DNA of 64,000 bases, from the IMG/VR virus record IMGVR_UViG_3300046779_001841, positions 96,001 to 160,000 of that record. One strand, 5' to 3'. The stretch is from a virus (lineage: Duplodnaviria; Caudoviricetes). Positions within the stretch are counted from its first letter, which is position 1. Each line of letters opens with the position of its first letter. The notes beneath the pieces are model-generated. The model did not search any database and was not told the DNA's origin. It saw only the letters and a program-made list of their open reading frames with translations. This document shows, one piece after another, positions 1 to 64,000 of this stretch. Both the position numbers and the translations under genes were made by a program.

Positions 1-80
1 TCAAAAAGACTGGGTGTTTACTAAAACACCAGTGGATTATGAAGAAGCATTATCTCTAGTTCAAAATTTAAAAAATACTT

Positions 81-308
81 TTATTGATCTTTATTAATAT
101 TTGGTGCGGTATGCACATTTTGAGATAAATGCCAATTCGCTTTTCTTCTTGGATCTATAAATAGTCTGGCATTAAAAAATGCCATTACTCTACGAAAATT
201 CTCTTCTTCTACTGGTTTTGATGTTCCACCATACGGACACGATAGTAAAAATATAAAATCAGAATTTCTTCTTACATCATTAGAAGACATCTCAAAGTGA
301 AATAACAT
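81..308 (-). CDS. small protein, tandem paralog family A (LLSS...N-x-R-R/K...F..R...W)
   Basis: 75 aa; shares FLLS, ENFRR, F..R and W motifs with six neighbours; overlaps the adjacent gene. Confidence 0.7.
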   Translation of the reverse strand: MLFHFEMSSNDVRRNSDFIFLLSCPYGGTSKPVEEENFRRVMAFFNARLFIDPRRKANWHLSQNVHTAPNINKDQ

Positions 309-555
309 CTTTTTTACTCACTTTTGGTGCTAGATATACACTATTTGTATTTTTCCATGTAGATTTCACTAAACTTCTTATACTCAATATCGTGATGCTC
401 TTTCTTAGATTTTCTTCTTCTATATATACTGCACTACTCTTTATTCTTTTCTCATCTCTCAATGAATAATTTGATGACAATAAACAAGTCTTTATAGTAG
501 TATGTGCAACATCATTACAATCTGCTATCAAAAATCCAATCGGATGATTATTCAT
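292..555 (-). CDS. small protein, paralog family A
   Basis: 87 aa; TCLLSS, ENLRKS, IRSL, TW motifs; ATGA-type overlap. Confidence 0.75.
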   Translation of the reverse strand: MNNHPIGFLIADCNDVAHTTIKTCLLSSNYSLRDEKRIKSSAVYIEEENLRKSITILSIRSLVKSTWKNTNSVYLAPKVSKKDVISL

Positions 556-812
556 TTATTTACTCTACCTATATAGACATCATTAGAATTTATCCATGTG
601 TTTTTAGCTAAAGATCTTACACTAAACAAAGTTAAAAGTTGTCTATTATTCTCACTATTTTGTTTATATAAATAACGACCTTGACCTTTTAAATCATCTC
701 TTCTATCATTTCTTGGACTTAATAAAGTTGTAGATAAAAGACTTGTACCTTGCACTGCATGATATACATCATTTGATTCTAATAGAAGAAAAGCTATCAT
801 ATTATTCGCCAT
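552..812 (-). CDS. small protein, paralog family A
   Basis: start moved from 839 to MANNM at 812 by alignment with paralogs; TSLLS, VRSL, TWIN motifs. Confidence 0.7.
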   Translation of the reverse strand: MANNMIAFLLLESNDVYHAVQGTSLLSTTLLSPRNDRRDDLKGQGRYLYKQNSENNRQLLTLFSVRSLAKNTWINSNDVYIGRVNK

Positions 813-1059
813 TCTTTTCAAGAAATACATCACTATCATTTATCCAAGTAGGTTTTGGCAAACACCTTGCACTGAATAATCCTATTGTCTTTCTTATATT
901 ATCTATATTCTCACTATAGATAAAGATTCCCAGTCCTTTTAATAATCCCCGCCTATCATCTCTTGGATATATTAATGGTGAAGATAAAAGACTTGTACCT
1001 TGTCTTGCATGGAAGATATTATTCGCATCACACAAGAAAAAAGCTATTTGACTATACAT
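802..1059 (-). CDS. small protein, paralog family A
   Basis: 85 aa; closest to 552..812 (QGTSLLS, PRDDRR, TWIN). Confidence 0.75.
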   Translation of the reverse strand: MYSQIAFFLCDANNIFHARQGTSLLSSPLIYPRDDRRGLLKGLGIFIYSENIDNIRKTIGLFSARCLPKPTWINDSDVFLEKNGE

Positions 1060-1340
1060 ATTTGTTCTTTCTTTGGATCAAAATACAAGTTGGATGTTAT
1101 TGCCCAATTCTTTTTATTTCTTGAATCTATTATACATCCTGATCTACAAGTATAAAATGCTATTGCTCTTCTAAAGTTATTCTCATATATATCTCTGTTT
1201 CTAGCTATATATAGATCCACGCTCTCTCTAAAATTATTTTCATCTACTCTTAAACTTAGACTAGACATAAAATAGATAAAACTATCATTCATATCTAAAG
1301 TGTTTGAATTATTACCAAACCAACATATCATTTTTTTCAC
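1044..1340 (-). CDS. small protein, paralog family A, with internal ENNFR duplication
   Basis: MICWF start also seen at 42399 and 42622; ENNFR occurs twice. Confidence 0.7.
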   Translation of the reverse strand: MKKMICWFGNNSNTLDMNDSFIYFMSSLSLRVDENNFRESVDLYIARNRDIYENNFRRAIAFYTCRSGCIIDSRNKKNWAITSNLYFDPKKEQICIVK

Positions 1341-1548
1341 TCACTATAAAAGTATCTGGATCATTTATCCAAGTATGCTTTGGTAAAGATCTTATACTAA
1401 ATAACACTACAGACTTTCTTATATTATTCTTAGCTATATAGAATCCACCATATTTTGACAAACTATTTTGTGACAACAAACAAGTTATTCGACTAGCTTC
1501 AGACATATTATTCGCATTCGCTGATAAATAACATACATGATCATTCAT
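1312..1548 (-). CDS. small protein, paralog family A
   Basis: 78 aa; TCLLS, NNIRKS, IRSLPKHTWIN. Confidence 0.75.
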   Translation of the reverse strand: MNDHVCYLSANANNMSEASRITCLLSQNSLSKYGGFYIAKNNIRKSVVLFSIRSLPKHTWINDPDTFIVSEKNDMLVW

Positions 1549-1759
1549 TTTCTTTTCCTATACAGACATCACAATCATTCATCCATGTATGTTTTGAAAC
1601 TGAACGAACAATAAATAATGACAATATCTTTCTTAGATTTTCTTTATAGACAGGTATTCCATGCAAACTAGCATATGTTGATGATAATATAGATGTGTTT
1701 TGTGAAAATTCACTAACATTATTACCATTACTATAATGGTAACCTATCTGCTCTTTCAT
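1541..1759 (-). CDS. small protein, paralog family A
   Basis: 72 aa; TSILSS, ENLRK, VRSVSKHTWMN; ATGA overlap with the methyltransferase stop. Confidence 0.75.
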   Translation of the reverse strand: MKEQIGYHYSNGNNVSEFSQNTSILSSTYASLHGIPVYKENLRKILSLFIVRSVSKHTWMNDCDVCIGKENE

Positions 1760-3315
1760 TCTTTCAAAAATCCATGTTCATATACCCCAGGTCTTAACTT
1801 ATCTGCTAATGCTTTATGCAAATCTTTTAACTTCTTAAAATCATCTTTATATTCATCTTCCCAAAATCCTTTTAACTGATACCATCCACAATCCCAACAA
1901 TTTAATTGTAACTGTGGATTCGCACTAGCATATGCTTCTCTCTTGTCTAATGACTTAACCCATAATTCAGTCGCATGAACTAATAAATCCACTGCTTCCT
2001 GACTTAATGTCAAATCTCCTATCAAAGTCGCTACATACGATTCTTCATAATGCTTCTCAAAATCTGCATATACCACTGGACACTTTTCTTTTAATAATCC
2101 TTTAATGCCATATCTTTCTAACCAAAAGAAATGATTCTTAATCTGCCAAATCTCTCCACCCCAAGATACATCTCTCATGCTTGTACAATTATTCTTCGTT
2201 TCAAATATACTGTATATATGACAATCATCCACCCATTGTTCATATCCTTCTTTTCTTTCCATTGGCTGTTTATGCTTTCCATTCTCATCTAACCACTTTT
2301 GTGTGAATGGTATTATAGGATGATCTACATATTCTATTTCCTTTGGTGGTGCTTTCTTAATCGGACCCGTCTTTTCTCTTTCTTTAATCTTTAACCCACT
2401 TGTCATGATTGGATACTCATATATTTCCATATCTTTGATTGGTTCTCTTACCCACTCACTCGCTGATTTATGATTATCGCAATTATAAATCTGTTTCCAT
2501 CCATAATGACTTGTATCTTCATTCTTAATTTCTATCTTCGGTTCTTTCTTTGTCTTTCCTTCACTCCAAATTGTAAATCCCACACCCCACTCTGATGATA
2601 CTCCACTAAATGCACTCGCATTAAAGAAAAACCCAGACTTAAATTCAAAATGATTGTAATACCATTCTCTAAACTTTTTTGCAGTTTCTTGTATCATAAA
2701 CTTAATCGGTGAAAAGAAACATAAACTAATCTTCTTATATCCAAAATATTTCGCTTGTCTTACACACTCAAATATAAATTGAAAATATAAATTCGATCTG
2801 CACGCTCCTAAATGCAACATCTTCTCTTTCACTAAGGTATCACTCACACCTTCTTTGTTTTCTTCATCATCTGCCAATGTCCCAGCGGCCGCATAAGGTG
2901 GATTCATAAAAAATACCAACCTTTTATTTTCTCTTGCACCTTTTGTCAATTTGTCTTGCACTGCATCTGGTATCGCATTTTCTGCATCACCTAAACTAAA
3001 TAAACATCCATCTGTATCACTTGGATTTAAAAAGTCATATTTAAATGCTTGGGTCAAACCTTGTTTATGCAATAAATCTACTTCTGGTTGCTCTAATGTT
3101 GATACTATCAAATTTGTAAATTCATAATCTCTAATCAAATTTCCTGTTCCAGAACAACAATCCCATACGATACATTCTTCTCTCCAATTTCCACCTAAGG
3201 TCTGTTCAATCAATTTGTGTGATTCATCCGCCCAAATCTTTGGTGTAAAAAATGCACCTTGTCTGGATCTAATTTCATTTTCTAATGTTTCATCATATCT
3301 TTGATGTTCACTCAT
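1756..3315 (-). CDS. N6-adenine DNA methyltransferase (orphan)
   Basis: GAFFTP, motif I WDCCSGTG and catalytic motif IV NPPY in gamma-class order. Confidence 0.85.
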   Translation of the reverse strand: MSEHQRYDETLENEIRSRQGAFFTPKIWADESHKLIEQTLGGNWREECIVWDCCSGTGNLIRDYEFTNLIVSTLEQPEVDLLHKQGLTQAFKYDFLNPSDTDGCLFSLGDAENAIPDAVQDKLTKGARENKRLVFFMNPPYAAAGTLADDEENKEGVSDTLVKEKMLHLGACRSNLYFQFIFECVRQAKYFGYKKISLCFFSPIKFMIQETAKKFREWYYNHFEFKSGFFFNASAFSGVSSEWGVGFTIWSEGKTKKEPKIEIKNEDTSHYGWKQIYNCDNHKSASEWVREPIKDMEIYEYPIMTSGLKIKEREKTGPIKKAPPKEIEYVDHPIIPFTQKWLDENGKHKQPMERKEGYEQWVDDCHIYSIFETKNNCTSMRDVSWGGEIWQIKNHFFWLERYGIKGLLKEKCPVVYADFEKHYEESYVATLIGDLTLSQEAVDLLVHATELWVKSLDKREAYASANPQLQLNCWDCGWYQLKGFWEDEYKDDFKKLKDLHKALADKLRPGVYEHGFLKE

Positions 3316-3374
3316 TCGTAATCTACCTTTTAGTTTATATCGTAAAGATTTTACAAATTCTCTTATAGTTTATA

Positions 3375-3647
3375 TTAAAAATATCTTCCCACTTCTTTTA
3401 ATAATTCTCCTATCGTCTTTTTTGTCAATTTAACATCTATCAATTTACCATTCTTTAAACACACATACAACTTATCATTCAATTCATCTTTCTTATCTAA
3501 AATTAGTTCCGCTTTATCATTCCAAATATATATCTTTCCTCTTTCTTCACACACCATCATCTTATTCATTTCTATACAATGCTTTTTGATACGATCATAT
3601 AATATTCTTCTTGGTGTGTGAAATGCCAGTAAATATACATCATACAT
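3375..3647 (-). CDS. hypothetical protein
   Basis: 90-aa ORF in a coupled minus-strand run. Confidence 0.6.
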   Translation of the reverse strand: MYDVYLLAFHTPRRILYDRIKKHCIEMNKMMVCEERGKIYIWNDKAELILDKKDELNDKLYVCLKNGKLIDVKLTKKTIGELLKEVGRYF

Positions 3648-4257
3648 TTTTACAAAACATCCTTAATGCACATGGTCTTAACTTCTTACCTTTATACTCA
3701 CCTCCATCACATATTGCCATTGGCAATTTACCATATCCTCCATAACAACCTCCTTCTTCTGACCCATAATATCCACCCATATCTTTGATCGCTTGATTTA
3801 ACACCATCAATCCTTTTAATGCCACCTGATTCTTTAAATGCTTTTCCTCTATCGTTTCATCTTCTTGCAGATCCGTCTTAGATACAACTTCAGGTAAAAC
3901 TACATCCACTACAATTTTTTCTTCTATCGTTTCATCTTCTTGCTTCTCATTCATAACAACTTCAGTTTCAAATAAACTCTCTTGCACTGATGGTTTGCCC
4001 CAATGTAGTGGCTTTGGTACAGTCAATATTCCTTTCTTCTTTAACTCATATACCACTGATGATAAATTATTCGTAAATACTGATACTCCTCTATCATATA
4101 CTCCCCAATAATTCTCATCACTCACTCCTAACCTAGATAACACTAGACTTTTCCCTTCTCTTGTTGAATGTAACATCTTCCCTTCTGGTAATTCTAATAT
4201 CACTTGTGTTAAAATTACTTTTAAGGTCTTTCTTAAATCTTTCGCTTCACAGATCAT
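3640..4257 (-). CDS. Mrr_N-like winged-helix protein with C-terminal 4-Cys motif
   Basis: N-terminus resembles Mrr N-terminal domains (from memory); QEDETIEEK duplicated; GCYG.Y...C...C.L..FC; paralog of 8975..9781. Confidence 0.5.
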   Translation of the reverse strand: MICEAKDLRKTLKVILTQVILELPEGKMLHSTREGKSLVLSRLGVSDENYWGVYDRGVSVFTNNLSSVVYELKKKGILTVPKPLHWGKPSVQESLFETEVVMNEKQEDETIEEKIVVDVVLPEVVSKTDLQEDETIEEKHLKNQVALKGLMVLNQAIKDMGGYYGSEEGGCYGGYGKLPMAICDGGEYKGKKLRPCALRMFCKNV

Positions 4258-4270
4258 TTCTTTTCTCCTA

Positions 4271-4873
4271 TCATCTAAATATCACTAACTTTTGTAACGG
4301 TATCTTCTTTATCTTTCCTGCAGAATCTTCCACTATTGCTACATAACAACAATATTGCTTATATACACTCTGCACTGATAACACTCGCAATAATTCTTCT
4401 CTTTTACTATCTCTTATATCAAATACAAAATATATTTCTTCACTTTCATTCTCATACTCACTCAATAAACTATTATTCTCTATCAATCCTTTAAACATAT
4501 TGTCATACTCTCCTACCTCTGGTATCCTACCTATTATCAAATACTCTTTCGCTTTCGTTATCGTATATATATTATAATCACTTGACATGATATAATGCAC
4601 TTCCGATAACCCAAGTAAATTGTCTTTCTCTACATAATAACATTCTTCATTTATTCCTATTATCTTCACTGGATGCAAAAATCCCATCTCTCCTATTCCT
4701 ACCATATATTTCTTTTTCTGCCTTTCTTCAAATATCTCTTTTAATTCCAAATATCCTTGTTTTCCTATATACTGCTCTACTTCACTTTCTCTTATCTTAA
4801 ACAAATTATCTGATCTATAATCTAATGGTACATTTAAACTCTTTAATAATCCAAAATATGTTTGCTCTATCAT
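4271..4873 (-). CDS. hypothetical protein, paralog of 4886..5449
   Basis: shared E.E.E.Y.G..G, PV and RIP..GE.D motifs. Confidence 0.65.
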   Translation of the reverse strand: MIEQTYFGLLKSLNVPLDYRSDNLFKIRESEVEQYIGKQGYLELKEIFEERQKKKYMVGIGEMGFLHPVKIIGINEECYYVEKDNLLGLSEVHYIMSSDYNIYTITKAKEYLIIGRIPEVGEYDNMFKGLIENNSLLSEYENESEEIYFVFDIRDSKREELLRVLSVQSVYKQYCCYVAIVEDSAGKIKKIPLQKLVIFR

Positions 4874-4885
4874 TTTTCCTATCCT

Positions 4886-5449
4886 TTAACTTATGGTTTC
4901 CATTTCGCATGGATTATAATACATTATTTCACCATTGTCTTTTTTTCTTAATACTATTTTTATTCTATTCGTTTCTACTCCTAGATACTCATATTTCTCT
5001 TTTATTGTTTCTCCTACACTCCAGCTTATTTCTATCTTCTTTAAACTCTTATCATTCGCTTCTCTATACCTATTATATGTATCTATTTCTCCAGGTAATG
5101 GTATTCTCTTCTTTATTTCTTTTTCACTCACTCGCATTAAATCATATTTCTTGCCTAGCAACACTAGATAACTACTCACTCCTATTTTATCATACTTCTC
5201 TTCACTCGATCTTATTAATAGTCCCTTTCCTTTTCTATTTACTCGCACTGGTTGTATCTCATGATAACCTTCATTCATTATATATTTTTCTACCAACATA
5301 TCTGTATGTTCTCTATATAACCTTTTCCCTTCTGCTCCTAAATACATCTCTATTTCTTTTTCTGTTAATTCACCCACTAGACCATCTGATACATTCTCTA
5401 TTGACATCAGTCCCATAGACCTTCTTATCATATTTACTAATTCTACCAT
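4886..5449 (-). CDS. hypothetical protein, paralog of 4271..4873
   Basis: shared E.E.E.Y.G..G, PV and RIP..GE.D motifs. Confidence 0.65.
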   Translation of the reverse strand: MVELVNMIRRSMGLMSIENVSDGLVGELTEKEIEMYLGAEGKRLYREHTDMLVEKYIMNEGYHEIQPVRVNRKGKGLLIRSSEEKYDKIGVSSYLVLLGKKYDLMRVSEKEIKKRIPLPGEIDTYNRYREANDKSLKKIEISWSVGETIKEKYEYLGVETNRIKIVLRKKDNGEIMYYNPCEMETIS

Positions 5450-5973
5450 TTTAATCCATTCAATCCATCAATTTCTATTTCATACTTTGTTTCATCACAA
5501 CACACTCTTACCCACTTGCCACATTCCAATCCTAATTTACTCTTGATCAAATCTTTTACTCTTGTTACCATTCCTTTTGGTCTAAATTCTTCATCTAGCT
5601 TTCCACTTTCAATTTTACCATTAATGTAAATCTTGCCAGTGTTCTTATCTCTTAACAATCCTTGCATAGTTGGATGATACTCAATATGATCTTCTACTAT
5701 CTTGTCTTGATTTTCACCTTTACTACTTTGCAATAATGATGTTCTCAATCCTTTTCTTCCAAAGGTTTCACCTACTATTGCATCATGCACATCATTCATG
5801 TTTGCCTTTAATCCAGACTTATTTACTAAAGACACTGCAACATCTAATGATACCTTGTCTAAAAAGTTATCTAGTCTTTCTAAATCTTTTACACAATCTG
5901 CTTTATAGTCATTATCTAATCTTACTACTAAAACATTATTGGTGGCTTTGTCTTTTAATCTTGCTACGATCAT
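5443..5973 (-). CDS. hypothetical protein, paralog of 6660..7184
   Basis: shared D..DA..G...GR.GL.TS..QS and E.HP...G motifs; behind a 49-bp element. Confidence 0.75.
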   Translation of the reverse strand: MIVARLKDKATNNVLVVRLDNDYKADCVKDLERLDNFLDKVSLDVAVSLVNKSGLKANMNDVHDAIVGETFGRKGLRTSLLQSSKGENQDKIVEDHIEYHPTMQGLLRDKNTGKIYINGKIESGKLDEEFRPKGMVTRVKDLIKSKLGLECGKWVRVCCDETKYEIEIDGLNGLKW

Positions 5974-6006
5974 CTTTATTTTCCTTTTTTTGAAAAATGG
6001 TTTCTT

Positions 6007-6055
6007 GTCATTCCTGACATATAGATAACACTTGCCATTATGCTATCTTTGCAAC
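6007..6055 (-). promoter_or_regulatory. 49-bp conserved promoter/operator element
   Basis: GTTGCAAAG..AGC-N8-AAGTGTTAT-N4-ATGTC...AATGAC consensus on the minus strand. Confidence 0.8.
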
Positions 6056-6070
6056 CAATCTAAAAAAAAT

Positions 6071-6316
6071 TATAGTTTCATTTTCGATCTCATTTTTTCC
6101 CAATACAAAAAATCCTAGAAATCACTTTTTTAGAAAGTCAAAAAGAAAAAACCTTTTAAAAGTCGCTTAACTTTTTGATCTTAACTATGGTTTCATTTTC
6201 GATCTCATTTTTTCCCAATATAAAAAATTCTAGGAATCACTTTTCTGGATTTCCAAAAAGAAAAAACCTTTTAAAAGTCGCTTAAATTTTTGCCTTAAAC
6301 TATAGTTTCATTTTCA
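6071..6316. repeat. 115-bp tandem repeat, two full units and one partial; origin-like locus
   Basis: TAT(A/G)GTTTCATTTTC begins at 6071, 6186 and 6301; units share GATCTCATTTTTTCCCAATA and CCTTTTAAAAGTCGCTTAA. Confidence 0.9.
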
Positions 6317-6417
6317 GGATGCCATTTTCAATACGCTTTCAATATGGCTTTTTTGGCCTAGTATCTTTAAAAGCAGTCTTTTATCGAGCATTTCTACAAT
6401 AGAGAAATCGCACCTTG

Positions 6418-6660
6418 TTAAACAGACAAGTTTTGAAATTTGAAGAAATGATTGAGATAAGAAATTTGATTTGGATTGAGATTAGAATTTTTAAGCATGG
6501 TGCAGGTTTCAACCAAAGAAAGAAAATCTTTATTCATAAGATTTAAGATCAAGTGATTAAAGATCTTGAGATCATCATCATGCTTAAAAGTAAAGAAATG
6601 AGAAAAGTCGTTATTGGTATAAGTGAAGCCAGCTAGATAAACAAACATAGAAACACACAC
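6418..6660 (-). CDS. hypothetical protein
   Basis: 80-aa ORF abutting 6660..7184. Confidence 0.5.
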   Translation of the reverse strand: MCVSMFVYLAGFTYTNNDFSHFFTFKHDDDLKIFNHLILNLMNKDFLSLVETCTMLKNSNLNPNQISYLNHFFKFQNLSV

Positions 6661-7184
6661 TAGACAATTTGGTAGGTATCAAGATTTTCAAGTTTATAGG
6701 TTCTGATTTTATCTTTCTCAAACTTGGCAACTTTAGAGATCATGTTTTTAAGTTGAACAACAACACCACTATTCACTGGTTTTTTAATTTCTGGATTTGG
6801 ATCTTTTTCTAAAATGGTTTCTTCAAGAAGAAGACCAGTGCAATAGAAGTCACCAGATTTAACAGAAACCTTAACACCAGCAATACTAGGATGATTTTCA
6901 TAGATACTATTTTTATTTGTATCTTCAAGTAAGGAAGATTGGAAGCTGGTAATTAAACCTGTTCTACCATGTTTAGTGCCTGTTAAAGCATCTTCACAAT
7001 CTTGAAGTGTGCAAGAAATATTATGTTGTGTTGCTAGATCAAGAACTTGATCTGGAGTAAAAGATTGTGCTTTGGCAAGATCATTTTCAATAATGGTCTT
7101 GTAATCAAAACCAAATTGAATTTTTACTTGAACCTTGTCTTTAGAAGAACCTGTTTTAGTAGTAGTAAATAATGCGGTAGTCAT
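6660..7184 (-). CDS. hypothetical protein, paralog of 5443..5973
   Basis: AAGGA RBS, 49-bp element upstream, shared motifs with the paralog. Confidence 0.8.
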   Translation of the reverse strand: MTTALFTTTKTGSSKDKVQVKIQFGFDYKTIIENDLAKAQSFTPDQVLDLATQHNISCTLQDCEDALTGTKHGRTGLITSFQSSLLEDTNKNSIYENHPSIAGVKVSVKSGDFYCTGLLLEETILEKDPNPEIKKPVNSGVVVQLKNMISKVAKFEKDKIRTYKLENLDTYQIV

Positions 7185-7217
7185 AGGTTTTTTTCCTTTT
7201 TTTGAATTTGGGTTTTA

Positions 7218-7266
7218 GTCATTACTGACATATAGATAACACTTGTCGAGTTGCTTTCTTTGCACC
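7218..7266 (-). promoter_or_regulatory. 49-bp element (GTGCAA variant)
   Basis: matches consensus. Confidence 0.8.
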
Positions 7267-7278
7267 AGAAAGCAAATA

Positions 7279-8802
7279 TTATTCAATATCTCTAATCTTC
7301 AAACCATTTGAGATATATGGTAGATGATCTAACTTTTTAACATTCTTATCAAACATCTTTTGAAATGCTTTGGCAATATCATTTGGATCAATAATGCTTT
7401 CTAAATCTAAGGTAGTGTTTTTATCAAAAGTGTTTTGATTAGATACTTGATTTTGATCATCATTAGCTTGATCATCACTATCTTGATCATCTTGATCATC
7501 ATCTTGATCATCATCATCTTGATCATCATCATCTTGATCATCATCACTGTTACTTGGATCTTGATCATCTTGATCATCATCATCTTGATCATCACTATCT
7601 TGATCATCACTATCTTGATCATCACTATCTTGATCATCATCTTGATCATCATCATCTTGATCATCATCTTGATCATCACTATCTTGATCATTATCATCTT
7701 GATCATCACTATCTTGATCATCATCTTGATCATCATCATCTTGATCATCATCTTGATCATCATCACTGTTACTTGGATCTTGATCATCTTGATCATCATC
7801 ACCACCTTTACCACCATTACAATCATCATTATCATCTTGGTTATCTTGATCTTGATCATCTTGTGGTGGATTATCTTTTGGTGGATTATCTTGTGGTGGA
7901 TTATCTTTTGGTTTATCTGCAGGCAATTCTAAAGTCATTAAGATTTGCATAGCAATAGTTAAAGGTAGATGTACAGTCTTTAAGATTTCTTTATCAAGAT
8001 CAGTTTTCTTTTTAAAAGTAGTATATTCTTTAATAGAAACTTGTAATTGTTTCCAAAGGTCTTTAACAGATAAAGCACATTCCCAAAGTCTAGGATAAAG
8101 AGTAGCATATTCATTAAAAACTCTAGCTTGAGATTTGGATTTGTGATCTTTACCTAAATCTCTAATCATGAGAGCAATAGCATTAGCAGGATTTTTACCC
8201 ATATCACCAGAAAGTCTTGATTTTGCTTCTAAATCATTCCAAACCCATTCTTGAATGGTATGAAATCTAACTGCACTTTCTGGATAGAGTTTAGACATCA
8301 TTTTTTCAAGTCTAATATCTGCACAAACATTAGCCCAAAGACCAAGAACTTTGAACAAGTTAAATTTCTTTTCTGTAAAATCTTTGAATACAGGAATAAT
8401 CTTTTGAGCAGTTTCACCAGTTAAAGGTGATCCAGCCATGTCACAAATAATGTGTCCAACTTCATGAGAACCACCACCAAGACCAACTGCTCTATCAATA
8501 GAAACAATTTGACTAGCTTCAACAGAAGGCAAGATCAATTTTACTTTATTACCACCACTCATTCTTTTAATATTAGCATGGTAATTTTCAAAAGTTTGAG
8601 AAAGATCACAATTTTTTAAATCATTTTGTGAATAGTAAAATCTTGAAACCATGTGACTAAGAGAAAGCACTGGAAAAAAAGCACCCACACCAAAAGTAGT
8701 ACCAGATCTAACAATTTCTACATTTTTTGTATCACACAATGCTTGAAAAGCACCTCTACCCATATCAAGAGTATCTACTTTATATTTTTGAATAGCAACC
8801 AT
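7279..8802 (-). CDS. HEXXH metallopeptidase-like protein with long Asp/Gln linker, resembling the N-terminal half of CobT-like VWA partners
   Basis: SHEVGH, then NVCADIRLE (cf. N..ED.RIE), then an acidic tract; start reset to ATG 8802 after AAAGGA RBS. Confidence 0.65.
   Translation of the reverse strand: MVAIQKYKVDTLDMGRGAFQALCDTKNVEIVRSGTTFGVGAFFPVLSLSHMVSRFYYSQNDLKNCDLSQTFENYHANIKRMSGGNKVKLILPSVEASQIVSIDRAVGLGGGSHEVGHIICDMAGSPLTGETAQKIIPVFKDFTEKKFNLFKVLGLWANVCADIRLEKMMSKLYPESAVRFHTIQEWVWNDLEAKSRLSGDMGKNPANAIALMIRDLGKDHKSKSQARVFNEYATLYPRLWECALSVKDLWKQLQVSIKEYTTFKKKTDLDKEILKTVHLPLTIAMQILMTLELPADKPKDNPPQDNPPKDNPPQDDQDQDNQDDNDDCNGGKGGDDDQDDQDPSNSDDDQDDDQDDDDQDDDQDSDDQDDNDQDSDDQDDDQDDDDQDDDQDSDDQDSDDQDSDDQDDDDQDDQDPSNSDDDQDDDDQDDDDQDDDQDDQDSDDQANDDQNQVSNQNTFDKNTTLDLESIIDPNDIAKAFQKMFDKNVKKLDHLPYISNGLKIRDIE
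7446..7912. repeat. coding low-complexity D/Q repeat (GATCAT/CATCTT units) and PKDNP/PQDNP repeats
   Basis: imperfect 3- to 15-bp tandem units that keep several frames open. Confidence 0.9.
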
Positions 8803-8824
8803 TTGGTTCGTCCTTTGTTTTGAA

Positions 8825-8873
8825 GTCATTATTGACAAATATATAACACTTATGCTTAAGCTATCTTTGCAAC
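8825..8873 (-). promoter_or_regulatory. 49-bp element
   Basis: matches consensus. Confidence 0.8.
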
Positions 8874-8902
8874 CAACATCAAAAAAACTTTTTTTAACAT
8901 TC

Positions 8903-8951
8903 GTTGCAAAGATAGCAACTCGATAAATGTTTATATCTTGTCTTAAACATA
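8903..8951 (+). promoter_or_regulatory. 49-bp element, degenerate 3' half
   Basis: GTTGCAAAGATAGC intact; AAATGTTTAT in place of AAGTGTTAT; no GTC-N6-GAC. Confidence 0.6.
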
Positions 8952-8974
8952 ACACGATTCAAAGGACGAACCAA

Positions 8975-9781
8975 ATGCAAGACTTTAACAAAGAAATCAA
9001 AAACACCATTAAACAAGAAATGTTGTCTTTATTAGAAACAGTGTCACCAATCAAGAGTAGTGATTTTAAAAATCAAGTCTTAGAAAGACTTGGTTTAACA
9101 AGAGATCAATTTGGATTTGAAAATTCTGGTGCATCTAAACTTGAAAAGTTTATTAGTAATGAGTTTTGGAAATTAAAACAAGAAGGTAAAGTAGAGCAAG
9201 ATGGTTCCACTTGGATTTTTGTAAATCCTGGTGTTCAAAATCCTGGTGTTCAAAATCCAGTGGTTCAAAATATGATTACATATATAGAAGAAGATCAAGA
9301 AGATGATGAAGATGAAAATCAAAAACCTGTAGTGAATATTGCAGACCTGGTTAATCCAGCATTAAGCAATAAATTACTTGCTTGTGATGGATATAGAAAT
9401 TCTTTAATAGAAAACACACCATGCTTTGGAATGTTTGATAAAACACAATGTCATGGTTGTATGCTGGCTTTCTGGTGCAGTCCATTTACTGGTGAAAAGA
9501 AAGCAGAAAAGAAAGCAGAAAGACAAGCTAAAAAACAAGTCAAGACTGCTAAAGAAGTTCTTTTAGAAAAATATGCAGATAAAAAAGAAACATTAGAAAA
9601 CTTATTGTCATTGATCAATCATGCAGTGAAAATCCCCAACAACAGCACTAATCAAATCAAATGTTTTTTTGATGCACAAACAACAATCAATCCACAAGAA
9701 GATTGTATGTTTGTAAAAAACTTTGGTGTGGTCTCTATGAAAGTCTTTACTGAATTAAAAGATGCTGGTCTTGTTAAATGA
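8975..9781 (+). CDS. Mrr_N-like winged-helix protein with 4-Cys motif
   Basis: start reset to 8975 (RBS); N-terminal wHTH-like pattern; NPGVQ x3; PCFG.F...QC.GC.L..WC. Confidence 0.55.
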   Translation: MQDFNKEIKNTIKQEMLSLLETVSPIKSSDFKNQVLERLGLTRDQFGFENSGASKLEKFISNEFWKLKQEGKVEQDGSTWIFVNPGVQNPGVQNPVVQNMITYIEEDQEDDEDENQKPVVNIADLVNPALSNKLLACDGYRNSLIENTPCFGMFDKTQCHGCMLAFWCSPFTGEKKAEKKAERQAKKQVKTAKEVLLEKYADKKETLENLLSLINHAVKIPNNSTNQIKCFFDAQTTINPQEDCMFVKNFGVVSMKVFTELKDAGLVK

Positions 9782-9797
9782 AAAATTTTTTTCATTC

Positions 9798-9846
9798 GTT
9801 GCAAAGGTAGCAAATCGTCAAGTGTTATAAGAATGTCGATAACGAC
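9798..9846 (+). promoter_or_regulatory. 49-bp element
   Basis: matches consensus. Confidence 0.8.
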
Positions 9847-9871
9847 TAACCCTAAAAAAAGGAAAAATCAA

Positions 9872-10894
9872 ATGGCAGTATCAAGAACTCCAGTTTTAAA
9901 TGTAAATGGCTTTAACAAATCTTTCAGTGGTATCACTGCTCAAGTCAATCCTATCACTGATATTGAATTAAAGAAAGCTAATGCTTTTGCACCAGCTATT
10001 AAGCACTATGTACCTACAACAGATAGATGGGTTCAACTTGCAGTCATGACTGCTTTAAAGTCAAAAAAACATTTGTATGTGCATGGTAAAGCTGGTTCTG
10101 GTAAAGATGCTTTATTTCAACAAGTAGCAAATCAATATAGAATACCATTCATCAATCTATCTTTCAAAGAAGGTATTGATGTTAATGAGTGGATTGTAAG
10201 AAGAGAAATAAAAGCAGAAGCTGGTGGTTTCTCAACCAAAGTTGAAGAAGGTGTCTTGTTAAAAGCAATTAAAGGTTTTCAAACTCAAGATGGTAGTTTA
10301 ATTCCATACATGATTTTGATCAGTGATATGGATAGAGCATTGCCAAGTCAATTAGAAATCTTAAGACAAGCCTTACAAGAAGGTACAAGTGCATACTTGA
10401 TCAATCCTATTGATGGTGAACCTATCAATGTATTACAAGGTACTTTGTTTGTAATGACTGGTAACAGTGCTTTAGATGGTGATCTTAGAGGAAACATGGT
10501 ATCAAATAGACTTGATGCAAGTATCTTGAACAGATTGGTCTGTATTAGAGCAACCAATCCAACTGATGCTTTCTTTGTGAAAATCCTAGCTAATGAGTTT
10601 CCTACCTTAACACAAGATCAATGCCAGTTGTTAATCACTTGCATGAATGCAACTAGCAAGATGGCAGAAGAACTTGCACTACCTATTGAAATTTCAATTA
10701 GAACTACCAAGGCTTGGGCAAGACTTGCTATTGATAGTTTAGATTGTGGTTTAGCTAAAAACTTTAAACAAGCTATCCAATTTGGTTTTGATGGTGTGAT
10801 TGATGGTTTCTTTAGCAATCCTGCTCAAGCAGAAAGCATTAGAGGTGCAATAGATAATATTGTAGGTGGTAGTGCAGAAGCAGTTAATTCTTAA
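9872..10894 (+). CDS. MoxR/CobS-like AAA+ ATPase
   Basis: Walker A GKAGSGK, atypical Walker B LISDMDRA, LDASILNRL Arg-finger, SIR sensor II; start reset to 9872. Confidence 0.85.
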   Translation: MAVSRTPVLNVNGFNKSFSGITAQVNPITDIELKKANAFAPAIKHYVPTTDRWVQLAVMTALKSKKHLYVHGKAGSGKDALFQQVANQYRIPFINLSFKEGIDVNEWIVRREIKAEAGGFSTKVEEGVLLKAIKGFQTQDGSLIPYMILISDMDRALPSQLEILRQALQEGTSAYLINPIDGEPINVLQGTLFVMTGNSALDGDLRGNMVSNRLDASILNRLVCIRATNPTDAFFVKILANEFPTLTQDQCQLLITCMNATSKMAEELALPIEISIRTTKAWARLAIDSLDCGLAKNFKQAIQFGFDGVIDGFFSNPAQAESIRGAIDNIVGGSAEAVNS

Positions 10895-10908
10895 AAATCT
10901 TTTTCATG

Positions 10909-10957
10909 ATTGCAAAGACTGCTTAAGCATAAGTGTTATAAGAATGTCGATAACGAC
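10909..10957 (+). promoter_or_regulatory. 49-bp element
   Basis: matches consensus. Confidence 0.8.
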
Positions 10958-10980
10958 TTAACAAAAAAAAGGAAAATAAA

Positions 10981-11835
10981 ATGGCTTTTGATTATCAAGC
11001 ATTTAGAGAAGATTTAAAAAAATATGCAGTCATTAAGACCAATGATCTAAGAAGATTGCTAATTGATGAACAAAACAAAAAAACATTCACAAAGAATGGT
11101 TTGTCATTAAATGGTAGAGGTCTTGTGAATACTGCTATTGCAGTTGCCAATTCAAGAGAAAATCTTGATAGGTATAAAACATTCCAACAAAAACAAACCA
11201 CTTTGGCAGGTTTTTCATTTGCATTTGATTTTTCAGCATCTATGAATAGTGCTATTGAAGAACAAAGAGGTTTACCAATTCCAGCCAGTGCTAATAAAAT
11301 CTCAAGATATAGAGCATTAGTGTATGCTATGGAAAGTCTATTGAATGTAATCACTCCATTTGGAATAAAATCCTATATAGGTGGTGTGTTATTTGAAAAT
11401 AGTAGAGAACATAGAAATCAATTCACTACCAGCACTGATAGCATTCAAATCAATTTAAAAGTCATTAAAAAAGACACTGAAAGATTTGATATTCAAAAAG
11501 CATTTACAGGAACTCAACCTAACAATAATACCTATCTTTGTGCTTATGCTCAAGGTGCCATAGAAATGGCAAAAAGAATTAAGGGTGTGGATAAAAGAAT
11601 TGCTATCTATATGACTGATGGTGATGATGGTGCTTCTATGCCTTATCTCAAATCTATTCAAGACCAAGCCAAAGCACAAGGTATTGATCTTATTTGTTGC
11701 ACTTTAAAATGTGGTGTTTCTCAAAAAACTATTGATCTATTAAAAAATCAAGGTGTAAATCTTATTTGCATTAATGATCCATTAGATTTTATAAGTGCTT
11801 TAACTGATGTTCTCAAAAACATTTATCTTGCTTAA
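10981..11835 (+). CDS. VWA-domain protein (CobT C-terminal-like)
   Basis: MIDAS DFSAS and MTDG; follows the AAA gene. Confidence 0.8.
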   Translation: MAFDYQAFREDLKKYAVIKTNDLRRLLIDEQNKKTFTKNGLSLNGRGLVNTAIAVANSRENLDRYKTFQQKQTTLAGFSFAFDFSASMNSAIEEQRGLPIPASANKISRYRALVYAMESLLNVITPFGIKSYIGGVLFENSREHRNQFTTSTDSIQINLKVIKKDTERFDIQKAFTGTQPNNNTYLCAYAQGAIEMAKRIKGVDKRIAIYMTDGDDGASMPYLKSIQDQAKAQGIDLICCTLKCGVSQKTIDLLKNQGVNLICINDPLDFISALTDVLKNIYLA

Positions 11836-11850
11836 AGGAATTAAAAAACC

Positions 11851-12708
11851 ATGACTTCTTTCTCATTCAAAACATTTTTAAAAGTTGCCAATAAAGATGA
11901 ATTAAAAGCACTCGCAGAAAATTCATCACACATAAATGACTTGTGTAGCAAACTCAATCTCAAGTATAGTCAAGTAAAATACTTATACAGGAAAATAGGT
12001 ATAGACTTGCACTTTTCTAAAAAAGAAAAAAACCTTGTTGCTAATCCATCTCTGGATATACCTAAAGAAACTCTTGTATCAATGGCTGGAAAACCTTTAC
12101 AAAGAGTTTCTTTAGATCTTAAACTCAAACCAAAGAAAGTTAAAGAACTTTTTGCTAAACATGGTTTACCTATACCTGTTAAAGCAAATAATTTTGCTAC
12201 CAGTTGTCCTATCTCAAAAGAAGATCTGGAATACCAGTACTTAACTTTAAATCAATCTTTATCTGCACTTGGTGAAAAATATGATGTCAGTAAGCAACTT
12301 GTTGCCAACTGGTGTGTTTTCTATAACATACCTGTTAGAAATGCTGGTTTCTTTTCACCAGTACATTCAAACTCTAATATCTATAAGCATCCTATCTGGA
12401 ACTTAACAAATGAAGAATTTCTTTTACAAGTAAAACAATATTCTTGTATAAGTGAATTTTGTAAGTCACAAGATATTTCTGCTAATTTGTTTTACAGATT
12501 TTTAGATGAAAGAAAAATACCATCACCATTTCCTAGAAATAAACTTACTACACTCACAAAAGAATATTTGCTGGATCTTTACTTGAATAAAGATATGACT
12601 TTAAAGCAAATAGCAGAACATGAAAATTGCCATTTACAAACTATCAATAGGTATTTCAAAGCATTTGACATTAATGCTGGTCTTAAAAGAAAATTACAAA
12701 AAATTTAA
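11851..12708 (+). CDS. multi-HTH DNA-binding protein
   Basis: repeated units such as YLTLNQSLSALGEKYDVSKQLVANW and YLNKDMTLKQIAEHENCHLQTINRY; no nuclease motif seen. Confidence 0.6.
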   Translation: MTSFSFKTFLKVANKDELKALAENSSHINDLCSKLNLKYSQVKYLYRKIGIDLHFSKKEKNLVANPSLDIPKETLVSMAGKPLQRVSLDLKLKPKKVKELFAKHGLPIPVKANNFATSCPISKEDLEYQYLTLNQSLSALGEKYDVSKQLVANWCVFYNIPVRNAGFFSPVHSNSNIYKHPIWNLTNEEFLLQVKQYSCISEFCKSQDISANLFYRFLDERKIPSPFPRNKLTTLTKEYLLDLYLNKDMTLKQIAEHENCHLQTINRYFKAFDINAGLKRKLQKI

Positions 12709-12712
12709 GTAT

Positions 12713-12761
12713 GTTGCAAAGGTGGCTTAATGACAAGTGTTATATATATGTCGATGATGAC
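12713..12761 (+). promoter_or_regulatory. 49-bp element
   Basis: matches consensus. Confidence 0.8.
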
Positions 12762-12784
12762 AAATAAACCACTTGGAGCTAAAA

Positions 12785-13126
12785 ATGAAAAGCACTATTC
12801 AAATTAAAGACTATACCTGCACTAGAACTCTTATGAATGGTAATGCAACTTATAGTTGCACTTGTCCTGCATGGTCTAGTGCTTTACAAAGAGGTGTGCC
12901 TTGTAAGCATATTCTTTCCATTCTTTTCACTGGTTGTGATGTTGCTAAATGGGAACACATAAGAATGACTTTTGCAAAGCAATTTAATATGAATAATAGC
13001 AAAGCAGAAGTCATTCTTGGTAAAGGTTTGAGATATAATGAACCAGCAGTCTTGGAATGGTATGTAGAATACCAAAGATCCCAAATAAAAGAAATTCCCA
13101 AAGAATTTGCTATTGGTCAAATTTAG
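12785..13126 (+). CDS. SWIM zinc-finger protein
   Basis: CTCP...PCKH (CxC...CxH). Confidence 0.75.
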   Translation: MKSTIQIKDYTCTRTLMNGNATYSCTCPAWSSALQRGVPCKHILSILFTGCDVAKWEHIRMTFAKQFNMNNSKAEVILGKGLRYNEPAVLEWYVEYQRSQIKEIPKEFAIGQI

Positions 13127-13907
13127 ATTTTAAATAAGTAGAAGCTACTCTTTTTGCCATAGCAGTCATATTCAAAGGAATGTTAAAAGTTACTCCACCG
13201 CCCCAGCTTGTGCCTGGTGTTGAAAATGATGTAGTGGTTTTGCCAGTTTGATGATCGCAACCTAAACCACTTGGTTGGTGTGGTCGTGTTGAATGTGCAG
13301 TGATTAGCAATAATCTATTAAATATTTCATAAGGCTGTTGAGCATTTAGATTTAGATTTTCTACTGCAAATACATACTTCACATTGTTTAGAACCAATTC
13401 AAAGCAATCTTTCTTTTCGCTTCTTTTTCTTACTATATCACTACAATAAGTCATACCTCTAACATTTACTGGTGGATTATTGATTAAGGTAAAACCATCT
13501 GGTGATACTTCATAATTCAATGTCATATACTGCTTATATAATGGTATAAAAGTTTTCACTGCATCCTGTGCATCTTTTAAAGTTACACCACGAAAATCCA
13601 TCATCATTTGACCATGTTGTTCAATCTGGACTTCTTTAAAACAAGTTGTTTCATCACCAGTAGGTGTAAACTTAAGAATAGAATAAGCATTTTGTTCGAT
13701 GGTTTGTTTCTTTGGGTAAATATCCACTCTTTTTTTATTTTGAGCATCCGAAATCCAAGTGTTAAAATGTGGATAACCTGGTTTATACTTTTTATGAACA
13801 CGGTGCTTTACTAGACACCAACCACCAGCATCATTTTCAGAACCTATTCCTGGTGTTAAATCTGCACCTGCAAAAGATCTTTTTCTTAATGTCATTTTTT
13901 TCTCCAT
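13110..13907 (-). CDS. hypothetical protein (KRVASTYL C-terminus)
   Basis: 265-aa ORF; weak Smr-like DFRGVTLKDA segment. Confidence 0.65.
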   Translation of the reverse strand: MEKKMTLRKRSFAGADLTPGIGSENDAGGWCLVKHRVHKKYKPGYPHFNTWISDAQNKKRVDIYPKKQTIEQNAYSILKFTPTGDETTCFKEVQIEQHGQMMMDFRGVTLKDAQDAVKTFIPLYKQYMTLNYEVSPDGFTLINNPPVNVRGMTYCSDIVRKRSEKKDCFELVLNNVKYVFAVENLNLNAQQPYEIFNRLLLITAHSTRPHQPSGLGCDHQTGKTTTSFSTPGTSWGGGVTFNIPLNMTAMAKRVASTYLKSKFDQ

Positions 13908-13970
13908 CTTCTAATAGAAATCATACTCTTAAATAGAAACATAAATAAAATATTAAATTTTTTTACTTTC

Positions 13971-14019
13971 GTTGCAATAAAAGCACCATGACAAGTGTTA
14001 TAGATATGTCAATAATGAC
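13971..14019 (+). promoter_or_regulatory. 49-bp element
   Basis: matches consensus. Confidence 0.8.
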
Positions 14020-14037
14020 AATCAAAGGATCATAGAT

Positions 14038-14598
14038 ATGTTTCAAACAACATCCAAAAATGCACCTAACTGGTATCCACATATTGAACTAGACCATAAT
14101 GTGTCTTTTCAAAGAAACCACTGTTCTTTAACTGTATTTCCCAATCTTTTTGTTGAAGATAAGAAAGGTGAAATTACACTAGACTGCTATGGTCTTAGAT
14201 ATAAACACTTTGACAAATTTCAAGTCAATATTGTTGATGGTCAAACAGAAAAAATTCAAACTGCTTTGTTTCCAGTTGGTCATCCTACTGGCAGTGAAAA
14301 ATATCAACATATCAGTATCAAACCTACCAGTGAAAAAGGTGTTATCCAAATCACTGATAGCTTTGAAACACACTCTTTATCTTGGCACATGACTAATGAA
14401 TATATCTTTTTGCAATATGGTGATTTTAAAACCATGATCCATTTTGAAGATGGTGTGATTGATATTCCAAATGAAAAAGCCAATGATGATTACATAGATT
14501 TCTTAAAGTTAGCTAAAACAAAAACAGATGATCCTGAATTACTGCAAATGTATGATAGACATATAGCTAGAGTAAATGAAAGGAATAATCTAAATTAA
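14038..14598 (+). CDS. hypothetical protein, paralog of 17107..17649
   Basis: shared NAP, L..(Y/F)GL.YK, IV(D/E)G, ITD.F and GVID motifs. Confidence 0.8.
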   Translation: MFQTTSKNAPNWYPHIELDHNVSFQRNHCSLTVFPNLFVEDKKGEITLDCYGLRYKHFDKFQVNIVDGQTEKIQTALFPVGHPTGSEKYQHISIKPTSEKGVIQITDSFETHSLSWHMTNEYIFLQYGDFKTMIHFEDGVIDIPNEKANDDYIDFLKLAKTKTDDPELLQMYDRHIARVNERNNLN

Positions 14599-15542
14599 AG
14601 ATTAACTCTCCAACCTTCTATTTGTTCTACTTCTGTTGCAGGTCGCAACATCGCTTTATTGTTCATCTCTAATTTTCTATTTAAAAATATTTTTGCATTA
14701 TTCATTCCAGACACCATTTGCTTTAATGTCATATAGGTATCGATAAAATTATGCAAATACAATTTATGCACCATGTGATATTCAAAGCCATATAAAGACA
14801 TAAACTTCTTCCTTACCATATCATCATAGTCTTTTGCTTTATTCACAAAAGCAGGGAACTCAGGTAGGAAATTTTTTAGCTGGATTAAAACATCTTCTAT
14901 ATAGTTCAATTTACCTAGATAGGTATATAAAAAGATTTCTTTCGCTTGATGAAAGCCTTTAAGTGTCTTTTTAAGCACATCTCCACTTAAAGTATTCGCT
15001 CTTCTATCTTGCTTATTAATAAGAATTTTAGTCTTATTCTTATCTGTTATCAACACTTGTTCTGGATATAAACGAACCTTATTCTTCTCTAAATTGAAAT
15101 TTACAAGTTCCTTATTCAATTCGATATTTTTTAAAAGTCCCACAATATTGGAATCTAATGGTTTTGCTCTAGGTATAGGATCATCTGTATGATTAGTATG
15201 TGTTATTGGTACAATCTTAGTTTGTGGGTCAGTCAATAAATCTTTATAAAAATAAGTTTCTAGCTTGGGTGGTAAAAACATTTCTAATTTTTTTACAGTA
15301 TCTCTGTATGAATATCCAAATTGCTTTTCAAAACTAATGCTAAATTTAGCATCTTTATCTTGTTCTTTTTGATTTAGATTTCTCAAGTCTTTTACTGCAA
15401 TAGAAAATTCATTTAGCAGGTAGCTTAGTTCATCTAGTAAAGAAAAATACTTGATGATGCTTTTCTTTTTATCTTCATGGTATTTCAATATCGTATTGTT
15501 TAAAACACCTATGTTGAGATTACTTCTTCTTATTTTCTTCAT
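14595..15542 (-). CDS. helical protein, RR-S/A-N leader family, internally duplicated
   Basis: MKKIRRSN start; two F...(F/Y)G(Y/F).Y units. Confidence 0.7.
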   Translation of the reverse strand: MKKIRRSNLNIGVLNNTILKYHEDKKKSIIKYFSLLDELSYLLNEFSIAVKDLRNLNQKEQDKDAKFSISFEKQFGYSYRDTVKKLEMFLPPKLETYFYKDLLTDPQTKIVPITHTNHTDDPIPRAKPLDSNIVGLLKNIELNKELVNFNLEKNKVRLYPEQVLITDKNKTKILINKQDRRANTLSGDVLKKTLKGFHQAKEIFLYTYLGKLNYIEDVLIQLKNFLPEFPAFVNKAKDYDDMVRKKFMSLYGFEYHMVHKLYLHNFIDTYMTLKQMVSGMNNAKIFLNRKLEMNNKAMLRPATEVEQIEGWRVNL

Positions 15543-15554
15543 TCTTCTCTCTCT

Positions 15555-16058
15555 TTAAAAGTAAAAACGACCTTTGTCGAGTTGTATCTCACTATTGCTA
15601 ATTTCTTTTATAGGTTCTATTTTTTGTAGGTTATTTTTGATTTTATCTTGTGATCTTTCAACACCTTCTAAAGTCCTTTTCAATTTCTTTTCTAAAGCAA
15701 TAAAGGCTCTTTCATTTGGTTTTTTCTTTCCATCAAAAGATTTACTTTCATCTACATAAAAGAAATTGTTCAGAACATTAAATACTTGATGAATCATTGA
15801 AACACCAGTCCATTTATATCCATACATTTCTTCAAAATGATCTCTAAAAATCTGATGCTCTGCTTCAGTAATCGCATGATACGAATTAAAATCGTCCAGC
15901 AATTCTTTAAACTTTTTAAATAATGGTATCATCTGTTCAAGTTTGTCTTGTAGATATTCCAAATCTTGTAATTCTTTTTTATTATGTAATTCAATTTGCT
16001 TTTTCGCAGAACTTATATCGATTGTGTTCGATCTTCTTCTTTTAAATGTTCTTCTCAT
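15555..16058 (-). CDS. helical protein, RR-S/A-N leader family
   Basis: MRRTFKRRRSNT; start reset to 16058 (ATGA coupling). Confidence 0.75.
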   Translation of the reverse strand: MRRTFKRRRSNTIDISSAKKQIELHNKKELQDLEYLQDKLEQMIPLFKKFKELLDDFNSYHAITEAEHQIFRDHFEEMYGYKWTGVSMIHQVFNVLNNFFYVDESKSFDGKKKPNERAFIALEKKLKRTLEGVERSQDKIKNNLQKIEPIKEISNSEIQLDKGRFYF

Positions 16059-16552
16059 TTTCTTTTCCAATATTTCAAAGGTTCTAAGATTTGAAACTCA
16101 GGTATATCGTCAACAGTAACATTTGATACTGATGTTATTTCTTTTTTAAGTTTTTCTAAAGACCAGTCAATATTAGATTGTACTTTTTCAAGTTTCTCAA
16201 AATATTGTTCAAAAAACAAAGGTAGGTTCTCAGGATATACTGGTCGATCTAAGATAAAAAATTTCTTTAAAGGTGTGTTTACTACAGATACTCTGGAATT
16301 TCTTTGATAATTATGACCATACATATCTCTAAACTTCTTTTTAAAAGTATCATGCTCTTCACCTGCAATATCACTTAATGTTGTAAATGCTAATAAATGC
16401 TCTTCAAATTTCTTGAAATGCGAAACCATCTGGTTTAGATGTTCTTGTAACACATTTAAATCTTGTATTTCTTTTTTCGTATGTAATTGCAAGACACTTT
16501 TTGCATGAGTTGCATCTAAAGTATTTGCTCTTCTTCTTAATGTTCTTCTCAT
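16055..16552 (-). CDS. helical protein, RR-S/A-N leader family
   Basis: MRRTLRRRANT after AGGAG RBS; start reset to 16552; LH.KKE.QDL and F..MYG shared with the neighbour. Confidence 0.75.
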   Translation of the reverse strand: MRRTLRRRANTLDATHAKSVLQLHTKKEIQDLNVLQEHLNQMVSHFKKFEEHLLAFTTLSDIAGEEHDTFKKKFRDMYGHNYQRNSRVSVVNTPLKKFFILDRPVYPENLPLFFEQYFEKLEKVQSNIDWSLEKLKKEITSVSNVTVDDIPEFQILEPLKYWKRK

Positions 16553-16634
16553 CTTTTTTCTCCTATGAAATTTAAACTCATCTATATAAACATTATAAAA
16601 ATAATATAAGACTTCATATAAGAAAGGACTTATT

Positions 16635-17033
16635 ATGAAAAACCAAATTCTTGACACCATGCGACTTGCTTTTGTTATTAAACTTCTTGCCAAAGATATG
16701 TTTTTTACTCTTGCTCCACTTCCAGATTTTATCCAAACCAAAAACTCATCTTCGGGTGAATTAGACATCGATCTTCTTAAAGGCACACCTAAAGACTATA
16801 CCTACAAATTCTTTATTGCTAAAGATAGTAGCGAACTCGGTCAAGGCAATTTCTATGCGATTGAAGTTCTTCCCAATAGCAATCGTGTTCTAGTTACTCC
16901 ACATACATTGTATGAAGATACAGATGAAATTCTTCTTAATGATGACTGCATCATCTATAATGATGAAAATAAATTTGGTTGCAGTGAAGGTCTTTTTGAA
17001 AGTCTTAAATCTTTTTTTGAAAAAAAACAATAG
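16635..17033 (+). CDS. hypothetical protein
   Basis: AAAGGA RBS, 132 aa. Confidence 0.65.
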   Translation: MKNQILDTMRLAFVIKLLAKDMFFTLAPLPDFIQTKNSSSGELDIDLLKGTPKDYTYKFFIAKDSSELGQGNFYAIEVLPNSNRVLVTPHTLYEDTDEILLNDDCIIYNDENKFGCSEGLFESLKSFFEKKQ

Positions 17034-17035
17034 TC

Positions 17036-17084
17036 GTTGCAAAGGTAGCTTATCCTTAAGTGTTATATGTATGTCGATAATGAC
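17036..17084 (+). promoter_or_regulatory. 49-bp element
   Basis: matches consensus. Confidence 0.8.
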
Positions 17085-17106
17085 TAACACTTAAAGGATT
17101 TGAAAA

Positions 17107-17649
17107 ATGTTCAAATTTATGAATGACCATGACAATGCTCCATCTTTCAACACTGCTTCTTTTGAATTTGACAAAGATGTTGATTATTCTAAGGAAACAG
17201 GTCTTTCCACACATATCAATCTTTGTCTTACACATGATAACACTCCTGTTGTATTACTCAACTCCTTTGGTTTGAGTTATAAATATGGCAAGTCTTTTTC
17301 TATTTCTATTGTAGAAGGTGAACTTTCTAAACATCTTACAAAACAAATTGAACCAGATGGTCAATCTAATTATCTCTTTTTAGATAGTCCTAATGGTAAA
17401 ATTAAAATCACTGATGGTTTTAAAGTTTGTTATATCACTTGGACTATCTCTAATGATCAAGTTCAAATCACTACTTCTGAAGATGATAGTGTTATCATTG
17501 ATTTTCACAAAGGTGTTATTGATCCTAATATCTATAAATTTATTGACAATTTACTTGGTTTATTAGAAACCATGCCTGAACCTTTAAAACCAGGTATGTG
17601 GAAAAAGATTTCTAAACTTAGAGATACTTTTGGTCTTGTTAAACAATAA
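17107..17649 (+). CDS. hypothetical protein, paralog of 14038..14598
   Basis: shared NAP, L..(Y/F)GL.YK, IV(D/E)G, ITD.F and GVID motifs. Confidence 0.8.
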   Translation: MFKFMNDHDNAPSFNTASFEFDKDVDYSKETGLSTHINLCLTHDNTPVVLLNSFGLSYKYGKSFSISIVEGELSKHLTKQIEPDGQSNYLFLDSPNGKIKITDGFKVCYITWTISNDQVQITTSEDDSVIIDFHKGVIDPNIYKFIDNLLGLLETMPEPLKPGMWKKISKLRDTFGLVKQ

Positions 17650-17840
17650 TTAAATTCTATTTTCAGCTTTTCTGTTTTTCACAGTGTCTTTATTCCCATA
17701 GGCAGATACAATCTAAGTCATTGTTTTTATTCATTTCGCATTTTTTCATTTATATTAAACTAATTTAAAAGATTTACCAATTCCTATGTTTTGTTTTTCA
17801 TCTATTGCGAACATCTTATGCAAGATAAAAGGATGTTCGT

Positions 17841-18134
17841 ATGATAGAAAAACAAATAGACCATAATGAAATTATATCTATATGTGCAGGTGCTGGTTAC
17901 ATAGCTACTCAAATTGCACACTCATACCAATTCCAGTATCCTAAAATCTTCTCATTCACCAGTGCTTTGTTTGTTCTCTGGATTATCTATGATCCTGTTA
18001 TTCCTACCACTTCGGAATGGATACTCGCAGGTTTAACAGGTTTCTTTAGCAATCTCATAGTTGAGTTTATCCATAAACCTAACAACACTATCATATCTAA
18101 GCTAGATGCAATCTTAATGGAATTAAAAAAATGA
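17841..18134 (+). CDS. small multi-pass membrane protein
   Basis: 2-3 hydrophobic segments; ATGA overlap with the cyclase. Confidence 0.65.
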   Translation: MIEKQIDHNEIISICAGAGYIATQIAHSYQFQYPKIFSFTSALFVLWIIYDPVIPTTSEWILAGLTGFFSNLIVEFIHKPNNTIISKLDAILMELKK

Positions 18135-18916
18135 GATTAGAAGAAAAAACACTAGCTATCGTTCTGCTTGACATCATAGGTAGTACTAAATTCGTACAGA
18201 TCGCTGGTGATCTTAAAGCTACCATGCTTTTCCAAGTTCATGATAAAATGGTTCGTGATCTCATCATTCGCTTCTCTGGTCAAGAAATTGATAGATCTGA
18301 TGGCTTTCTTATCTATTTTGAAACCATCCAAGATGCAGTCAATTTTGGTCTTTACTACCAAATGAATGTTCCAGATAGAACTAAACTTGCCTGCAGGATT
18401 GGTATTCATTGGTCTAAAATTATTATCGTTCATCAAGATATGAAATATATACAAGGTGGTGCTAAACGATTAGAACTTGAAGGTGTTGGCAAAAACATTA
18501 CTGCTCGAATTATGTCTATCTGTGGTAAAGGTCAAGTCTTATTATCCAAAGATGCTATGGATGAATTTAAAAAACAAGGTGTCAATAGTTTCACACCTAA
18601 ATCTACTAAACACCTTTTCGTAGGTGCTTATCAATTTAAAGGTCTTAAACAATATATAGGTGTCTATGCTCTAGGTCTGGATAAAGATGACTTAAAAACT
18701 CCACCAGATAATGACAAAGCGAAACGAATGGGTGGTCTTAATGTTTTATCTATGAATGAAAAAGATGTCGCTTTCTACAACTATATTATCCAAATCTTAG
18801 GCTGGATCTTTATTATCTGTTTTACTATAATATTCTTAGTCTTGTTTTATCTGTTCTTTGACCCTGTTCTTAGAGAACAGATTTTAATTCAAATTGGTAT
18901 TCTCAAACCTACTTAA
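18131..18916 (+). CDS. class III (adenylate/guanylate-type) nucleotide cyclase with C-terminal TM helix
   Basis: LLDIIGST, IDRSDGFLIYF, RIGIH and G..KN..ARIMS...GQVLLS motifs. Confidence 0.85.
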   Translation: MRLEEKTLAIVLLDIIGSTKFVQIAGDLKATMLFQVHDKMVRDLIIRFSGQEIDRSDGFLIYFETIQDAVNFGLYYQMNVPDRTKLACRIGIHWSKIIIVHQDMKYIQGGAKRLELEGVGKNITARIMSICGKGQVLLSKDAMDEFKKQGVNSFTPKSTKHLFVGAYQFKGLKQYIGVYALGLDKDDLKTPPDNDKAKRMGGLNVLSMNEKDVAFYNYIIQILGWIFIICFTIIFLVLFYLFFDPVLREQILIQIGILKPT

Positions 18917-19913
18917 AATCTTTATAGATTTCACGAACTACATAATTGTATTTTTTAATGTTCGTTGCATATAAGTGTTTTAAGAATCTAAAAAACTGAA
19001 TATTATCTTGAATACCTTTTTCCATTGTACTTAAAGAACTGGTATCTATGTTTAATTTTTTGACACGATTAAACATATCTCTTGCTTGTGCCTTATACTC
19101 AATATTAAGATCTATCCATTCTTTGTTTTTACGATCATTATTCTTAAATTTTCTTGATCCAGAACCCCATTCTTCGATCTTAGTTAGATCTATCATTAAG
19201 TGTTGCACCAAGTGTGTTAATTCATGTTCTATGATTTCACGCATCTCTTCATAAACAGATATTGGTGCTTTTATTAAATCTTCTAAAGACATACCCAATT
19301 CAATTATAAAGTGTTTTCTCTCTGGTATGAATTTACACACACCTTCTTCTCCATCACTTTTTAGAGTGTTGAAACTTAAAGTATATCCCATGCTATCCAA
19401 ATCATAATTCTTTAAATAAAGTAAATCTTTAAAGTGTGTATTCTTTAAGTCAATAGGTTTAGAATTGCACTGATTTTTATCAAAGTACCAAGGTTTAGGT
19501 TTGCCAAAAAAACTTTTCAAATTATACTTATAAATAAGATCAAATTTAAGAAGAAAATTTTTAATTTGTTTCTCTACATTTGAAGCATAACTCCATAAGT
19601 CTGCACTCGTTGATTTATTTTCTAACATCCATTTATACTCATCAAAAGATATGATGTTTAAATTCAAATCTACAAACCTTGATGCTATTTCTGCAAAATC
19701 TTCATAGATCACTTTTAAATCTGGATTGAAAGAATTTGCTCTTTTAAAAAGCATTACTACTTCTTCCAACTCTTCAAAAAATTCTTTTTCTTCTGTTGAT
19801 AAAGACACAGGATAATCTGCATTTTTTAAAAAGTGTGCATAGTGTATATCGAACTCTTTATTTAAATATTCTAATAACACTGCTGGCAATTTTATCAGTT
19901 TAGCTGTTTTCAT
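18909..19913 (-). CDS. HEXXH zincin-like metallopeptidase
   Basis: IIEHELTHLVQH followed by a downstream E.KA. Confidence 0.6.
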   Translation of the reverse strand: MKTAKLIKLPAVLLEYLNKEFDIHYAHFLKNADYPVSLSTEEKEFFEELEEVVMLFKRANSFNPDLKVIYEDFAEIASRFVDLNLNIISFDEYKWMLENKSTSADLWSYASNVEKQIKNFLLKFDLIYKYNLKSFFGKPKPWYFDKNQCNSKPIDLKNTHFKDLLYLKNYDLDSMGYTLSFNTLKSDGEEGVCKFIPERKHFIIELGMSLEDLIKAPISVYEEMREIIEHELTHLVQHLMIDLTKIEEWGSGSRKFKNNDRKNKEWIDLNIEYKAQARDMFNRVKKLNIDTSSLSTMEKGIQDNIQFFRFLKHLYATNIKKYNYVVREIYKDFK

Positions 19914-20355
19914 TTTTTGGCATCCAATTCTCTATGTTCTTGTTTAAGGTTACATTCTTATCATCTCTTGTCTTTACCAATTTCTCATCACTGGCAAAGA
20001 TACTTAACTTTTCTATCAGTGCATTCTGTATCTCAAATAATTGATCAGATTTCATCTGTAATTGTATTTGTGCATCTCTTAATCGACTTATCAATGCTAC
20101 TCGATCTGCATTTGCTTGTGATAGCTTGTCTTTTAATTCATTTATCTCTTCTGGTGATCTACCTGATGCGATTGTTAGCATACTTGGTATTTGTCCTGTT
20201 AAAATACCTAATGCTCCTATCAACAATTCTCTATTGCTATCTACAATCTGAAAAAAAGATAAAAAGACAATCAAACCTAAGATTAAAACCATGAATAAAA
20301 CTGAAAACCACCAACCTTTTGTTTTCTCATCATGTTGTTCCATCATTTTTATCAT
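19900..20355 (-). CDS. 2-TM membrane protein with coiled-coil tail
   Basis: two hydrophobic helices, then a heptad-like segment. Confidence 0.65.
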   Translation of the reverse strand: MIKMMEQHDEKTKGWWFSVLFMVLILGLIVFLSFFQIVDSNRELLIGALGILTGQIPSMLTIASGRSPEEINELKDKLSQANADRVALISRLRDAQIQLQMKSDQLFEIQNALIEKLSIFASDEKLVKTRDDKNVTLNKNIENWMPKNENS

Positions 20356-20403
20356 CCTGTTTGTTTTTTGAGATACACAAACAGATACTATATAAAATAA
20401 AAA

Positions 20404-20643
20404 TTAAAGTTGCTTTACATACACTTGGTGTGCCATAGACCAATAATCTGCTTCATCTTCTGTTTCTACTTCTACAAATATATCTATGTCATTAAAGATA
20501 TTCCAATCATGTGGCTTTTCATTTCCATGTGCATAGAAAAATGGATTGTTTGGGTTATCTTTATTCTCTACAACAGTGTTGTATGAAACACTGCCTTCAC
20601 TAAGATGAAGTTCATGAGATACTTTATGAATTAAGTTTTTCAT
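20404..20643 (-). CDS. hypothetical protein
   Basis: 79 aa, downstream of the deacetylase. Confidence 0.6.
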   Translation of the reverse strand: MKNLIHKVSHELHLSEGSVSYNTVVENKDNPNNPFFYAHGNEKPHDWNIFNDIDIFVEVETEDEADYWSMAHQVYVKQL

Positions 20644-20648
20644 TTGGA

Positions 20649-21506
20649 TTAACCTTTCTTGGAAATCTTGTTAAAGCTATTATAGGTTGCATAGTGCATA
20701 TCTGTTAAGACTGCTGGTGTAATAGTGGCTGATAAATAACCACCTGCAAGAACCCAACAAGCCTTGATATTGTTTTCTTTGCACCAGTTTGCTACCATTT
20801 CTTCTCTTAATTCTAAGGTTTCTTTTGAGATACCATTAAGACTTGGGTCCATACCTGCATTGTGCATGATGAAATCAACATCACAAGATTTAAGATGATC
20901 TAAACAATCTTGCACCTTTGAAAGATAGGATTGACTATCTCTATATGAGTGAAAATCTGTATGATGAATATTTTTGGTTGGCTTCCATTCATCTAAATAG
21001 CTGGTTGATAAATCTGCAATAGGAATATCTAAACCACCTAGAATATCAAATGTACCACCACCAAAATGTGCATCTACATCAAGCACACCAACTCTTTTAC
21101 CATTTTGTTTAGCAAGGATTGCTCCCATAGCTAAACCATTCACTTGGCAAAATCCCATACCATAGTTTTTACCTGCATGGTGCAAACCACTTGATAAAGA
21201 ACCTGCATATCCATTTTCCAATGCAGATAACACTGCATCTCTTACACCACCATTTGAGTGTCTAATGGATTTCAGTAAATCACTATTCCACCTGGAACCT
21301 AATGCACTCCAATCCAATGTTAAGTCAAAAAGACTTGCTACATAGTCATGGTCTAAAAATGCTCCAAGTTCTTCTCTATTCACTGGCTTTGGTTCTACTA
21401 AGAAACCACCATTGGCAAGAATTTTCTTTGCCAACCATTCACTTTTCCTTACTGTTTCTAAGGAATTTGATGTTGAAATGTAATCTGGTGAAAAATAAGT
21501 ATTCAT
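20649..21506 (-). CDS. histone deacetylase-family (HDAC/AcuC-like) zinc hydrolase
   Basis: GLHHA...GFC, DVDAHFGGGT, AGMDP and LAGGY motifs. Confidence 0.9.
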   Translation of the reverse strand: MNTYFSPDYISTSNSLETVRKSEWLAKKILANGGFLVEPKPVNREELGAFLDHDYVASLFDLTLDWSALGSRWNSDLLKSIRHSNGGVRDAVLSALENGYAGSLSSGLHHAGKNYGMGFCQVNGLAMGAILAKQNGKRVGVLDVDAHFGGGTFDILGGLDIPIADLSTSYLDEWKPTKNIHHTDFHSYRDSQSYLSKVQDCLDHLKSCDVDFIMHNAGMDPSLNGISKETLELREEMVANWCKENNIKACWVLAGGYLSATITPAVLTDMHYATYNSFNKISKKG

Positions 21507-21530
21507 AGGTTTTTTCCTTTTTTGGTTTTA

Positions 21531-21579
21531 GTCATCATTGACATAATGATAACACTTGTCGATTTGCTATCTTTGCAAC
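21531..21579 (-). promoter_or_regulatory. 49-bp element
   Basis: matches consensus. Confidence 0.8.
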
Positions 21580-21594
21580 AGACTGCAAAGATTT

Positions 21595-21897
21595 TTATAA
21601 TTGCCAGTAAGCATTTTCTGTTTTAATTGCTCTGTTTATGATCCTTGCACAAGCACCTGCATCAGTAAATTCTCTATCATTTACAGAATCAAACATTCCC
21701 ATGCAGTCATCATTGCATTGGACTTTAAGATATGTACCATATTCATCTTTTTCACAAGACACAACAATATCAATCTTACTTTTGATGAGTGCAGGGTGGT
21801 TTATCTTAATGCTCTTATTTGCAATAACAAAACCAAAGTCAATGTTCTTTGCATTAAGGTTGAGTTTAAGAGAATTTAACATTTCTAAATGTTTCAT
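21595..21897 (-). CDS. ~100-aa protein, paralog family B
   Basis: near-identical to 22243 and 22633 (VIANK, SCE.DE.G.YLKV..NDDC.G.F). Confidence 0.85.
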   Translation of the reverse strand: MKHLEMLNSLKLNLNAKNIDFGFVIANKSIKINHPALIKSKIDIVVSCEKDEYGTYLKVQCNDDCMGMFDSVNDREFTDAGACARIINRAIKTENAYWQL

Positions 21898-21919
21898 TTG
21901 ATTTCCTTTGTTTTAGGTT

Positions 21920-21968
21920 TCTATCAATCACATATCTATAACACTTATGGTTAAGCGACCTTTGCAAC
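21920..21968 (-). promoter_or_regulatory. 49-bp element lacking the GTC-N6-GAC dyad
   Basis: TTGCAA and AAGTGTTAT conserved. Confidence 0.7.
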
Positions 21969-21989
21969 CAAATGAAAATATTTTTTGAT

Positions 21990-22262
21990 TTAGTGCAAAT
22001 CACTTGGAACACACAATCTTAATGCTTTAAGCAATTCTGGATATTGTGTCTGTTCTTTTACATGACAATAAAGCTGGTAGTTTGCACCTACCAATTCACT
22101 GTCACTCACTTGTTTTAGATCTAAGCATAAAATCTCAGGTACAATCTCTAAGATGATTGTTCTGTATGTCAATCTACCATTTGACTGCACCAAGTAGTTT
22201 TCTACTTTTTCTAAGGTTTCTTGTTTTACATTGTCTAACATATTAGCACCAGGCACTTTCAT
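21990..22262 (-). CDS. hypothetical protein
   Basis: 90 aa; overlaps the paralog B gene. Confidence 0.55.
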   Translation of the reverse strand: MKVPGANMLDNVKQETLEKVENYLVQSNGRLTYRTIILEIVPEILCLDLKQVSDSELVGANYQLYCHVKEQTQYPELLKALRLCVPSDLH

Positions 22263-22539
22263 TTTGGATTGCTCTGTTTATCTTTTTTGCCAATTTAACT
22301 GCACTGGTATATTCAGTATCACTATTGGTTTCAAATAAGCCCAAACAATCATCATTTGTATGCACTTTCAAATACACACCACACTCATCTTTTTCACAAG
22401 ACACTTTGATTTCAATAGAACTGTTTGCAAGTGCTTCATTCTTGATTTCAATCATCTTATTTGCAATCACATTTTTGAACTCAATGTTCTTTGCATTAAG
22501 GTTGAGTTTAAGAGCATTAAGCATTTCTAACTTTGTCAT
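22243..22539 (-). CDS. paralog family B
   Basis: same motifs as 21595. Confidence 0.85.
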   Translation of the reverse strand: MTKLEMLNALKLNLNAKNIEFKNVIANKMIEIKNEALANSSIEIKVSCEKDECGVYLKVHTNDDCLGLFETNSDTEYTSAVKLAKKINRAIQNESAWC

Positions 22540-22568
22540 AGGTTTTTTCCTTGATCTTGGTTTTGTTT

Positions 22569-22617
22569 GTCATCATTGACATAATGATAACACTTGTCAT
22601 TGAGCGGCCTTTGCAAC
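22569..22617 (-). promoter_or_regulatory. 49-bp element
   Basis: matches consensus. Confidence 0.8.
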
Positions 22618-22632
22618 CATTTTGAAAAATTT

Positions 22633-22935
22633 TTATAATTGCCAATAAAAACTTTCTGTTTTGATTGCACTCTTTATTTTTCTTGCACAAGCTACTACAT
22701 CTGTAAATTCTCTATCATTTACAGAATCAAACAATCCTAAACAATCATCATTGCATTGGACTTTAAGATAAGTACCATAAGCATCTTGTTCACAAGAGAT
22801 CTCTAATTCAATCTTGCTTTTGGTAAGTGCTAGGTGATTGATCTTGATTTTCTTATTGGCAATCACATGAGTGAAATCAATGTTCTTGCTGGTAAGGTGA
22901 AGTTTGAGATCATTTAACATTTTTATCTTTGACAT
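22633..22935 (-). CDS. paralog family B
   Basis: same motifs as 21595. Confidence 0.85.
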   Translation of the reverse strand: MSKIKMLNDLKLHLTSKNIDFTHVIANKKIKINHLALTKSKIELEISCEQDAYGTYLKVQCNDDCLGLFDSVNDREFTDVVACARKIKSAIKTESFYWQL

Positions 22936-22961
22936 AGGTTTTTTCCTTGTTCTTGGTTTTT

Positions 22962-23010
22962 GTCATTCTCGACATACCTATAACATTTGTCATTAAGCTA
23001 CCTTTGCAAC
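22962..23010 (-). promoter_or_regulatory. 49-bp element
   Basis: matches consensus; back-to-back with 23107. Confidence 0.8.
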
Positions 23011-23106
23011 GACTATGAAAATTTTTTTAAATGTGTTGTTGCAGGAAAAGCAATATCATTGCGGCCGCTTTAGCAATATATATAGTCAAAAACTTTTTTT
23101 AGATTG

Positions 23107-23155
23107 GTTGCAAAGGTTGCTAATCCATAAGTGTTATCATTATGTCAGTAATGAA
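23107..23155 (+). promoter_or_regulatory. 49-bp element
   Basis: matches consensus. Confidence 0.8.
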
Positions 23156-23179
23156 AAGTTTTCTTGAAAGGAAAATAAA

Positions 23180-23404
23180 ATGCAAAACATGAAAAATTTA
23201 TTGATTGCTACTGGTTGGACTTCTTTTGGTGATTGTCATTTTGCCAAAGACACTAAAACCAAAAGACTAGGTTTGGCACTCAGACCAGATGGTTATAAAC
23301 TTTGGGCTGATGATGGTGTTGAAGTGAATAACTTTTACATTGAACCAAAAAGAGATGTTGATCTCATAAATAGAATTTCTGAATACCCCAGAATTTCTGA
23401 ATAA
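23180..23404 (+). CDS. hypothetical protein
   Basis: AAGGA RBS, 74 aa. Confidence 0.7.
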   Translation: MQNMKNLLIATGWTSFGDCHFAKDTKTKRLGLALRPDGYKLWADDGVEVNNFYIEPKRDVDLINRISEYPRISE

Positions 23405-23419
23405 AAAAATTTGCAGTCT

Positions 23420-23468
23420 GTTGCAAAGACTGCAAATCGTCAAGTGTTATAGATATGTCAGTAATGAC
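23420..23468 (+). promoter_or_regulatory. 49-bp element; TTGCAA sits in the loop of a TTGCAGTCT/AGACTGCAA inverted repeat
   Basis: matches consensus. Confidence 0.8.
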
Positions 23469-23496
23469 TAAACCAAAAAAACAAAGGAAACAAAAA

Positions 23497-23850
23497 ATGC
23501 AAACCACTCAAGGACAAAATATGCAAGATTTACTCAATACAGAAACTTGGAATGATGATCAATTATTTCAAGCTACCAAAATGCTTTACACTCACTTAAA
23601 TGAAAGCAAGATTAATTTAAAGTATGGTTGGAAAGCAGGCTCTTGGTATCAAGATTATGAAAATTGTATCAAAACCAAAAATCAAAGATATGATATTGGT
23701 GTCTATGAAAATCATAACATTTGGTTCAAGATTTATGTAAATGATCAACCTGAAGATTTTGAAAGCAATTACAAATGGGAAGATTTAATGAACAATCCAC
23801 AAATTGTTGTTGATGAATTTGTTGCTCTTAAAAGATCTGTTGGTAGATAA
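23497..23850 (+). CDS. hypothetical protein
   Basis: start reset to MQTTQ after AAAGGA. Confidence 0.7.
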   Translation: MQTTQGQNMQDLLNTETWNDDQLFQATKMLYTHLNESKINLKYGWKAGSWYQDYENCIKTKNQRYDIGVYENHNIWFKIYVNDQPEDFESNYKWEDLMNNPQIVVDEFVALKRSVGR

Positions 23851-23859
23851 ATTGCTTCT

Positions 23860-23885
23860 GCAGCAAAGACTGCTCAACCATAAAA
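23860..23885 (+). promoter_or_regulatory. truncated remnant of the 49-bp element
   Basis: GCAGCAAAGACTGCTCAACCATAAA resembles only the 5' half. Confidence 0.45.
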
Positions 23886-23904
23886 CAAAAAAGGAAAAAT
23901 CCAA

Positions 23905-24159
23905 ATGCCAGTTATTCTCTATAATGTAGATGGTTCTAAATCTTTAATCCAACTTTCATCTTTTAAAGATGCTCAAAATATTGTTGGTGGTTTAGTTGAA
24001 CCTGTTTATCTTTCTTCTACTCAACTTCTTCTCTGTAATGAAGAAGGTAGGTTATTAAATCTACCTGCAAATCCTTTTCATACTGATCTTTTTGGTAATC
24101 TCATTCTTATCTCTAATGATGATTTTAGAAAACTACCATATACAAATACAAAGGAATAA
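23905..24159 (+). CDS. DUF3846-like protein
   Basis: Q.IVGG.VE and CNEEG.L.NLP.N motifs. Confidence 0.7.
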   Translation: MPVILYNVDGSKSLIQLSSFKDAQNIVGGLVEPVYLSSTQLLLCNEEGRLLNLPANPFHTDLFGNLILISNDDFRKLPYTNTKE

Positions 24160-24165
24160 TCTACC

Positions 24166-24627
24166 ATGCTTAAAACTCTCAATAAATCTTTTCCTGCTTT
24201 AGCTACTAAAGCTACCATTGAAATCCTACCAATCACTTTGGATAATCTCAATCACTTCTATCAACAAGATTTAAAAACTCTTGCTGAATTTATTGATACT
24301 CCACCTAAACTTTTACTCTATCCTTCTTTTGAGAATGAAAAATATTCTCTTGATGATGCTAATGCTATTCTTTCTGTTTTACTCCAGTCTATTCATCTCA
24401 AATATGAATACTACTTGAATAGCATTAACTCTTTAACTCCTACCCATAATACTTCTTACTTTTCTGACCCTGATGATAATCTTTATCTTCTTGGTGTGAT
24501 TTCTAAAGAACATTTACTCCAACCTGTTTCTCTTTCTCATAATGTCACTAGACTTAATTGTCTTTTTCTTTCTATCATTCCTAATCTCAAACTCTTTTTA
24601 CCTTTAGTTAGGCTCTATAAAATCTAA
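24166..24627 (+). CDS. hypothetical protein (strongly C/T-biased codons)
   Basis: AAGGA RBS, 153 aa. Confidence 0.55.
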   Translation: MLKTLNKSFPALATKATIEILPITLDNLNHFYQQDLKTLAEFIDTPPKLLLYPSFENEKYSLDDANAILSVLLQSIHLKYEYYLNSINSLTPTHNTSYFSDPDDNLYLLGVISKEHLLQPVSLSHNVTRLNCLFLSIIPNLKLFLPLVRLYKI

Positions 24628-24830
24628 TTTCTTTTTATTTACTTTATTTATTCTCATTTTCACCATTCTCAATTATTTCAATCACTTAGTTAAACTTTTT
24701 CCCATACAGATATACTTCGCAAAAATCCATTATTCTGTTTATTCACTTTAGTTTCTAAAAACTATTTCAATTTTACTTTTTTATTTTTCTTTTTCAATGC
24801 ACGCTTATCAGTTTTCTCATACAGAAAGCA

Positions 24831-24895
24831 TACACACACATTACACTAAAAAGTGTGATGTAGATAAACTATAAGAACTACCAGATATGTGTGTA
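24831..24895. other. hairpin/inverted repeats at the GC-skew flip (candidate replication origin)
   Basis: ACATTACACT-AAAA-AGTGTGATGT (24838-24861, one mismatch); TACACACA (24831) and TGTGTGTA (24888). Confidence 0.45.
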
Positions 24896-24914
24896 AAAGA
24901 AAAACAAAAAGAAA

Positions 24915-27900
24915 CTACTTTAAAGTCCCATAAATTTTATTAGTTCGGATATTTAACCAGTAGTTTCGATCAGATCTAAGATTATTGGCATCAATAGTAT
25001 CTTCAAGAAAAGACTTTAAAGCACTAGGTAAGTCAGTAAGATAACCATCTAAAATTAAGAAAGGATCTTCAATATAATATCGTCTATCTAAAATAGAAAG
25101 TCGTTGAGCAGTAGGTGTGTATGGTAGAGTATCTACATTACCAATAACAGATAAGAATTGAGGATTAGTGATAGTAGTAGTATCGTCTATACCTAAAACA
25201 TCAGGATCAGAAGAAGATTGATAACCAGCATTAAAGAAATCTTGCCATGTAGAAAGATAAGGTTTAGAAGCATATAAAGAAGAAAGATTATATACATAAG
25301 ACATAAGTCGTTCATAGAGAAGATAAACAATAAGAGAAAGGTCTTTATTGTTAAGAGAAAGAATAGACCATTGTTGAATAGGAATATCAATAGTAGGAAT
25401 AAGATCAAAAGAGTAGTCTGTAGGATAAGCATTATCATAAATAAGATAATCAGTACCAATAACAGGATCTAAAGTTAAGATACGAGTATTGGTATCAATA
25501 TCAGTGATAAGATAAAGACCACGATTATCATCAAGAGTAGGATGAGTGGTAGAAGATCTAGCTTCACCTAATTCATTAGGATAAACAAAAAGATATTGAT
25601 CAGTTTGAATAGTGTCTATGTCAATAGATAAAGGCAAGATGAATTGATTAGTATTAAGAACAGAAACAGTATCAGTATATGTAGAAGAGAGAGAAGTAAT
25701 AAGAGAATTATTGATAAGTTGGATAAGAGATTGTTCAATAGGTTTATGATCTTGTTTAAAAGAATAATAAGTGTAGGATGCAGATAAAGAAACAGAATGG
25801 TCAAAGATAAGAGCAGTAAAAGATGTGGATAAGATTTCAGTGATACGAGCAAAAGGAGTATCTTGGTAGTAGAGAATATCACCAATAGAAAGAGCATCAA
25901 TATTGGATGGGTTATTGAAAGAAGTTAAGAAAGGATTAATGATGGAAAGAGAAGAAGGTTTAGTTTCAATTCGGAGATAGAAATTTTTAATGTAATCAGC
26001 TTGGAAAGAAGAAAATTTTTGGTCAAATCGTCTGGATCGTCTGATAGAGAAAGAAACAGGTAGAGTGAGATTGTTAGGTAAAGTTGGGAAAGTTGGGAAA
26101 AGATAAGTGTTGATGTTATTAAGATAGTTAGTGGAAAGAGTAGAAGTATTATCAACAGAGAGATTTGCATTGAGAAGAGCAGGAGCAGTAGTGTTAAGTT
26201 TAATAGCAGGAGTTTGGATAGAATAAGTAAGTGTGCAAGTGGTAATATGAGATCTAAGAAAGAGAGTATAAGGTTGTGGAATAGTGATATTGAATTGGAT
26301 TTTATTATTAGACAAAGTAACATTATCATTAAAAGACATGGTGTGATTTTGAATAGTGGCATCATTATCAAAAGGAAAAGAAGAAGAAAAGTTATCAAAA
26401 GGAACAATAGTTTGACCAGTGATATAACCAGAAGAAAGAGTTATAGGAGTAACGATAGGAGTGGCAGTATTAGTCGCATAGTCATAAGAAGAGATAGAAG
26501 AAAGAGAGATGATATTAGTGGATGGGTTGTAGCTGGAATAAGTGCATTTATAGATAGTAGAATCTGCATCAATTTGGATAAAGATGATAGGATTAGTGAA
26601 AGAAGAAGTATCAAAAGTATCAATTAAAGAGATTTGAGAATTAGTAGCAGATGAGAAAGTTGGGAAAGAAGGATTGAGATTGATGTTAATGGTAGGATTA
26701 AGAGCAGTTTCTTGGACGATACCGATAAGAGAAATACCATTAAAGAAGACAAGATCATTAGGAAGAACATTATCAATAGTGTTGGAAATATTAAAAAGAG
26801 TGGCATAATAATCTGAATTAGAAGAATGGTGGAAATAAGCAGTGTAGTTAGAAGGTAGGTTAGAAATCTGATCGACTTTAGCAGAAGTGAAAAGGTTGCC
26901 AGAAATATTATCATAAGATAAAGGAGTGTTGCCTTTACCAAAGAAAGAAGGAATTTTAAGAGTGTGTGTGGATGGGTTATTGTAGAAAGTGAAAGGTTGA
27001 GAAGCATTAGCAGAAAAAGAAGAATTAGAAGAAATGGATTGAGTGGATGGGGTGGATAAATTTAGATCGAAATAAGAAATATCAGTAACACCGATGATAA
27101 GTTCAGTTTGAACATTAACAGAATCAATAGTAGTATTTGTGGGTGAGAAATAAGAGAAATCGATAAAGGAGTGTGTGATAGAACAACGATCTTGATTAAT
27201 GGTAAGATTAGTATCGTAGTGGAAATCATCAAGAGAGCAGGTAAAAGGAATCATGGTATTGAAAGGAATATCAATAGAAGGGAAAATGACAGAAGTGGAT
27301 TGAAATTTAATTTCATTGATAGTGGAAAGGTCAAGGTTGCTGATATTATAGTTGGTAGGAGAAGAAATAGAAGTTTGAACAGACCAAGAACCACTATAAG
27401 AAAATCTAACACAAGAGTTTGTTATAGTGGAAGATTGGATAAATTTAAAGATGATAGGTGTTTGTTGAGTATTAAAAAGAGAAGTGAAATCGTAGTTTGA
27501 TGCGGGTGGGATAAATTTTAATCTGTATTGATAAATAGTGACTGGGAAAACAGAAATGATGGTAGGAGAGTAGACAATAAATTCTTCACCAGTAATGAAG
27601 TTTGAGATTTTGTATTCAACATTATCATTAGATTGGATATTAAGACGAGGAACAATAAGTTCGGAATCATCAGAAGATTGAAAAAAGCCATGAGTTTTAA
27701 TGATGATGAGATCATTAGTATCAGTGGGATTGATATTAGATAAAAGAATACCATTAGTGGTGTCAATATCTAAATCGAAACGAGTTTCATCTGGATAGAC
27801 AAGATTGCCAGAATATTCTTTATAGATGATAGCTTTAATATCTCTAGTGAGAGTGTTGAGAAGAAGTCTTTCTTTACCATTGATATTAGCATAAGGAATA

Positions 27901-30900
27901 GACATAAGACCAGAATCATTAAGATTAAGACCATTAAGAGCAGGTAGATCAGTGAAAGGAGAAGTGTCTGTATAGTTAAAGAAAACATCCCCTTCAAGAC
28001 ATTCATTAGGTGCAGGAGTATTTTGAGAAACAAATTCTTTAATTGGAAGATTTGGGTCGTTTAAAGAAGGATAGTTGTTATCAATGATACTACCTGTTTT
28101 ATAATTAACTTTGACATCAAAGCCAATACGATATTCAAAGAGAGTAGGAGTTTCATTATCAATATCACCACCAGATAAATTTTGGATGATAGTTTGACCA
28201 AATTGTGCAGATAAAGAAGTTTCATTGATGATAGGATTAGTGGTATTCAAGACAACATAGCAACCATTAATAATATCATCAACTTTAGCATTGCGATAAT
28301 CAAAAGAAGTTAAACTGACAATATAATCATTTCTATCTTTAATGGATGTGAAAGAATTATTATCATTACTGATAGCGAGTAAATTGCCTATACTTAGTGG
28401 TGGGATAACAAGATTTGGATTGCCAGATTCAACAGAAAAAGTGCTACCATTTGGATTAGCAGAATGAATAAGTTCATCAGTGTTTGGAAGTCCAGTGTCA
28501 ATATCAATAGGAAAGTCATTTAAAGGCACAGATGAGAGAATGAAAGTAGGATTAGTAGAGATACCATCATAACCAGTGGATGAGTAATCATAGACGAAAT
28601 AAGCACCAGATCGTTTACGAATAGTAAGAGAAGAAATATTGGTGATAGGATTGATGAGTGGATTAGAAACAGAACCTATTCGTTTGCCATAGGTATCAAG
28701 AAAATTGAAATCACCATCAGCGAGGAAATATGCAGATTGCATTTGTTCTGGATAAAGTCTTGAAAAGACACTATCTTTAGCCATAGATTTCCAAACGAAA
28801 AAGATTTGTGCATTGATACCTATAAAAAAGAAATTAGAAATGGTTTTAACATCAGTAAAAACAAGATCATCAATTTGATTATAGATGATAGATTTTTGTT
28901 GTTTGATAAGAGTATCAATTTGACTAGCAGTGAGAAAAGAACCACCAGAAAGATTTCCACTAACAGGGTCGTATGTTACAGATGATTTAATTGGGTCTGT
29001 AGGTAAAAGATAAGTGTTTGGATTTTGAGTATTAAGAATTTCCAGAGCAACATATCTAGGATTTAATTGTCTAGTGAGTGGATCTTCTAAACCTGCACCA
29101 AAATAATCAGAAGATGCTTGGATGATTTCAAATTTAAAAGAACCATCTTGATCACCAACAGAACGATCAAGATCAAGATTTTCAAGATTAGTAATGATTT
29201 GATTTATATCAGATAAGTTTTTACGAGCAATAACATCTTTAGCAAGGTCATCATAAATACCTAAACCAACACCTTTAGGAGTATCAGTAAAAGATTTAGA
29301 TCGACCATTAGTAGTAGATGTGTTCGCATTAAAATTGATTTCAGTTTCATATTCGTCTTGTTCGACTACTCTTAGATAAAATTGATCTTGAGCATTGATA
29401 ACACATTTAGCAAAAAGTTTTTTGCCAGTGTATGGTGATTCGATATATTGATTGAAATTTGCTTTATATGTAGGATAGATCAAACGACCATTGGAAAGAA
29501 AAGGACTTAGGCTTTGTGGTCTAGTATGAAAGAAGAAATAAGAGATACTAGGTTGGATAGAGTGGTTAAGATTTAATTGGATTTCACCAGTGATTTCATT
29601 GATCGAGTAGTCATAATTGACAACTAATTCATTACCGATAGCAACACCAAAATCTGTTTGAAGATATTTAATGAGTTTGTAGTCTTTATCTGATAAGAAA
29701 GGTTTGCCATAAATGATAGTATCACCTTGATTATATACGGGTCTAGCACTAAGAGTGATAACAGGTTCGCTACTAACATCAATACTCAAGACACTGGTAA
29801 AAGTAATAATGGTGCGAGTGGAATCATCAGAAAGTTTGATAGATTTAACTTGATAGCAATCAGTATCTAAAAACATCAGTGTATTTACTTGGATAAAAGA
29901 AGTAAGATCTTCACTAATAGTAATGGTGCTTGATAATGGTTTGGCATTAATGACATGATCTGGATTGCCAGTCAAAGAACTTAAAGCAATAAAGATATTT
30001 TCATTGGAAAGAACATAGATTTTAGGATCATCACTAGGAGATCTTGCACCACTATCAAATTTAGCTGGATTATCAAAAGTTACAGTGGTTTTACCATTGG
30101 CAAAGGTAGCAGTATCTACAACAAAAAATTCGGATGCAGATTTAATAACAGAATTTGATTTGACAATATCAGTAAAGTTGCCATGCAGGATTAAAGAAGA
30201 ACTACCTTTAGAGATTTGCAATAAAGGAAGCCATATAGGATTAACAACTTTAATTGTGTATTCACCACCAACAGATTGTTTAACAGAATATGAGATTTTG
30301 ACTGTGTAGTCATTAGTGTTCGCAGTGGGTAGAGAAAGGATATTTGTAGTGTAATCAAAAGTTGCTGGATCTGAACCAAAAATACCTACAATTTCAGCAC
30401 CTACATAAACTTGTGGAGTAACAGTTTGTTCGATAGTGTAGAGATTTGGATTAAAGCTATATTTAGATGATGAAATTTTGGTTGTTGTTTCATTTTGGAT
30501 AGTGAAAAGAATAGGTTCAACAATTTGAGTGTTTTCATCAGTGTAGTATTCGACTTCAATACCAACACCTTTATCTAAAGGAGATAAGAAAGAGATATTA
30601 CCACCAGTGGTTTCAACAACATAATCATTGGTAGAAATTTCTTCAATGATGTATGCAGGTTTAGATGAGTAAAATTCGCTTGTTGTTTCAGATGAGATCA
30701 ACACTTCAATATTTTCATAAGCCAAAGGAATGAAAATGACATCACCTGTAAGAGATGTTAATGCAGATGATAAAGTGATTTCACCAGTGATGCTATCAAT
30801 AGAAACATCTTGATTAGTATCATCAAAAACAGGTGTGTATAAAGTGTTATCATTACCTACACGAATTTTAAATTCTAAAGCTAAAACTCTTGCATTGGTA

Positions 30901-33458
30901 ATATCAACAAAACATTGATCTGTTGTTAAACCTAAACTTTCATCTTTAAGAACAAGAATATCAGTTTCAGTATTATTAGTGTATCTACCTTTTAAATTGA
31001 CTTCACTAGAACATTTAGCAGTGATGATTTCTTTAAGAGTGCTTGTACCAACAGTATGGATTTTTTTAACTTTAAGAAAAGACTTAACATTATTAAGAGA
31101 AATAAAACATTCAGATGTTAAGAGAGTAGGATCAGGTTCGGAATAACCTTTATATGCTTTCCATGTAGTATCAGTAGGTGTGCTGGATAAAGTGAGTGTA
31201 TCGTTATCTACACTAAGAACTTTAAAGAAATCAGAACCTGTTTGTATCCAATCATTAGTCAAAACAGATTGGTTGTCTTGAACAGTGTATTCATTACCAT
31301 TAATGGTAGCATTATAACCTTGTTCGATTTGTTTGGAATATCGAGTAAAGTATCTTGCGAAACCAGAAATATTGGTATCAAAAGTTTCATTCTCAACAAG
31401 AGTGGTTGAGATTTTATCTTTAGTGACAATAATGGTGGATGATTGATCGACTACACCAGGTTCAAGATCCAGAATATTGGTAGGTGTGTCAATTCGTCTA
31501 GTGCGTGTGATATTTCTAATCCAAGCGAATTTGTTTTCATTAAACAAGTGTTGAATTTCAACATCTGCAGTCAGTGTGTTTTTACCAACTTTAAAGAAAG
31601 TGTTTGCATCATAACCATCATAGTCTTCTCTTGGGATGAAGTCTAAGAAAGCATAAGTGGATTGGATAATTTCTTTGGCAACTTGAATATCATTATAAAG
31701 AATGGTGCTGGTGAAATCATAATCAGCATTATCATCATTTCTTTTTTGAAGATCAAAATAAAGACCTGTTGTTAGATACCAGTCATTAGTAATTTCTTGC
31801 GAAACAAAACCTAAAGACTGCAAAATTTCTAAATCAGATGTATCTAGGATTTGGATAGAAGAACTTGCTTTAAGAACAAGGTATCTGTTTTCTTCTTTGA
31901 GTGGTAGAATATCAAAATGATCTTGAATTTCTAATGCAGATTTAACACCAGTGAAAGTGTTGAAATTAAGATCGTAAGTATCACCATCAATAAGAAGTCT
32001 TAGGTAACCACCAGTGATAGTATATTTATCTTGTTTAGCGGAATAGATGCGAAAATCTGCATCATCGTTATATTTGGAATATGTTTTAAGTGGGATAGCA
32101 CTTTGAACGAAATAAAGATCTCTATCTCTATCTTGTTGAAAAGATAAGAAAGTGGATTTAAATTCAATATTGATTGTGAAATCAATATTTTTGACGAGTG
32201 TGATATATGCTTTAGACCATTTCAATTCATTAGGTAAATCACCATAGGTAGCATAAACATTTGCACTAATAAGATCGCCTACATTATTGATAACATAATT
32301 GTTCTTATTTTGAATTGCAATTTTTAAACCACTGCCATCAGGTCTTGAACTTGTAGGCTCTGCACCTGTAGGTATGCAACCAGTACCATCAGCAAGAACA
32401 TCGAAACCTGCAGTGTAGTCAGTCTTAGGATAGATTTTGCCATTTTCAATTAAAACAGGAGAAACAAAAGAAATAGGTTTAGAACTCAACACAAGACCAT
32501 CATAATATAAAACATATTGATTTGGATTGAGAAGAGAAACTTTACCTGTTTGTTTGCTAATGTATGCGATACCTTTATTTTGAGAAGTAGGCATATCATC
32601 ATCAGTATCATAAAATTGAATATCCAGATATTGTCTATTTCCCAATCTTAAAAGTGGTGTTTCAAAACCTTGTGGTTTAGGTGAAAGATAATAAGTATCA
32701 TAAATAGGATGAACAATACCATCCAAGACATCTAGTGATTCATTAAAAAACCAAATTTCTTTACCTGCATTTGCAGTAACATATTCATCTTTGAATTGAA
32801 CTTTATTTTCATCAACAAAAATGACTGCATCGAAAGAAGTATCAAAAGAGAAAGGATCAGGTTTAACAGAGAATTTTTTTGTAGTGGTAGCGAGTAAATC
32901 TTGACCAATAAAAATAAGATTAACAAAGACATCATCTTCATCAACAATACCTTTAGGTAAAGAGAATGTAGAAGTGTCTTGAGATAAGATACCTAAGCTA
33001 ACAGGAGAACCACCTTTTAAGAGTTTCCAATTTTGACCATCCCATTCAAATCGTTGTTTGGAAAGATCATTTCTAGTCCAGTGGAATAAAGGTTCTTCAA
33101 GAATGAAATCTGCATAAGTAAGATTGTTATCTAAAGAATAGAAAAGATTAGGTTTAAGAAATTTAGTGTTTGGATTTACTGCATGAGAAATAGCATCATA
33201 AGTTTGAACTTTGTATTCATAGTAGTTTTCATCGTCTTGGATGCCAGTAGCAATAATAGAGTAATTGCGAGTAGGATTAGAAGACCAAGCAATTTTGGAA
33301 TTATTGATAGAAATGAGAAGGTATTCAACTTGACCCTGATCAAAACAAAGAGTGCCTTGACGATAGGCATCACGATTGCCAATAAATCTAGTAGCAAGAC
33401 TTGTAGTAGATTGATTAGTGTTGGCATTTTTTGTATCTAAAATGATTTTACTAGACAT
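24915..33458 (-). CDS. giant (2847 aa) probable virion tail/baseplate-associated protein
   Basis: uninterrupted ORF rich in S/T/D/N with beta-strand-like patterns; no enzyme motif recognised. Confidence 0.55.
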   Translation of the reverse strand: MSSKIILDTKNANTNQSTTSLATRFIGNRDAYRQGTLCFDQGQVEYLLISINNSKIAWSSNPTRNYSIIATGIQDDENYYEYKVQTYDAISHAVNPNTKFLKPNLFYSLDNNLTYADFILEEPLFHWTRNDLSKQRFEWDGQNWKLLKGGSPVSLGILSQDTSTFSLPKGIVDEDDVFVNLIFIGQDLLATTTKKFSVKPDPFSFDTSFDAVIFVDENKVQFKDEYVTANAGKEIWFFNESLDVLDGIVHPIYDTYYLSPKPQGFETPLLRLGNRQYLDIQFYDTDDDMPTSQNKGIAYISKQTGKVSLLNPNQYVLYYDGLVLSSKPISFVSPVLIENGKIYPKTDYTAGFDVLADGTGCIPTGAEPTSSRPDGSGLKIAIQNKNNYVINNVGDLISANVYATYGDLPNELKWSKAYITLVKNIDFTINIEFKSTFLSFQQDRDRDLYFVQSAIPLKTYSKYNDDADFRIYSAKQDKYTITGGYLRLLIDGDTYDLNFNTFTGVKSALEIQDHFDILPLKEENRYLVLKASSSIQILDTSDLEILQSLGFVSQEITNDWYLTTGLYFDLQKRNDDNADYDFTSTILYNDIQVAKEIIQSTYAFLDFIPREDYDGYDANTFFKVGKNTLTADVEIQHLFNENKFAWIRNITRTRRIDTPTNILDLEPGVVDQSSTIIVTKDKISTTLVENETFDTNISGFARYFTRYSKQIEQGYNATINGNEYTVQDNQSVLTNDWIQTGSDFFKVLSVDNDTLTLSSTPTDTTWKAYKGYSEPDPTLLTSECFISLNNVKSFLKVKKIHTVGTSTLKEIITAKCSSEVNLKGRYTNNTETDILVLKDESLGLTTDQCFVDITNARVLALEFKIRVGNDNTLYTPVFDDTNQDVSIDSITGEITLSSALTSLTGDVIFIPLAYENIEVLISSETTSEFYSSKPAYIIEEISTNDYVVETTGGNISFLSPLDKGVGIEVEYYTDENTQIVEPILFTIQNETTTKISSSKYSFNPNLYTIEQTVTPQVYVGAEIVGIFGSDPATFDYTTNILSLPTANTNDYTVKISYSVKQSVGGEYTIKVVNPIWLPLLQISKGSSSLILHGNFTDIVKSNSVIKSASEFFVVDTATFANGKTTVTFDNPAKFDSGARSPSDDPKIYVLSNENIFIALSSLTGNPDHVINAKPLSSTITISEDLTSFIQVNTLMFLDTDCYQVKSIKLSDDSTRTIITFTSVLSIDVSSEPVITLSARPVYNQGDTIIYGKPFLSDKDYKLIKYLQTDFGVAIGNELVVNYDYSINEITGEIQLNLNHSIQPSISYFFFHTRPQSLSPFLSNGRLIYPTYKANFNQYIESPYTGKKLFAKCVINAQDQFYLRVVEQDEYETEINFNANTSTTNGRSKSFTDTPKGVGLGIYDDLAKDVIARKNLSDINQIITNLENLDLDRSVGDQDGSFKFEIIQASSDYFGAGLEDPLTRQLNPRYVALEILNTQNPNTYLLPTDPIKSSVTYDPVSGNLSGGSFLTASQIDTLIKQQKSIIYNQIDDLVFTDVKTISNFFFIGINAQIFFVWKSMAKDSVFSRLYPEQMQSAYFLADGDFNFLDTYGKRIGSVSNPLINPITNISSLTIRKRSGAYFVYDYSSTGYDGISTNPTFILSSVPLNDFPIDIDTGLPNTDELIHSANPNGSTFSVESGNPNLVIPPLSIGNLLAISNDNNSFTSIKDRNDYIVSLTSFDYRNAKVDDIINGCYVVLNTTNPIINETSLSAQFGQTIIQNLSGGDIDNETPTLFEYRIGFDVKVNYKTGSIIDNNYPSLNDPNLPIKEFVSQNTPAPNECLEGDVFFNYTDTSPFTDLPALNGLNLNDSGLMSIPYANINGKERLLLNTLTRDIKAIIYKEYSGNLVYPDETRFDLDIDTTNGILLSNINPTDTNDLIIIKTHGFFQSSDDSELIVPRLNIQSNDNVEYKISNFITGEEFIVYSPTIISVFPVTIYQYRLKFIPPASNYDFTSLFNTQQTPIIFKFIQSSTITNSCVRFSYSGSWSVQTSISSPTNYNISNLDLSTINEIKFQSTSVIFPSIDIPFNTMIPFTCSLDDFHYDTNLTINQDRCSITHSFIDFSYFSPTNTTIDSVNVQTELIIGVTDISYFDLNLSTPSTQSISSNSSFSANASQPFTFYNNPSTHTLKIPSFFGKGNTPLSYDNISGNLFTSAKVDQISNLPSNYTAYFHHSSNSDYYATLFNISNTIDNVLPNDLVFFNGISLIGIVQETALNPTININLNPSFPTFSSATNSQISLIDTFDTSSFTNPIIFIQIDADSTIYKCTYSSYNPSTNIISLSSISSYDYATNTATPIVTPITLSSGYITGQTIVPFDNFSSSFPFDNDATIQNHTMSFNDNVTLSNNKIQFNITIPQPYTLFLRSHITTCTLTYSIQTPAIKLNTTAPALLNANLSVDNTSTLSTNYLNNINTYLFPTFPTLPNNLTLPVSFSIRRSRRFDQKFSSFQADYIKNFYLRIETKPSSLSIINPFLTSFNNPSNIDALSIGDILYYQDTPFARITEILSTSFTALIFDHSVSLSASYTYYSFKQDHKPIEQSLIQLINNSLITSLSSTYTDTVSVLNTNQFILPLSIDIDTIQTDQYLFVYPNELGEARSSTTHPTLDDNRGLYLITDIDTNTRILTLDPVIGTDYLIYDNAYPTDYSFDLIPTIDIPIQQWSILSLNNKDLSLIVYLLYERLMSYVYNLSSLYASKPYLSTWQDFFNAGYQSSSDPDVLGIDDTTTITNPQFLSVIGNVDTLPYTPTAQRLSILDRRYYIEDPFLILDGYLTDLPSALKSFLEDTIDANNLRSDRNYWLNIRTNKIYGTLK

Positions 33459-33464
33459 AAAAGA

Positions 33465-34025
33465 TTATCCTATTTTACAGATGATAGGTGATGCAGAAGG
33501 GACGATACTTGCAGAACCAACAACAACACCAGCACCTGTACCTGTGAGAAACAAGTTACTGATACTAAGAGCGAAAGAATTTAAAACTAAAGGATTTGGA
33601 TTAGGAATACCACTAGCAGGAAAAGATGTTTGAAGACTTGCCAATAATGTTGGATAAGGTGCAATAATATTAACAACAGCACAAGCACCAGTACCTACAA
33701 GAGGACTAAGACCAGAGAATTGCATAGGTAGAGTGCTTAGGCAAGTAGCGATAGCAGAAGCCATAGCAGTCGCATTAGCACTAACAATACCATTAGCAGT
33801 GAAACCAGAGATAGCTAAAGGTGTGTTTGGAATGATAAGAATTTTACCATTAGCAGAACCAACACCAAGAGTACCAGTGCAGGCAACATTTACAAAGACT
33901 GAAGAATTAATCCAATTAAAAATACCAAGACCAAGAGCAGTAGTAGTTAAGACCCAGCTTTGACCTTTAAGAGTAGGACTACTAGCAAGTAAAGTAGAAG
34001 CAATAATTGCTGGTGAAATTGCCAT
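33465..34025 (-). CDS. Gly/Ala/Ser-rich probable virion protein
   Basis: start reset to MAISPA after AAAGGA; co-oriented with the giant ORF. Confidence 0.55.
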   Translation of the reverse strand: MAISPAIIASTLLASSPTLKGQSWVLTTTALGLGIFNWINSSVFVNVACTGTLGVGSANGKILIIPNTPLAISGFTANGIVSANATAMASAIATCLSTLPMQFSGLSPLVGTGACAVVNIIAPYPTLLASLQTSFPASGIPNPNPLVLNSFALSISNLFLTGTGAGVVVGSASIVPSASPIICKIG

Positions 34026-34103
34026 GTGTGTAAAAATCCTTTGTATTATATTTATATTATATATGTAATGTATATAAAGCATACACAAACAAAGGTTAAA
34101 AAA

Positions 34104-35393
34104 ATGAAATATGCAAATGATGAGAAAGCCCAAATTGAAAAAGCATTATGGGAAGTAGTGAAAACTGCATCAATGGCATTGATGAGATTAAATAAGATGA
34201 GTGGTGAAGAAGAAATTATTGAAGAAGAAAAACCAACCAAACTTGCAAAAAAGGTAGAAGAAATGCCACCTGTTCAAAAAACATTATCAATGGCTGATAG
34301 GATAGCATCTTTGAGAAATCGTAATCTTGAAGAAAGAAAAGTGATGCCTACAAGACAACCAGAAGAAAAAAAAGTAGTGCAGGTAAAGAAAGCGAGTTTG
34401 ACGGATGATAAGATCAAATCATTTGCAACAAGGATAGGAAATGAGATTTCATCTAAAGTGAAAGATGAAGAATATGATTTAAGAGTATTATTTAAGCAAT
34501 CGAATACATGGAATGAGATCAAAGATATGATTGATAGTAATTCAATTAAATCAGTGGTATCATCAGTGAATGAATTTATACAAGATAAGTTAGATCAGAA
34601 GTATGCACAAGAAGTAGAACAAGCGAAGAAGAAACAGGCATTATTAAAACAAAAAGAAGCCTTATTGAAACAAGCAGAAGAGCAAAAGCAATTAGAATTA
34701 GTGGAAGCTAGAAAGCAAAAACTAGCGAATAGTATTAAATCACAAAAGAATGTGATCATGGCATCAATCATTAAAGAGATGAAGCCCTTTGTAAAGGTAG
34801 GCAACATGAATACGATTAATGTAGCATTACAGAAGTCTGCAACATGGCAAAGTGTGAAATCTACATTAGCGAACCAAACAGAAAGAAATGCTTTCTTTAG
34901 TGAAATGATCCAACAATCTGGATTTTTAAATAAACAATCTGATTTCCAAAGAGATGTTATACCACCGAACAGAGATAGTTTTTCTACAGGTGTTCAAACA
35001 AATAGAGGAGTAGATAATTTCAAAGGTAAAGAAAGTGTGCCTAAAGGTTATTCAGATGATATAGGTTCAACTGCACCCGATTCACCAGTGAATAAGACAT
35101 TGAATTTAGATAGGTCGGATAGTCATGGTAGAACACCAGCAACTGCATTAAATAATATAACAGAAGTAGTGCAAAGTGGTGGTTCAGCTAAAGTCATTCC
35201 AGAAAATAAAGGATATGCAAATAATTCATCACCATTAAGACAAGCAGGTGAAGATGAATTAGAGAATTTATGGTCTACTGAAGAAGTAGGTGAAGAAGAA
35301 GATTTAGATGAAATGGAATCGGAATTTGAACAAGAGATAGAAGGTGGAATGGATGATGAAGAATTGGATGATGATGATTTTTTTAATGATTAA
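34104..35393 (+). CDS. charged coiled-coil protein with acidic tail, possibly head/scaffold-associated
   Basis: start reset to 34104; MADRIASLR, KTAS and KKAS motifs. Confidence 0.6.
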   Translation: MKYANDEKAQIEKALWEVVKTASMALMRLNKMSGEEEIIEEEKPTKLAKKVEEMPPVQKTLSMADRIASLRNRNLEERKVMPTRQPEEKKVVQVKKASLTDDKIKSFATRIGNEISSKVKDEEYDLRVLFKQSNTWNEIKDMIDSNSIKSVVSSVNEFIQDKLDQKYAQEVEQAKKKQALLKQKEALLKQAEEQKQLELVEARKQKLANSIKSQKNVIMASIIKEMKPFVKVGNMNTINVALQKSATWQSVKSTLANQTERNAFFSEMIQQSGFLNKQSDFQRDVIPPNRDSFSTGVQTNRGVDNFKGKESVPKGYSDDIGSTAPDSPVNKTLNLDRSDSHGRTPATALNNITEVVQSGGSAKVIPENKGYANNSSPLRQAGEDELENLWSTEEVGEEEDLDEMESEFEQEIEGGMDDEELDDDDFFND

Positions 35394-35686
35394 CCTTTAT
35401 TGTTTCTATGTTGTTCACACATAGCTTTGAAACTTGCAAGACCATCTTTCCATTCTTGACTACTATAATCAGTAGTATCTTCTTCAATTTGATATTCATC
35501 TTGTTTTTCAACTGGATCACAATACCAATCACTGCTATCAATATCTCTTAAAGACCATTCATCTGTTTGAGTAGTTTGAGCAGTCATTTCATGCCAAGCT
35601 GGTGGTGCAGGATGATCTGCAATGTTAGACCAGTTGAAAGTAGGAAGATCAGTAGTCCAAGTGTTTTTTTCATTTTGCTTTGTCAT
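35390..35686 (-). CDS. hypothetical protein
   Basis: 98 aa, behind a 49-bp element. Confidence 0.7.
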   Translation of the reverse strand: MTKQNEKNTWTTDLPTFNWSNIADHPAPPAWHEMTAQTTQTDEWSLRDIDSSDWYCDPVEKQDEYQIEEDTTDYSSQEWKDGLASFKAMCEQHRNNKG

Positions 35687-35708
35687 TTTTAAATCCTTTG
35701 TTTAGGTT

Positions 35709-35757
35709 TTCATTTCTCACATATATATAACACTTGTGACTTAGCTATCTTTGCAAC
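35709..35757 (-). promoter_or_regulatory. 49-bp element (dyad degenerate)
   Basis: TTGCAAAGATAGC and AAGTGTTAT conserved. Confidence 0.75.
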
Positions 35758-36516
35758 CTATGCAAAAAATTTTTTAATAAAATAATGTAGTGGTTCTCTA
35801 CCATATTGATAATGCAATCCATATTGATAATATGTAAATGGTGTTAGCTTGTTTAAATCTTTAAGAACAGAACCATAGCTATAAATCATAAGATCATGTA
35901 AATCATCCATTGTAGGCTTTGCATCTAATCTAACTAAATCTGCTTCTACTTGAATTGCAATTTGTAGTTGCTTAAAAATCCATTGTTGTGCATCATAGGT
36001 GAGTTTCACATCTTCAAGTTTCTTTAAAAGAATATCACCTAAAGATAGATAATAAAAAGTGAAAAAATAAGGATCTTCGCTTTCAAGATATTTAGAAATA
36101 CAATAATCCAATGTATCAAATTGTGTCTTGTCTTTAAGTCTATCATGTAGAGTAGTTGGACATAAAACACAATTAGTTCCATTGTCTTTAAAAGAACCTA
36201 CACCACTTTCTAAAAGTGGGATAGAACCAATCTCAACATCTGTAGGATATAGAATATTATGATCTAATCCAGATGCTCGTAAATCAGTCATCCAAGTTGC
36301 ATCTGCATTATATAACATAAAAGCATAAAGAGATTTATATTCGCAATCTTTGAGTTCAAAACTTGTATGGTGTTGAATAACTTCAAGCCATGTTTCCGAA
36401 GTGCGAAAGAAATCTGGATTTGCAGTTTGGATAATGTATTTAATCCATTCAATATCATTTTCTCTAAATTTTTCAAGAAGGATTTGTTGTGCTTTTTCAT
36501 ATAAGTAATTTGACAT
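35758..36516 (-). CDS. hypothetical protein
   Basis: 252 aa, AAAGG RBS. Confidence 0.7.
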   Translation of the reverse strand: MSNYLYEKAQQILLEKFRENDIEWIKYIIQTANPDFFRTSETWLEVIQHHTSFELKDCEYKSLYAFMLYNADATWMTDLRASGLDHNILYPTDVEIGSIPLLESGVGSFKDNGTNCVLCPTTLHDRLKDKTQFDTLDYCISKYLESEDPYFFTFYYLSLGDILLKKLEDVKLTYDAQQWIFKQLQIAIQVEADLVRLDAKPTMDDLHDLMIYSYGSVLKDLNKLTPFTYYQYGLHYQYGREPLHYFIKKFFA

Positions 36517-36641
36517 AAGACACCTTTCATGTGTGTGTGTTGTATTTGCTTATATGAAAAGAAATACGATTTACATTTTTCAATAATGTTTTTATTTTTT
36601 TCTTTGTTGTAGAAAATTCAAATGAAAAGGATTAAGAAATC

Positions 36642-37109
36642 ATGAATCACTACCAAGCCATTAGAAAAGCCATGCAACAAAGAGTATCTGCAGATAGGAA
36701 TATTCCAAAATATGTTCAAGATAAGGCAGAATTTTTTGAAAAAGAAAAAGGTTATGAACCTGGTTATGCTTTTAGCACTGCATGGAGTATTTATTGCAAA
36801 TATAAAAACCCTGGTGATAAAGTCCATTGTAAAAAAGAACCAAGTGAATATTTTTCTAAAAAAGCAGGTGCAGTAAAGAATATGATCATGGATGTGATAT
36901 TCGATGCGATTGAATATGTAGAAAAGTTTAGCAAGAAATCTATTGATGAAGATGGAGAAGTCTTTGATCTTACACAAGAATATGTTATGGATGGTTTTAG
37001 TTCAATGACTGAAGCAAGACTTGAAAGATTATTGAAACAAAAAGGTGTGAGTAGCACGATCATTAATAATTATATGAATAAAATTCAACATGAATTACAA
37101 GAGATTTAG
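36642..37109 (+). CDS. hypothetical late protein
   Basis: AFSTAWSIYCKYKNP...HC motif; KKAG. Confidence 0.65.
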   Translation: MNHYQAIRKAMQQRVSADRNIPKYVQDKAEFFEKEKGYEPGYAFSTAWSIYCKYKNPGDKVHCKKEPSEYFSKKAGAVKNMIMDVIFDAIEYVEKFSKKSIDEDGEVFDLTQEYVMDGFSSMTEARLERLLKQKGVSSTIINNYMNKIQHELQEI

Positions 37110-38461
37110 AAAGTAAGTTTCATTTCACCAATTTGATTGCCATTAACATTTTTAATGATAACTTGAGAACATTCTTTTAAATCTAACTCATTGATTTGAA
37201 TATTTTCAATCAATAAAGTAGCACCTGCAGTCATTTGGAATTTCATTCCATTGATACCTGCAGTCTTGAAAAATTTGGTTTCTGTTTTAATATCTGTTTG
37301 TTTCATAACAGTTTCTTCTTTCTGTGGAATAGGTTCTGGATCTAAAATAGATTGTGGTAAAGTTTCTAAACTAACTTGTTCTTGAAGAAGATGTTCTTGA
37401 AGAATATGTTCTTGAAGAATATGTTCTTCAATTACTGGCAAAGCTAATGGTTCATTTTGAATGACTTTTTTATCCAAGACTTTTTGATATTCATCTTGAT
37501 ATTTCATTTCCAACATTTCTTTGACATCACCTTTAAGAGTAGATGGAATACTACAACCAAAGACCATCTTAAAAGCTGAATCAATTTTATTGAAATTCTT
37601 AGTCCATTCTTTACTGAGATTTGCATCTGTAATCATATCCATTAACCAAAGTCTTTTTGTTTCAAGATTTTGTTCTTTGGTGTATTTGGGTGATTTACCT
37701 TGAATAACATGAAGCATATGATCAGACAACAAGATAACACCTTGTTCATACCATTCTTCAACTCTTTTAGGTAAATTTTCATCACTTGATGGATTATCAA
37801 TGATCTTTAGTTTTTCCATTTGTGCTAAAGAAAGATTGATGTTTTCTCTAATGCTTTTTCTATAAAAAGCGATAGGATTTTCATTATTAACATTTACAGG
37901 CACCAGTGCATATGGATGTTTCAAGCAAGATGTTTCAATCTCAATCCAATCTTCTTTTTCAATAATTTGTTTAATAAAGTTCTCAATGGTTAAAACAAAA
38001 AATTCTTCTTCTTGCTTAACATCTTCTGGAGATAGGACTTCTCTTAACATTTTAAACCTTTTTGATATTTCCCAGAAACTGGCATAGTGTTTTTGAATGG
38101 TTTCCATAGATGCTTTGATCTTTTGTGTGATTTCAATAAAAGGCACACCTAAATCATCTGCTTCTTTTTTTGCCCACTCTCTTATTGGATGACTAGACAT
38201 ATCTTTAAAATGAAAAACAATCTTTGTTGTTAAAGGCATGGTTGGAAATGATTTTTTTGTTGGATCTTTGTGTCCACCAAAAACAAGATTTAGACCTAAT
38301 TCTTTTTTCAAAGATGGTAATAGTGCTTCTTTAATGTTATCTAATCGACCACCTACAAAATAACATTGAAATGGAAAATTCAAATTCTCATTTGTAATAT
38401 GGAATGTGTTTGGATTGTTAAAGAAATCATTGACTTTAATGTCTGTTGGAATAGGAATCAT
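37106..38461 (-). CDS. DUF2325-like N-terminal domain protein
   Basis: FVGG...D.SSH...W.KK.A....VPF pattern; QEHIL repeats. Confidence 0.55.
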   Translation of the reverse strand: MIPIPTDIKVNDFFNNPNTFHITNENLNFPFQCYFVGGRLDNIKEALLPSLKKELGLNLVFGGHKDPTKKSFPTMPLTTKIVFHFKDMSSHPIREWAKKEADDLGVPFIEITQKIKASMETIQKHYASFWEISKRFKMLREVLSPEDVKQEEEFFVLTIENFIKQIIEKEDWIEIETSCLKHPYALVPVNVNNENPIAFYRKSIRENINLSLAQMEKLKIIDNPSSDENLPKRVEEWYEQGVILLSDHMLHVIQGKSPKYTKEQNLETKRLWLMDMITDANLSKEWTKNFNKIDSAFKMVFGCSIPSTLKGDVKEMLEMKYQDEYQKVLDKKVIQNEPLALPVIEEHILQEHILQEHLLQEQVSLETLPQSILDPEPIPQKEETVMKQTDIKTETKFFKTAGINGMKFQMTAGATLLIENIQINELDLKECSQVIIKNVNGNQIGEMKLTF

Positions 38462-38531
38462 TTTTTATCCTTTGTTTGTTAAAATATTTCTTATAGTAAA
38501 TGAATTGACTTTTACAGATTTTTTATGACTG

Positions 38532-38771
38532 TTATAAACAATCAGCTTCATCTTCATTATCATCAAGAACAGAGTAACAAGTATTAATTACATTCTGATA
38601 ATCACTACTCATGCAAATTTGTTGGAATGTTTGAATGTCTTTCCTAGACCAGCCTTTTCTTCTCAAACATTGACTTGTATAACCAATCAATGAGAAAGCA
38701 TTGCCATCAAGACCAACTAAACAACCATTACCTAAACCATTTTTTTCAATCAAATTTTTGAGTTCTTGCAT
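38532..38771 (-). CDS. conserved small phage protein (LVG.DGNAF..IG)
   Basis: start reset to MQELK; DGNAFSLIG...LRRKGW...SSDY resembles a common phage family (from memory). Confidence 0.7.
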   Translation of the reverse strand: MQELKNLIEKNGLGNGCLVGLDGNAFSLIGYTSQCLRRKGWSRKDIQTFQQICMSSDYQNVINTCYSVLDDNEDEADCL

Positions 38772-38799
38772 TTGTTTTTTCCTTTTTTGAAAGTGTTTG

Positions 38800-39120
38800 T
38801 TATCTGTTATAGTGTGTTTCATAGTCATCACAACCATAGTCCATTTCAAAATCTGCATAATCTTCAATCTCAGTCTTAATATATTCCACTAGACTTTCAA
38901 TAGAAGAGAACACTGCTTTTTTAGTCAAATCCACTAATTCATTATCTTCTTTTGTGATGATATAAACATCTTTATATGAAGCTAATATGTACTCATTGTC
39001 TTTGAAATCAATATCTGCAAGATATTGACCTTGCTCAAATTCAATAGAATTTGGATACATTTCACAATAAGAGATTTTAGAAGAAGTGATAGAAGATAGT
39101 GCTTGAATTAAGTTTTGCAT
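38800..39120 (-). CDS. hypothetical acidic protein
   Basis: behind a 49-bp element. Confidence 0.7.
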   Translation of the reverse strand: MQNLIQALSSITSSKISYCEMYPNSIEFEQGQYLADIDFKDNEYILASYKDVYIITKEDNELVDLTKKAVFSSIESLVEYIKTEIEDYADFEMDYGCDDYETHYNR

Positions 39121-39141
39121 TTTTGCATCCTTTTTGAGTTT

Positions 39142-39190
39142 GTCATTATCGACATATAGATAACACTTAAGGATAAGCTATCTTTGCAAC
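39142..39190 (-). promoter_or_regulatory. 49-bp element
   Basis: matches consensus. Confidence 0.8.
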
Positions 39191-39270
39191 GACTATGAAA
39201 TTTTTTTAATTTTCTTTTTATTAAATTTCTCTCTTGCATATAGATATAAAAAGATGAAAGGTGAGATACT

Positions 39271-39831
39271 ATGTTTTTTAATAATCGTATCGCCAAAGCT
39301 AATGTCAATCCTGTTCGCCAAAGAACACAATATTCTTGTGTATCTGCATCAACAGCAATGGCATTAAATTCTTTAGGTTTTGATACCACTGAAGATGAAG
39401 TTCAAAAAGTCATAGGTGCTAAACCTATGCAAGGTGCAAGGTGGGAAGAAGTTTTAGCTTGTTTGCAACATTATGGATGTAGAGGAACACTTGTTGTACC
39501 ATCAACATTAAAACAAGTTAAAGGTTGGACTGATCTTGGCAAACCTGTTTTAATCTCTTGGAATCCCGAAGGTAGAGAATGGAGCCATGCAAGTTTAATT
39601 TTTGATGTCATAGAAAAACCAGATGGTTCTATGGATGTTTATGTTGCTGATCCAAATATTCCGGATCCAGATCAAACAGTTCGTATTGTGGATTCAAGTA
39701 GTTTCTATTCTAAGTGGGCTGAAAAGTGGCCAAATTACATGGTTCGTAGACCTGCACTTATGGTAGATCGTGAAATAAACACTGAAGGTCGTCAAATAAT
39801 GGCATCTTTAAGAAAGAAAAAAGGATTTTAA
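39271..39831 (+). CDS. C39-like (papain-fold) cysteine peptidase
   Basis: RQ.TQYSC.SA, HAS.I and ADP catalytic pattern. Confidence 0.75.
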   Translation: MFFNNRIAKANVNPVRQRTQYSCVSASTAMALNSLGFDTTEDEVQKVIGAKPMQGARWEEVLACLQHYGCRGTLVVPSTLKQVKGWTDLGKPVLISWNPEGREWSHASLIFDVIEKPDGSMDVYVADPNIPDPDQTVRIVDSSSFYSKWAEKWPNYMVRRPALMVDREINTEGRQIMASLRKKKGF

Positions 39832-39832
39832 A

Positions 39833-40822
39833 ATGTTAAACAATAGAAGACGCAATAATCGTATTGCTTGTGGTTGTGGTGATGATACATCTTTATCTCA
39901 ACCTTTAATGATGAGAAGAGATTATGGTTCTCAAGATCATTTTGCTAGTGATGAAATGTTAGCTGATTTTGATAAAGAATCAAGATTTCATGAAGGACCC
40001 AAAGGTAAAAAAGAATGGAAAGAATGGTTTGAAGATCAACCTGAAGATTTTCAAGAAGAATGGAATGAGAATACAGAAAAGTATCGTGATAAATTTAAAG
40101 AAGCAAGATTTCATAGAGGACCCAAAGGCAGAAAGAATTTTGAAAAATGGATTAAGACACAACCATTTGAAGATGAATGGAATGTGAATAATTGTATGTA
40201 TAGTGGAACGATTACAGGTAAAGCACCTAAATCACAAGAATCTTGCGAACAAGAATTAGGTGTTAAACTCGCATCAAGAGTTGCCAATAGATTTATGGAA
40301 AATACCAACAATAATAGATTTCTCAATCGCACTGCTAGACATCTTATTGCATCTATTGAAACTGAAATGAATGAACTCTTATCTGAAGCAGATAAGGCTG
40401 ATGAAAAAGCTAAAGAATATAAAACTGCATGGTCTAAACAAGATCTTTCTTATTTAAAGAAATCAAATATTATTCCAGCTGATTTACATGATAAACTTGC
40501 ATCATCTTTTGATATTATTAAGAGTGCAGAAGAAATGGTAAAGAATGCAGTAAAAAAATTAAAAGCTACTGCAAAGAGTAAAAGAAAAGAAGCTAGAAAA
40601 TTAGGTAAAAAAGCTAATGCTATCATGGAACTCCAAGCAGATAGTGATGGTTCTTATATGTCTGTTTCTAATATCAATCAAATGATTACTCAATTAACTT
40701 CTCTTGCAGATGTTATTCATGCAGATACAGAATTAGAAGACTGGGTTGAAAGCAAACTTGCACACGCACATCAAAATATTCTTGATGTTGCGAACTATAT
40801 GTTCTTTTCACCTAAAGTTTAA
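39833..40822 (+). CDS. probable head-associated protein with internal repeat
   Basis: RFH(E/R)GPKG.K..W twice; KLASRVANRF; C-terminal LEDWVESKLAHA resembling a T4-like-phage hypothetical domain (from memory). Confidence 0.55.
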   Translation: MLNNRRRNNRIACGCGDDTSLSQPLMMRRDYGSQDHFASDEMLADFDKESRFHEGPKGKKEWKEWFEDQPEDFQEEWNENTEKYRDKFKEARFHRGPKGRKNFEKWIKTQPFEDEWNVNNCMYSGTITGKAPKSQESCEQELGVKLASRVANRFMENTNNNRFLNRTARHLIASIETEMNELLSEADKADEKAKEYKTAWSKQDLSYLKKSNIIPADLHDKLASSFDIIKSAEEMVKNAVKKLKATAKSKRKEARKLGKKANAIMELQADSDGSYMSVSNINQMITQLTSLADVIHADTELEDWVESKLAHAHQNILDVANYMFFSPKV

Positions 40823-41027
40823 ATTTTAGATACCATTTAATTTTCCAAATATTTTTATCTATCAAATATTCCAGCATTTCTACATACCAAAATAAAAAAA
40901 GGTAGCTTGATATTTTTACATACCAAACTACCTTCTTTTGAACTGATATTTGACTATTCAATAATATGGTGCTTACTTTGATCAATGATAGAAACCAGAA
41001 AGCCATCCATATTATTACCATAATCAC
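40812..41027 (-). CDS. small membrane protein
   Basis: 71 aa, two hydrophobic stretches. Confidence 0.4.
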   Translation of the reverse strand: MIMVIIWMAFWFLSLIKVSTILLNSQISVQKKVVWYVKISSYLFLFWYVEMLEYLIDKNIWKIKWYLKFKL

Positions 41028-41066
41028 ATCCTATCTTTAAATATAGATAGAATGTTTATTTAATCA

Positions 41067-41324
41067 TTATGCCTTTTTAACTGCAAAACCTGTAGCAAAT
41101 TTCTTCTTTGGATTGGCAAGGCTTTCTTCTTTTCTCTTAGCTTTTTCTGCTTTAGCATTTTCTAACAAATCTTTTCTTAAAGAATTTAAAGACTTGGTGA
41201 TTGCCAAAAGTTCTTTTCTTGCTCTTACACTTGGTTTGAGTTTGCCATTTTGTGCTGATTCAACATCAGTAGCGACTAATTGTAACTTTTCGATTGCTTG
41301 TGCAAGTTCTTGTGTCAATGTCAT
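41067..41324 (-). CDS. Hc1 (histone H1-like)-type basic DNA-binding protein
   Basis: G....VRARK.LL.I.K.L..LRK matches the Hc1 core (from memory); Lys-rich tail. Confidence 0.55.
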   Translation of the reverse strand: MTLTQELAQAIEKLQLVATDVESAQNGKLKPSVRARKELLAITKSLNSLRKDLLENAKAEKAKRKEESLANPKKKFATGFAVKKA

Positions 41325-41359
41325 TTGAACATATCCTTTTTGTTAAAGTGGTTTTGATT

Positions 41360-41728
41360 TCATTTGATTATACAATAATATTTTTGTAGATACTCAACAA
41401 TTTTTTTATGGGATGTCATTTTTATCACTGTTTGAAATTGTTCTTCTCCACAAATCTTTGATATATCTATCAACTCTTGCATAGTAGGTTTAATAATCGT
41501 ATTTACAAAAACATGATTTTCTTCCATATACACAAATTCATCTTTTCGGATCAATCCTTTTAGATATAAGATTATGCTACCATATTTTAAGACCCATTCT
41601 TCTGCTTCTCTCAAAGCCTTCTTTTGTTTCTTATTGATTTTTGGTATCAAATCTGGTGGCAACACTAAGACTGGATCTACCAATCTTTTAAAGTAAAAAT
41701 TTTTTCCAAGATAGTCTTTCAAATTCAT
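41360..41728 (-). CDS. hypothetical protein
   Basis: 122 aa in the polymerase operon. Confidence 0.6.
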   Translation of the reverse strand: MNLKDYLGKNFYFKRLVDPVLVLPPDLIPKINKKQKKALREAEEWVLKYGSIILYLKGLIRKDEFVYMEENHVFVNTIIKPTMQELIDISKICGEEQFQTVIKMTSHKKIVEYLQKYYCIIK

Positions 41729-41900
41729 TCGCTTCTTCCCATCGCAAGAAAATAAGTTTGTCTTTGTCTTTTACTTCATTTGTAGATGTGATGGTCAAGT
41801 TATAATACTTGACCTCGATCTTTAATTCTTTTTTCACTAATGCTGGTAATACAACTTGGTATCCATCATTGACTGCTTGAATGATTGTTGAATTTAACAT
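41688..41900 (-). CDS. hypothetical protein
   Basis: 70 aa in the polymerase operon. Confidence 0.5.
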   Translation of the reverse strand: MLNSTIIQAVNDGYQVVLPALVKKELKIEVKYYNLTITSTNEVKDKDKLIFLRWEEANEFERLSWKKFLL

Positions 41901-41902
41901 TT

Positions 41903-42397
41903 TTATTTCCCCATCTGGAATTTTCCACCAACTTTTAAAGTTTTAGCTGGAATACTCCATTCGTCTTGTTGTAGTGTTTGTTTTGGTTGTTCTTTGATTT
42001 CTTGAACATTACCTACATAATATAGGTTTTGAACAGGTGTGTTGATCTCATCATCTTGAGAAGTGATGATTTTAGGTGTTTGTTGTTTAGGTTCTGCAAT
42101 CTCATAATGTTTAGGTTGTTTAGTAAAATCTAAACTCGCAGGTGTCCATATATCAATCGTTGGATTGATATGATATTCTTCAAAATCACTGATGCCTTGA
42201 TATTGAGATGCTTCGGATTGTTTAATTGTAGGTGTATGAAAAAATCTATCATATTGAGTGAGTATTCTTTCATCCCAGTTAGAAAAAGCCCAACTTGCTC
42301 TTGCACATTTTCTATTTTTACAGACTTTACAAAAAGTATCTGTAAAGTCTTTTTCTGATAGACCTTGATCATTACACTCAAATAACAAATCTTTCAT
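41903..42397 (-). CDS. hypothetical protein with Cys cluster
   Basis: C...FC..C.N..C. Confidence 0.6.
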   Translation of the reverse strand: MKDLLFECNDQGLSEKDFTDTFCKVCKNRKCARASWAFSNWDERILTQYDRFFHTPTIKQSEASQYQGISDFEEYHINPTIDIWTPASLDFTKQPKHYEIAEPKQQTPKIITSQDDEINTPVQNLYYVGNVQEIKEQPKQTLQQDEWSIPAKTLKVGGKFQMGK

Positions 42398-42398
42398 T

Positions 42399-42620
42399 TT
42401 AATCTCTTTCTAAAGGTTCGATATATCTATTGCCATGTGTCAACCAATTTGATTGTGCTATTATCGTATCACTTTTACATACAGAAAAAGATACAAATCT
42501 TCTAAAATTTGCAATATAGATTTCTATACCATTTCCTGTTGGCGATCTGGATGATACTAAATAACAAATCACTCTATTCGTGGTTGTACAGCTACCAATA
42601 TTTTCAAACCAACAAATCAT
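42399..42620 (-). CDS. small protein, paralog family A (distant copy)
   Basis: MICWFEN, YLVSS, NFRR and W motifs. Confidence 0.75.
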   Translation of the reverse strand: MICWFENIGSCTTTNRVICYLVSSRSPTGNGIEIYIANFRRFVSFSVCKSDTIIAQSNWLTHGNRYIEPLERD

Positions 42621-42621
42621 T

Positions 42622-42843
42622 TTATTTACTTACCTTAGGTGCTAGGTAGACATTATTATGTGTACGAAAATCTGTAGTGGATATAATATCTCTATTTCTA
42701 GCTATATAGAGAGATAGTGATCTTCTAAAATTAAAAGGGTGAGTAAAGACACCTCTTTTTCTACTCGATACACTAGATAATAAGAATACATAAGTATCTA
42801 TATTAGATGTGTCATTACCACTATTTTCAAACCAACAGATCAT
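42622..42843 (-). CDS. small protein, paralog family A (distant copy)
   Basis: LYIARNRDI shared with 1044..1340; VYLAPKVSK shared with 292..555. Confidence 0.8.
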   Translation of the reverse strand: MICWFENSGNDTSNIDTYVFLLSSVSSRKRGVFTHPFNFRRSLSLYIARNRDIISTTDFRTHNNVYLAPKVSK

Positions 42844-42848
42844 TTTAT

Positions 42849-45434
42849 TTATTCCTTTAAGAGAACAGACACATCTCTGCCTTGATAGATAATCTTTAAA
42901 TGTTTATCTTTGTTCAGACTTAACCATTCAGTCAATTTATCTGCTTCACTATATGATAATTCATTTAATTCATATACCAAGTATTCTATCTTTTCTTCTT
43001 GAACTTCTGAAGGTTCGATTACATTTTTTGGTTGATCTTTATGTTCTTCTTTAAATGTAGAAACTAAAAATTCATCATCACCTATTCCTTCTCTCAATTC
43101 TTTCAAATCATAAGGCACAGACCAATCTTTCCCAATTTCAACATCGACTGTTAAAGGCACAATCCAATTCATATTTTGTAATGCTTTGTTTCTTACCATG
43201 ATATTGCATAACATAGGAATGGCTTCACCTATAATATCTTTATGGATTTCAAAAACAATTTCATCATGCACTGTTAAGATCATCATCAATTTATCAAACC
43301 AATTTCTTTTCTTAACATTTTCATAAATCAAAGACATGGCAATTTTAGTAATATCCGCACTCGTGCCTTGCACTGGTGAATTTACTGCCTTTCTTTCATC
43401 TTTAGATCTCAAACTAAATTCTTTAGATTTAATATCTGGCATTAACATTCTTCTACCAAATGCAGTTAAAACATATCCATTTTCTTTGGCAAAATCGACT
43501 TCTTTTTTCCACCATTTAGTCAATCCTTTATATGTCTTTGTGAATGTTTGGTATTTCTCATCACCTTCTTCTTGAGTGCAATTAATTGTTCTCACTACTG
43601 CTTTACCAGTACCACCATAACACAATGCAAAATTTACACCTTTCGCATTTCCTCTTAATGCTTTCCAATCTGGTCTTTTCTTTGCTTCTTCACCATAAAA
43701 AGCAACTGCAGTCAATGTATGTAGATCTCCTATTTTATCTGAACCACAAATACAAATTGAAGGTGGTACAATAGGAAAGCCATCATCACCGCGTTCTTTA
43801 GTGTATTTTCTATTGCATGATGAACATCTAAAAAACTCTTCTATCCATAATGGTTCTTTGCTAATATTTGTAACAATTCTCAATTCAACACCAGCATAAT
43901 CTATTGCCACTAGATAATGATCTGGATTTCTTACTGCAATACATTCTCTTAATTTTGATGTGATCATTGGTCTTTTTGGATCATAACCTGATGGTATCCC
44001 TTGAAAAGGAACACGACATCCACCATCTTTAACTTCCCATGGTTTACTTGTTGTCCCACAAGAAAAACGACCAGTATCTGCACCAAATTGATTAAATTTT
44101 GGTTTTAAAGTACCATCATCTGCAATATCTTCTTTCATAGGTATAAGATATTGTGTAAGTGCTTTTGCCAATTCTCTAAGTCTTTTGATCTTTCTTACAA
44201 ATGGAAAAGTGTCTTCATTTTCTTCAATTACTTCATCTAAAACATCAGCACCTGTTGCGACTTGACCACCTCCAGTTGTTTTAAGATTGGGTACTTCTAA
44301 TTCTCTAAACATCATACCTAATTGAGATGGTGAAAGAATATCATACTTATATTCAAATACTACTTCTTCTTGTTGTTTTGGATTTGTTAAACTTGCAACC
44401 ATTTTACGAGCAACAAATGTTGAATCTGGCATATCTAAATGTGGATACATACGATCTGCTTCTTTTCTTGCTTCATCTATGCAATCTTTAAAACTTTCTG
44501 TATCATCTACATTGAACTTATTGACACCTTTCAATTCGCCTTTCATAATTTTAATATATGCAGGCATGACATCTCTACCTAAAAGTTCATTTGCACCTTC
44601 ATAAACATCAATTAAACTTTCCATCCATTCTTTTTGACCAATCTTGATAAAATCTAGTGTTTTCTTTTGATCGATATACACACGATTTCTGTGCATCCAG
44701 CGAACAGATGTATTACATTTCTTTTCTATCATATAAAGACTATACATCTCTTTTGGAAATTCATTTTTTAAAATATTATAAAGTTTAAGAGTGCAAAGAG
44801 CATCTGAACCTGCATACCAAATACTTGGTTGCCAACTTGGATCAAGTGTTGAATAGTCTTTGATTTTAGCTTTAGGAATTAAATCTTCTAATTCGATCAT
44901 TTCCATATCTAATTTTTTCTTAGACATATCTTTTAAACCACGACCACCTTTATCACGACTATTCATTAAACAAGCCATGATATAGTTATCTTCCCAAAGT
45001 TTAGGATTTTCAAATCGTTCTTTACCTAAAAGTGTTTCTCCATTATATTCTAAAAACTCTTGATCGAAAGCACCATTATGAAAAACAGGTATCGCAGTAG
45101 CATTTACATTTAATAAACGACTAAATTCTCTATCTATAATTGACCATGAAACATTATGTTCTGTTCCTGCACTATGTCTGATCGGAAAATAATATGCTTT
45201 CTTTTCATTCGGTGCGATTGAAATACCTACAATAGATGCTCTTGTTCTACCATGAAACACACGATTATCTAAACCTGTTGTTTCTAAGTCTATTCCATAA
45301 TGACTAGATGCTAAACATTCATCTATTGCTTGTTTAATATTATCTTTTGTGCCTAAAAGAAGATCTACTTCTTTCATCCATTTTTTAGGTTTTACATCTG
45401 GTCTTTGTAGTGATTCAAAAAAATCTGCAAACAT
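42849..45434 (-). CDS. polA: family A DNA polymerase with 3'-5' exonuclease domain
   Basis: Exo I DLET, Exo II HN..FD, Exo III YAGSD; motif A DYAGVELR, motif B R..AK.VNF...YG, motif C VHDE. Confidence 0.95.
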   Translation of the reverse strand: MFADFFESLQRPDVKPKKWMKEVDLLLGTKDNIKQAIDECLASSHYGIDLETTGLDNRVFHGRTRASIVGISIAPNEKKAYYFPIRHSAGTEHNVSWSIIDREFSRLLNVNATAIPVFHNGAFDQEFLEYNGETLLGKERFENPKLWEDNYIMACLMNSRDKGGRGLKDMSKKKLDMEMIELEDLIPKAKIKDYSTLDPSWQPSIWYAGSDALCTLKLYNILKNEFPKEMYSLYMIEKKCNTSVRWMHRNRVYIDQKKTLDFIKIGQKEWMESLIDVYEGANELLGRDVMPAYIKIMKGELKGVNKFNVDDTESFKDCIDEARKEADRMYPHLDMPDSTFVARKMVASLTNPKQQEEVVFEYKYDILSPSQLGMMFRELEVPNLKTTGGGQVATGADVLDEVIEENEDTFPFVRKIKRLRELAKALTQYLIPMKEDIADDGTLKPKFNQFGADTGRFSCGTTSKPWEVKDGGCRVPFQGIPSGYDPKRPMITSKLRECIAVRNPDHYLVAIDYAGVELRIVTNISKEPLWIEEFFRCSSCNRKYTKERGDDGFPIVPPSICICGSDKIGDLHTLTAVAFYGEEAKKRPDWKALRGNAKGVNFALCYGGTGKAVVRTINCTQEEGDEKYQTFTKTYKGLTKWWKKEVDFAKENGYVLTAFGRRMLMPDIKSKEFSLRSKDERKAVNSPVQGTSADITKIAMSLIYENVKKRNWFDKLMMILTVHDEIVFEIHKDIIGEAIPMLCNIMVRNKALQNMNWIVPLTVDVEIGKDWSVPYDLKELREGIGDDEFLVSTFKEEHKDQPKNVIEPSEVQEEKIEYLVYELNELSYSEADKLTEWLSLNKDKHLKIIYQGRDVSVLLKE

Positions 45435-45478
45435 GATTGTCCTTTTAATAAAAAGAGTTCAATCATCTTATAGTATTT

Positions 45479-46213
45479 TTAATTCTCTTCATCAATATAT
45501 CTATGTGCTTTAATTTTATACTGGCAACTCATCTCAATACCTACATTTAAACGATTGACTTCAAAACTCATCACAATCTTTTCTAATTCTGTTATATCTA
45601 ATTTTTGATCGTCAATCACAATTACACCAATACCAGGAATCTGACCAATATTTTCTTTAGCTAAATTGATGTTTTCTTGAAATACACGATCAATAAAATC
45701 TTCTATATCTTCTTCTTCAAAAAAACCATCTTCACTATTATCCCAACTCTCATCATCATCATCATCATCAGTACCTTTGATTTGACTTTGAAGTTCTTTC
45801 ATCAAACCATCTTTACCTGTATCTGTAGATAAATCACTTTTGATTGCATTTAAAAGATCAGCTTGATTGCCATAATTCTTTACTGCTTTAAGTAACTTTT
45901 TTGCCATATCGCTATGCAAAATATTCCCTTGAAAGAACATTCTAAATCCTACAATCACATCATCAACTTTAATTTCTTTAGTGTTTGCAAAACTTGCTTT
46001 AGTCAAAATCGCTTCACCTTTAATTTTTTCTAATGGTGTTAAAGATTTAGTAGCATAGATTTTTAAATTCATAATCTCTTCTGCTAATGCAGAAATTAAA
46101 GCATCTGCGACTAACTTTTCTTTATCCATAGGTATTAAATTAAAGAGATTTCCAAATGCTAATTTCACAATAGATGTTGGACTTGCATATTTACTGATAT
46201 ATGAATATTTCAT
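45479..46213 (-). CDS. hypothetical protein
   Basis: 244 aa, acidic patch. Confidence 0.65.
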   Translation of the reverse strand: MKYSYISKYASPTSIVKLAFGNLFNLIPMDKEKLVADALISALAEEIMNLKIYATKSLTPLEKIKGEAILTKASFANTKEIKVDDVIVGFRMFFQGNILHSDMAKKLLKAVKNYGNQADLLNAIKSDLSTDTGKDGLMKELQSQIKGTDDDDDDESWDNSEDGFFEEEDIEDFIDRVFQENINLAKENIGQIPGIGVIVIDDQKLDITELEKIVMSFEVNRLNVGIEMSCQYKIKAHRYIDEEN

Positions 46214-46276
46214 TTTTCATCCTTTGTTTATCTTTCCAATATACAAAGGACATCTCAATTAAATAACTATTAAACT

Positions 46277-49200
46277 CTATCCATTTGAACGAACATTAAA
46301 TGTAAATTGAATATAGAGTAATGGGAACACTGGCTTGTAGAAAGCATTTACTTGTAATCCTGTTGCATCTTCTGGATCTTGTACAACTTCTAAACCTGTA
46401 TATGATTCAATGATACCACCAAGAACAAGTCTTTGGAACTCATTATTTACTGCAAGTAAAACTTGTGATTGAATTACTGGTAAATTCTTTACACCAATAA
46501 AGCCATCTAAAACATTTCTCATATTTCTTTGGACTTGATCAGCAATTTGAATAATGGTTGGTGTCTTTGTCAATACAGATGACATATTGGTTGTTAAACC
46601 ATGTCTAATCTTAATTGTTGTCCCTGCATTTTCAAGAATTGAAACACCTTTAACTGCAGTAGAGTTCGCTTCAACAGGTGTTAGATTTCTCAATACACCA
46701 TTAAAACCATTTACTTGTCTTGATTCCCAGGGTGTTGCAACATCTATATTAATAGATGTTGTTGTACCAGCTACTGCACAAGCTAAATAACGACCATCTA
46801 CAATATAGGTAACAGGAGTACCTGTAGCATTTGTCAATGTCAAACTTGCAATATCTGGATATACAACACGAACACGACTAGAACCTGTTAGGTTTGCCAA
46901 ACGACCAGCTTCTTTAGGAATTGTACCACTGGCAAAACCTAAAATTGCAGTTCTTTCTGATCTAAATCTTAATGAACTTTGTAAATCGCAATGCTTACTA
47001 ATATGACTTAATAAACTTTCACTTGCTGGTATCAATGGCAAAATTACACTTGGTGTTAAGACTGCAGTTATACCACCTTCGATTGAATCAATCGCTTCAA
47101 TCATTTGTGTTTCTGTAATTTCTGCAGTGTTTGGCAATCTCTTGATTTGCTTACAAGCAATAGTACCTGCACCATTCAAAATTGCCAAGTATGCACCTAA
47201 TGATAATGGATTAGATGTTGATACATCACCATATTCAGATACTACATCTGCAATGCTATTAAATACCTTTGTTGTGTAATCTACTTTCTCTTGTGTATAA
47301 GAGATATAGTAAACTTGACCAATATCTGGTTCATTTCCACCTTTATCAAATGTTTCAAGATTTGCAGTATCACCAACAGAAACACCAGTTGTATTTGATA
47401 CGATAACAGAAACACCATTAACAAAGTTCTTAGGTATATTCGCATTACAAGTGATATTTTGACTTACATTCCACTTAAAGAAAGCATTAGCATCTTGTGG
47501 ATAATCAACACCACCTTCTCTAGCAAGAATAGTAAATGTTAAACCAGTAACACTATCTACATAAGTTTGACCAATGAAACCATCTTGACCATCACCACTA
47601 TTGAAAATAGATGTATTTGCAGAACCACTACCATTTGATACAGATGATTTAACATAGAAACCTTGTTTAGCATCTTCACCAACTGCACCATCAGTAGTAG
47701 TAATCTTTAAGCCAGTGCCTTTAGTAGTAATTGCATTTCCACCTGTGAAATCAACAATAGATCCAACACCAGTGCTTAAACTTTCAATCGCTAAGTATTG
47801 TTTATTGGTTGCACTTGTATGTACAAAAGCAACTGCTTTAGATTTAAAGTAATCATTTGCAACATCTTCACCAAACAATAAATCAGTCAAAGTATCTGAT
47901 TGGTGGCTCATTAATGCACTAACAATTTGACTAGCAGTAACACTTGTAGATGTAGATGTTTGGTTTGCAATTAAACCTAAAGTATCATTTGCACTACCAT
48001 TTAAAACTTTAAGATAACTATTGATAGCAGAACCACCACCTACAATACGAATACCTGCACCTTCTTGAGTAGCTTCTACAATACTATCTACACCAGCATC
48101 TGCAAAAGCATTATTGATTTGATCTACAATAGAATTAGAAATTAAGACTAAACCATCAAGAATACTTTCACCTACACAAGTTAAGATACCTGTTGCACTT
48201 GATGTAAATTCTACATTGACAATAGTCCCATTCACATCTAGCAATAAAATATTATTTGCAGGATATGAATTGTTGTTGCCATTATAGAATTTTACTGCTG
48301 GTTGACTATCATCAGTCTTTTGTTCAGACCAACCTACGATAGATTTAAGAGTAGGTTGTTGAACAACTGCACTCTTGATAGCAGGTGAGTAGCTAGACTT
48401 TAATCCTGCTTTAGTCAATAAACTACCAGCTACTATACGAACACCTAATTCACCACTTGGCAAGAAATAAGAATTTCCCATGAAGAAACGATTTCTTAAA
48501 ATCAATCTTTCTTTAACTGCACTACCACCTAAAGATGTTGATGATACTTGAGCAACAGGGAAAAATCCAAATTTGGTTTGTAATCCATCTACATCATCTG
48601 TATCAATACCTGCAATAATAGCAAAATCATCTTCTGGATCAGCTTGACTTACAAATTCAAGATAACCATAGGTATCTTCAACATCTACAAGTCTTTCAGC
48701 TTTACCAGAACCTGCACCTACACCAGTAGCAACAAATGTTGTACCTAACATATTATTTGGAGAACCAATATTTGTCCAAATAGTATCACCAATCACAGTA
48801 ATGGTATAAGTTTCACCTACAACAAAAGTACCAGCATCTTCTTCTACAAGTTCTGCAATAGCATGAACAACAGTACCATTACCAGCTAAAACACTACCAT
48901 CATCATCAGCAGTGAATGTAGTACCAATAGTATTATTTGCACTACCTACCAAAGTAAAATCTGTATTGCCAGCATCTGTATCTAAAATAACATATACTTC
49001 ACCTGCAACAATATCTACTGCATCTACAATTTCAAATTTCTTACCTACTTGATCAAGACTAAATACTAGACGACCTGATGAATTTGCAGTAACAGAAACT
49101 ACAACACCTTGTGTTACACCATTTACTTCGTATTGAAGAAGATTATCTACTAAAACCTCATTGATCTTAGTTTCAAGTTCTGTTGCCAATGCACTCGCAG

Positions 49201-51502
49201 TGGAATAAACTGCATCTGTTAAAGTAATAGATACTTCACCAATAGCAGTATGTACACTACCTATAAATTGGAATGATAATGTATCATGACTATTTGCAAT
49301 AATCTCTACACCACCATTTAAAGTAGTCATAGCTTGATATTGTGGTGCTACTGAATTACAAGCAATATTAATCGCATCTGCAATATCTTGTGCTGTGCAA
49401 TTCGCAACAGTGCCTATATTCACTACAATATCTTGATTATCTATCTTTAATTGAAGACTATCATTCCCTGCACTAATTGTTCCTAAATCTTGCAATCCAC
49501 TTTCTACTGTGTATGGCAATACATCACCTACGATATGTGCAAGAACACCAAAACGACCATCACCTGTTGGTGATGATAAACTTACACCACCTGTTACTGT
49601 TACTTCATCAATAGATAAATTGATTTGATCACTTGTATCTTTGATAGTGAAATAAGGACTTGATCCAGCACTAATAAAAGATGCACTTGTTGGATTGCTT
49701 GATGCAAATTTAACTGTTACTGTTTCATTAACAGGTGTGCCTGTAGTAATTCTAGCATCGGGCAATAATTCACTACCACTTGGGAATGATAAATCTACAC
49801 CATTTAAAGAAGAACCTTTAGTGCTTAATGTCACATCATGTAAAGCAACACCTTGTTTCAAAACTTGGTATTTACCTTGACCACTCGCACCCTCAGATAA
49901 ACATACAAATTGATATTGATTGTTTCCACCAATAGTAGAATCTGTCAAAGTGTTGTAATAGAAAGTAGCAAAAACTTCTTTACCTTCTTCAACTTCTTCA
50001 GCCAAAGTGATTGTTGAATCTACATGATTTACTCTTGCGACTACTGAATCAGTCTTTTCAATCGCATCAGTAAAATTATAACCAACTTTTACTTGAACTA
50101 AATCTGCTCTTGATGTTGGACTACCACTGCCTGTTCCATCAACAGGTTGATATGGCAATTTGAAAGTGCTTGGTAATGCTCTTGGTGGTACTACACTTGT
50201 ATCAATTACTCTTTCACATTGAACAAGATAAATCTTATCATCTTTGAGTGATGCAGTGATTTGAGCATCATTAAAAGCAGTAGCATTTAATGATGTTTCA
50301 CCAGCAGAAACTAATGCAGATGTTCCCCAAACAATTTTATCGTCTTTAAGAATCCAAGAGATGCCTTCGATAAAGTTAGATGAAGAACCACCACTACCAT
50401 CAGAAACTAAAGATACAGATTCAACACTAAGAACACCAGTGCTTGGAATGTAGTCAAATTGATCTCTAAAGCTATTGAAATAATAAGTGACTGTTAAAGT
50501 AGCATCTGTTGCAGGTGCTTCTGTTAAAGTGATAGAACCATTTGAACCATCAACACTCGCAGGTGTGATAGTAGCACCATTAAGTTTAACTACAATATCG
50601 GTAATATCTGTAGTAGTGATACCACCATTTGTACCATCCACGATAGGATAATGACTTGTAAAGAAAGTCTTATTTCTTGAAGTGGATTGATTTACAACAA
50701 GACCAAGTTTAGCATTAGCAGAACCATTACCAATAGTAATAGATCCACTCGCATTTAATTGAAGATTTTCTAAATTGAAATTATCGGTATATGTAGATGC
50801 TTCTAAAGTACCATAAGAACCAGAATTGATGATCGCAACAACACGATTTAGATCATCTTCTCTATTGCCTGTTGAAATAGTAGGTAGTGTAATAGAATAT
50901 TGAACACCATCTACAACAAAAACAAAAACATTGGATAGAGCATCAAAATCAAAGCTACCATTTGAACCAGTGATTTCTGCCATTGTTGTAGTGATTTGAG
51001 AAGAAAGACTTTCATCTTCAATTAAAGTATCTGTTCTCTTAAAATAATAAGAAACTAAGACGGTATCTGTAAGTGCGGGTGTGGCCGCCAATTCAACAAT
51101 ACCTTTAGCACCATCTACACTTAGAACAACAGTAACGATACCATTGACATAAGCAGTAACACTTGAACTATCAGTGGCAACAACACCACCACCAGTACCA
51201 TCTACCATAGGAAATTTTTGGACTTGAACTTTAGTAGCAGTTCCATTGAAATTTCCCAAAATAGGTGTACCATCTGGATTAAATCCTAGAACAGCACGAC
51301 CACTCATGTTTTCATTAACAATTCGTTGGTCAACAGATGAAGAAGAACCTCGTATCATTTGAACACCAACAGATTGGATAGTTTCTTTACCAGCACCTAG
51401 TAATAAAGGAATTTGTCCAGTAAAATTACTAGATGGTAAAGGTGAATCAAATACTGTTTGAGTATAAACACCTGGTGGTGCATAACCGCCTTGAATAGCC
51501 AT
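46277..51502 (-). CDS. contractile tail sheath protein, greatly extended
   Basis: N-terminal PPGVY and sheath C-terminal domain (R..VVYP, I..RHGLTT, Y.PVFPL.YI...F). Confidence 0.85.
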   Translation of the reverse strand: MAIQGGYAPPGVYTQTVFDSPLPSSNFTGQIPLLLGAGKETIQSVGVQMIRGSSSSVDQRIVNENMSGRAVLGFNPDGTPILGNFNGTATKVQVQKFPMVDGTGGGVVATDSSSVTAYVNGIVTVVLSVDGAKGIVELAATPALTDTVLVSYYFKRTDTLIEDESLSSQITTTMAEITGSNGSFDFDALSNVFVFVVDGVQYSITLPTISTGNREDDLNRVVAIINSGSYGTLEASTYTDNFNLENLQLNASGSITIGNGSANAKLGLVVNQSTSRNKTFFTSHYPIVDGTNGGITTTDITDIVVKLNGATITPASVDGSNGSITLTEAPATDATLTVTYYFNSFRDQFDYIPSTGVLSVESVSLVSDGSGGSSSNFIEGISWILKDDKIVWGTSALVSAGETSLNATAFNDAQITASLKDDKIYLVQCERVIDTSVVPPRALPSTFKLPYQPVDGTGSGSPTSRADLVQVKVGYNFTDAIEKTDSVVARVNHVDSTITLAEEVEEGKEVFATFYYNTLTDSTIGGNNQYQFVCLSEGASGQGKYQVLKQGVALHDVTLSTKGSSLNGVDLSFPSGSELLPDARITTGTPVNETVTVKFASSNPTSASFISAGSSPYFTIKDTSDQINLSIDEVTVTGGVSLSSPTGDGRFGVLAHIVGDVLPYTVESGLQDLGTISAGNDSLQLKIDNQDIVVNIGTVANCTAQDIADAINIACNSVAPQYQAMTTLNGGVEIIANSHDTLSFQFIGSVHTAIGEVSITLTDAVYSTASALATELETKINEVLVDNLLQYEVNGVTQGVVVSVTANSSGRLVFSLDQVGKKFEIVDAVDIVAGEVYVILDTDAGNTDFTLVGSANNTIGTTFTADDDGSVLAGNGTVVHAIAELVEEDAGTFVVGETYTITVIGDTIWTNIGSPNNMLGTTFVATGVGAGSGKAERLVDVEDTYGYLEFVSQADPEDDFAIIAGIDTDDVDGLQTKFGFFPVAQVSSTSLGGSAVKERLILRNRFFMGNSYFLPSGELGVRIVAGSLLTKAGLKSSYSPAIKSAVVQQPTLKSIVGWSEQKTDDSQPAVKFYNGNNNSYPANNILLLDVNGTIVNVEFTSSATGILTCVGESILDGLVLISNSIVDQINNAFADAGVDSIVEATQEGAGIRIVGGGSAINSYLKVLNGSANDTLGLIANQTSTSTSVTASQIVSALMSHQSDTLTDLLFGEDVANDYFKSKAVAFVHTSATNKQYLAIESLSTGVGSIVDFTGGNAITTKGTGLKITTTDGAVGEDAKQGFYVKSSVSNGSGSANTSIFNSGDGQDGFIGQTYVDSVTGLTFTILAREGGVDYPQDANAFFKWNVSQNITCNANIPKNFVNGVSVIVSNTTGVSVGDTANLETFDKGGNEPDIGQVYYISYTQEKVDYTTKVFNSIADVVSEYGDVSTSNPLSLGAYLAILNGAGTIACKQIKRLPNTAEITETQMIEAIDSIEGGITAVLTPSVILPLIPASESLLSHISKHCDLQSSLRFRSERTAILGFASGTIPKEAGRLANLTGSSRVRVVYPDIASLTLTNATGTPVTYIVDGRYLACAVAGTTTSINIDVATPWESRQVNGFNGVLRNLTPVEANSTAVKGVSILENAGTTIKIRHGLTTNMSSVLTKTPTIIQIADQVQRNMRNVLDGFIGVKNLPVIQSQVLLAVNNEFQRLVLGGIIESYTGLEVVQDPEDATGLQVNAFYKPVFPLLYIQFTFNVRSNG

Positions 51503-51514
51503 AATCTTTTGCTC

Positions 51515-51940
51515 CTATTTTTGTTGGAAATTACATCCAATTTCTTTTCTGACTTGGTTTTTTATATCTCTTTGAGTTTCATGGTAATTTTTGTCCATTA
51601 TATATTCATTGTCATATCCAACGATTATATCTAATGGATTGCCTTTTGTTTCTTCAAGTAGTTTCACTTTGTCTTTATATCTTAATTTTGCAATTTCCCA
51701 TTTTCTTATGGAATCTTGCATAAGTACTCTTTCAAAGTTTGTATCTAAATTTTCAATACCAGTCGATTGTGGTTTCACTTCTTCTACTTGAATATTATTA
51801 TATCCAACACTCTTTGCACCTTGTAAAATTGAAAAAGCATCTTTTCCACAAGATGTGCAAGATTGCGAATTAACATCGGTAGCTACTCTTTTACTAAAAG
51901 AAAGACCACAAGTCCTGCATTGGAATTTTAAAATAGGCAT
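51515..51940 (-). CDS. FmdB-like zinc-ribbon protein
   Basis: MP..(K)F.C..CG..F...C..CG. Confidence 0.65.
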   Translation of the reverse strand: MPILKFQCRTCGLSFSKRVATDVNSQSCTSCGKDAFSILQGAKSVGYNNIQVEEVKPQSTGIENLDTNFERVLMQDSIRKWEIAKLRYKDKVKLLEETKGNPLDIIVGYDNEYIMDKNYHETQRDIKNQVRKEIGCNFQQK

Positions 51941-51985
51941 TAAGATTACTCCTCTTTGTTTAATAAGATTGATAATATAAATAAA

Positions 51986-53095
51986 TTATTTAAGATCTTG
52001 AATTTTATTTTTCACTAAGCCAGTATATCCCACTTGATTTTCTGCTATCGGTAATTCTTTTTCTAAACTTAATGATTTCCCATAAGACATTAATGGTGCT
52101 ATCAATGGAATGTGCATAAACCAATCCACCTGCAATGTTGTTGATACACTCGCAGTATAAAAATAATCATCTCCATTCTCATCATATACTTCTTCACTCT
52201 CACCACCTAAACTTACTTCATTCATATTAATTCCTCTTGATGCAAGTTGATCTCTTAATACTGCCCACATCCAAACTACTGTTCGATCTGCTAAATCTGC
52301 TTGTGAATGTACATCTCTTGCTATAATTTCTATTTCTACAGATACATCCCATCTACCACCATATTCTTTATAAATATCATCAGCTTCATCCAGCACTACG
52401 ATTGCTTGTTGATCACCACCTCTTAATCGTCTACCAAAATATATTAAAACACCAGGAATAATTTTATGATAGACTTGATCGGGTCTTACATATTTAGGTT
52501 CGATTACATCTGTTTGTAGTTCGGTATATGTAATCTCAATGCTAAGACCATTTAATAATTCATCTGCCAACTCAATGATATTTCCATTTAAAGTATAGTC
52601 TACACCTTCAACATATCTAGTGTAAGATGGTTTCTCAATAATTCTTAAACTATTCTCTACAGGTGTGCCAAGTAATTGGATTTCATTTGCACCTATAAAA
52701 ACAGGTTCTGTTTCTTTTACTCTTTTATATTTAGTCATATCTACTCGATAGATTTCATACTGATCTTCCATCTTTGTTATATCTAAAATATAGATACCTT
52801 CATCTGGTTTAAAATTTGGATTTTCTTTAACCCATTCAATCGAACCATATTCAAGTTTTTTAGTTTTTGCTAGATAGACATAACCACGAACTGTGGATAA
52901 ATAATTATCTGCACTAAGCACAACATTACTCGCACCACCTGTTTTAATGACCATACCAAATTGTGGTCTTTGGTCGAAACTATATTTGCCTTGAATATTA
53001 TTTGCAATTTCTGGGTATCTTGGGTGATCAGACCAATATTTTCTCAATTCTTCTATCATGAGATTACGAACTTCTAGTGTTAAATAATGAAACAT
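51986..53095 (-). CDS. probable tail completion/terminator protein
   Basis: position upstream of the sheath; terminator-like C-terminal pattern; inference. Confidence 0.4.
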   Translation of the reverse strand: MFHYLTLEVRNLMIEELRKYWSDHPRYPEIANNIQGKYSFDQRPQFGMVIKTGGASNVVLSADNYLSTVRGYVYLAKTKKLEYGSIEWVKENPNFKPDEGIYILDITKMEDQYEIYRVDMTKYKRVKETEPVFIGANEIQLLGTPVENSLRIIEKPSYTRYVEGVDYTLNGNIIELADELLNGLSIEITYTELQTDVIEPKYVRPDQVYHKIIPGVLIYFGRRLRGGDQQAIVVLDEADDIYKEYGGRWDVSVEIEIIARDVHSQADLADRTVVWMWAVLRDQLASRGINMNEVSLGGESEEVYDENGDDYFYTASVSTTLQVDWFMHIPLIAPLMSYGKSLSLEKELPIAENQVGYTGLVKNKIQDLK

Positions 53096-53137
53096 CTTTA
53101 TTTACTCTTTCTTTTTTGGAATATACTTTTAATCACT

Positions 53138-53722
53138 TCATCTATTATCTTGTCTACCATCTTCAGCACTCCTTGTTGTTAATGCTTTAAATCTTATTTG
53201 TTTTCTTTTACTTTGGAGCATCAGCTTTTTTTTATCAAGCATTTCTTGACCAGTCATTTTTTCATAAGTTAAAATTGTAGTTGCCTGCATGACTGCACGA
53301 TCAATCGCTTTTTCTATCCATGAGTATTTTACAACAGCTGGGTGTATCCAAGATTTTTCTGTTACTAATGGCAATGTTCTAAACTCAATTTCACCATTTC
53401 TATTTTTAACAGGTATGGCTTGTCTTGGTTTATTTCTTTCTGTTTTAAGCCAGTGCATAGGATAAGCAGGTTTGTTTCTTAAATGATACTTGATATGTTG
53501 CCATGTAGAATATAATACAATATCACCATTATCTTTTATCTGTACACCAAAAGAATAAATAAACTCTTGTGTTTTAGGAACTGCACTAAATAATTGACCT
53601 GCTCTTTTAGCTTCTTCTCTAACTTCATTTAAAATCATTTCTGCGATAAATTGAATTTCTTTTCGTGTTTTGTCTTTGATAGGTTGTCTAAAGACAAATT
53701 GTTTTTTAAGTCTATCTACCAT
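53138..53722 (-). CDS. probable neck/tail assembly protein
   Basis: basic protein in the structural cluster; start reset to MVDRL. Confidence 0.4.
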   Translation of the reverse strand: MVDRLKKQFVFRQPIKDKTRKEIQFIAEMILNEVREEAKRAGQLFSAVPKTQEFIYSFGVQIKDNGDIVLYSTWQHIKYHLRNKPAYPMHWLKTERNKPRQAIPVKNRNGEIEFRTLPLVTEKSWIHPAVVKYSWIEKAIDRAVMQATTILTYEKMTGQEMLDKKKLMLQSKRKQIRFKALTTRSAEDGRQDNR

Positions 53723-53750
53723 TTTAAAATGCAATCTTAATAAATGTTCT

Positions 53751-53786
53751 TTAATAGAAACTTTAATAGAAACTTTAATAGAAATT
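53751..53786. repeat. 12-bp tandem repeat x3
   Basis: TTAATAGAAACT, TTAATAGAAACT, TTAATAGAAATT. Confidence 0.85.
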
Positions 53787-53824
53787 GGGATTATAGAAAT
53801 CGGTATTTGATCTTTTAAAAAAGA

Positions 53825-54154
53825 CTATCTATTATATAAATAGCTAAGATGTTCATCAAGTTCTTCAGTAATTCTTTCTGTCTTACCCAACAAACTGCTA
53901 ATTTCAACAAGTACTTCGAGCAGAGGTCTTCTTAACTTATTCAAAGAATCTACAAGTTGAGCATTTCCTGTTCTTTTAGCTTCTCTAATAAGAACATCAA
54001 GCGCACTAATTTCTTCCTCAAGTGCGGTATCCAAAAGGTTAAAAGTACTTTGGACTTCATCTGAAGAGGTTGCTAGTCGGTCTAAAACACTTGGTGATAT
54101 GATTGATGCTTTTTTAAGCAAAGAAGCCAAACGACTTAATCTTTGTGAATACAT
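53825..54154 (-). CDS. RLASL-leader family protein
   Basis: MYSQRLSRLASLLKKAS. Confidence 0.8.
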   Translation of the reverse strand: MYSQRLSRLASLLKKASIISPSVLDRLATSSDEVQSTFNLLDTALEEEISALDVLIREAKRTGNAQLVDSLNKLRRPLLEVLVEISSLLGKTERITEELDEHLSYLYNR

Positions 54155-54171
54155 GGTAGTTTCTCTTTTTG

Positions 54172-54537
54172 TTAAAACTGTCCGATTTCGCCTAATTCAT
54201 TACATTCTTCATAAATATGTGCGGCCAAAAATTCTGATTTCTTAACAAGATTTTGAAGTTGGTATGAAACTTGTTGCAATTCTTGTTTAATCTGATTTAA
54301 CTGGTAAACATCTTCACGATGTTCAGCTTGATCCATCACTTCTTCAAGTGCATCTTGTTGTTCCATTGCCAAATTAAATAAATCACCAATAGCATCAACA
54401 AAAGCACTTGTAGTGTTATGTAATTCTTCTAAACTCTTCTCAGAAAACATAGGTGATGCTTTTTTGCTTCTTAAAGAAGCCAAACGATTTTGTCTTAAAG
54501 AAGCCAAACGGCTTTGTCTTTGTCTTTGTGAATACAT
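54172..54537 (-). CDS. RLASL-leader family protein
   Basis: MYSQRQRQSRLASLRQNRLASLRSKKAS. Confidence 0.8.
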   Translation of the reverse strand: MYSQRQRQSRLASLRQNRLASLRSKKASPMFSEKSLEELHNTTSAFVDAIGDLFNLAMEQQDALEEVMDQAEHREDVYQLNQIKQELQQVSYQLQNLVKKSEFLAAHIYEECNELGEIGQF

Positions 54538-54583
54538 AATAGTATCTCCATTTGTTTGTTAAAGTTTTAAGTTTATTAAACTC

Positions 54584-54613
54584 ATCTCAATAAAAGATTA
54601 TAAATAAACTATA
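54584..54613 (-). promoter_or_regulatory. candidate late promoter ATAGTTTAT-N10-TTATTRAGAT
   Basis: same spacing at 55151-55180 (-) and 55200-55229 (+); variants at ~56398-56426 and ~53734-53762. Confidence 0.5.
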
Positions 54614-54616
54614 ATC

Positions 54617-55105
54617 TTATTTTGAATATGGAGAACCTACAAAAATAGGTGCAAGACTTCCATATTTATCTTCAAAATCTCTTAAATCATCAAGAGCAGG
54701 AATGTTCCCATACAAGATTTCTCTTTCACCTTCGGAAGCATCAAAAAAATCTTCTCCTTCAGTCATCAATTCTATCACCTGTTGAATATATTCTGGGAAT
54801 CCTCTTTCAAGCATCTCAAGAAAACCTTCTCCTACCTTAAATGCCTGACTCTTCTTATCCTTCATAGAACTCAAAAGTTTAACTGTCTTAGCTTTTGTCA
54901 TGGCTATTTCTTTTAGCCATTCAGGTTTTGCTTTTACTATAAACTGGTCTGAGAAATTATCACTTCTTAAATTCTCCACTAATCCCCAAATTTGCAGAAG
55001 TTTGTCATCATCACCAGATGGCATTACAGAAGATTTTCTTAAAGAAGCTAAACGGCTTTTTCTTAAAGAAGACAAACGGCTTAATCTTTGTCTTTGTGTA
55101 AACAT
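54617..55105 (-). CDS. RLASL-leader family protein, paralog of 55892..56353
   Basis: MFTQRQRLSRLSSLRKSRLASLRKSS; shared PSGD.DK.L and KPE.LK. Confidence 0.8.
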   Translation of the reverse strand: MFTQRQRLSRLSSLRKSRLASLRKSSVMPSGDDDKLLQIWGLVENLRSDNFSDQFIVKAKPEWLKEIAMTKAKTVKLLSSMKDKKSQAFKVGEGFLEMLERGFPEYIQQVIELMTEGEDFFDASEGEREILYGNIPALDDLRDFEDKYGSLAPIFVGSPYSK

Positions 55106-55150
55106 GGTAGTTTCTCCATTTGTAAAAAAAGTTTTAAGTTTATTAAACTC

Positions 55151-55229
55151 ATCTTAATAAAAGAATATCAATAAACTATTGATGCGAATGTTTAATAATA
55201 ATAGTTTATAGATAAACTATTATTAAGAT
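55151..55229. promoter_or_regulatory. divergent pair of candidate late promoters
   Basis: ATAGTTTAT-N10-TTATTAAGAT on both strands; ATAGTTTAT-AG-ATAAACTAT palindrome at 55201-55220. Confidence 0.5.
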
Positions 55230-55261
55230 ATATTGTCTTTACACAAAAGGATCACTAAAAA

Positions 55262-55768
55262 ATGATTAATCAAAAATTAGCTTCTCTTGAAGCAAGAATT
55301 ACTAGACTTGAATCAAGTCTTAATCAAAAACAAGCATCTTGGATGTCATCACCAGGTTCAAAACATGAACAATTTTTAGACATGAAAAATGATTTTCTTA
55401 GCAATATTGATGTTAAGAAAATTAAAGACATTCTCAATATGAAAACTAAAAAATATGATCTTGAATTTGTTCTTGGATCAACAGGTGAAGATGGTCGTTT
55501 TTCAGTAGAGCAATTTAAAATTGTATGTAAGAATTTAGAAGGCACTAAATTTTACCCACCTATCTATTTTGAATTTTCTTTTACTGTTGAAGAAGAAGAA
55601 TTGTTTTTTCATGCAGGTGCTTGGTTGCCAAAAAATAGATCTAAACTTTCACCTGATGCTGAAGATGGTTTATCCTTTTCCTATACAAAAAAAGTTAATG
55701 TTAATGTAGAAGTAGTAGATTTTCTTGTTGATTGGATTGACCAAATTAAGATGGACTATCCATATTAA
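55262..55768 (+). CDS. ASLEARI-leader protein
   Basis: MINQKLASLEARITRLES..KQAS. Confidence 0.75.
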   Translation: MINQKLASLEARITRLESSLNQKQASWMSSPGSKHEQFLDMKNDFLSNIDVKKIKDILNMKTKKYDLEFVLGSTGEDGRFSVEQFKIVCKNLEGTKFYPPIYFEFSFTVEEEELFFHAGAWLPKNRSKLSPDAEDGLSFSYTKKVNVNVEVVDFLVDWIDQIKMDYPY

Positions 55769-55891
55769 TTTTATCCTTCTCATTCTCATAAACAACAATC
55801 TTTTTGAATGATGGATATAGATAAGTATCCTAAAAGTCATGAAGAAAATATTTTAAAAGATGCTCGTGAATTTATTAAAAACAAAACAGGA

Positions 55892-56353
55892 TTATAACTT
55901 TAAATTAAACTTTCTTGCAAGGTCATCTAAATAATCATACACATCAGGGTCATAAGAAAAAACCAATGGTTCGTGCATCTCAAAACGGAGTTCTCTTCCC
56001 TCATCCAGACTAGAGGTCAAATCATTAATATAATATGGCCATTCATTTTCAAGAACCTCAAGAAGAATTTTAGCGGCCTTAAATTCTTCACCATTCTTAT
56101 CTTCAATAGTTCCCATAACTTTCATCGCATAAGATTTTACATTAGCCATTTTTTTAAGAAATTCGGGTTTTGGCTTTATAGTAAAAGCATCTGAGAATTT
56201 TTCAATACTATTTTCAAGACCATTGACTTGTGCAAAAATTTTCAGAACTTTGTCTTCATCACCAGATGGCATTAAAGAAGATTTTCTTAAAGAAGCTAAA
56301 CGGCTTTTTCTTAAAGAAGCCATACGGCTTAATCTTTGTCTTTGTGTAAACAT
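55892..56353 (-). CDS. RLASL-leader family protein
   Basis: MFTQRQRLSRMASLRKSRLASLRKSS. Confidence 0.8.
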   Translation of the reverse strand: MFTQRQRLSRMASLRKSRLASLRKSSLMPSGDEDKVLKIFAQVNGLENSIEKFSDAFTIKPKPEFLKKMANVKSYAMKVMGTIEDKNGEEFKAAKILLEVLENEWPYYINDLTSSLDEGRELRFEMHEPLVFSYDPDVYDYLDDLARKFNLKL

Positions 56354-56535
56354 AATAGTTTCTCCATTTGTTAAAAAAGTTTTAGTTTATTAAACTCATC
56401 TATAAATAGACTATAAATAAACTATTGATGCGAATGTTTTAATAGTTTAGCTTTATATTGAAGTTTAAGGTTTCAATAGTTTATTTATAATTTTTCTTTA
56501 TAGAAAACTTGTTTTTACACAAAAGGATAATCAAA

Positions 56536-56955
56536 ATGATTAGTCAAAAAATCGCTTCTTTAGAAGCTCGTATTGCTAGACTCGAAGGTCGCAATAAAAA
56601 TGCTGGGTTTGGGGGGGGTTTAAATCTTAAGATTGTAGCATCAAATCTTACTAAGATTCAAGATTGGATGTATGAACCTGTAGAAGTTTTTGGTGACACA
56701 TTAGAAACTCATAATTATTTTAAACAAGCCCCAGATGATGCTTATTCTTGGACTTTTAAAATTTCTCAAGAATCCGAATTAATTTATATTGACTATGAAG
56801 GGATTCCTAAAGGGGTTAATCGTAAATATCGTGGTGAAGAAACTATTTCTACTTACGATGTAAGTGGTGATCTTAATAAATATGTGGCAAGGTATATTAA
56901 AGATGAAATTATGAACTTGAATGCACAGGGACGGAGATTACTGAGTCGGAGATAA
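56536..56955 (+). CDS. ASLEARI-leader protein
   Basis: start reset to MISQKIASLEARIARLEG..KNAG; G8 run at 56611-56618. Confidence 0.75.
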   Translation: MISQKIASLEARIARLEGRNKNAGFGGGLNLKIVASNLTKIQDWMYEPVEVFGDTLETHNYFKQAPDDAYSWTFKISQESELIYIDYEGIPKGVNRKYRGEETISTYDVSGDLNKYVARYIKDEIMNLNAQGRRLLSRR

Positions 56956-56957
56956 TT

Positions 56958-58325
56958 TTATCCACCATGATTATGATTTTCCCATACTGCTGTTCTCCCT
57001 CTTAATTCATGATTGGCTGATACTTCAGCTTTCTCACTCATCATTGGTATCGCATTATCTGTTTGTGTTGAATATGGTGCATCATTTCTTGCAGAATATG
57101 TATCTCTTATTGTTTGATATGTATATCTTGTCTTATGCCATAACACTGGAACTCCATCCATTGGTACAGAATATCTTATATCTGCAGGTTCAAAATATGC
57201 TAAATTAAAATGTTGTTGCAATACATTTCCTCTTGCATTTGGTCTTCTTACGGGTCCTAGACTATATCGGTCATTATTCTGTTTCACTATAAAATCTCTT
57301 TGACTTACGATTGGACTGGGACCAATATACACTTCATACGAATGTTCTTTTCTCCTACCTTGTGTTGCTTGACTTATTCTTCTTTCTGCATCATCTGGTG
57401 CTACTATTATATCATAGGGACCATCATATCCACCTATCAATCCAGTGCCAAAACATCTTATACATCTTGAATCAGGTTGCTTTCCATATTCTAATGTATA
57501 CCTATTAAATGCTCCACACTCGCATGGCTGTCCAACCACTTTCTTTAAAAACAATCTTACTCTTTCTCCACCTTGTTCTAAAGCCCACTGATTTCTTCTC
57601 ACACCTTCCCTCCACATCCAATCTACTTTTTCAATTTCTATATCACTAAATGGTTGTGTGTAATCTAATGGACTTTCATGTAAAGCACCTGTTGTAGGAT
57701 CTTCTGCAACAGTGGTTACACGATAATATGTTTTTTTATCTATGATAGAAGAAATTTTGCCTTCTGGTAAATAAGATAAATATGTACAAGTCACAACACT
57801 GGTATTTGGATCAAAGACTAATTGAATATCATTCATTAATGTAATGACATTAGTGGTTGCACCTTGTCTTAATACAATTTCACCTGTTTGTCCAAACACA
57901 CTTGCTGGATATGCAACTTGACCATCTATTTTAACAATCACATCTCTATATGATGTAGATGGTTCTATTGCACTACCTATTCTTGCGATTGGTCTTGCAG
58001 TTTTAAAACGATATGCACCATCTGCATTACTGCCTATGCTTATCCAATTTGTTATCACTTCATCAAAAATCATTTCAGTGATATTTGTATCTCTATAAAA
58101 AGTTGCACTGACTGGTTGTTGATTTATTCTTTGATAGGGTCCACGATCAGATGTGTTTGATCTATATATATTGACACCACGAATAATCCATCCTTCATTT
58201 TCATGTATAAAAGAAGGACTATCCCAGCGAAGATCAATCGCACCTTTAAGAAAAGGTGAATTTGCAGATGTATTTCTTGGAGGCATTGGATAAGGTGATC
58301 TTGAATATTCCCAGCCAGCAGTCAT
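56958..58325 (-). CDS. probable neck/head-closure protein with Zn-binding insert
   Basis: FN3-like N-terminus (DLRWD...GVNIYRS); CECG...C..CFGTG..GGY; structural context. Confidence 0.5.
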   Translation of the reverse strand: MTAGWEYSRSPYPMPPRNTSANSPFLKGAIDLRWDSPSFIHENEGWIIRGVNIYRSNTSDRGPYQRINQQPVSATFYRDTNITEMIFDEVITNWISIGSNADGAYRFKTARPIARIGSAIEPSTSYRDVIVKIDGQVAYPASVFGQTGEIVLRQGATTNVITLMNDIQLVFDPNTSVVTCTYLSYLPEGKISSIIDKKTYYRVTTVAEDPTTGALHESPLDYTQPFSDIEIEKVDWMWREGVRRNQWALEQGGERVRLFLKKVVGQPCECGAFNRYTLEYGKQPDSRCIRCFGTGLIGGYDGPYDIIVAPDDAERRISQATQGRRKEHSYEVYIGPSPIVSQRDFIVKQNNDRYSLGPVRRPNARGNVLQQHFNLAYFEPADIRYSVPMDGVPVLWHKTRYTYQTIRDTYSARNDAPYSTQTDNAIPMMSEKAEVSANHELRGRTAVWENHNHGG

Positions 58326-58383
58326 AATAAAAAACCTTTCTATATAGCATTATAGAAAGGTAAAAAATAGAAAGATTAAAAGT

Positions 58384-58803
58384 TTAATACCATGCAACCA
58401 ATTTCACATCTTCTACTTGAGAATAGAATTTGAAATACTTAACAATTTCTTCTATTTCTTCTACAGTATATTCACTAACATAACCATAAAAGTCATATTT
58501 ACTTGCAGTAGTCATTAATGCAGACCAAACATTATGATCTTTGAGATCATAAGATGCAAATTTGAGATATGCTTCTTTAATCTCATTTGCAGTGTGTTCA
58601 TTGAAAAGCCAAAGATCTTCATAATCTCTTGGATTTTCAAGTTCAAGACCAAGCATAGCTTGAATGATAGGAAAATAGTATTTGCCCCTCCATGCACCTT
58701 GTTCTGGCATACCCATAGATGCACAGACAAATGCAGTTAATGGTTCACCTGTATAATTAACAGGTTCATTTTTGGAATTTTGGAAAAAGTTATCAAGACC
58801 CAT
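58384..58803 (-). CDS. hypothetical protein
   Basis: AAAGGA RBS, 139 aa. Confidence 0.7.
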   Translation of the reverse strand: MGLDNFFQNSKNEPVNYTGEPLTAFVCASMGMPEQGAWRGKYYFPIIQAMLGLELENPRDYEDLWLFNEHTANEIKEAYLKFASYDLKDHNVWSALMTTASKYDFYGYVSEYTVEEIEEIVKYFKFYSQVEDVKLVAWY

Positions 58804-58859
58804 GATGTAAATCCTTTGTGTGTGTTGTTGTGTTTATTTTTTTTAAGTGAAAGAGTTTC

Positions 58860-59051
58860 TTACTTGTCTTCAGAATAGCCATCAAACCAAGCACCAACTT
58901 TATTGGTATATCTAATCTTCTCAGCACTTTGACAAGTTTTACTACTTGTTTCTGGATGATTACAATGTTCTTGAGCCTGTTCTAAAGTCAAGCCTCTTTT
59001 GATCACTCTTTTAGAGTTTGTTTTGTAAAAAAATCTTACTATGGAATACAT
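58860..59051 (-). CDS. small conserved phage protein
   Basis: start reset to MYSIVRF; GLTLEQAQEHC..PETSS...WFDGY. Confidence 0.7.
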   Translation of the reverse strand: MYSIVRFFYKTNSKRVIKRGLTLEQAQEHCNHPETSSKTCQSAEKIRYTNKVGAWFDGYSEDK

Positions 59052-59073
59052 AAATGTCCTTTTTTTAGGTTTA

Positions 59074-59122
59074 GTCGCTATCGACATAACTATAACACTT
59101 GTCACTTAGCAACCTTTGCAAC
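59074..59122 (-). promoter_or_regulatory. 49-bp element
   Basis: matches consensus. Confidence 0.8.
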
Positions 59123-59127
59123 GAATG

Positions 59128-59490
59128 TTAAATTTTTTTTTCATACCATTCTTTAATCTGATCATTGATTTGATCAAAAGTGTCTGACACAACAAGAAGG
59201 TCGGTATTGTTTAGTGTTTCTAAGAATTTGGAAATGATAAAGACTTGGTTTTTAACATTAAGAAATTCTTTAAGTTCTGGTTTTTTCTTTGTGGTTTCAA
59301 ATGGTTCAAAAAGCACGGGTATAGATGAAAGATTTTCATCTTCAAAAAGTTGATCCATGTAATAGCAAATATAATCTATCATGCAGAGTTTAGTCGCATA
59401 TTGTAGAGAATGGCAATCATCAAATGGCATTACAATGTTGATCATTTCTCTTAGATTAAAAAGAATAAGGTATAATTTTTCATTCTTCAT
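59128..59490 (-). CDS. hypothetical protein
   Basis: 120 aa. Confidence 0.6.
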   Translation of the reverse strand: MKNEKLYLILFNLREMINIVMPFDDCHSLQYATKLCMIDYICYYMDQLFEDENLSSIPVLFEPFETTKKKPELKEFLNVKNQVFIISKFLETLNNTDLLVVSDTFDQINDQIKEWYEKKI

Positions 59491-59504
59491 AAATGTTTCT
59501 TTCT

Positions 59505-60074
59505 TTATTTATAAGTGTTCAAAGAACAAATATCATTCATAACTTCTCTTAAATCTTTTAAAGTCATGTGTTCATCTTCTGATGTATGGAAATATGGATT
59601 CATCTGTTTATCAAATGAATCTACAATTTCCCAAAGAGTTTCAGTCTGTTCTTCCATAGATGGGAATTCCAGATAGCTAAAACTTTCATATAAACATCTA
59701 ACTGCTTTTAAAATTTCTTTCTTTAGAGAAGGCAGTTTATAAAATTCTACTTGTGATGGATCAGTAATCAATGCAAGTAGTCTTTGAATTTCTTTGACTT
59801 CTTCTTTGGATGTTAAGAAAACTTTTTGTTTTTCTATGCTATCTTTTGAAATCTCTTTCAAAGAATCTATCAGATCTTCAATTTCATTGGAATTATCTGC
59901 AATCAAAGATAGCTTTTGAAAAAAATCACCATTATGGTCTTTATTGAGAACTTTTTGGATAGCATTTTTTAGGTTGGTTTCTACTGTATCAAAACTTTCT
60001 ACACATGAATCATGTTCAGAAATAACTTCTTTGATAGCAAGTAGTGTTTCTAAAATAAAAGATGTTGGTTTCAT
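59505..60074 (-). CDS. helical protein, paralog of 60163..60705
   Basis: MKPTSF.LE, K.HNG, VEFY and DEH.TL..LREVMN shared. Confidence 0.8.
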   Translation of the reverse strand: MKPTSFILETLLAIKEVISEHDSCVESFDTVETNLKNAIQKVLNKDHNGDFFQKLSLIADNSNEIEDLIDSLKEISKDSIEKQKVFLTSKEEVKEIQRLLALITDPSQVEFYKLPSLKKEILKAVRCLYESFSYLEFPSMEEQTETLWEIVDSFDKQMNPYFHTSEDEHMTLKDLREVMNDICSLNTYK

Positions 60075-60100
60075 ATCTCATTTTCCTTTTTTGAGAGTTT

Positions 60101-60149
60101 GTCCTTAATGACAATTCTATAACACTTATCGTTGAGCAGTCTTTGCAAC
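60101..60149 (-). promoter_or_regulatory. 49-bp element
   Basis: matches consensus. Confidence 0.8.
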
Positions 60150-60162
60150 TCGCATGAAATTC

Positions 60163-60705
60163 TTATAAAGAAAGTTCATTCATAACTTCTCTTAGATTAT
60201 TTAAGGTTTGATGTTCATCTTCTGGATCAAAATCTTTTGATTTTTGATTTTCAAAACAATCTTTGATCTCATAGATACTTTGAGCATGGTCATTTAGATT
60301 TTCAAAATTTAGAATGTCTAAATTCTCATTTAGTGAAGATACTGCTTTAAAGATTTTTGTCTTTAATGCTTTATCAAGACTATAAAATTCTACTTCTGTT
60401 GTGCTGGATAAAAGTTTATTTATTCTGGCAATATCTTTTTTTGCACTCAAATAGATTTCTTGCTTATCCACACATTCTTGTGCAAGATCTATCAAATCTG
60501 ATATTCTTTCTTCTATACCAGAAATCTGTTTCTCTATGATAGATAGTTTCTCTAAAGATGAACCATTATGTTCTTTGGCAATTTCTTGTTGTACAAGATC
60601 TTTAAAATCTTTTTCAATTTCATCATTTGGTGAGAGATTGAAATGATGAAATACTAAGTCACTAAGACCAAGAAGAATTTCTAAAACAAAAGATGTTGGT
60701 TTCAT
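60163..60705 (-). CDS. helical protein, paralog of 59505..60074
   Basis: MKPTSF.LE, K.HNG, VEFY and DEH.TL..LREVMN shared. Confidence 0.8.
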   Translation of the reverse strand: MKPTSFVLEILLGLSDLVFHHFNLSPNDEIEKDFKDLVQQEIAKEHNGSSLEKLSIIEKQISGIEERISDLIDLAQECVDKQEIYLSAKKDIARINKLLSSTTEVEFYSLDKALKTKIFKAVSSLNENLDILNFENLNDHAQSIYEIKDCFENQKSKDFDPEDEHQTLNNLREVMNELSL

Positions 60706-60736
60706 AGGTTTTTCCTTTTCTATGTATGTTGTGTTT

Positions 60737-61159
60737 TTATTTATTTAAGTAGTCATCCCAATCCATTGCAGGTAATATCTCAATTTTTTCTTTTGGTGGT
60801 TTAATCTTTAAAACTTTTTTGCTCCACTCACCTTTAAAAATATCCATTTGTTTTTCACTTAACACTCTACCACTTTTAAGTTGAGTAGTGATTGAATCAC
60901 AAAAATTTAAAAGCCATACAGACTTTGTTTTAGTTTTCAAAAGACTTATTTGATTTAAAAACTCTTGATCTACTTCTACAGGTTCTGGTGGGTTTAACAT
61001 ATTGTCCAATTTTCTGTTAAAGAGATTTATTTGTTTTTCACTTAAGGCTCTACCTGCATTTACTTGATCAAGTAGTGATTGCACAAAATTCTTTGTCCAA
61101 TCATCACTTGTTACCATCAAAAGAGCATTTGCATTATTTTTGAAATCTTGCATATTCAT
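60737..61159 (-). CDS. protein with duplicated W..NF..S...Q...GR.LSEKQ module
   Basis: two copies of the module in 140 aa. Confidence 0.75.
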   Translation of the reverse strand: MNMQDFKNNANALLMVTSDDWTKNFVQSLLDQVNAGRALSEKQINLFNRKLDNMLNPPEPVEVDQEFLNQISLLKTKTKSVWLLNFCDSITTQLKSGRVLSEKQMDIFKGEWSKKVLKIKPPKEKIEILPAMDWDDYLNK

Positions 61160-61184
61160 TTTTCAAATCCTTTTTTTAGGTTTA

Positions 61185-61233
61185 GTCATTATCGACATTC
61201 TTATAACACTTATGCTTAAGCTACCTTTGCAAC
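61185..61233 (-). promoter_or_regulatory. 49-bp element
   Basis: matches consensus. Confidence 0.8.
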
Positions 61234-61297
61234 CAAATGAAATTTTTTTTAAATAATTTTATTCTTTGTATCTACATAAGAAAGGCAGATAAAATAT

Positions 61298-62326
61298 ATG
61301 AGTAAAGACATTCATGTTTCACATCCATGTACACACTACATTCGATATGAATCTTATACACTCGATAATATTACTGATGTTGTAACAAGAAGTCCTATCA
61401 ATGGATCTAGTCTTTTTAGTATTACCAAAAATGATATTGTCATAAATACAGATGGTCTTTTTTCTTCTGCTGAAATTATCTTTCCACTTAATGCACCATA
61501 TAAAATCACAAATCCAAACTACACTTTTATTTATCAAGACATTTCATATCCTATCAAATTTGACACTGGACTTTTAAATGCCAACCAAATTCAAAACACT
61601 TTGATTAAATCTCTACCTATGAATAAAGTAGAAGTAAATCTTGTAAATCAATCTATCCAGATCAAAGATAAAACATCTGGATTATCATCAAGATTGGAAT
61701 TACAAGGCGATTTGTCTAAATTTGGTTTTACTTATGATAAATATAAAGCACAAGGCAAACTTTTACATACTGGATGGAAACTTTTCAAAAGAGATGATGG
61801 CTTAGGTTACTTCATTCGTTTTAATGAAATTGTTAAAGGCAATTATCTTATCTCATATACAACAGAAAAGAATTATTGTAATCGTTGTGCATCTACAGGT
61901 GTTGAGAATGATCTTAGATTTAATGTATATGGTGAAATTAAACAAGTGGAAAAACATGATTTACTTTACCAGCAAGTTGCCAAAGTTTGCTTAACAAAAA
62001 TTAATTCTAATCCACAACACGCTTGGTATGGTACAAATGCTTTTGATTATGTTGGTGTTAAACAAGGTGGTCTTGCTAAACTTAGTATTGAAGAATCTGT
62101 AAGACAAGCTATAAACCAACATATCAATATTCAAAATCAGGTCGGTAAAATACAAAAGCTATCTTTAGAAGAACAAATTGCTTCGGTAAGAAAAATAGAT
62201 GTACAACAAGTTGCTAATACAAATAATGCCTACCTTGTAGATATTGTTCTTGTTAGTAGAGCGAACACAACTGTTAATCTTAACATTGTGTTTAGTGTTC
62301 CTGGTTCGATTGACTTAACAAATTGA
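61298..62326 (+). CDS. baseplate wedge protein with gp25/GPW-like C-terminal domain
   Basis: DLRF...G.......L.Q......LT..NS...H.WYGT; precedes the baseplate J-like gene. Confidence 0.65.
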   Translation: MSKDIHVSHPCTHYIRYESYTLDNITDVVTRSPINGSSLFSITKNDIVINTDGLFSSAEIIFPLNAPYKITNPNYTFIYQDISYPIKFDTGLLNANQIQNTLIKSLPMNKVEVNLVNQSIQIKDKTSGLSSRLELQGDLSKFGFTYDKYKAQGKLLHTGWKLFKRDDGLGYFIRFNEIVKGNYLISYTTEKNYCNRCASTGVENDLRFNVYGEIKQVEKHDLLYQQVAKVCLTKINSNPQHAWYGTNAFDYVGVKQGGLAKLSIEESVRQAINQHINIQNQVGKIQKLSLEEQIASVRKIDVQQVANTNNAYLVDIVLVSRANTTVNLNIVFSVPGSIDLTN

Positions 62327-62337
62327 AAGATTAAAAA

Positions 62338-64000
62338 ATGATAGAAATTATTTCTCCCAGTGGATCTTTATTAAATAGTCCTGCTAACTATTCCACTACA
62401 CAAAAAAATATCTTCATCAAAGGTATTACTGATGACCCAACCAATCTTAGTATCACTATTGAAAACCAAACCTATACAAGTTCGGATATTTTCTTTGATG
62501 GTGATTATTTTACTTTTCCTAATCCTGCTCTTAGTCCAAATGGTCTTATTCTTTATAATGGTAATAATAATATCACACTTAGTCTTTCGTCTAGTGAAAT
62601 TTTTTATCTCAATGTCATTCAACCTATTGTCAATCGTTTTCAATTACCAGATCAGCCACAAGGTATTTATATTGAAAGACTTGCTCAAGATGTTCTTATC
62701 AAATTCCAACATACAGATACTGAAGTTAAATACTATAATATCTATGCTTCTGTTGCCAGTGGTGGTGGTATCAATGGTTATCAAAAAATTAACTTTGAAC
62801 CTTTAGATCCAATTAGCTATGGTCAAGGTAGAGAAGTCTTGACTACCATTGCAGATGAAACTTTTAATACTAATACAGAAGTCGCTGATCCTTTATATGC
62901 CAAACTTAATTTCATCCAAACTGATGGTTCAACAAACTTAGCAAGTGATATTATTTTTAATAGTGAAATTGGTGAAAGTGTAAAAAGATTACGATTGACT
63001 ACTAATCTTTCTTCTATTGATATTCAAACAGAAATTGTCTTTAAACATAACAGACAAGCTACTCAAAATTCTATGCCACCTACAATCCAAATTGGTGCTT
63101 TTGCTTCACTATCAAATGAGAATGTTTTATATTATGTTGCGACTGCTATTAAAGTTGTTGATGGTACTGAAATTGAAAGTCCTTATTCTTTAGAAGTTGT
63201 TGGCAAACCCGTTAATATTAATCAATCTAATGTATCTTTGCCTGTTGTAAATAGACAATCTTTAACAACAGATATGATCACCACCATACACAAACTCCAA
63301 CCTGATGCTTTAGTCAATCCTGGTTCTGTTACTCGTGATGTTATTATTGATCCTTTTGTTAATGAAATGGAAAGATCCAGATTTTTACTAGACTTCACTT
63401 ATCGTGCTATGTCATTTACTACATTACTCGCTATTGATGATCCTAGAAACACTGGTAAAAGTATCGCAGTCAGTAATTCAAATTATAAAACTGCTTTGGG
63501 TCAAGCATTATTCTTTAATGAACAAAATAGAGTTCAAGCAGTCATTGATTCTGCATTTGATAAACTTGCATATAACTTTGGTATTAAAAGACGATTAGGC
63601 ACTAAAGCTATTGGTGAAGTTGTCTTTTTTGTTAAGACTGCACCTACCCGCACCATCAATATTCCTGCATACACAACCATCAGTGCAGGTAGCATTTCTT
63701 TTCAAACTACTCAATTCGCTAGGATTTCTACAGACACTTTATCTTCATACTACGATCCTGTTAAAGATAGATATGCCATTTATGTGCCTATTCAAGCAGT
63801 AAATATTGGTATCAATGGCAATGTTACTAGCAATCAAATTAGAACATCATCTATCAGTGGTGTTAATGTAAATAATGAAAATCCTACTTTTGGTGGTTCG
63901 GATGTAGAATCAAATTTAGATTTGAGTGCTAGATCTATTAATACACTCGCAAGTGTTGATACTGGTACAAAATCTGGTATTGAAAGAATTGCATCTGCTA
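62338..64000 (+). CDS. baseplate J/gp6-like protein (runs off the window end; absent from the ORF track)
   Basis: own translation from ATG 62338: PGSVTRDVIIDP, LDKLA-like AFDKLAYNFGIKRR...A.G.V.F, IQAVNIG..GNV, N..PTFGGSD.ESN. Confidence 0.75.
   Translation, partial: MIEIISPSGSLLNSPANYSTTQKNIFIKGITDDPTNLSITIENQTYTSSDIFFDGDYFTFPNPALSPNGLILYNGNNNITLSLSSSEIFYLNVIQPIVNRFQLPDQPQGIYIERLAQDVLIKFQHTDTEVKYYNIYASVASGGGINGYQKINFEPLDPISYGQGREVLTTIADETFNTNTEVADPLYAKLNFIQTDGSTNLASDIIFNSEIGESVKRLRLTTNLSSIDIQTEIVFKHNRQATQNSMPPTIQIGAFASLSNENVLYYVATAIKVVDGTEIESPYSLEVVGKPVNINQSNVSLPVVNRQSLTTDMITTIHKLQPDALVNPGSVTRDVIIDPFVNEMERSRFLLDFTYRAMSFTTLLAIDDPRNTGKSIAVSNSNYKTALGQALFFNEQNRVQAVIDSAFDKLAYNFGIKRRLGTKAIGEVVFFVKTAPTRTINIPAYTTISAGSISFQTTQFARISTDTLSSYYDPVKDRYAIYVPIQAVNIGINGNVTSNQIRTSSISGVNVNNENPTFGGSDVESNLDLSARSINTLASVDTGTKSGIERIASA

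Follow-up and report, generated by a model that had tools for sequence, protein, structure and literature searches.

A Promoter-Defined Class of Genes in a Lake Phage Is Almost Free of the CG Dinucleotide

CG-Free Units and Their Neighbors

The 64,000-nt stretch analyzed here (the window) lies within the 316,221-bp genome of an uncultured phage from a freshwater lake metagenome, whose hallmarks (tail sheath, family-A DNA polymerase, Shine–Dalgarno leaders) are those of a tailed phage. By a PWM search, 45 copies of a promoter-like element of about 53 nt were found genome-wide. In the window, the units headed by the element are as follows (window positions).

5443–6057, minus strand: element 6005–6057 (PWM score 68.5 bits); gene 5443–5973 (176 aa), with a lone CG at 5967, 5 nt past the start codon.
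6660–7268, minus strand: element 7216–7268; gene 6660–7184 (174 aa), with a lone CG at 7175, 8 nt past the start codon.
7279–8875, minus strand: element 8823–8875; gene 7279–8802 (acidic D/Q repeat protein, 507 aa), no coding CG; a CG at 8809, between ribosome-binding site and ATG.
8891–9781, plus strand: degenerate element at about 8891–8945, a AAATGTTTAT variant scoring under the PWM cutoff; gene 8975–9781 (268 aa), no coding CG.
9796–10894, plus strand: element 9796–9848; gene 9872–10894 (MoxR-like AAA ATPase, 340 aa), no CG.
10907–12708, plus strand: element 10907–10959; genes 10981–11835 and 11851–12708 (HTH protein); lone CG at 11913.
12711–13126, plus strand: element 12711–12763; gene 12785–13126 (SWIM zinc-finger protein), no CG, overlapping the 3′ end of the convergent, CG-bearing gene 13110–13895.
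13969–14598, plus strand: element 13969–14021; gene 14038–14598, no CG.
17034–17649, plus strand: element 17034–17086; gene 17107–17649, no CG.
20404–21581, minus strand: element 21529–21581; genes 20649–21506 (HDAC-family deacetylase) and 20404–20643, no CG.
21595–23012, minus strand: three nested units, elements 21918–21970, 22567–22619 and 22960–23012; small paralogous genes 21595–21897, 21990–22262, 22243–22539 and 22633–22935, no coding CG.
23105–24627, plus strand: two units, elements 23105–23157 and 23418–23470; genes 23180–23404, 23497–23850, 23905–24159 (DUF3846) and 24166–24627, no coding CG.
35390–35759, minus strand: element 35707–35759, without the hairpin; gene 35390–35686, no CG.
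37106–39192, minus strand: element 39140–39192; genes 38800–39120 and 38532–38771, no CG; probably also gene 37106–38461 (451 aa; 2 CG vs 12.3 expected).
58384–59124, minus strand: element 59072–59124; genes 58860–59051 and 58384–58803, no CG.
59505–60151, minus strand: element 60099–60151; gene 59505–60074, no coding CG.
60163–61235, minus strand: element 61183–61235; genes 60737–61159 and 60163–60705, no CG.

The following stretches serve as contrast.

13110–13895, minus strand: interleaved gene without the element, 8 CG.
14595–16552, minus strand: three genes without the element, missing in the relative, 15 coding CG.
16602–17033, plus strand: second promoter motif, TAATATAAG, at 16602, with gene 16635–17033, 7 CG.
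17841–18916, plus strand: genes after unit 17034–17649, where CG is back, 14 CG.

A preliminary description of this DNA had found no CG in 7279–8802, 8975–9781, 9872–10894, 10981–11835, 12785–13126, 14038–14598, 17107–17649, 20404–21506, 35390–35686, 38532–39120 and 58384–59051, and a single CG in each of 5443–5973, 6418–6660, 6660–7184 and 11851–12708; our recount agrees throughout. The coding parts of 21595–22935, 23180–24627 and 59505–61159 are CG-free as described, the CGs at 21956, 22605, 23438, 60130 and 60151 all being located in intergenic promoter elements. Neighbors without the element do carry the dinucleotide, as had been stated (14 in 17841–18916, 8 in 13110–13907, 16 in 14595–16070, 7 in 16635–17033, 18 in 39271–40822 and 10 in 61298–62326).

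Extent of the Purge and the Avoided Word

Across the genome, the 45 elements are dispersed between 10 kb and 312 kb, in either orientation, with CG-bearing genes lying between them. The full element units comprise 63 genes (9,455 codons) with a total of 4 coding CGs; at their codon junctions, 3 CGs were seen vs 250.8 expected. Forty-four genes (6,952 codons) follow an element immediately; their CG counts at codon positions 1-2/2-3/3-1 were 0/0/2, compared to 47.6/44.9/179 expected from global synonymous codon usage, and the junction expectation is 194 when each gene's own codon usage is employed. In the remaining genes the counts were 817/681/917 vs 769/636/2268 expected. The word is retained in the rest of the genome (9.4 CG/kb in non-unit genes), and 17 CG-free runs longer than 1 kb were observed vs 0.7 expected. 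The element units have been recoded almost wholly via synonymous changes and now lack CpG from just behind the element to some 30 nt beyond the final stop codon.

The preliminary description had argued that codon choice alone does not explain the pattern, and this held. C-ending codons are in fact commoner in the units than in other genes, yet C occupies the third position in 14.3% of codons before a non-G codon and in 0.1% before a G codon. Furthermore, no 2- to 6-mer other than CG is comparably depleted in the units, and all 16 NCGN contexts are missing from them, including those best tolerated in the genome (ACGA/TCGT and GCGA/TCGC). The avoided word is therefore the CG dinucleotide itself, and a longer CG-containing k-mer, which had been raised as a possible explanation, does not account for the loss.

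The CG-free zone begins right after the element (the 5′ leaders of the units contain 2 CG in 959 nt) and, with ends judged from sequence alone, extends at least 33 nt beyond the stop codon in 28 of 28 units; in 19% of other genes, a CG occurs in these first 33 nt. CG density recovers at the gene after the unit, often where TAATATAAG sits; this motif marks several unit ends with returning CG (e.g., at genome positions 50489, 185750 and 311528, outside the window), and the 19 genes behind it have an ordinary density of 8.35 CG/kb. Units often run on into downstream genes that carry CG, no terminator being visible between them, which counts against a constraint on RNA. The purge follows one promoter-defined class, independent of position or strand, and spans all three codon phases plus short untranslated parts. 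Based on gene content, and on the distinct TAATATAAG class starting where CG returns, the element-driven genes are presumably the first to be expressed. A search for RNA runs containing this sequence returned none.

Restriction Sites and DNA Methylation

At the DNA level, early units might have shed every CG-containing site recognized by the many restriction enzymes of the host population, so as to stay uncut while expressing ligase and anti-restriction functions. Phage T5 offers a parallel, with motif avoidance in the first-acting DNA of its first-step-transfer (pre-early) region. The Autographiviridae leading region lacks a Type I R-M motif, a precedent for avoidance limited to first-acting DNA (PMC12455610). 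As in our phage, the word is kept in most of the genome and excluded from the part that acts before counter-defenses. There, however, a complete restriction site is avoided, the target is DNA and the region is one contiguous, first-entering end, whereas here a bare dinucleotide is lost from 45 promoter-defined units scattered over 316 kb, whose promoters keep CG. Pressure on CG-centered sites is admittedly extreme in the genome (ACGT 0, CGCG 8, CCGG 5, TCGA about 0.4 of expectation), with 89% of surviving CGs in TCG/CGA contexts, and the class does hold an NAD-dependent DNA ligase and a DenV-like repair glycosylase. Yet no finite set of sites accounts for the loss of all NCGN contexts, restriction-type sites without CG show no comparable depletion in the units, the CG-rich promoters often include TCGA (as GTCGAT), and the remaining genome would be cut anyway. 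We consequently rejected avoidance of the first-entering-DNA type, the purged DNA not being contiguous nor the word a site of a DNA-cleaving system, and regard DNA-level restriction avoidance in general as improbable. The earlier remark that restriction avoidance would act genome-wide fits the presence of a separate avoidance of exactly that kind: ACGT and GAGCTC are absent from the 316 kb, and GCWGC occurs once.

It had also been proposed that virion DNA is modified at CG. Modification of packaged DNA would hinder the polymerase, so that CG would be avoided in genes transcribed off the incoming genome, and later genes would use fresh, unmodified copies. The genome encodes five C5-cytosine methyltransferases, two of which lie in regions syntenic with a relative (G001/G002) where the counterpart is absent; none of the relative's contigs gave a PF00145 match, so that modification capacity and purge arose in the same lineage. 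However, the best PDB matches of these enzymes are HaeIII- and HhaI-like, not M.MpeI, and CCGG dropped from 38 to 5 and ACGT is still absent while GCGC, GGCC and CCWGG relaxed (from 0, 6 and 1 to 24, 37 and 91, respectively). The methylases thus look site-specific rather than CpG-wide, and blanket CpG methylation is unlikely. Clear avoidance in the units is not seen for GGCC and CCWGG, which are probably the methylated sites; no TET/JBP enzyme was found; bulk CG is denser than in the relative (9.4 vs 7.6 per kb); and the element contains many CGs, with CG also permitted in the first ∼45 nt. The proposal is weakened accordingly, and we attach a low probability to it.

Comparison with Related Phages

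In relatives with 43–89% protein identity, orthologues of the unit genes have normal CG counts and stand behind a simpler promoter. The AAA ATPase gene, devoid of CG here, has 2, 12, 18, 14 and 9 CGs in its orthologues; the ligase gene has 0 vs 7. In the relative, genes 7279–8802 and 17107–17649 correspond to orthologues with 9 and 10 CG. Orthologues carry CG in four relatives of decreasing identity. Of the aligned CG sites of the relative, 1/64 is conserved in unit genes, vs 326/905 in other genes. The purge is, from these alignments, a derived state confined to one phage lineage.

In a comparison with a variant about 95% identical, transitions at YG/CR sites in the units, which would make or break a CG, numbered 0/576, compared to 74/3,489 (2.1%) at other sites within the units and 8/412 in DNA outside them. 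The CG-free state is therefore maintained by continuing selection, in keeping with the preliminary view that selection acts on this class.

These data bear on a purely mutational origin, in which transcription-associated deamination of C or 5-methylcytosine on the exposed sense strand would erode CG to TG without selection. The purge boundaries do coincide with the presumed transcription units, and sense-strand enrichment is stronger for TG than for CA (o/e 1.49 vs 1.27 for TG, 1.32 vs 1.23 for CA), but this TG excess is as predicted by synonymous escape from NNC|G. Deamination would make C-ending codons rarer, not commoner; to reach an o/e of 0.01, CG would have to be lost over 30 times faster than in the remaining genome; CG-creating transitions at 5% divergence were 0 vs about 12 expected; and relatives with the same gene order and the promoters in simpler form lack the purge. 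The site counts give no evidence of CpG methylation, nor of a CpG-wide methyltransferase that could drive CpG decay via 5mC. Such an origin appears highly improbable.

Residual CG in Elements and Leaders

The element itself is CG-rich (50 CG in 2.4 kb), its CGs sitting either upstream of the presumed −10 box, in DNA that is probably untranscribed, or inside a 5′ hairpin stem. Across elements, the fourth pair of this hairpin is A-T in 15 cases, G-T in 10, G-C in 8 and A-C in none, a G-U-tolerant covariation that points to an RNA feature. Downstream of the presumed start, only the first ∼45 nt, which comprise the hairpin and the first start codon region, tolerate CG. Four of the six residual CGs are no more than 8 nt away from the first start codon, but this clustering was noted post hoc on 6 sites and is explained equally well by a promoter-proximal transcriptional exemption.

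Such an exemption would fit a shut-off resembling that by T4 Alc, in which an early factor would cause RNA polymerase to arrest or terminate wherever it meets CG in unmodified DNA, CG-free units being read through; the host would be silenced, and later the factor would be inactivated or the polymerase altered. This predicts the same unit boundaries and class specificity, a factor acting solely on mature elongation complexes would leave the first ∼45 nt free, and the lineage with the purge is also the one in which the new promoter module arose. Nevertheless, the phage proteins scanned included no homologue of such a factor, the hairpin covariation argues for RNA, and we know of no precedent for transcription termination keyed to a dinucleotide. 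We deem this mechanism rather unlikely.

A Possible CpG-Directed Activity on Early RNA

Our best, still tentative, reading is a time-limited activity aimed at CpG in RNA. A ban confined to one period makes sense solely for molecules synthesized in that period, namely RNA. CG reads identically on both strands, so strand asymmetry gives no means of telling selection on RNA from selection on DNA. Early in infection, from its start, the activity would cleave, modify or bind single-stranded RNA at CpG, so that messages of that period, presumably encoding host-takeover, repair and anti-defense functions, would have to be free of accessible CpG, while later genes would be transcribed once the activity has ended. 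CpG could persist where RNA is missing (upstream of the presumed −10 box) or shielded, either in the 5′-terminal hairpin stem or up to 8 nt from the first start codon, by the initiating ribosome or by closeness to the 5′ end. The activity may be a host defense enzyme, neutralized later by an early phage product, or the phage's own injected shut-off factor, destroying host messages and sparing early phage ones. We lean slightly toward the latter, since purge, new promoter module and 5′ stem-loop arose together in this lineage only.

A CG-directed activity at the RNA level was among the mechanisms first suggested, and it fits best, but the ∼70 phage proteins scanned had no recognizable RNase-like domain and no CpG-specific RNase, RNA modifier or reader. 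To our knowledge, no such CpG-specific factor has been described in bacteria or phages.

Some known systems are comparable in part. ACA-less mRNAs escape MazF, and GCU-poor mRNAs escape MqsR; as proposed here, the transcripts lack the short recognition word of an endoribonuclease, but those words are 3–7 nt long and the enzymes are known, whereas we know of no CG-specific enzyme and of no phage gene class recoded in such a manner. In vertebrate RNA viruses, the zinc-finger antiviral protein ZAP drives CpG suppression, again a loss of CpG from viral transcripts linked to a host factor reading CpG in RNA. That suppression, however, is eukaryotic, genome-wide and partial, while the present one is near-total, occurs in a bacterial host and concerns one putative temporal class; ZAP-type sensing was discarded for a tailed phage with Shine–Dalgarno leaders. 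CmdT, of the CmdTAC defense, ADP-ribosylates GA dinucleotides in single-stranded mRNA (doi 10.1101/2024.02.24.581662). It is thus an anti-phage enzyme reading a dinucleotide in accessible mRNA and sparing double-stranded RNA, although its word is GA rather than CG and its trigger, capsid protein, comes late. We know of no phage with a GA purge.

Our literature search found no published precedent for a class-specific CG purge in phages. The finding suggests that a hitherto unrecognized activity reads CG early in infection.

Loss of CG from the element-driven genes

Gene prediction with a simple caller of our own, based on codon usage, gave 352 genes, in which we counted CG per codon phase against two expectations. 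The preliminary description had placed CG-free genes behind the repeated promoter-like element, next to neighbors that carry CG normally, and all its coordinate claims on CG held on recount. In the 44 genes that immediately follow an element, the CG counts by phase were 0, 0 and 2, against 47.6, 44.9 and 179 predicted from global synonymous usage; the junction expectation from each gene's own codon usage was 194. Walking downstream, we found one to three CG-free genes per element before CG returned. These units (an element plus the CG-free genes behind it) make up a purged class of 63 genes and 9,455 codons, with 4 coding CGs, which occupies 10% of the genome (~31.6 kb).

Checked against codon usage, the shortfall persisted in the element-driven class, with 3 junction CGs versus 250.8 expected, as had been proposed from the sequence; the remaining genes had 916 versus 2,021. 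The generic codon bias of highly expressed genes was rejected as the cause, since each gene's junction expectation already takes account of the codons it uses. C-ending codons are in fact commoner in unit genes than in the rest: C stands in third position at 14.3% before a non-G codon and at 0.1% (3/2,795) before a G codon, the figures for other genes being 10.0% and 3.4%. Nor did a longer CG-containing word account for the effect, as none among k-mers up to 6 nt was depleted comparably to CG; GGCC, CCWGG, GTAC and GANTC were mildly low at most in units.

The leaders that follow the element hold 2 CG in 959 nt. Six CGs remain in the units (a small sample for any clustering near start codons); they lie at −8, −4, +5 and +8 from the first start codon, plus two within second or third genes. 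In all 28 units the first CG comes at least 33 nt past the last stop, whereas 19% of other genes have a CG within 33 nt (P ~0.002). No consistent intrinsic terminators were found behind the units. Where CG returns, a second promoter-like motif, TAATATAAG, often stands before the next gene, so that the CG-free state tracks promoter class. The 19 genes behind this motif, which lies 22–80 nt upstream of them, have a normal 8.35 CG/kb. Its copies include:

window 16602
genome 12699
genome 50489, at a return of CG
genome 94629
genome 185750, at a return of CG
genome 311528, at a return of CG

One copy drives a methyltransferase gene at genome 310232–311506. Two further observations concern the minus strand:

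window 81–5407, minus strand: gene run with a third codon dialect, C in third position only 2–4% and NCG codons in excess (17 versus 3.1 expected in 1756–3315)
genome 271396–272454, minus strand, outside the window: 351-aa gene with zero CG (9.6 expected), no element, and a TTGACA-N17-type promoter-like sequence upstream

A few CG-free genes may thus lie outside the element regulon.

The element and its 5′ hairpin

We derived a position weight matrix from 34 strict copies and scanned the whole genome with it, which returned 45 element copies scoring 37.6–78.7 bits, the maximum in shuffled genomes being −8 bits. The consensus is TGGTTGCAAAG-rTAGC-N8-AAGTGTTATA-N5-GTCGATAATGAC; the start codon follows 10–31 nt past the element end and is preceded by AAAGGA. 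The terminal 12 nt make up a hairpin, GTCR-ATAA-YGAC, whose 4-bp stem is closed by an ATAA loop, and the fourth stem pair in the 34 best copies is A-T in 15, G-T in 10, G-C in 8 and A-C in none. Covariation that allows G-U in this way would be expected if the stem formed in RNA, at the message's 5′ end or close to it. The element itself is rich in CG (50 in 2,385 nt); these CGs occupy both arms of the stem or lie in TCGTTGC and the variable spacer, ahead of the presumed −10 box. An Rfam search of the window matched no family. Exact-pattern scans for the element gave only single chance matches in IMG/VR; among metagenome contigs, real matches were confined to short ones from a variant of ~95% identity.

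Genome and gene products

The genome (316,221 bp, 31% G+C) is a single virus record rated complete by CheckV, and the window covers its positions 96,001–160,000. It is of freshwater origin, and near-identical DNA was present in runs from 11 studies. It encodes a tail sheath domain, a family-A DNA polymerase and one tRNA. We detected no Rpb1/Rpb2 (multisubunit RNA polymerase) or Tet_JBP domains in it; a sigma-like match at genome position 276204 was sub-threshold, and the sole DxDGD motif is a DVDGD within a 1,488-aa protein. Megablast against GenBank phages gave no match, and the closest DNA polymerase, from a 485-kb uncultured phage of 54% GC, was uninformative.

Most unit products are orphans. 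Those that could be assigned are:

MoxR-like AAA ATPase
HTH protein
SWIM protein
HDAC-family enzyme
DUF3846 protein
NAD-dependent DNA ligase, 609 aa, zero CG in 1,830 nt
DenV-like glycosylase
SspB-like proteins

This mix fits a class devoted to early takeover and repair, although its early timing is something we infer.

Several other local features were recorded in the window:

7279–8802: unit gene with degenerate 9–15-nt tandem repeats (7405–7905) encoding an acidic Asp/Gln-rich tract
6068–6297: 115-nt unit in two tandem copies, 86% identical, in a CG-containing spacer between two units
53825–56955: six small genes with common 5′ ends and repeated AAAGAAGCCAAACGGCTT segments
24915–33458, minus strand: 2,847-aa protein, 84 CG, no Pfam match
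14595–15542, minus strand: 315-aa lineage-specific protein

The repeats in 7279–8802 account for the enrichment of TGATCA/GATGAT in the class, and the same region occurs in the relative described below, there with CG. No gene was called in the 6068–6297 spacer except a doubtful GTG ORF (6418–6660). The relative lacks the 53825–56955 cluster, and domain searches of its products and of the lineage-specific leader-bearing and coiled-coil proteins gave nothing informative. The cluster may encode injected proteins, and such genes, being confined to the purged lineage, are candidates for the effector. The 2,847-aa protein has an orthologue in a 278-kb scaffold from another relative, where it reaches at least 2,653 aa. 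The 315-aa protein was considered as a candidate CG-cutting nuclease and rejected as evidence: its Pfam R.HinP1I match was weak and sub-threshold (E = 0.0075), homologues were few, and a single-sequence AlphaFold model was unusable (pLDDT 38).

Origin and maintenance of the purge

Two IMG/VR contigs of 195.7 and 146.7 kb (G001/G002) represent one related phage, ~79% identical in alignable DNA and spanning genome positions ~75–305 kb. Its early promoters share only a common core, AACTTGCAAT-N14-AAGTGTTTAT. The AAAG-rTAGC module is missing from them, and all but one are also without the hairpin. The orthologues of 25 unit genes contain 65 CG in this relative versus 3 here, at a density there of 5.07 CG/kb versus 7.64 per kb in its other genes. 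Only 1 of 64 aligned CG sites of the relative was kept here in unit orthologues, against 326 of 905 in other genes, and the lost sites had mostly become TG, AG or CA, i.e., synonymous escapes. CG-bearing orthologues also occur in relatives at 89% (the 278-kb GROS21 scaffold), 83%, 68% and 43% identity; the AAA ATPase gene, for example, has 0 CG here versus 2, 12, 18, 14 and 9 in relatives. The comparison with related phages therefore shows a purge that is derived in, and specific to, the lineage of the genome studied. A horizontal origin of the units was rejected, since the relatives keep the orthologues in the same order.

Short contigs of the ~95% variant (JACCDO contigs) carry the full element and are CG-free too. 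Over 4,435 aligned nt of unit DNA, one of 259 differences created a CG; in 2,634 nt of non-unit DNA, a CG was made or broken by 12 of 88. In units, transitions at Y-before-G or R-after-C numbered 0/576. The remaining unit contexts gave 74/3,489, and DNA outside the units 8/412, a contrast that indicates continuing purifying selection rather than a past event. UpA observed/expected in element-driven genes falls below that of the remaining genes here (0.70 versus 0.76), and so does that of their orthologues in G001/G002 (0.73 versus 0.82), which dates avoidance of UpA in this class to before the CG purge.

Restriction sites and methylases

Genome-wide, CpG observed/expected is 0.34, and TG and CA stand at ~1.24. 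In both phages 89% of the surviving CGs have TCG/CGA contexts, where base composition predicts 57%, and CG contexts without a 5′ T or a 3′ A are avoided throughout the genome. ACGT is absent both here (316 kb) and from the relative (226 kb), as is GAGCTC, and GCWGC occurs once in each. Other sites differ: GCGC, CGCG, CCWGG and GGCC number 0, 0, 1 and 6 in the relative versus 24, 8, 91 and 37 in the genome studied, while CCGG falls from 38 to 5.

Five C5-cytosine methyltransferases are encoded here and none in the relative's contigs, which form an incomplete genome; for two of them the relative's syntenic regions contain no equivalent. Their matches to solved structures (HaeIII, HhaI) cover only the catalytic-domain halves, which do not decide specificity. 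The simplest reading is that site-specific methylases of GCGC-, GGCC- and CCWGG-like specificity were gained and that avoidance of such sites then relaxed. The continuing lack of ACGT and the fall in CCGG imply that CpG as such is not protected; this speaks against attributing the purge to blanket CpG modification or to 5mC decay. Explanations based on DNA modification, restriction or mutation are the weaker ones.

Possible basis of the purge

A ban that falls on one temporal class and spares DNA a few bases away is most easily understood if its target exists only at that time; the target would then be the early transcripts, or their transcribing. Four features favor a reader that recognizes accessible CpG at the RNA level. 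The word spans just two bases. CG can persist in promoter DNA (presumed untranscribed), within the paired stem and beside the first start codon. The 5′ stem-loop was gained together with the purge, and the hairpin covaries in a G-U-tolerant manner. That the ban acts instead on the transcribing of early units seems to us unlikely.

An anti-phage enzyme that reads a dinucleotide in single-stranded mRNA has been described in CmdT (doi 10.1101/2024.02.24.581662). We tentatively propose, as a possibility somewhat short of probable, that bacteria or phages possess an activity that reads CpG in RNA and works only in the first minutes of infection, and that this phage lineage answered or exploits it by recoding ~63 early genes CpG-free and capping the mRNAs with a 5′ stem-loop. 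Such an activity would be a prokaryotic counterpart of ZAP, or a CG-specific relative either of the CmdT-type mRNA modifiers or of BECR-type RNases. A phage-borne selective shut-off is slightly more attractive than a host activity, because promoter module, hairpin and purge appeared jointly in one lineage. The closest published parallel in logic is the motif-free leading region of Autographiviridae (PMC12455610).

Our literature search found no paper combining phage, CpG depletion and early genes, and hence no earlier account of phages that have purged CpG from one gene class.

Avoidance of target words is a standard way to infer the defenses that a virus faces. The signal here is near-absolute (~30 kb with essentially no CG, in one promoter class only), arose recently, as sister phages lack it, and is still under selection. 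These features point to a specific, undescribed CG-directed activity confined to a narrow time window. The contrast between lineages offers a concrete route to that activity through comparison of gene content, and nature supplies pairs of orthologues with and without CG that are ready for testing, such as the ligase and AAA ATPase genes (0 CG here, 7–12 in the relative). An RNA enzyme specific for CpG might result and serve as a tool. If the activity does act on RNA, antiviral or host shut-off mechanisms keyed to a dinucleotide would gain a new class.
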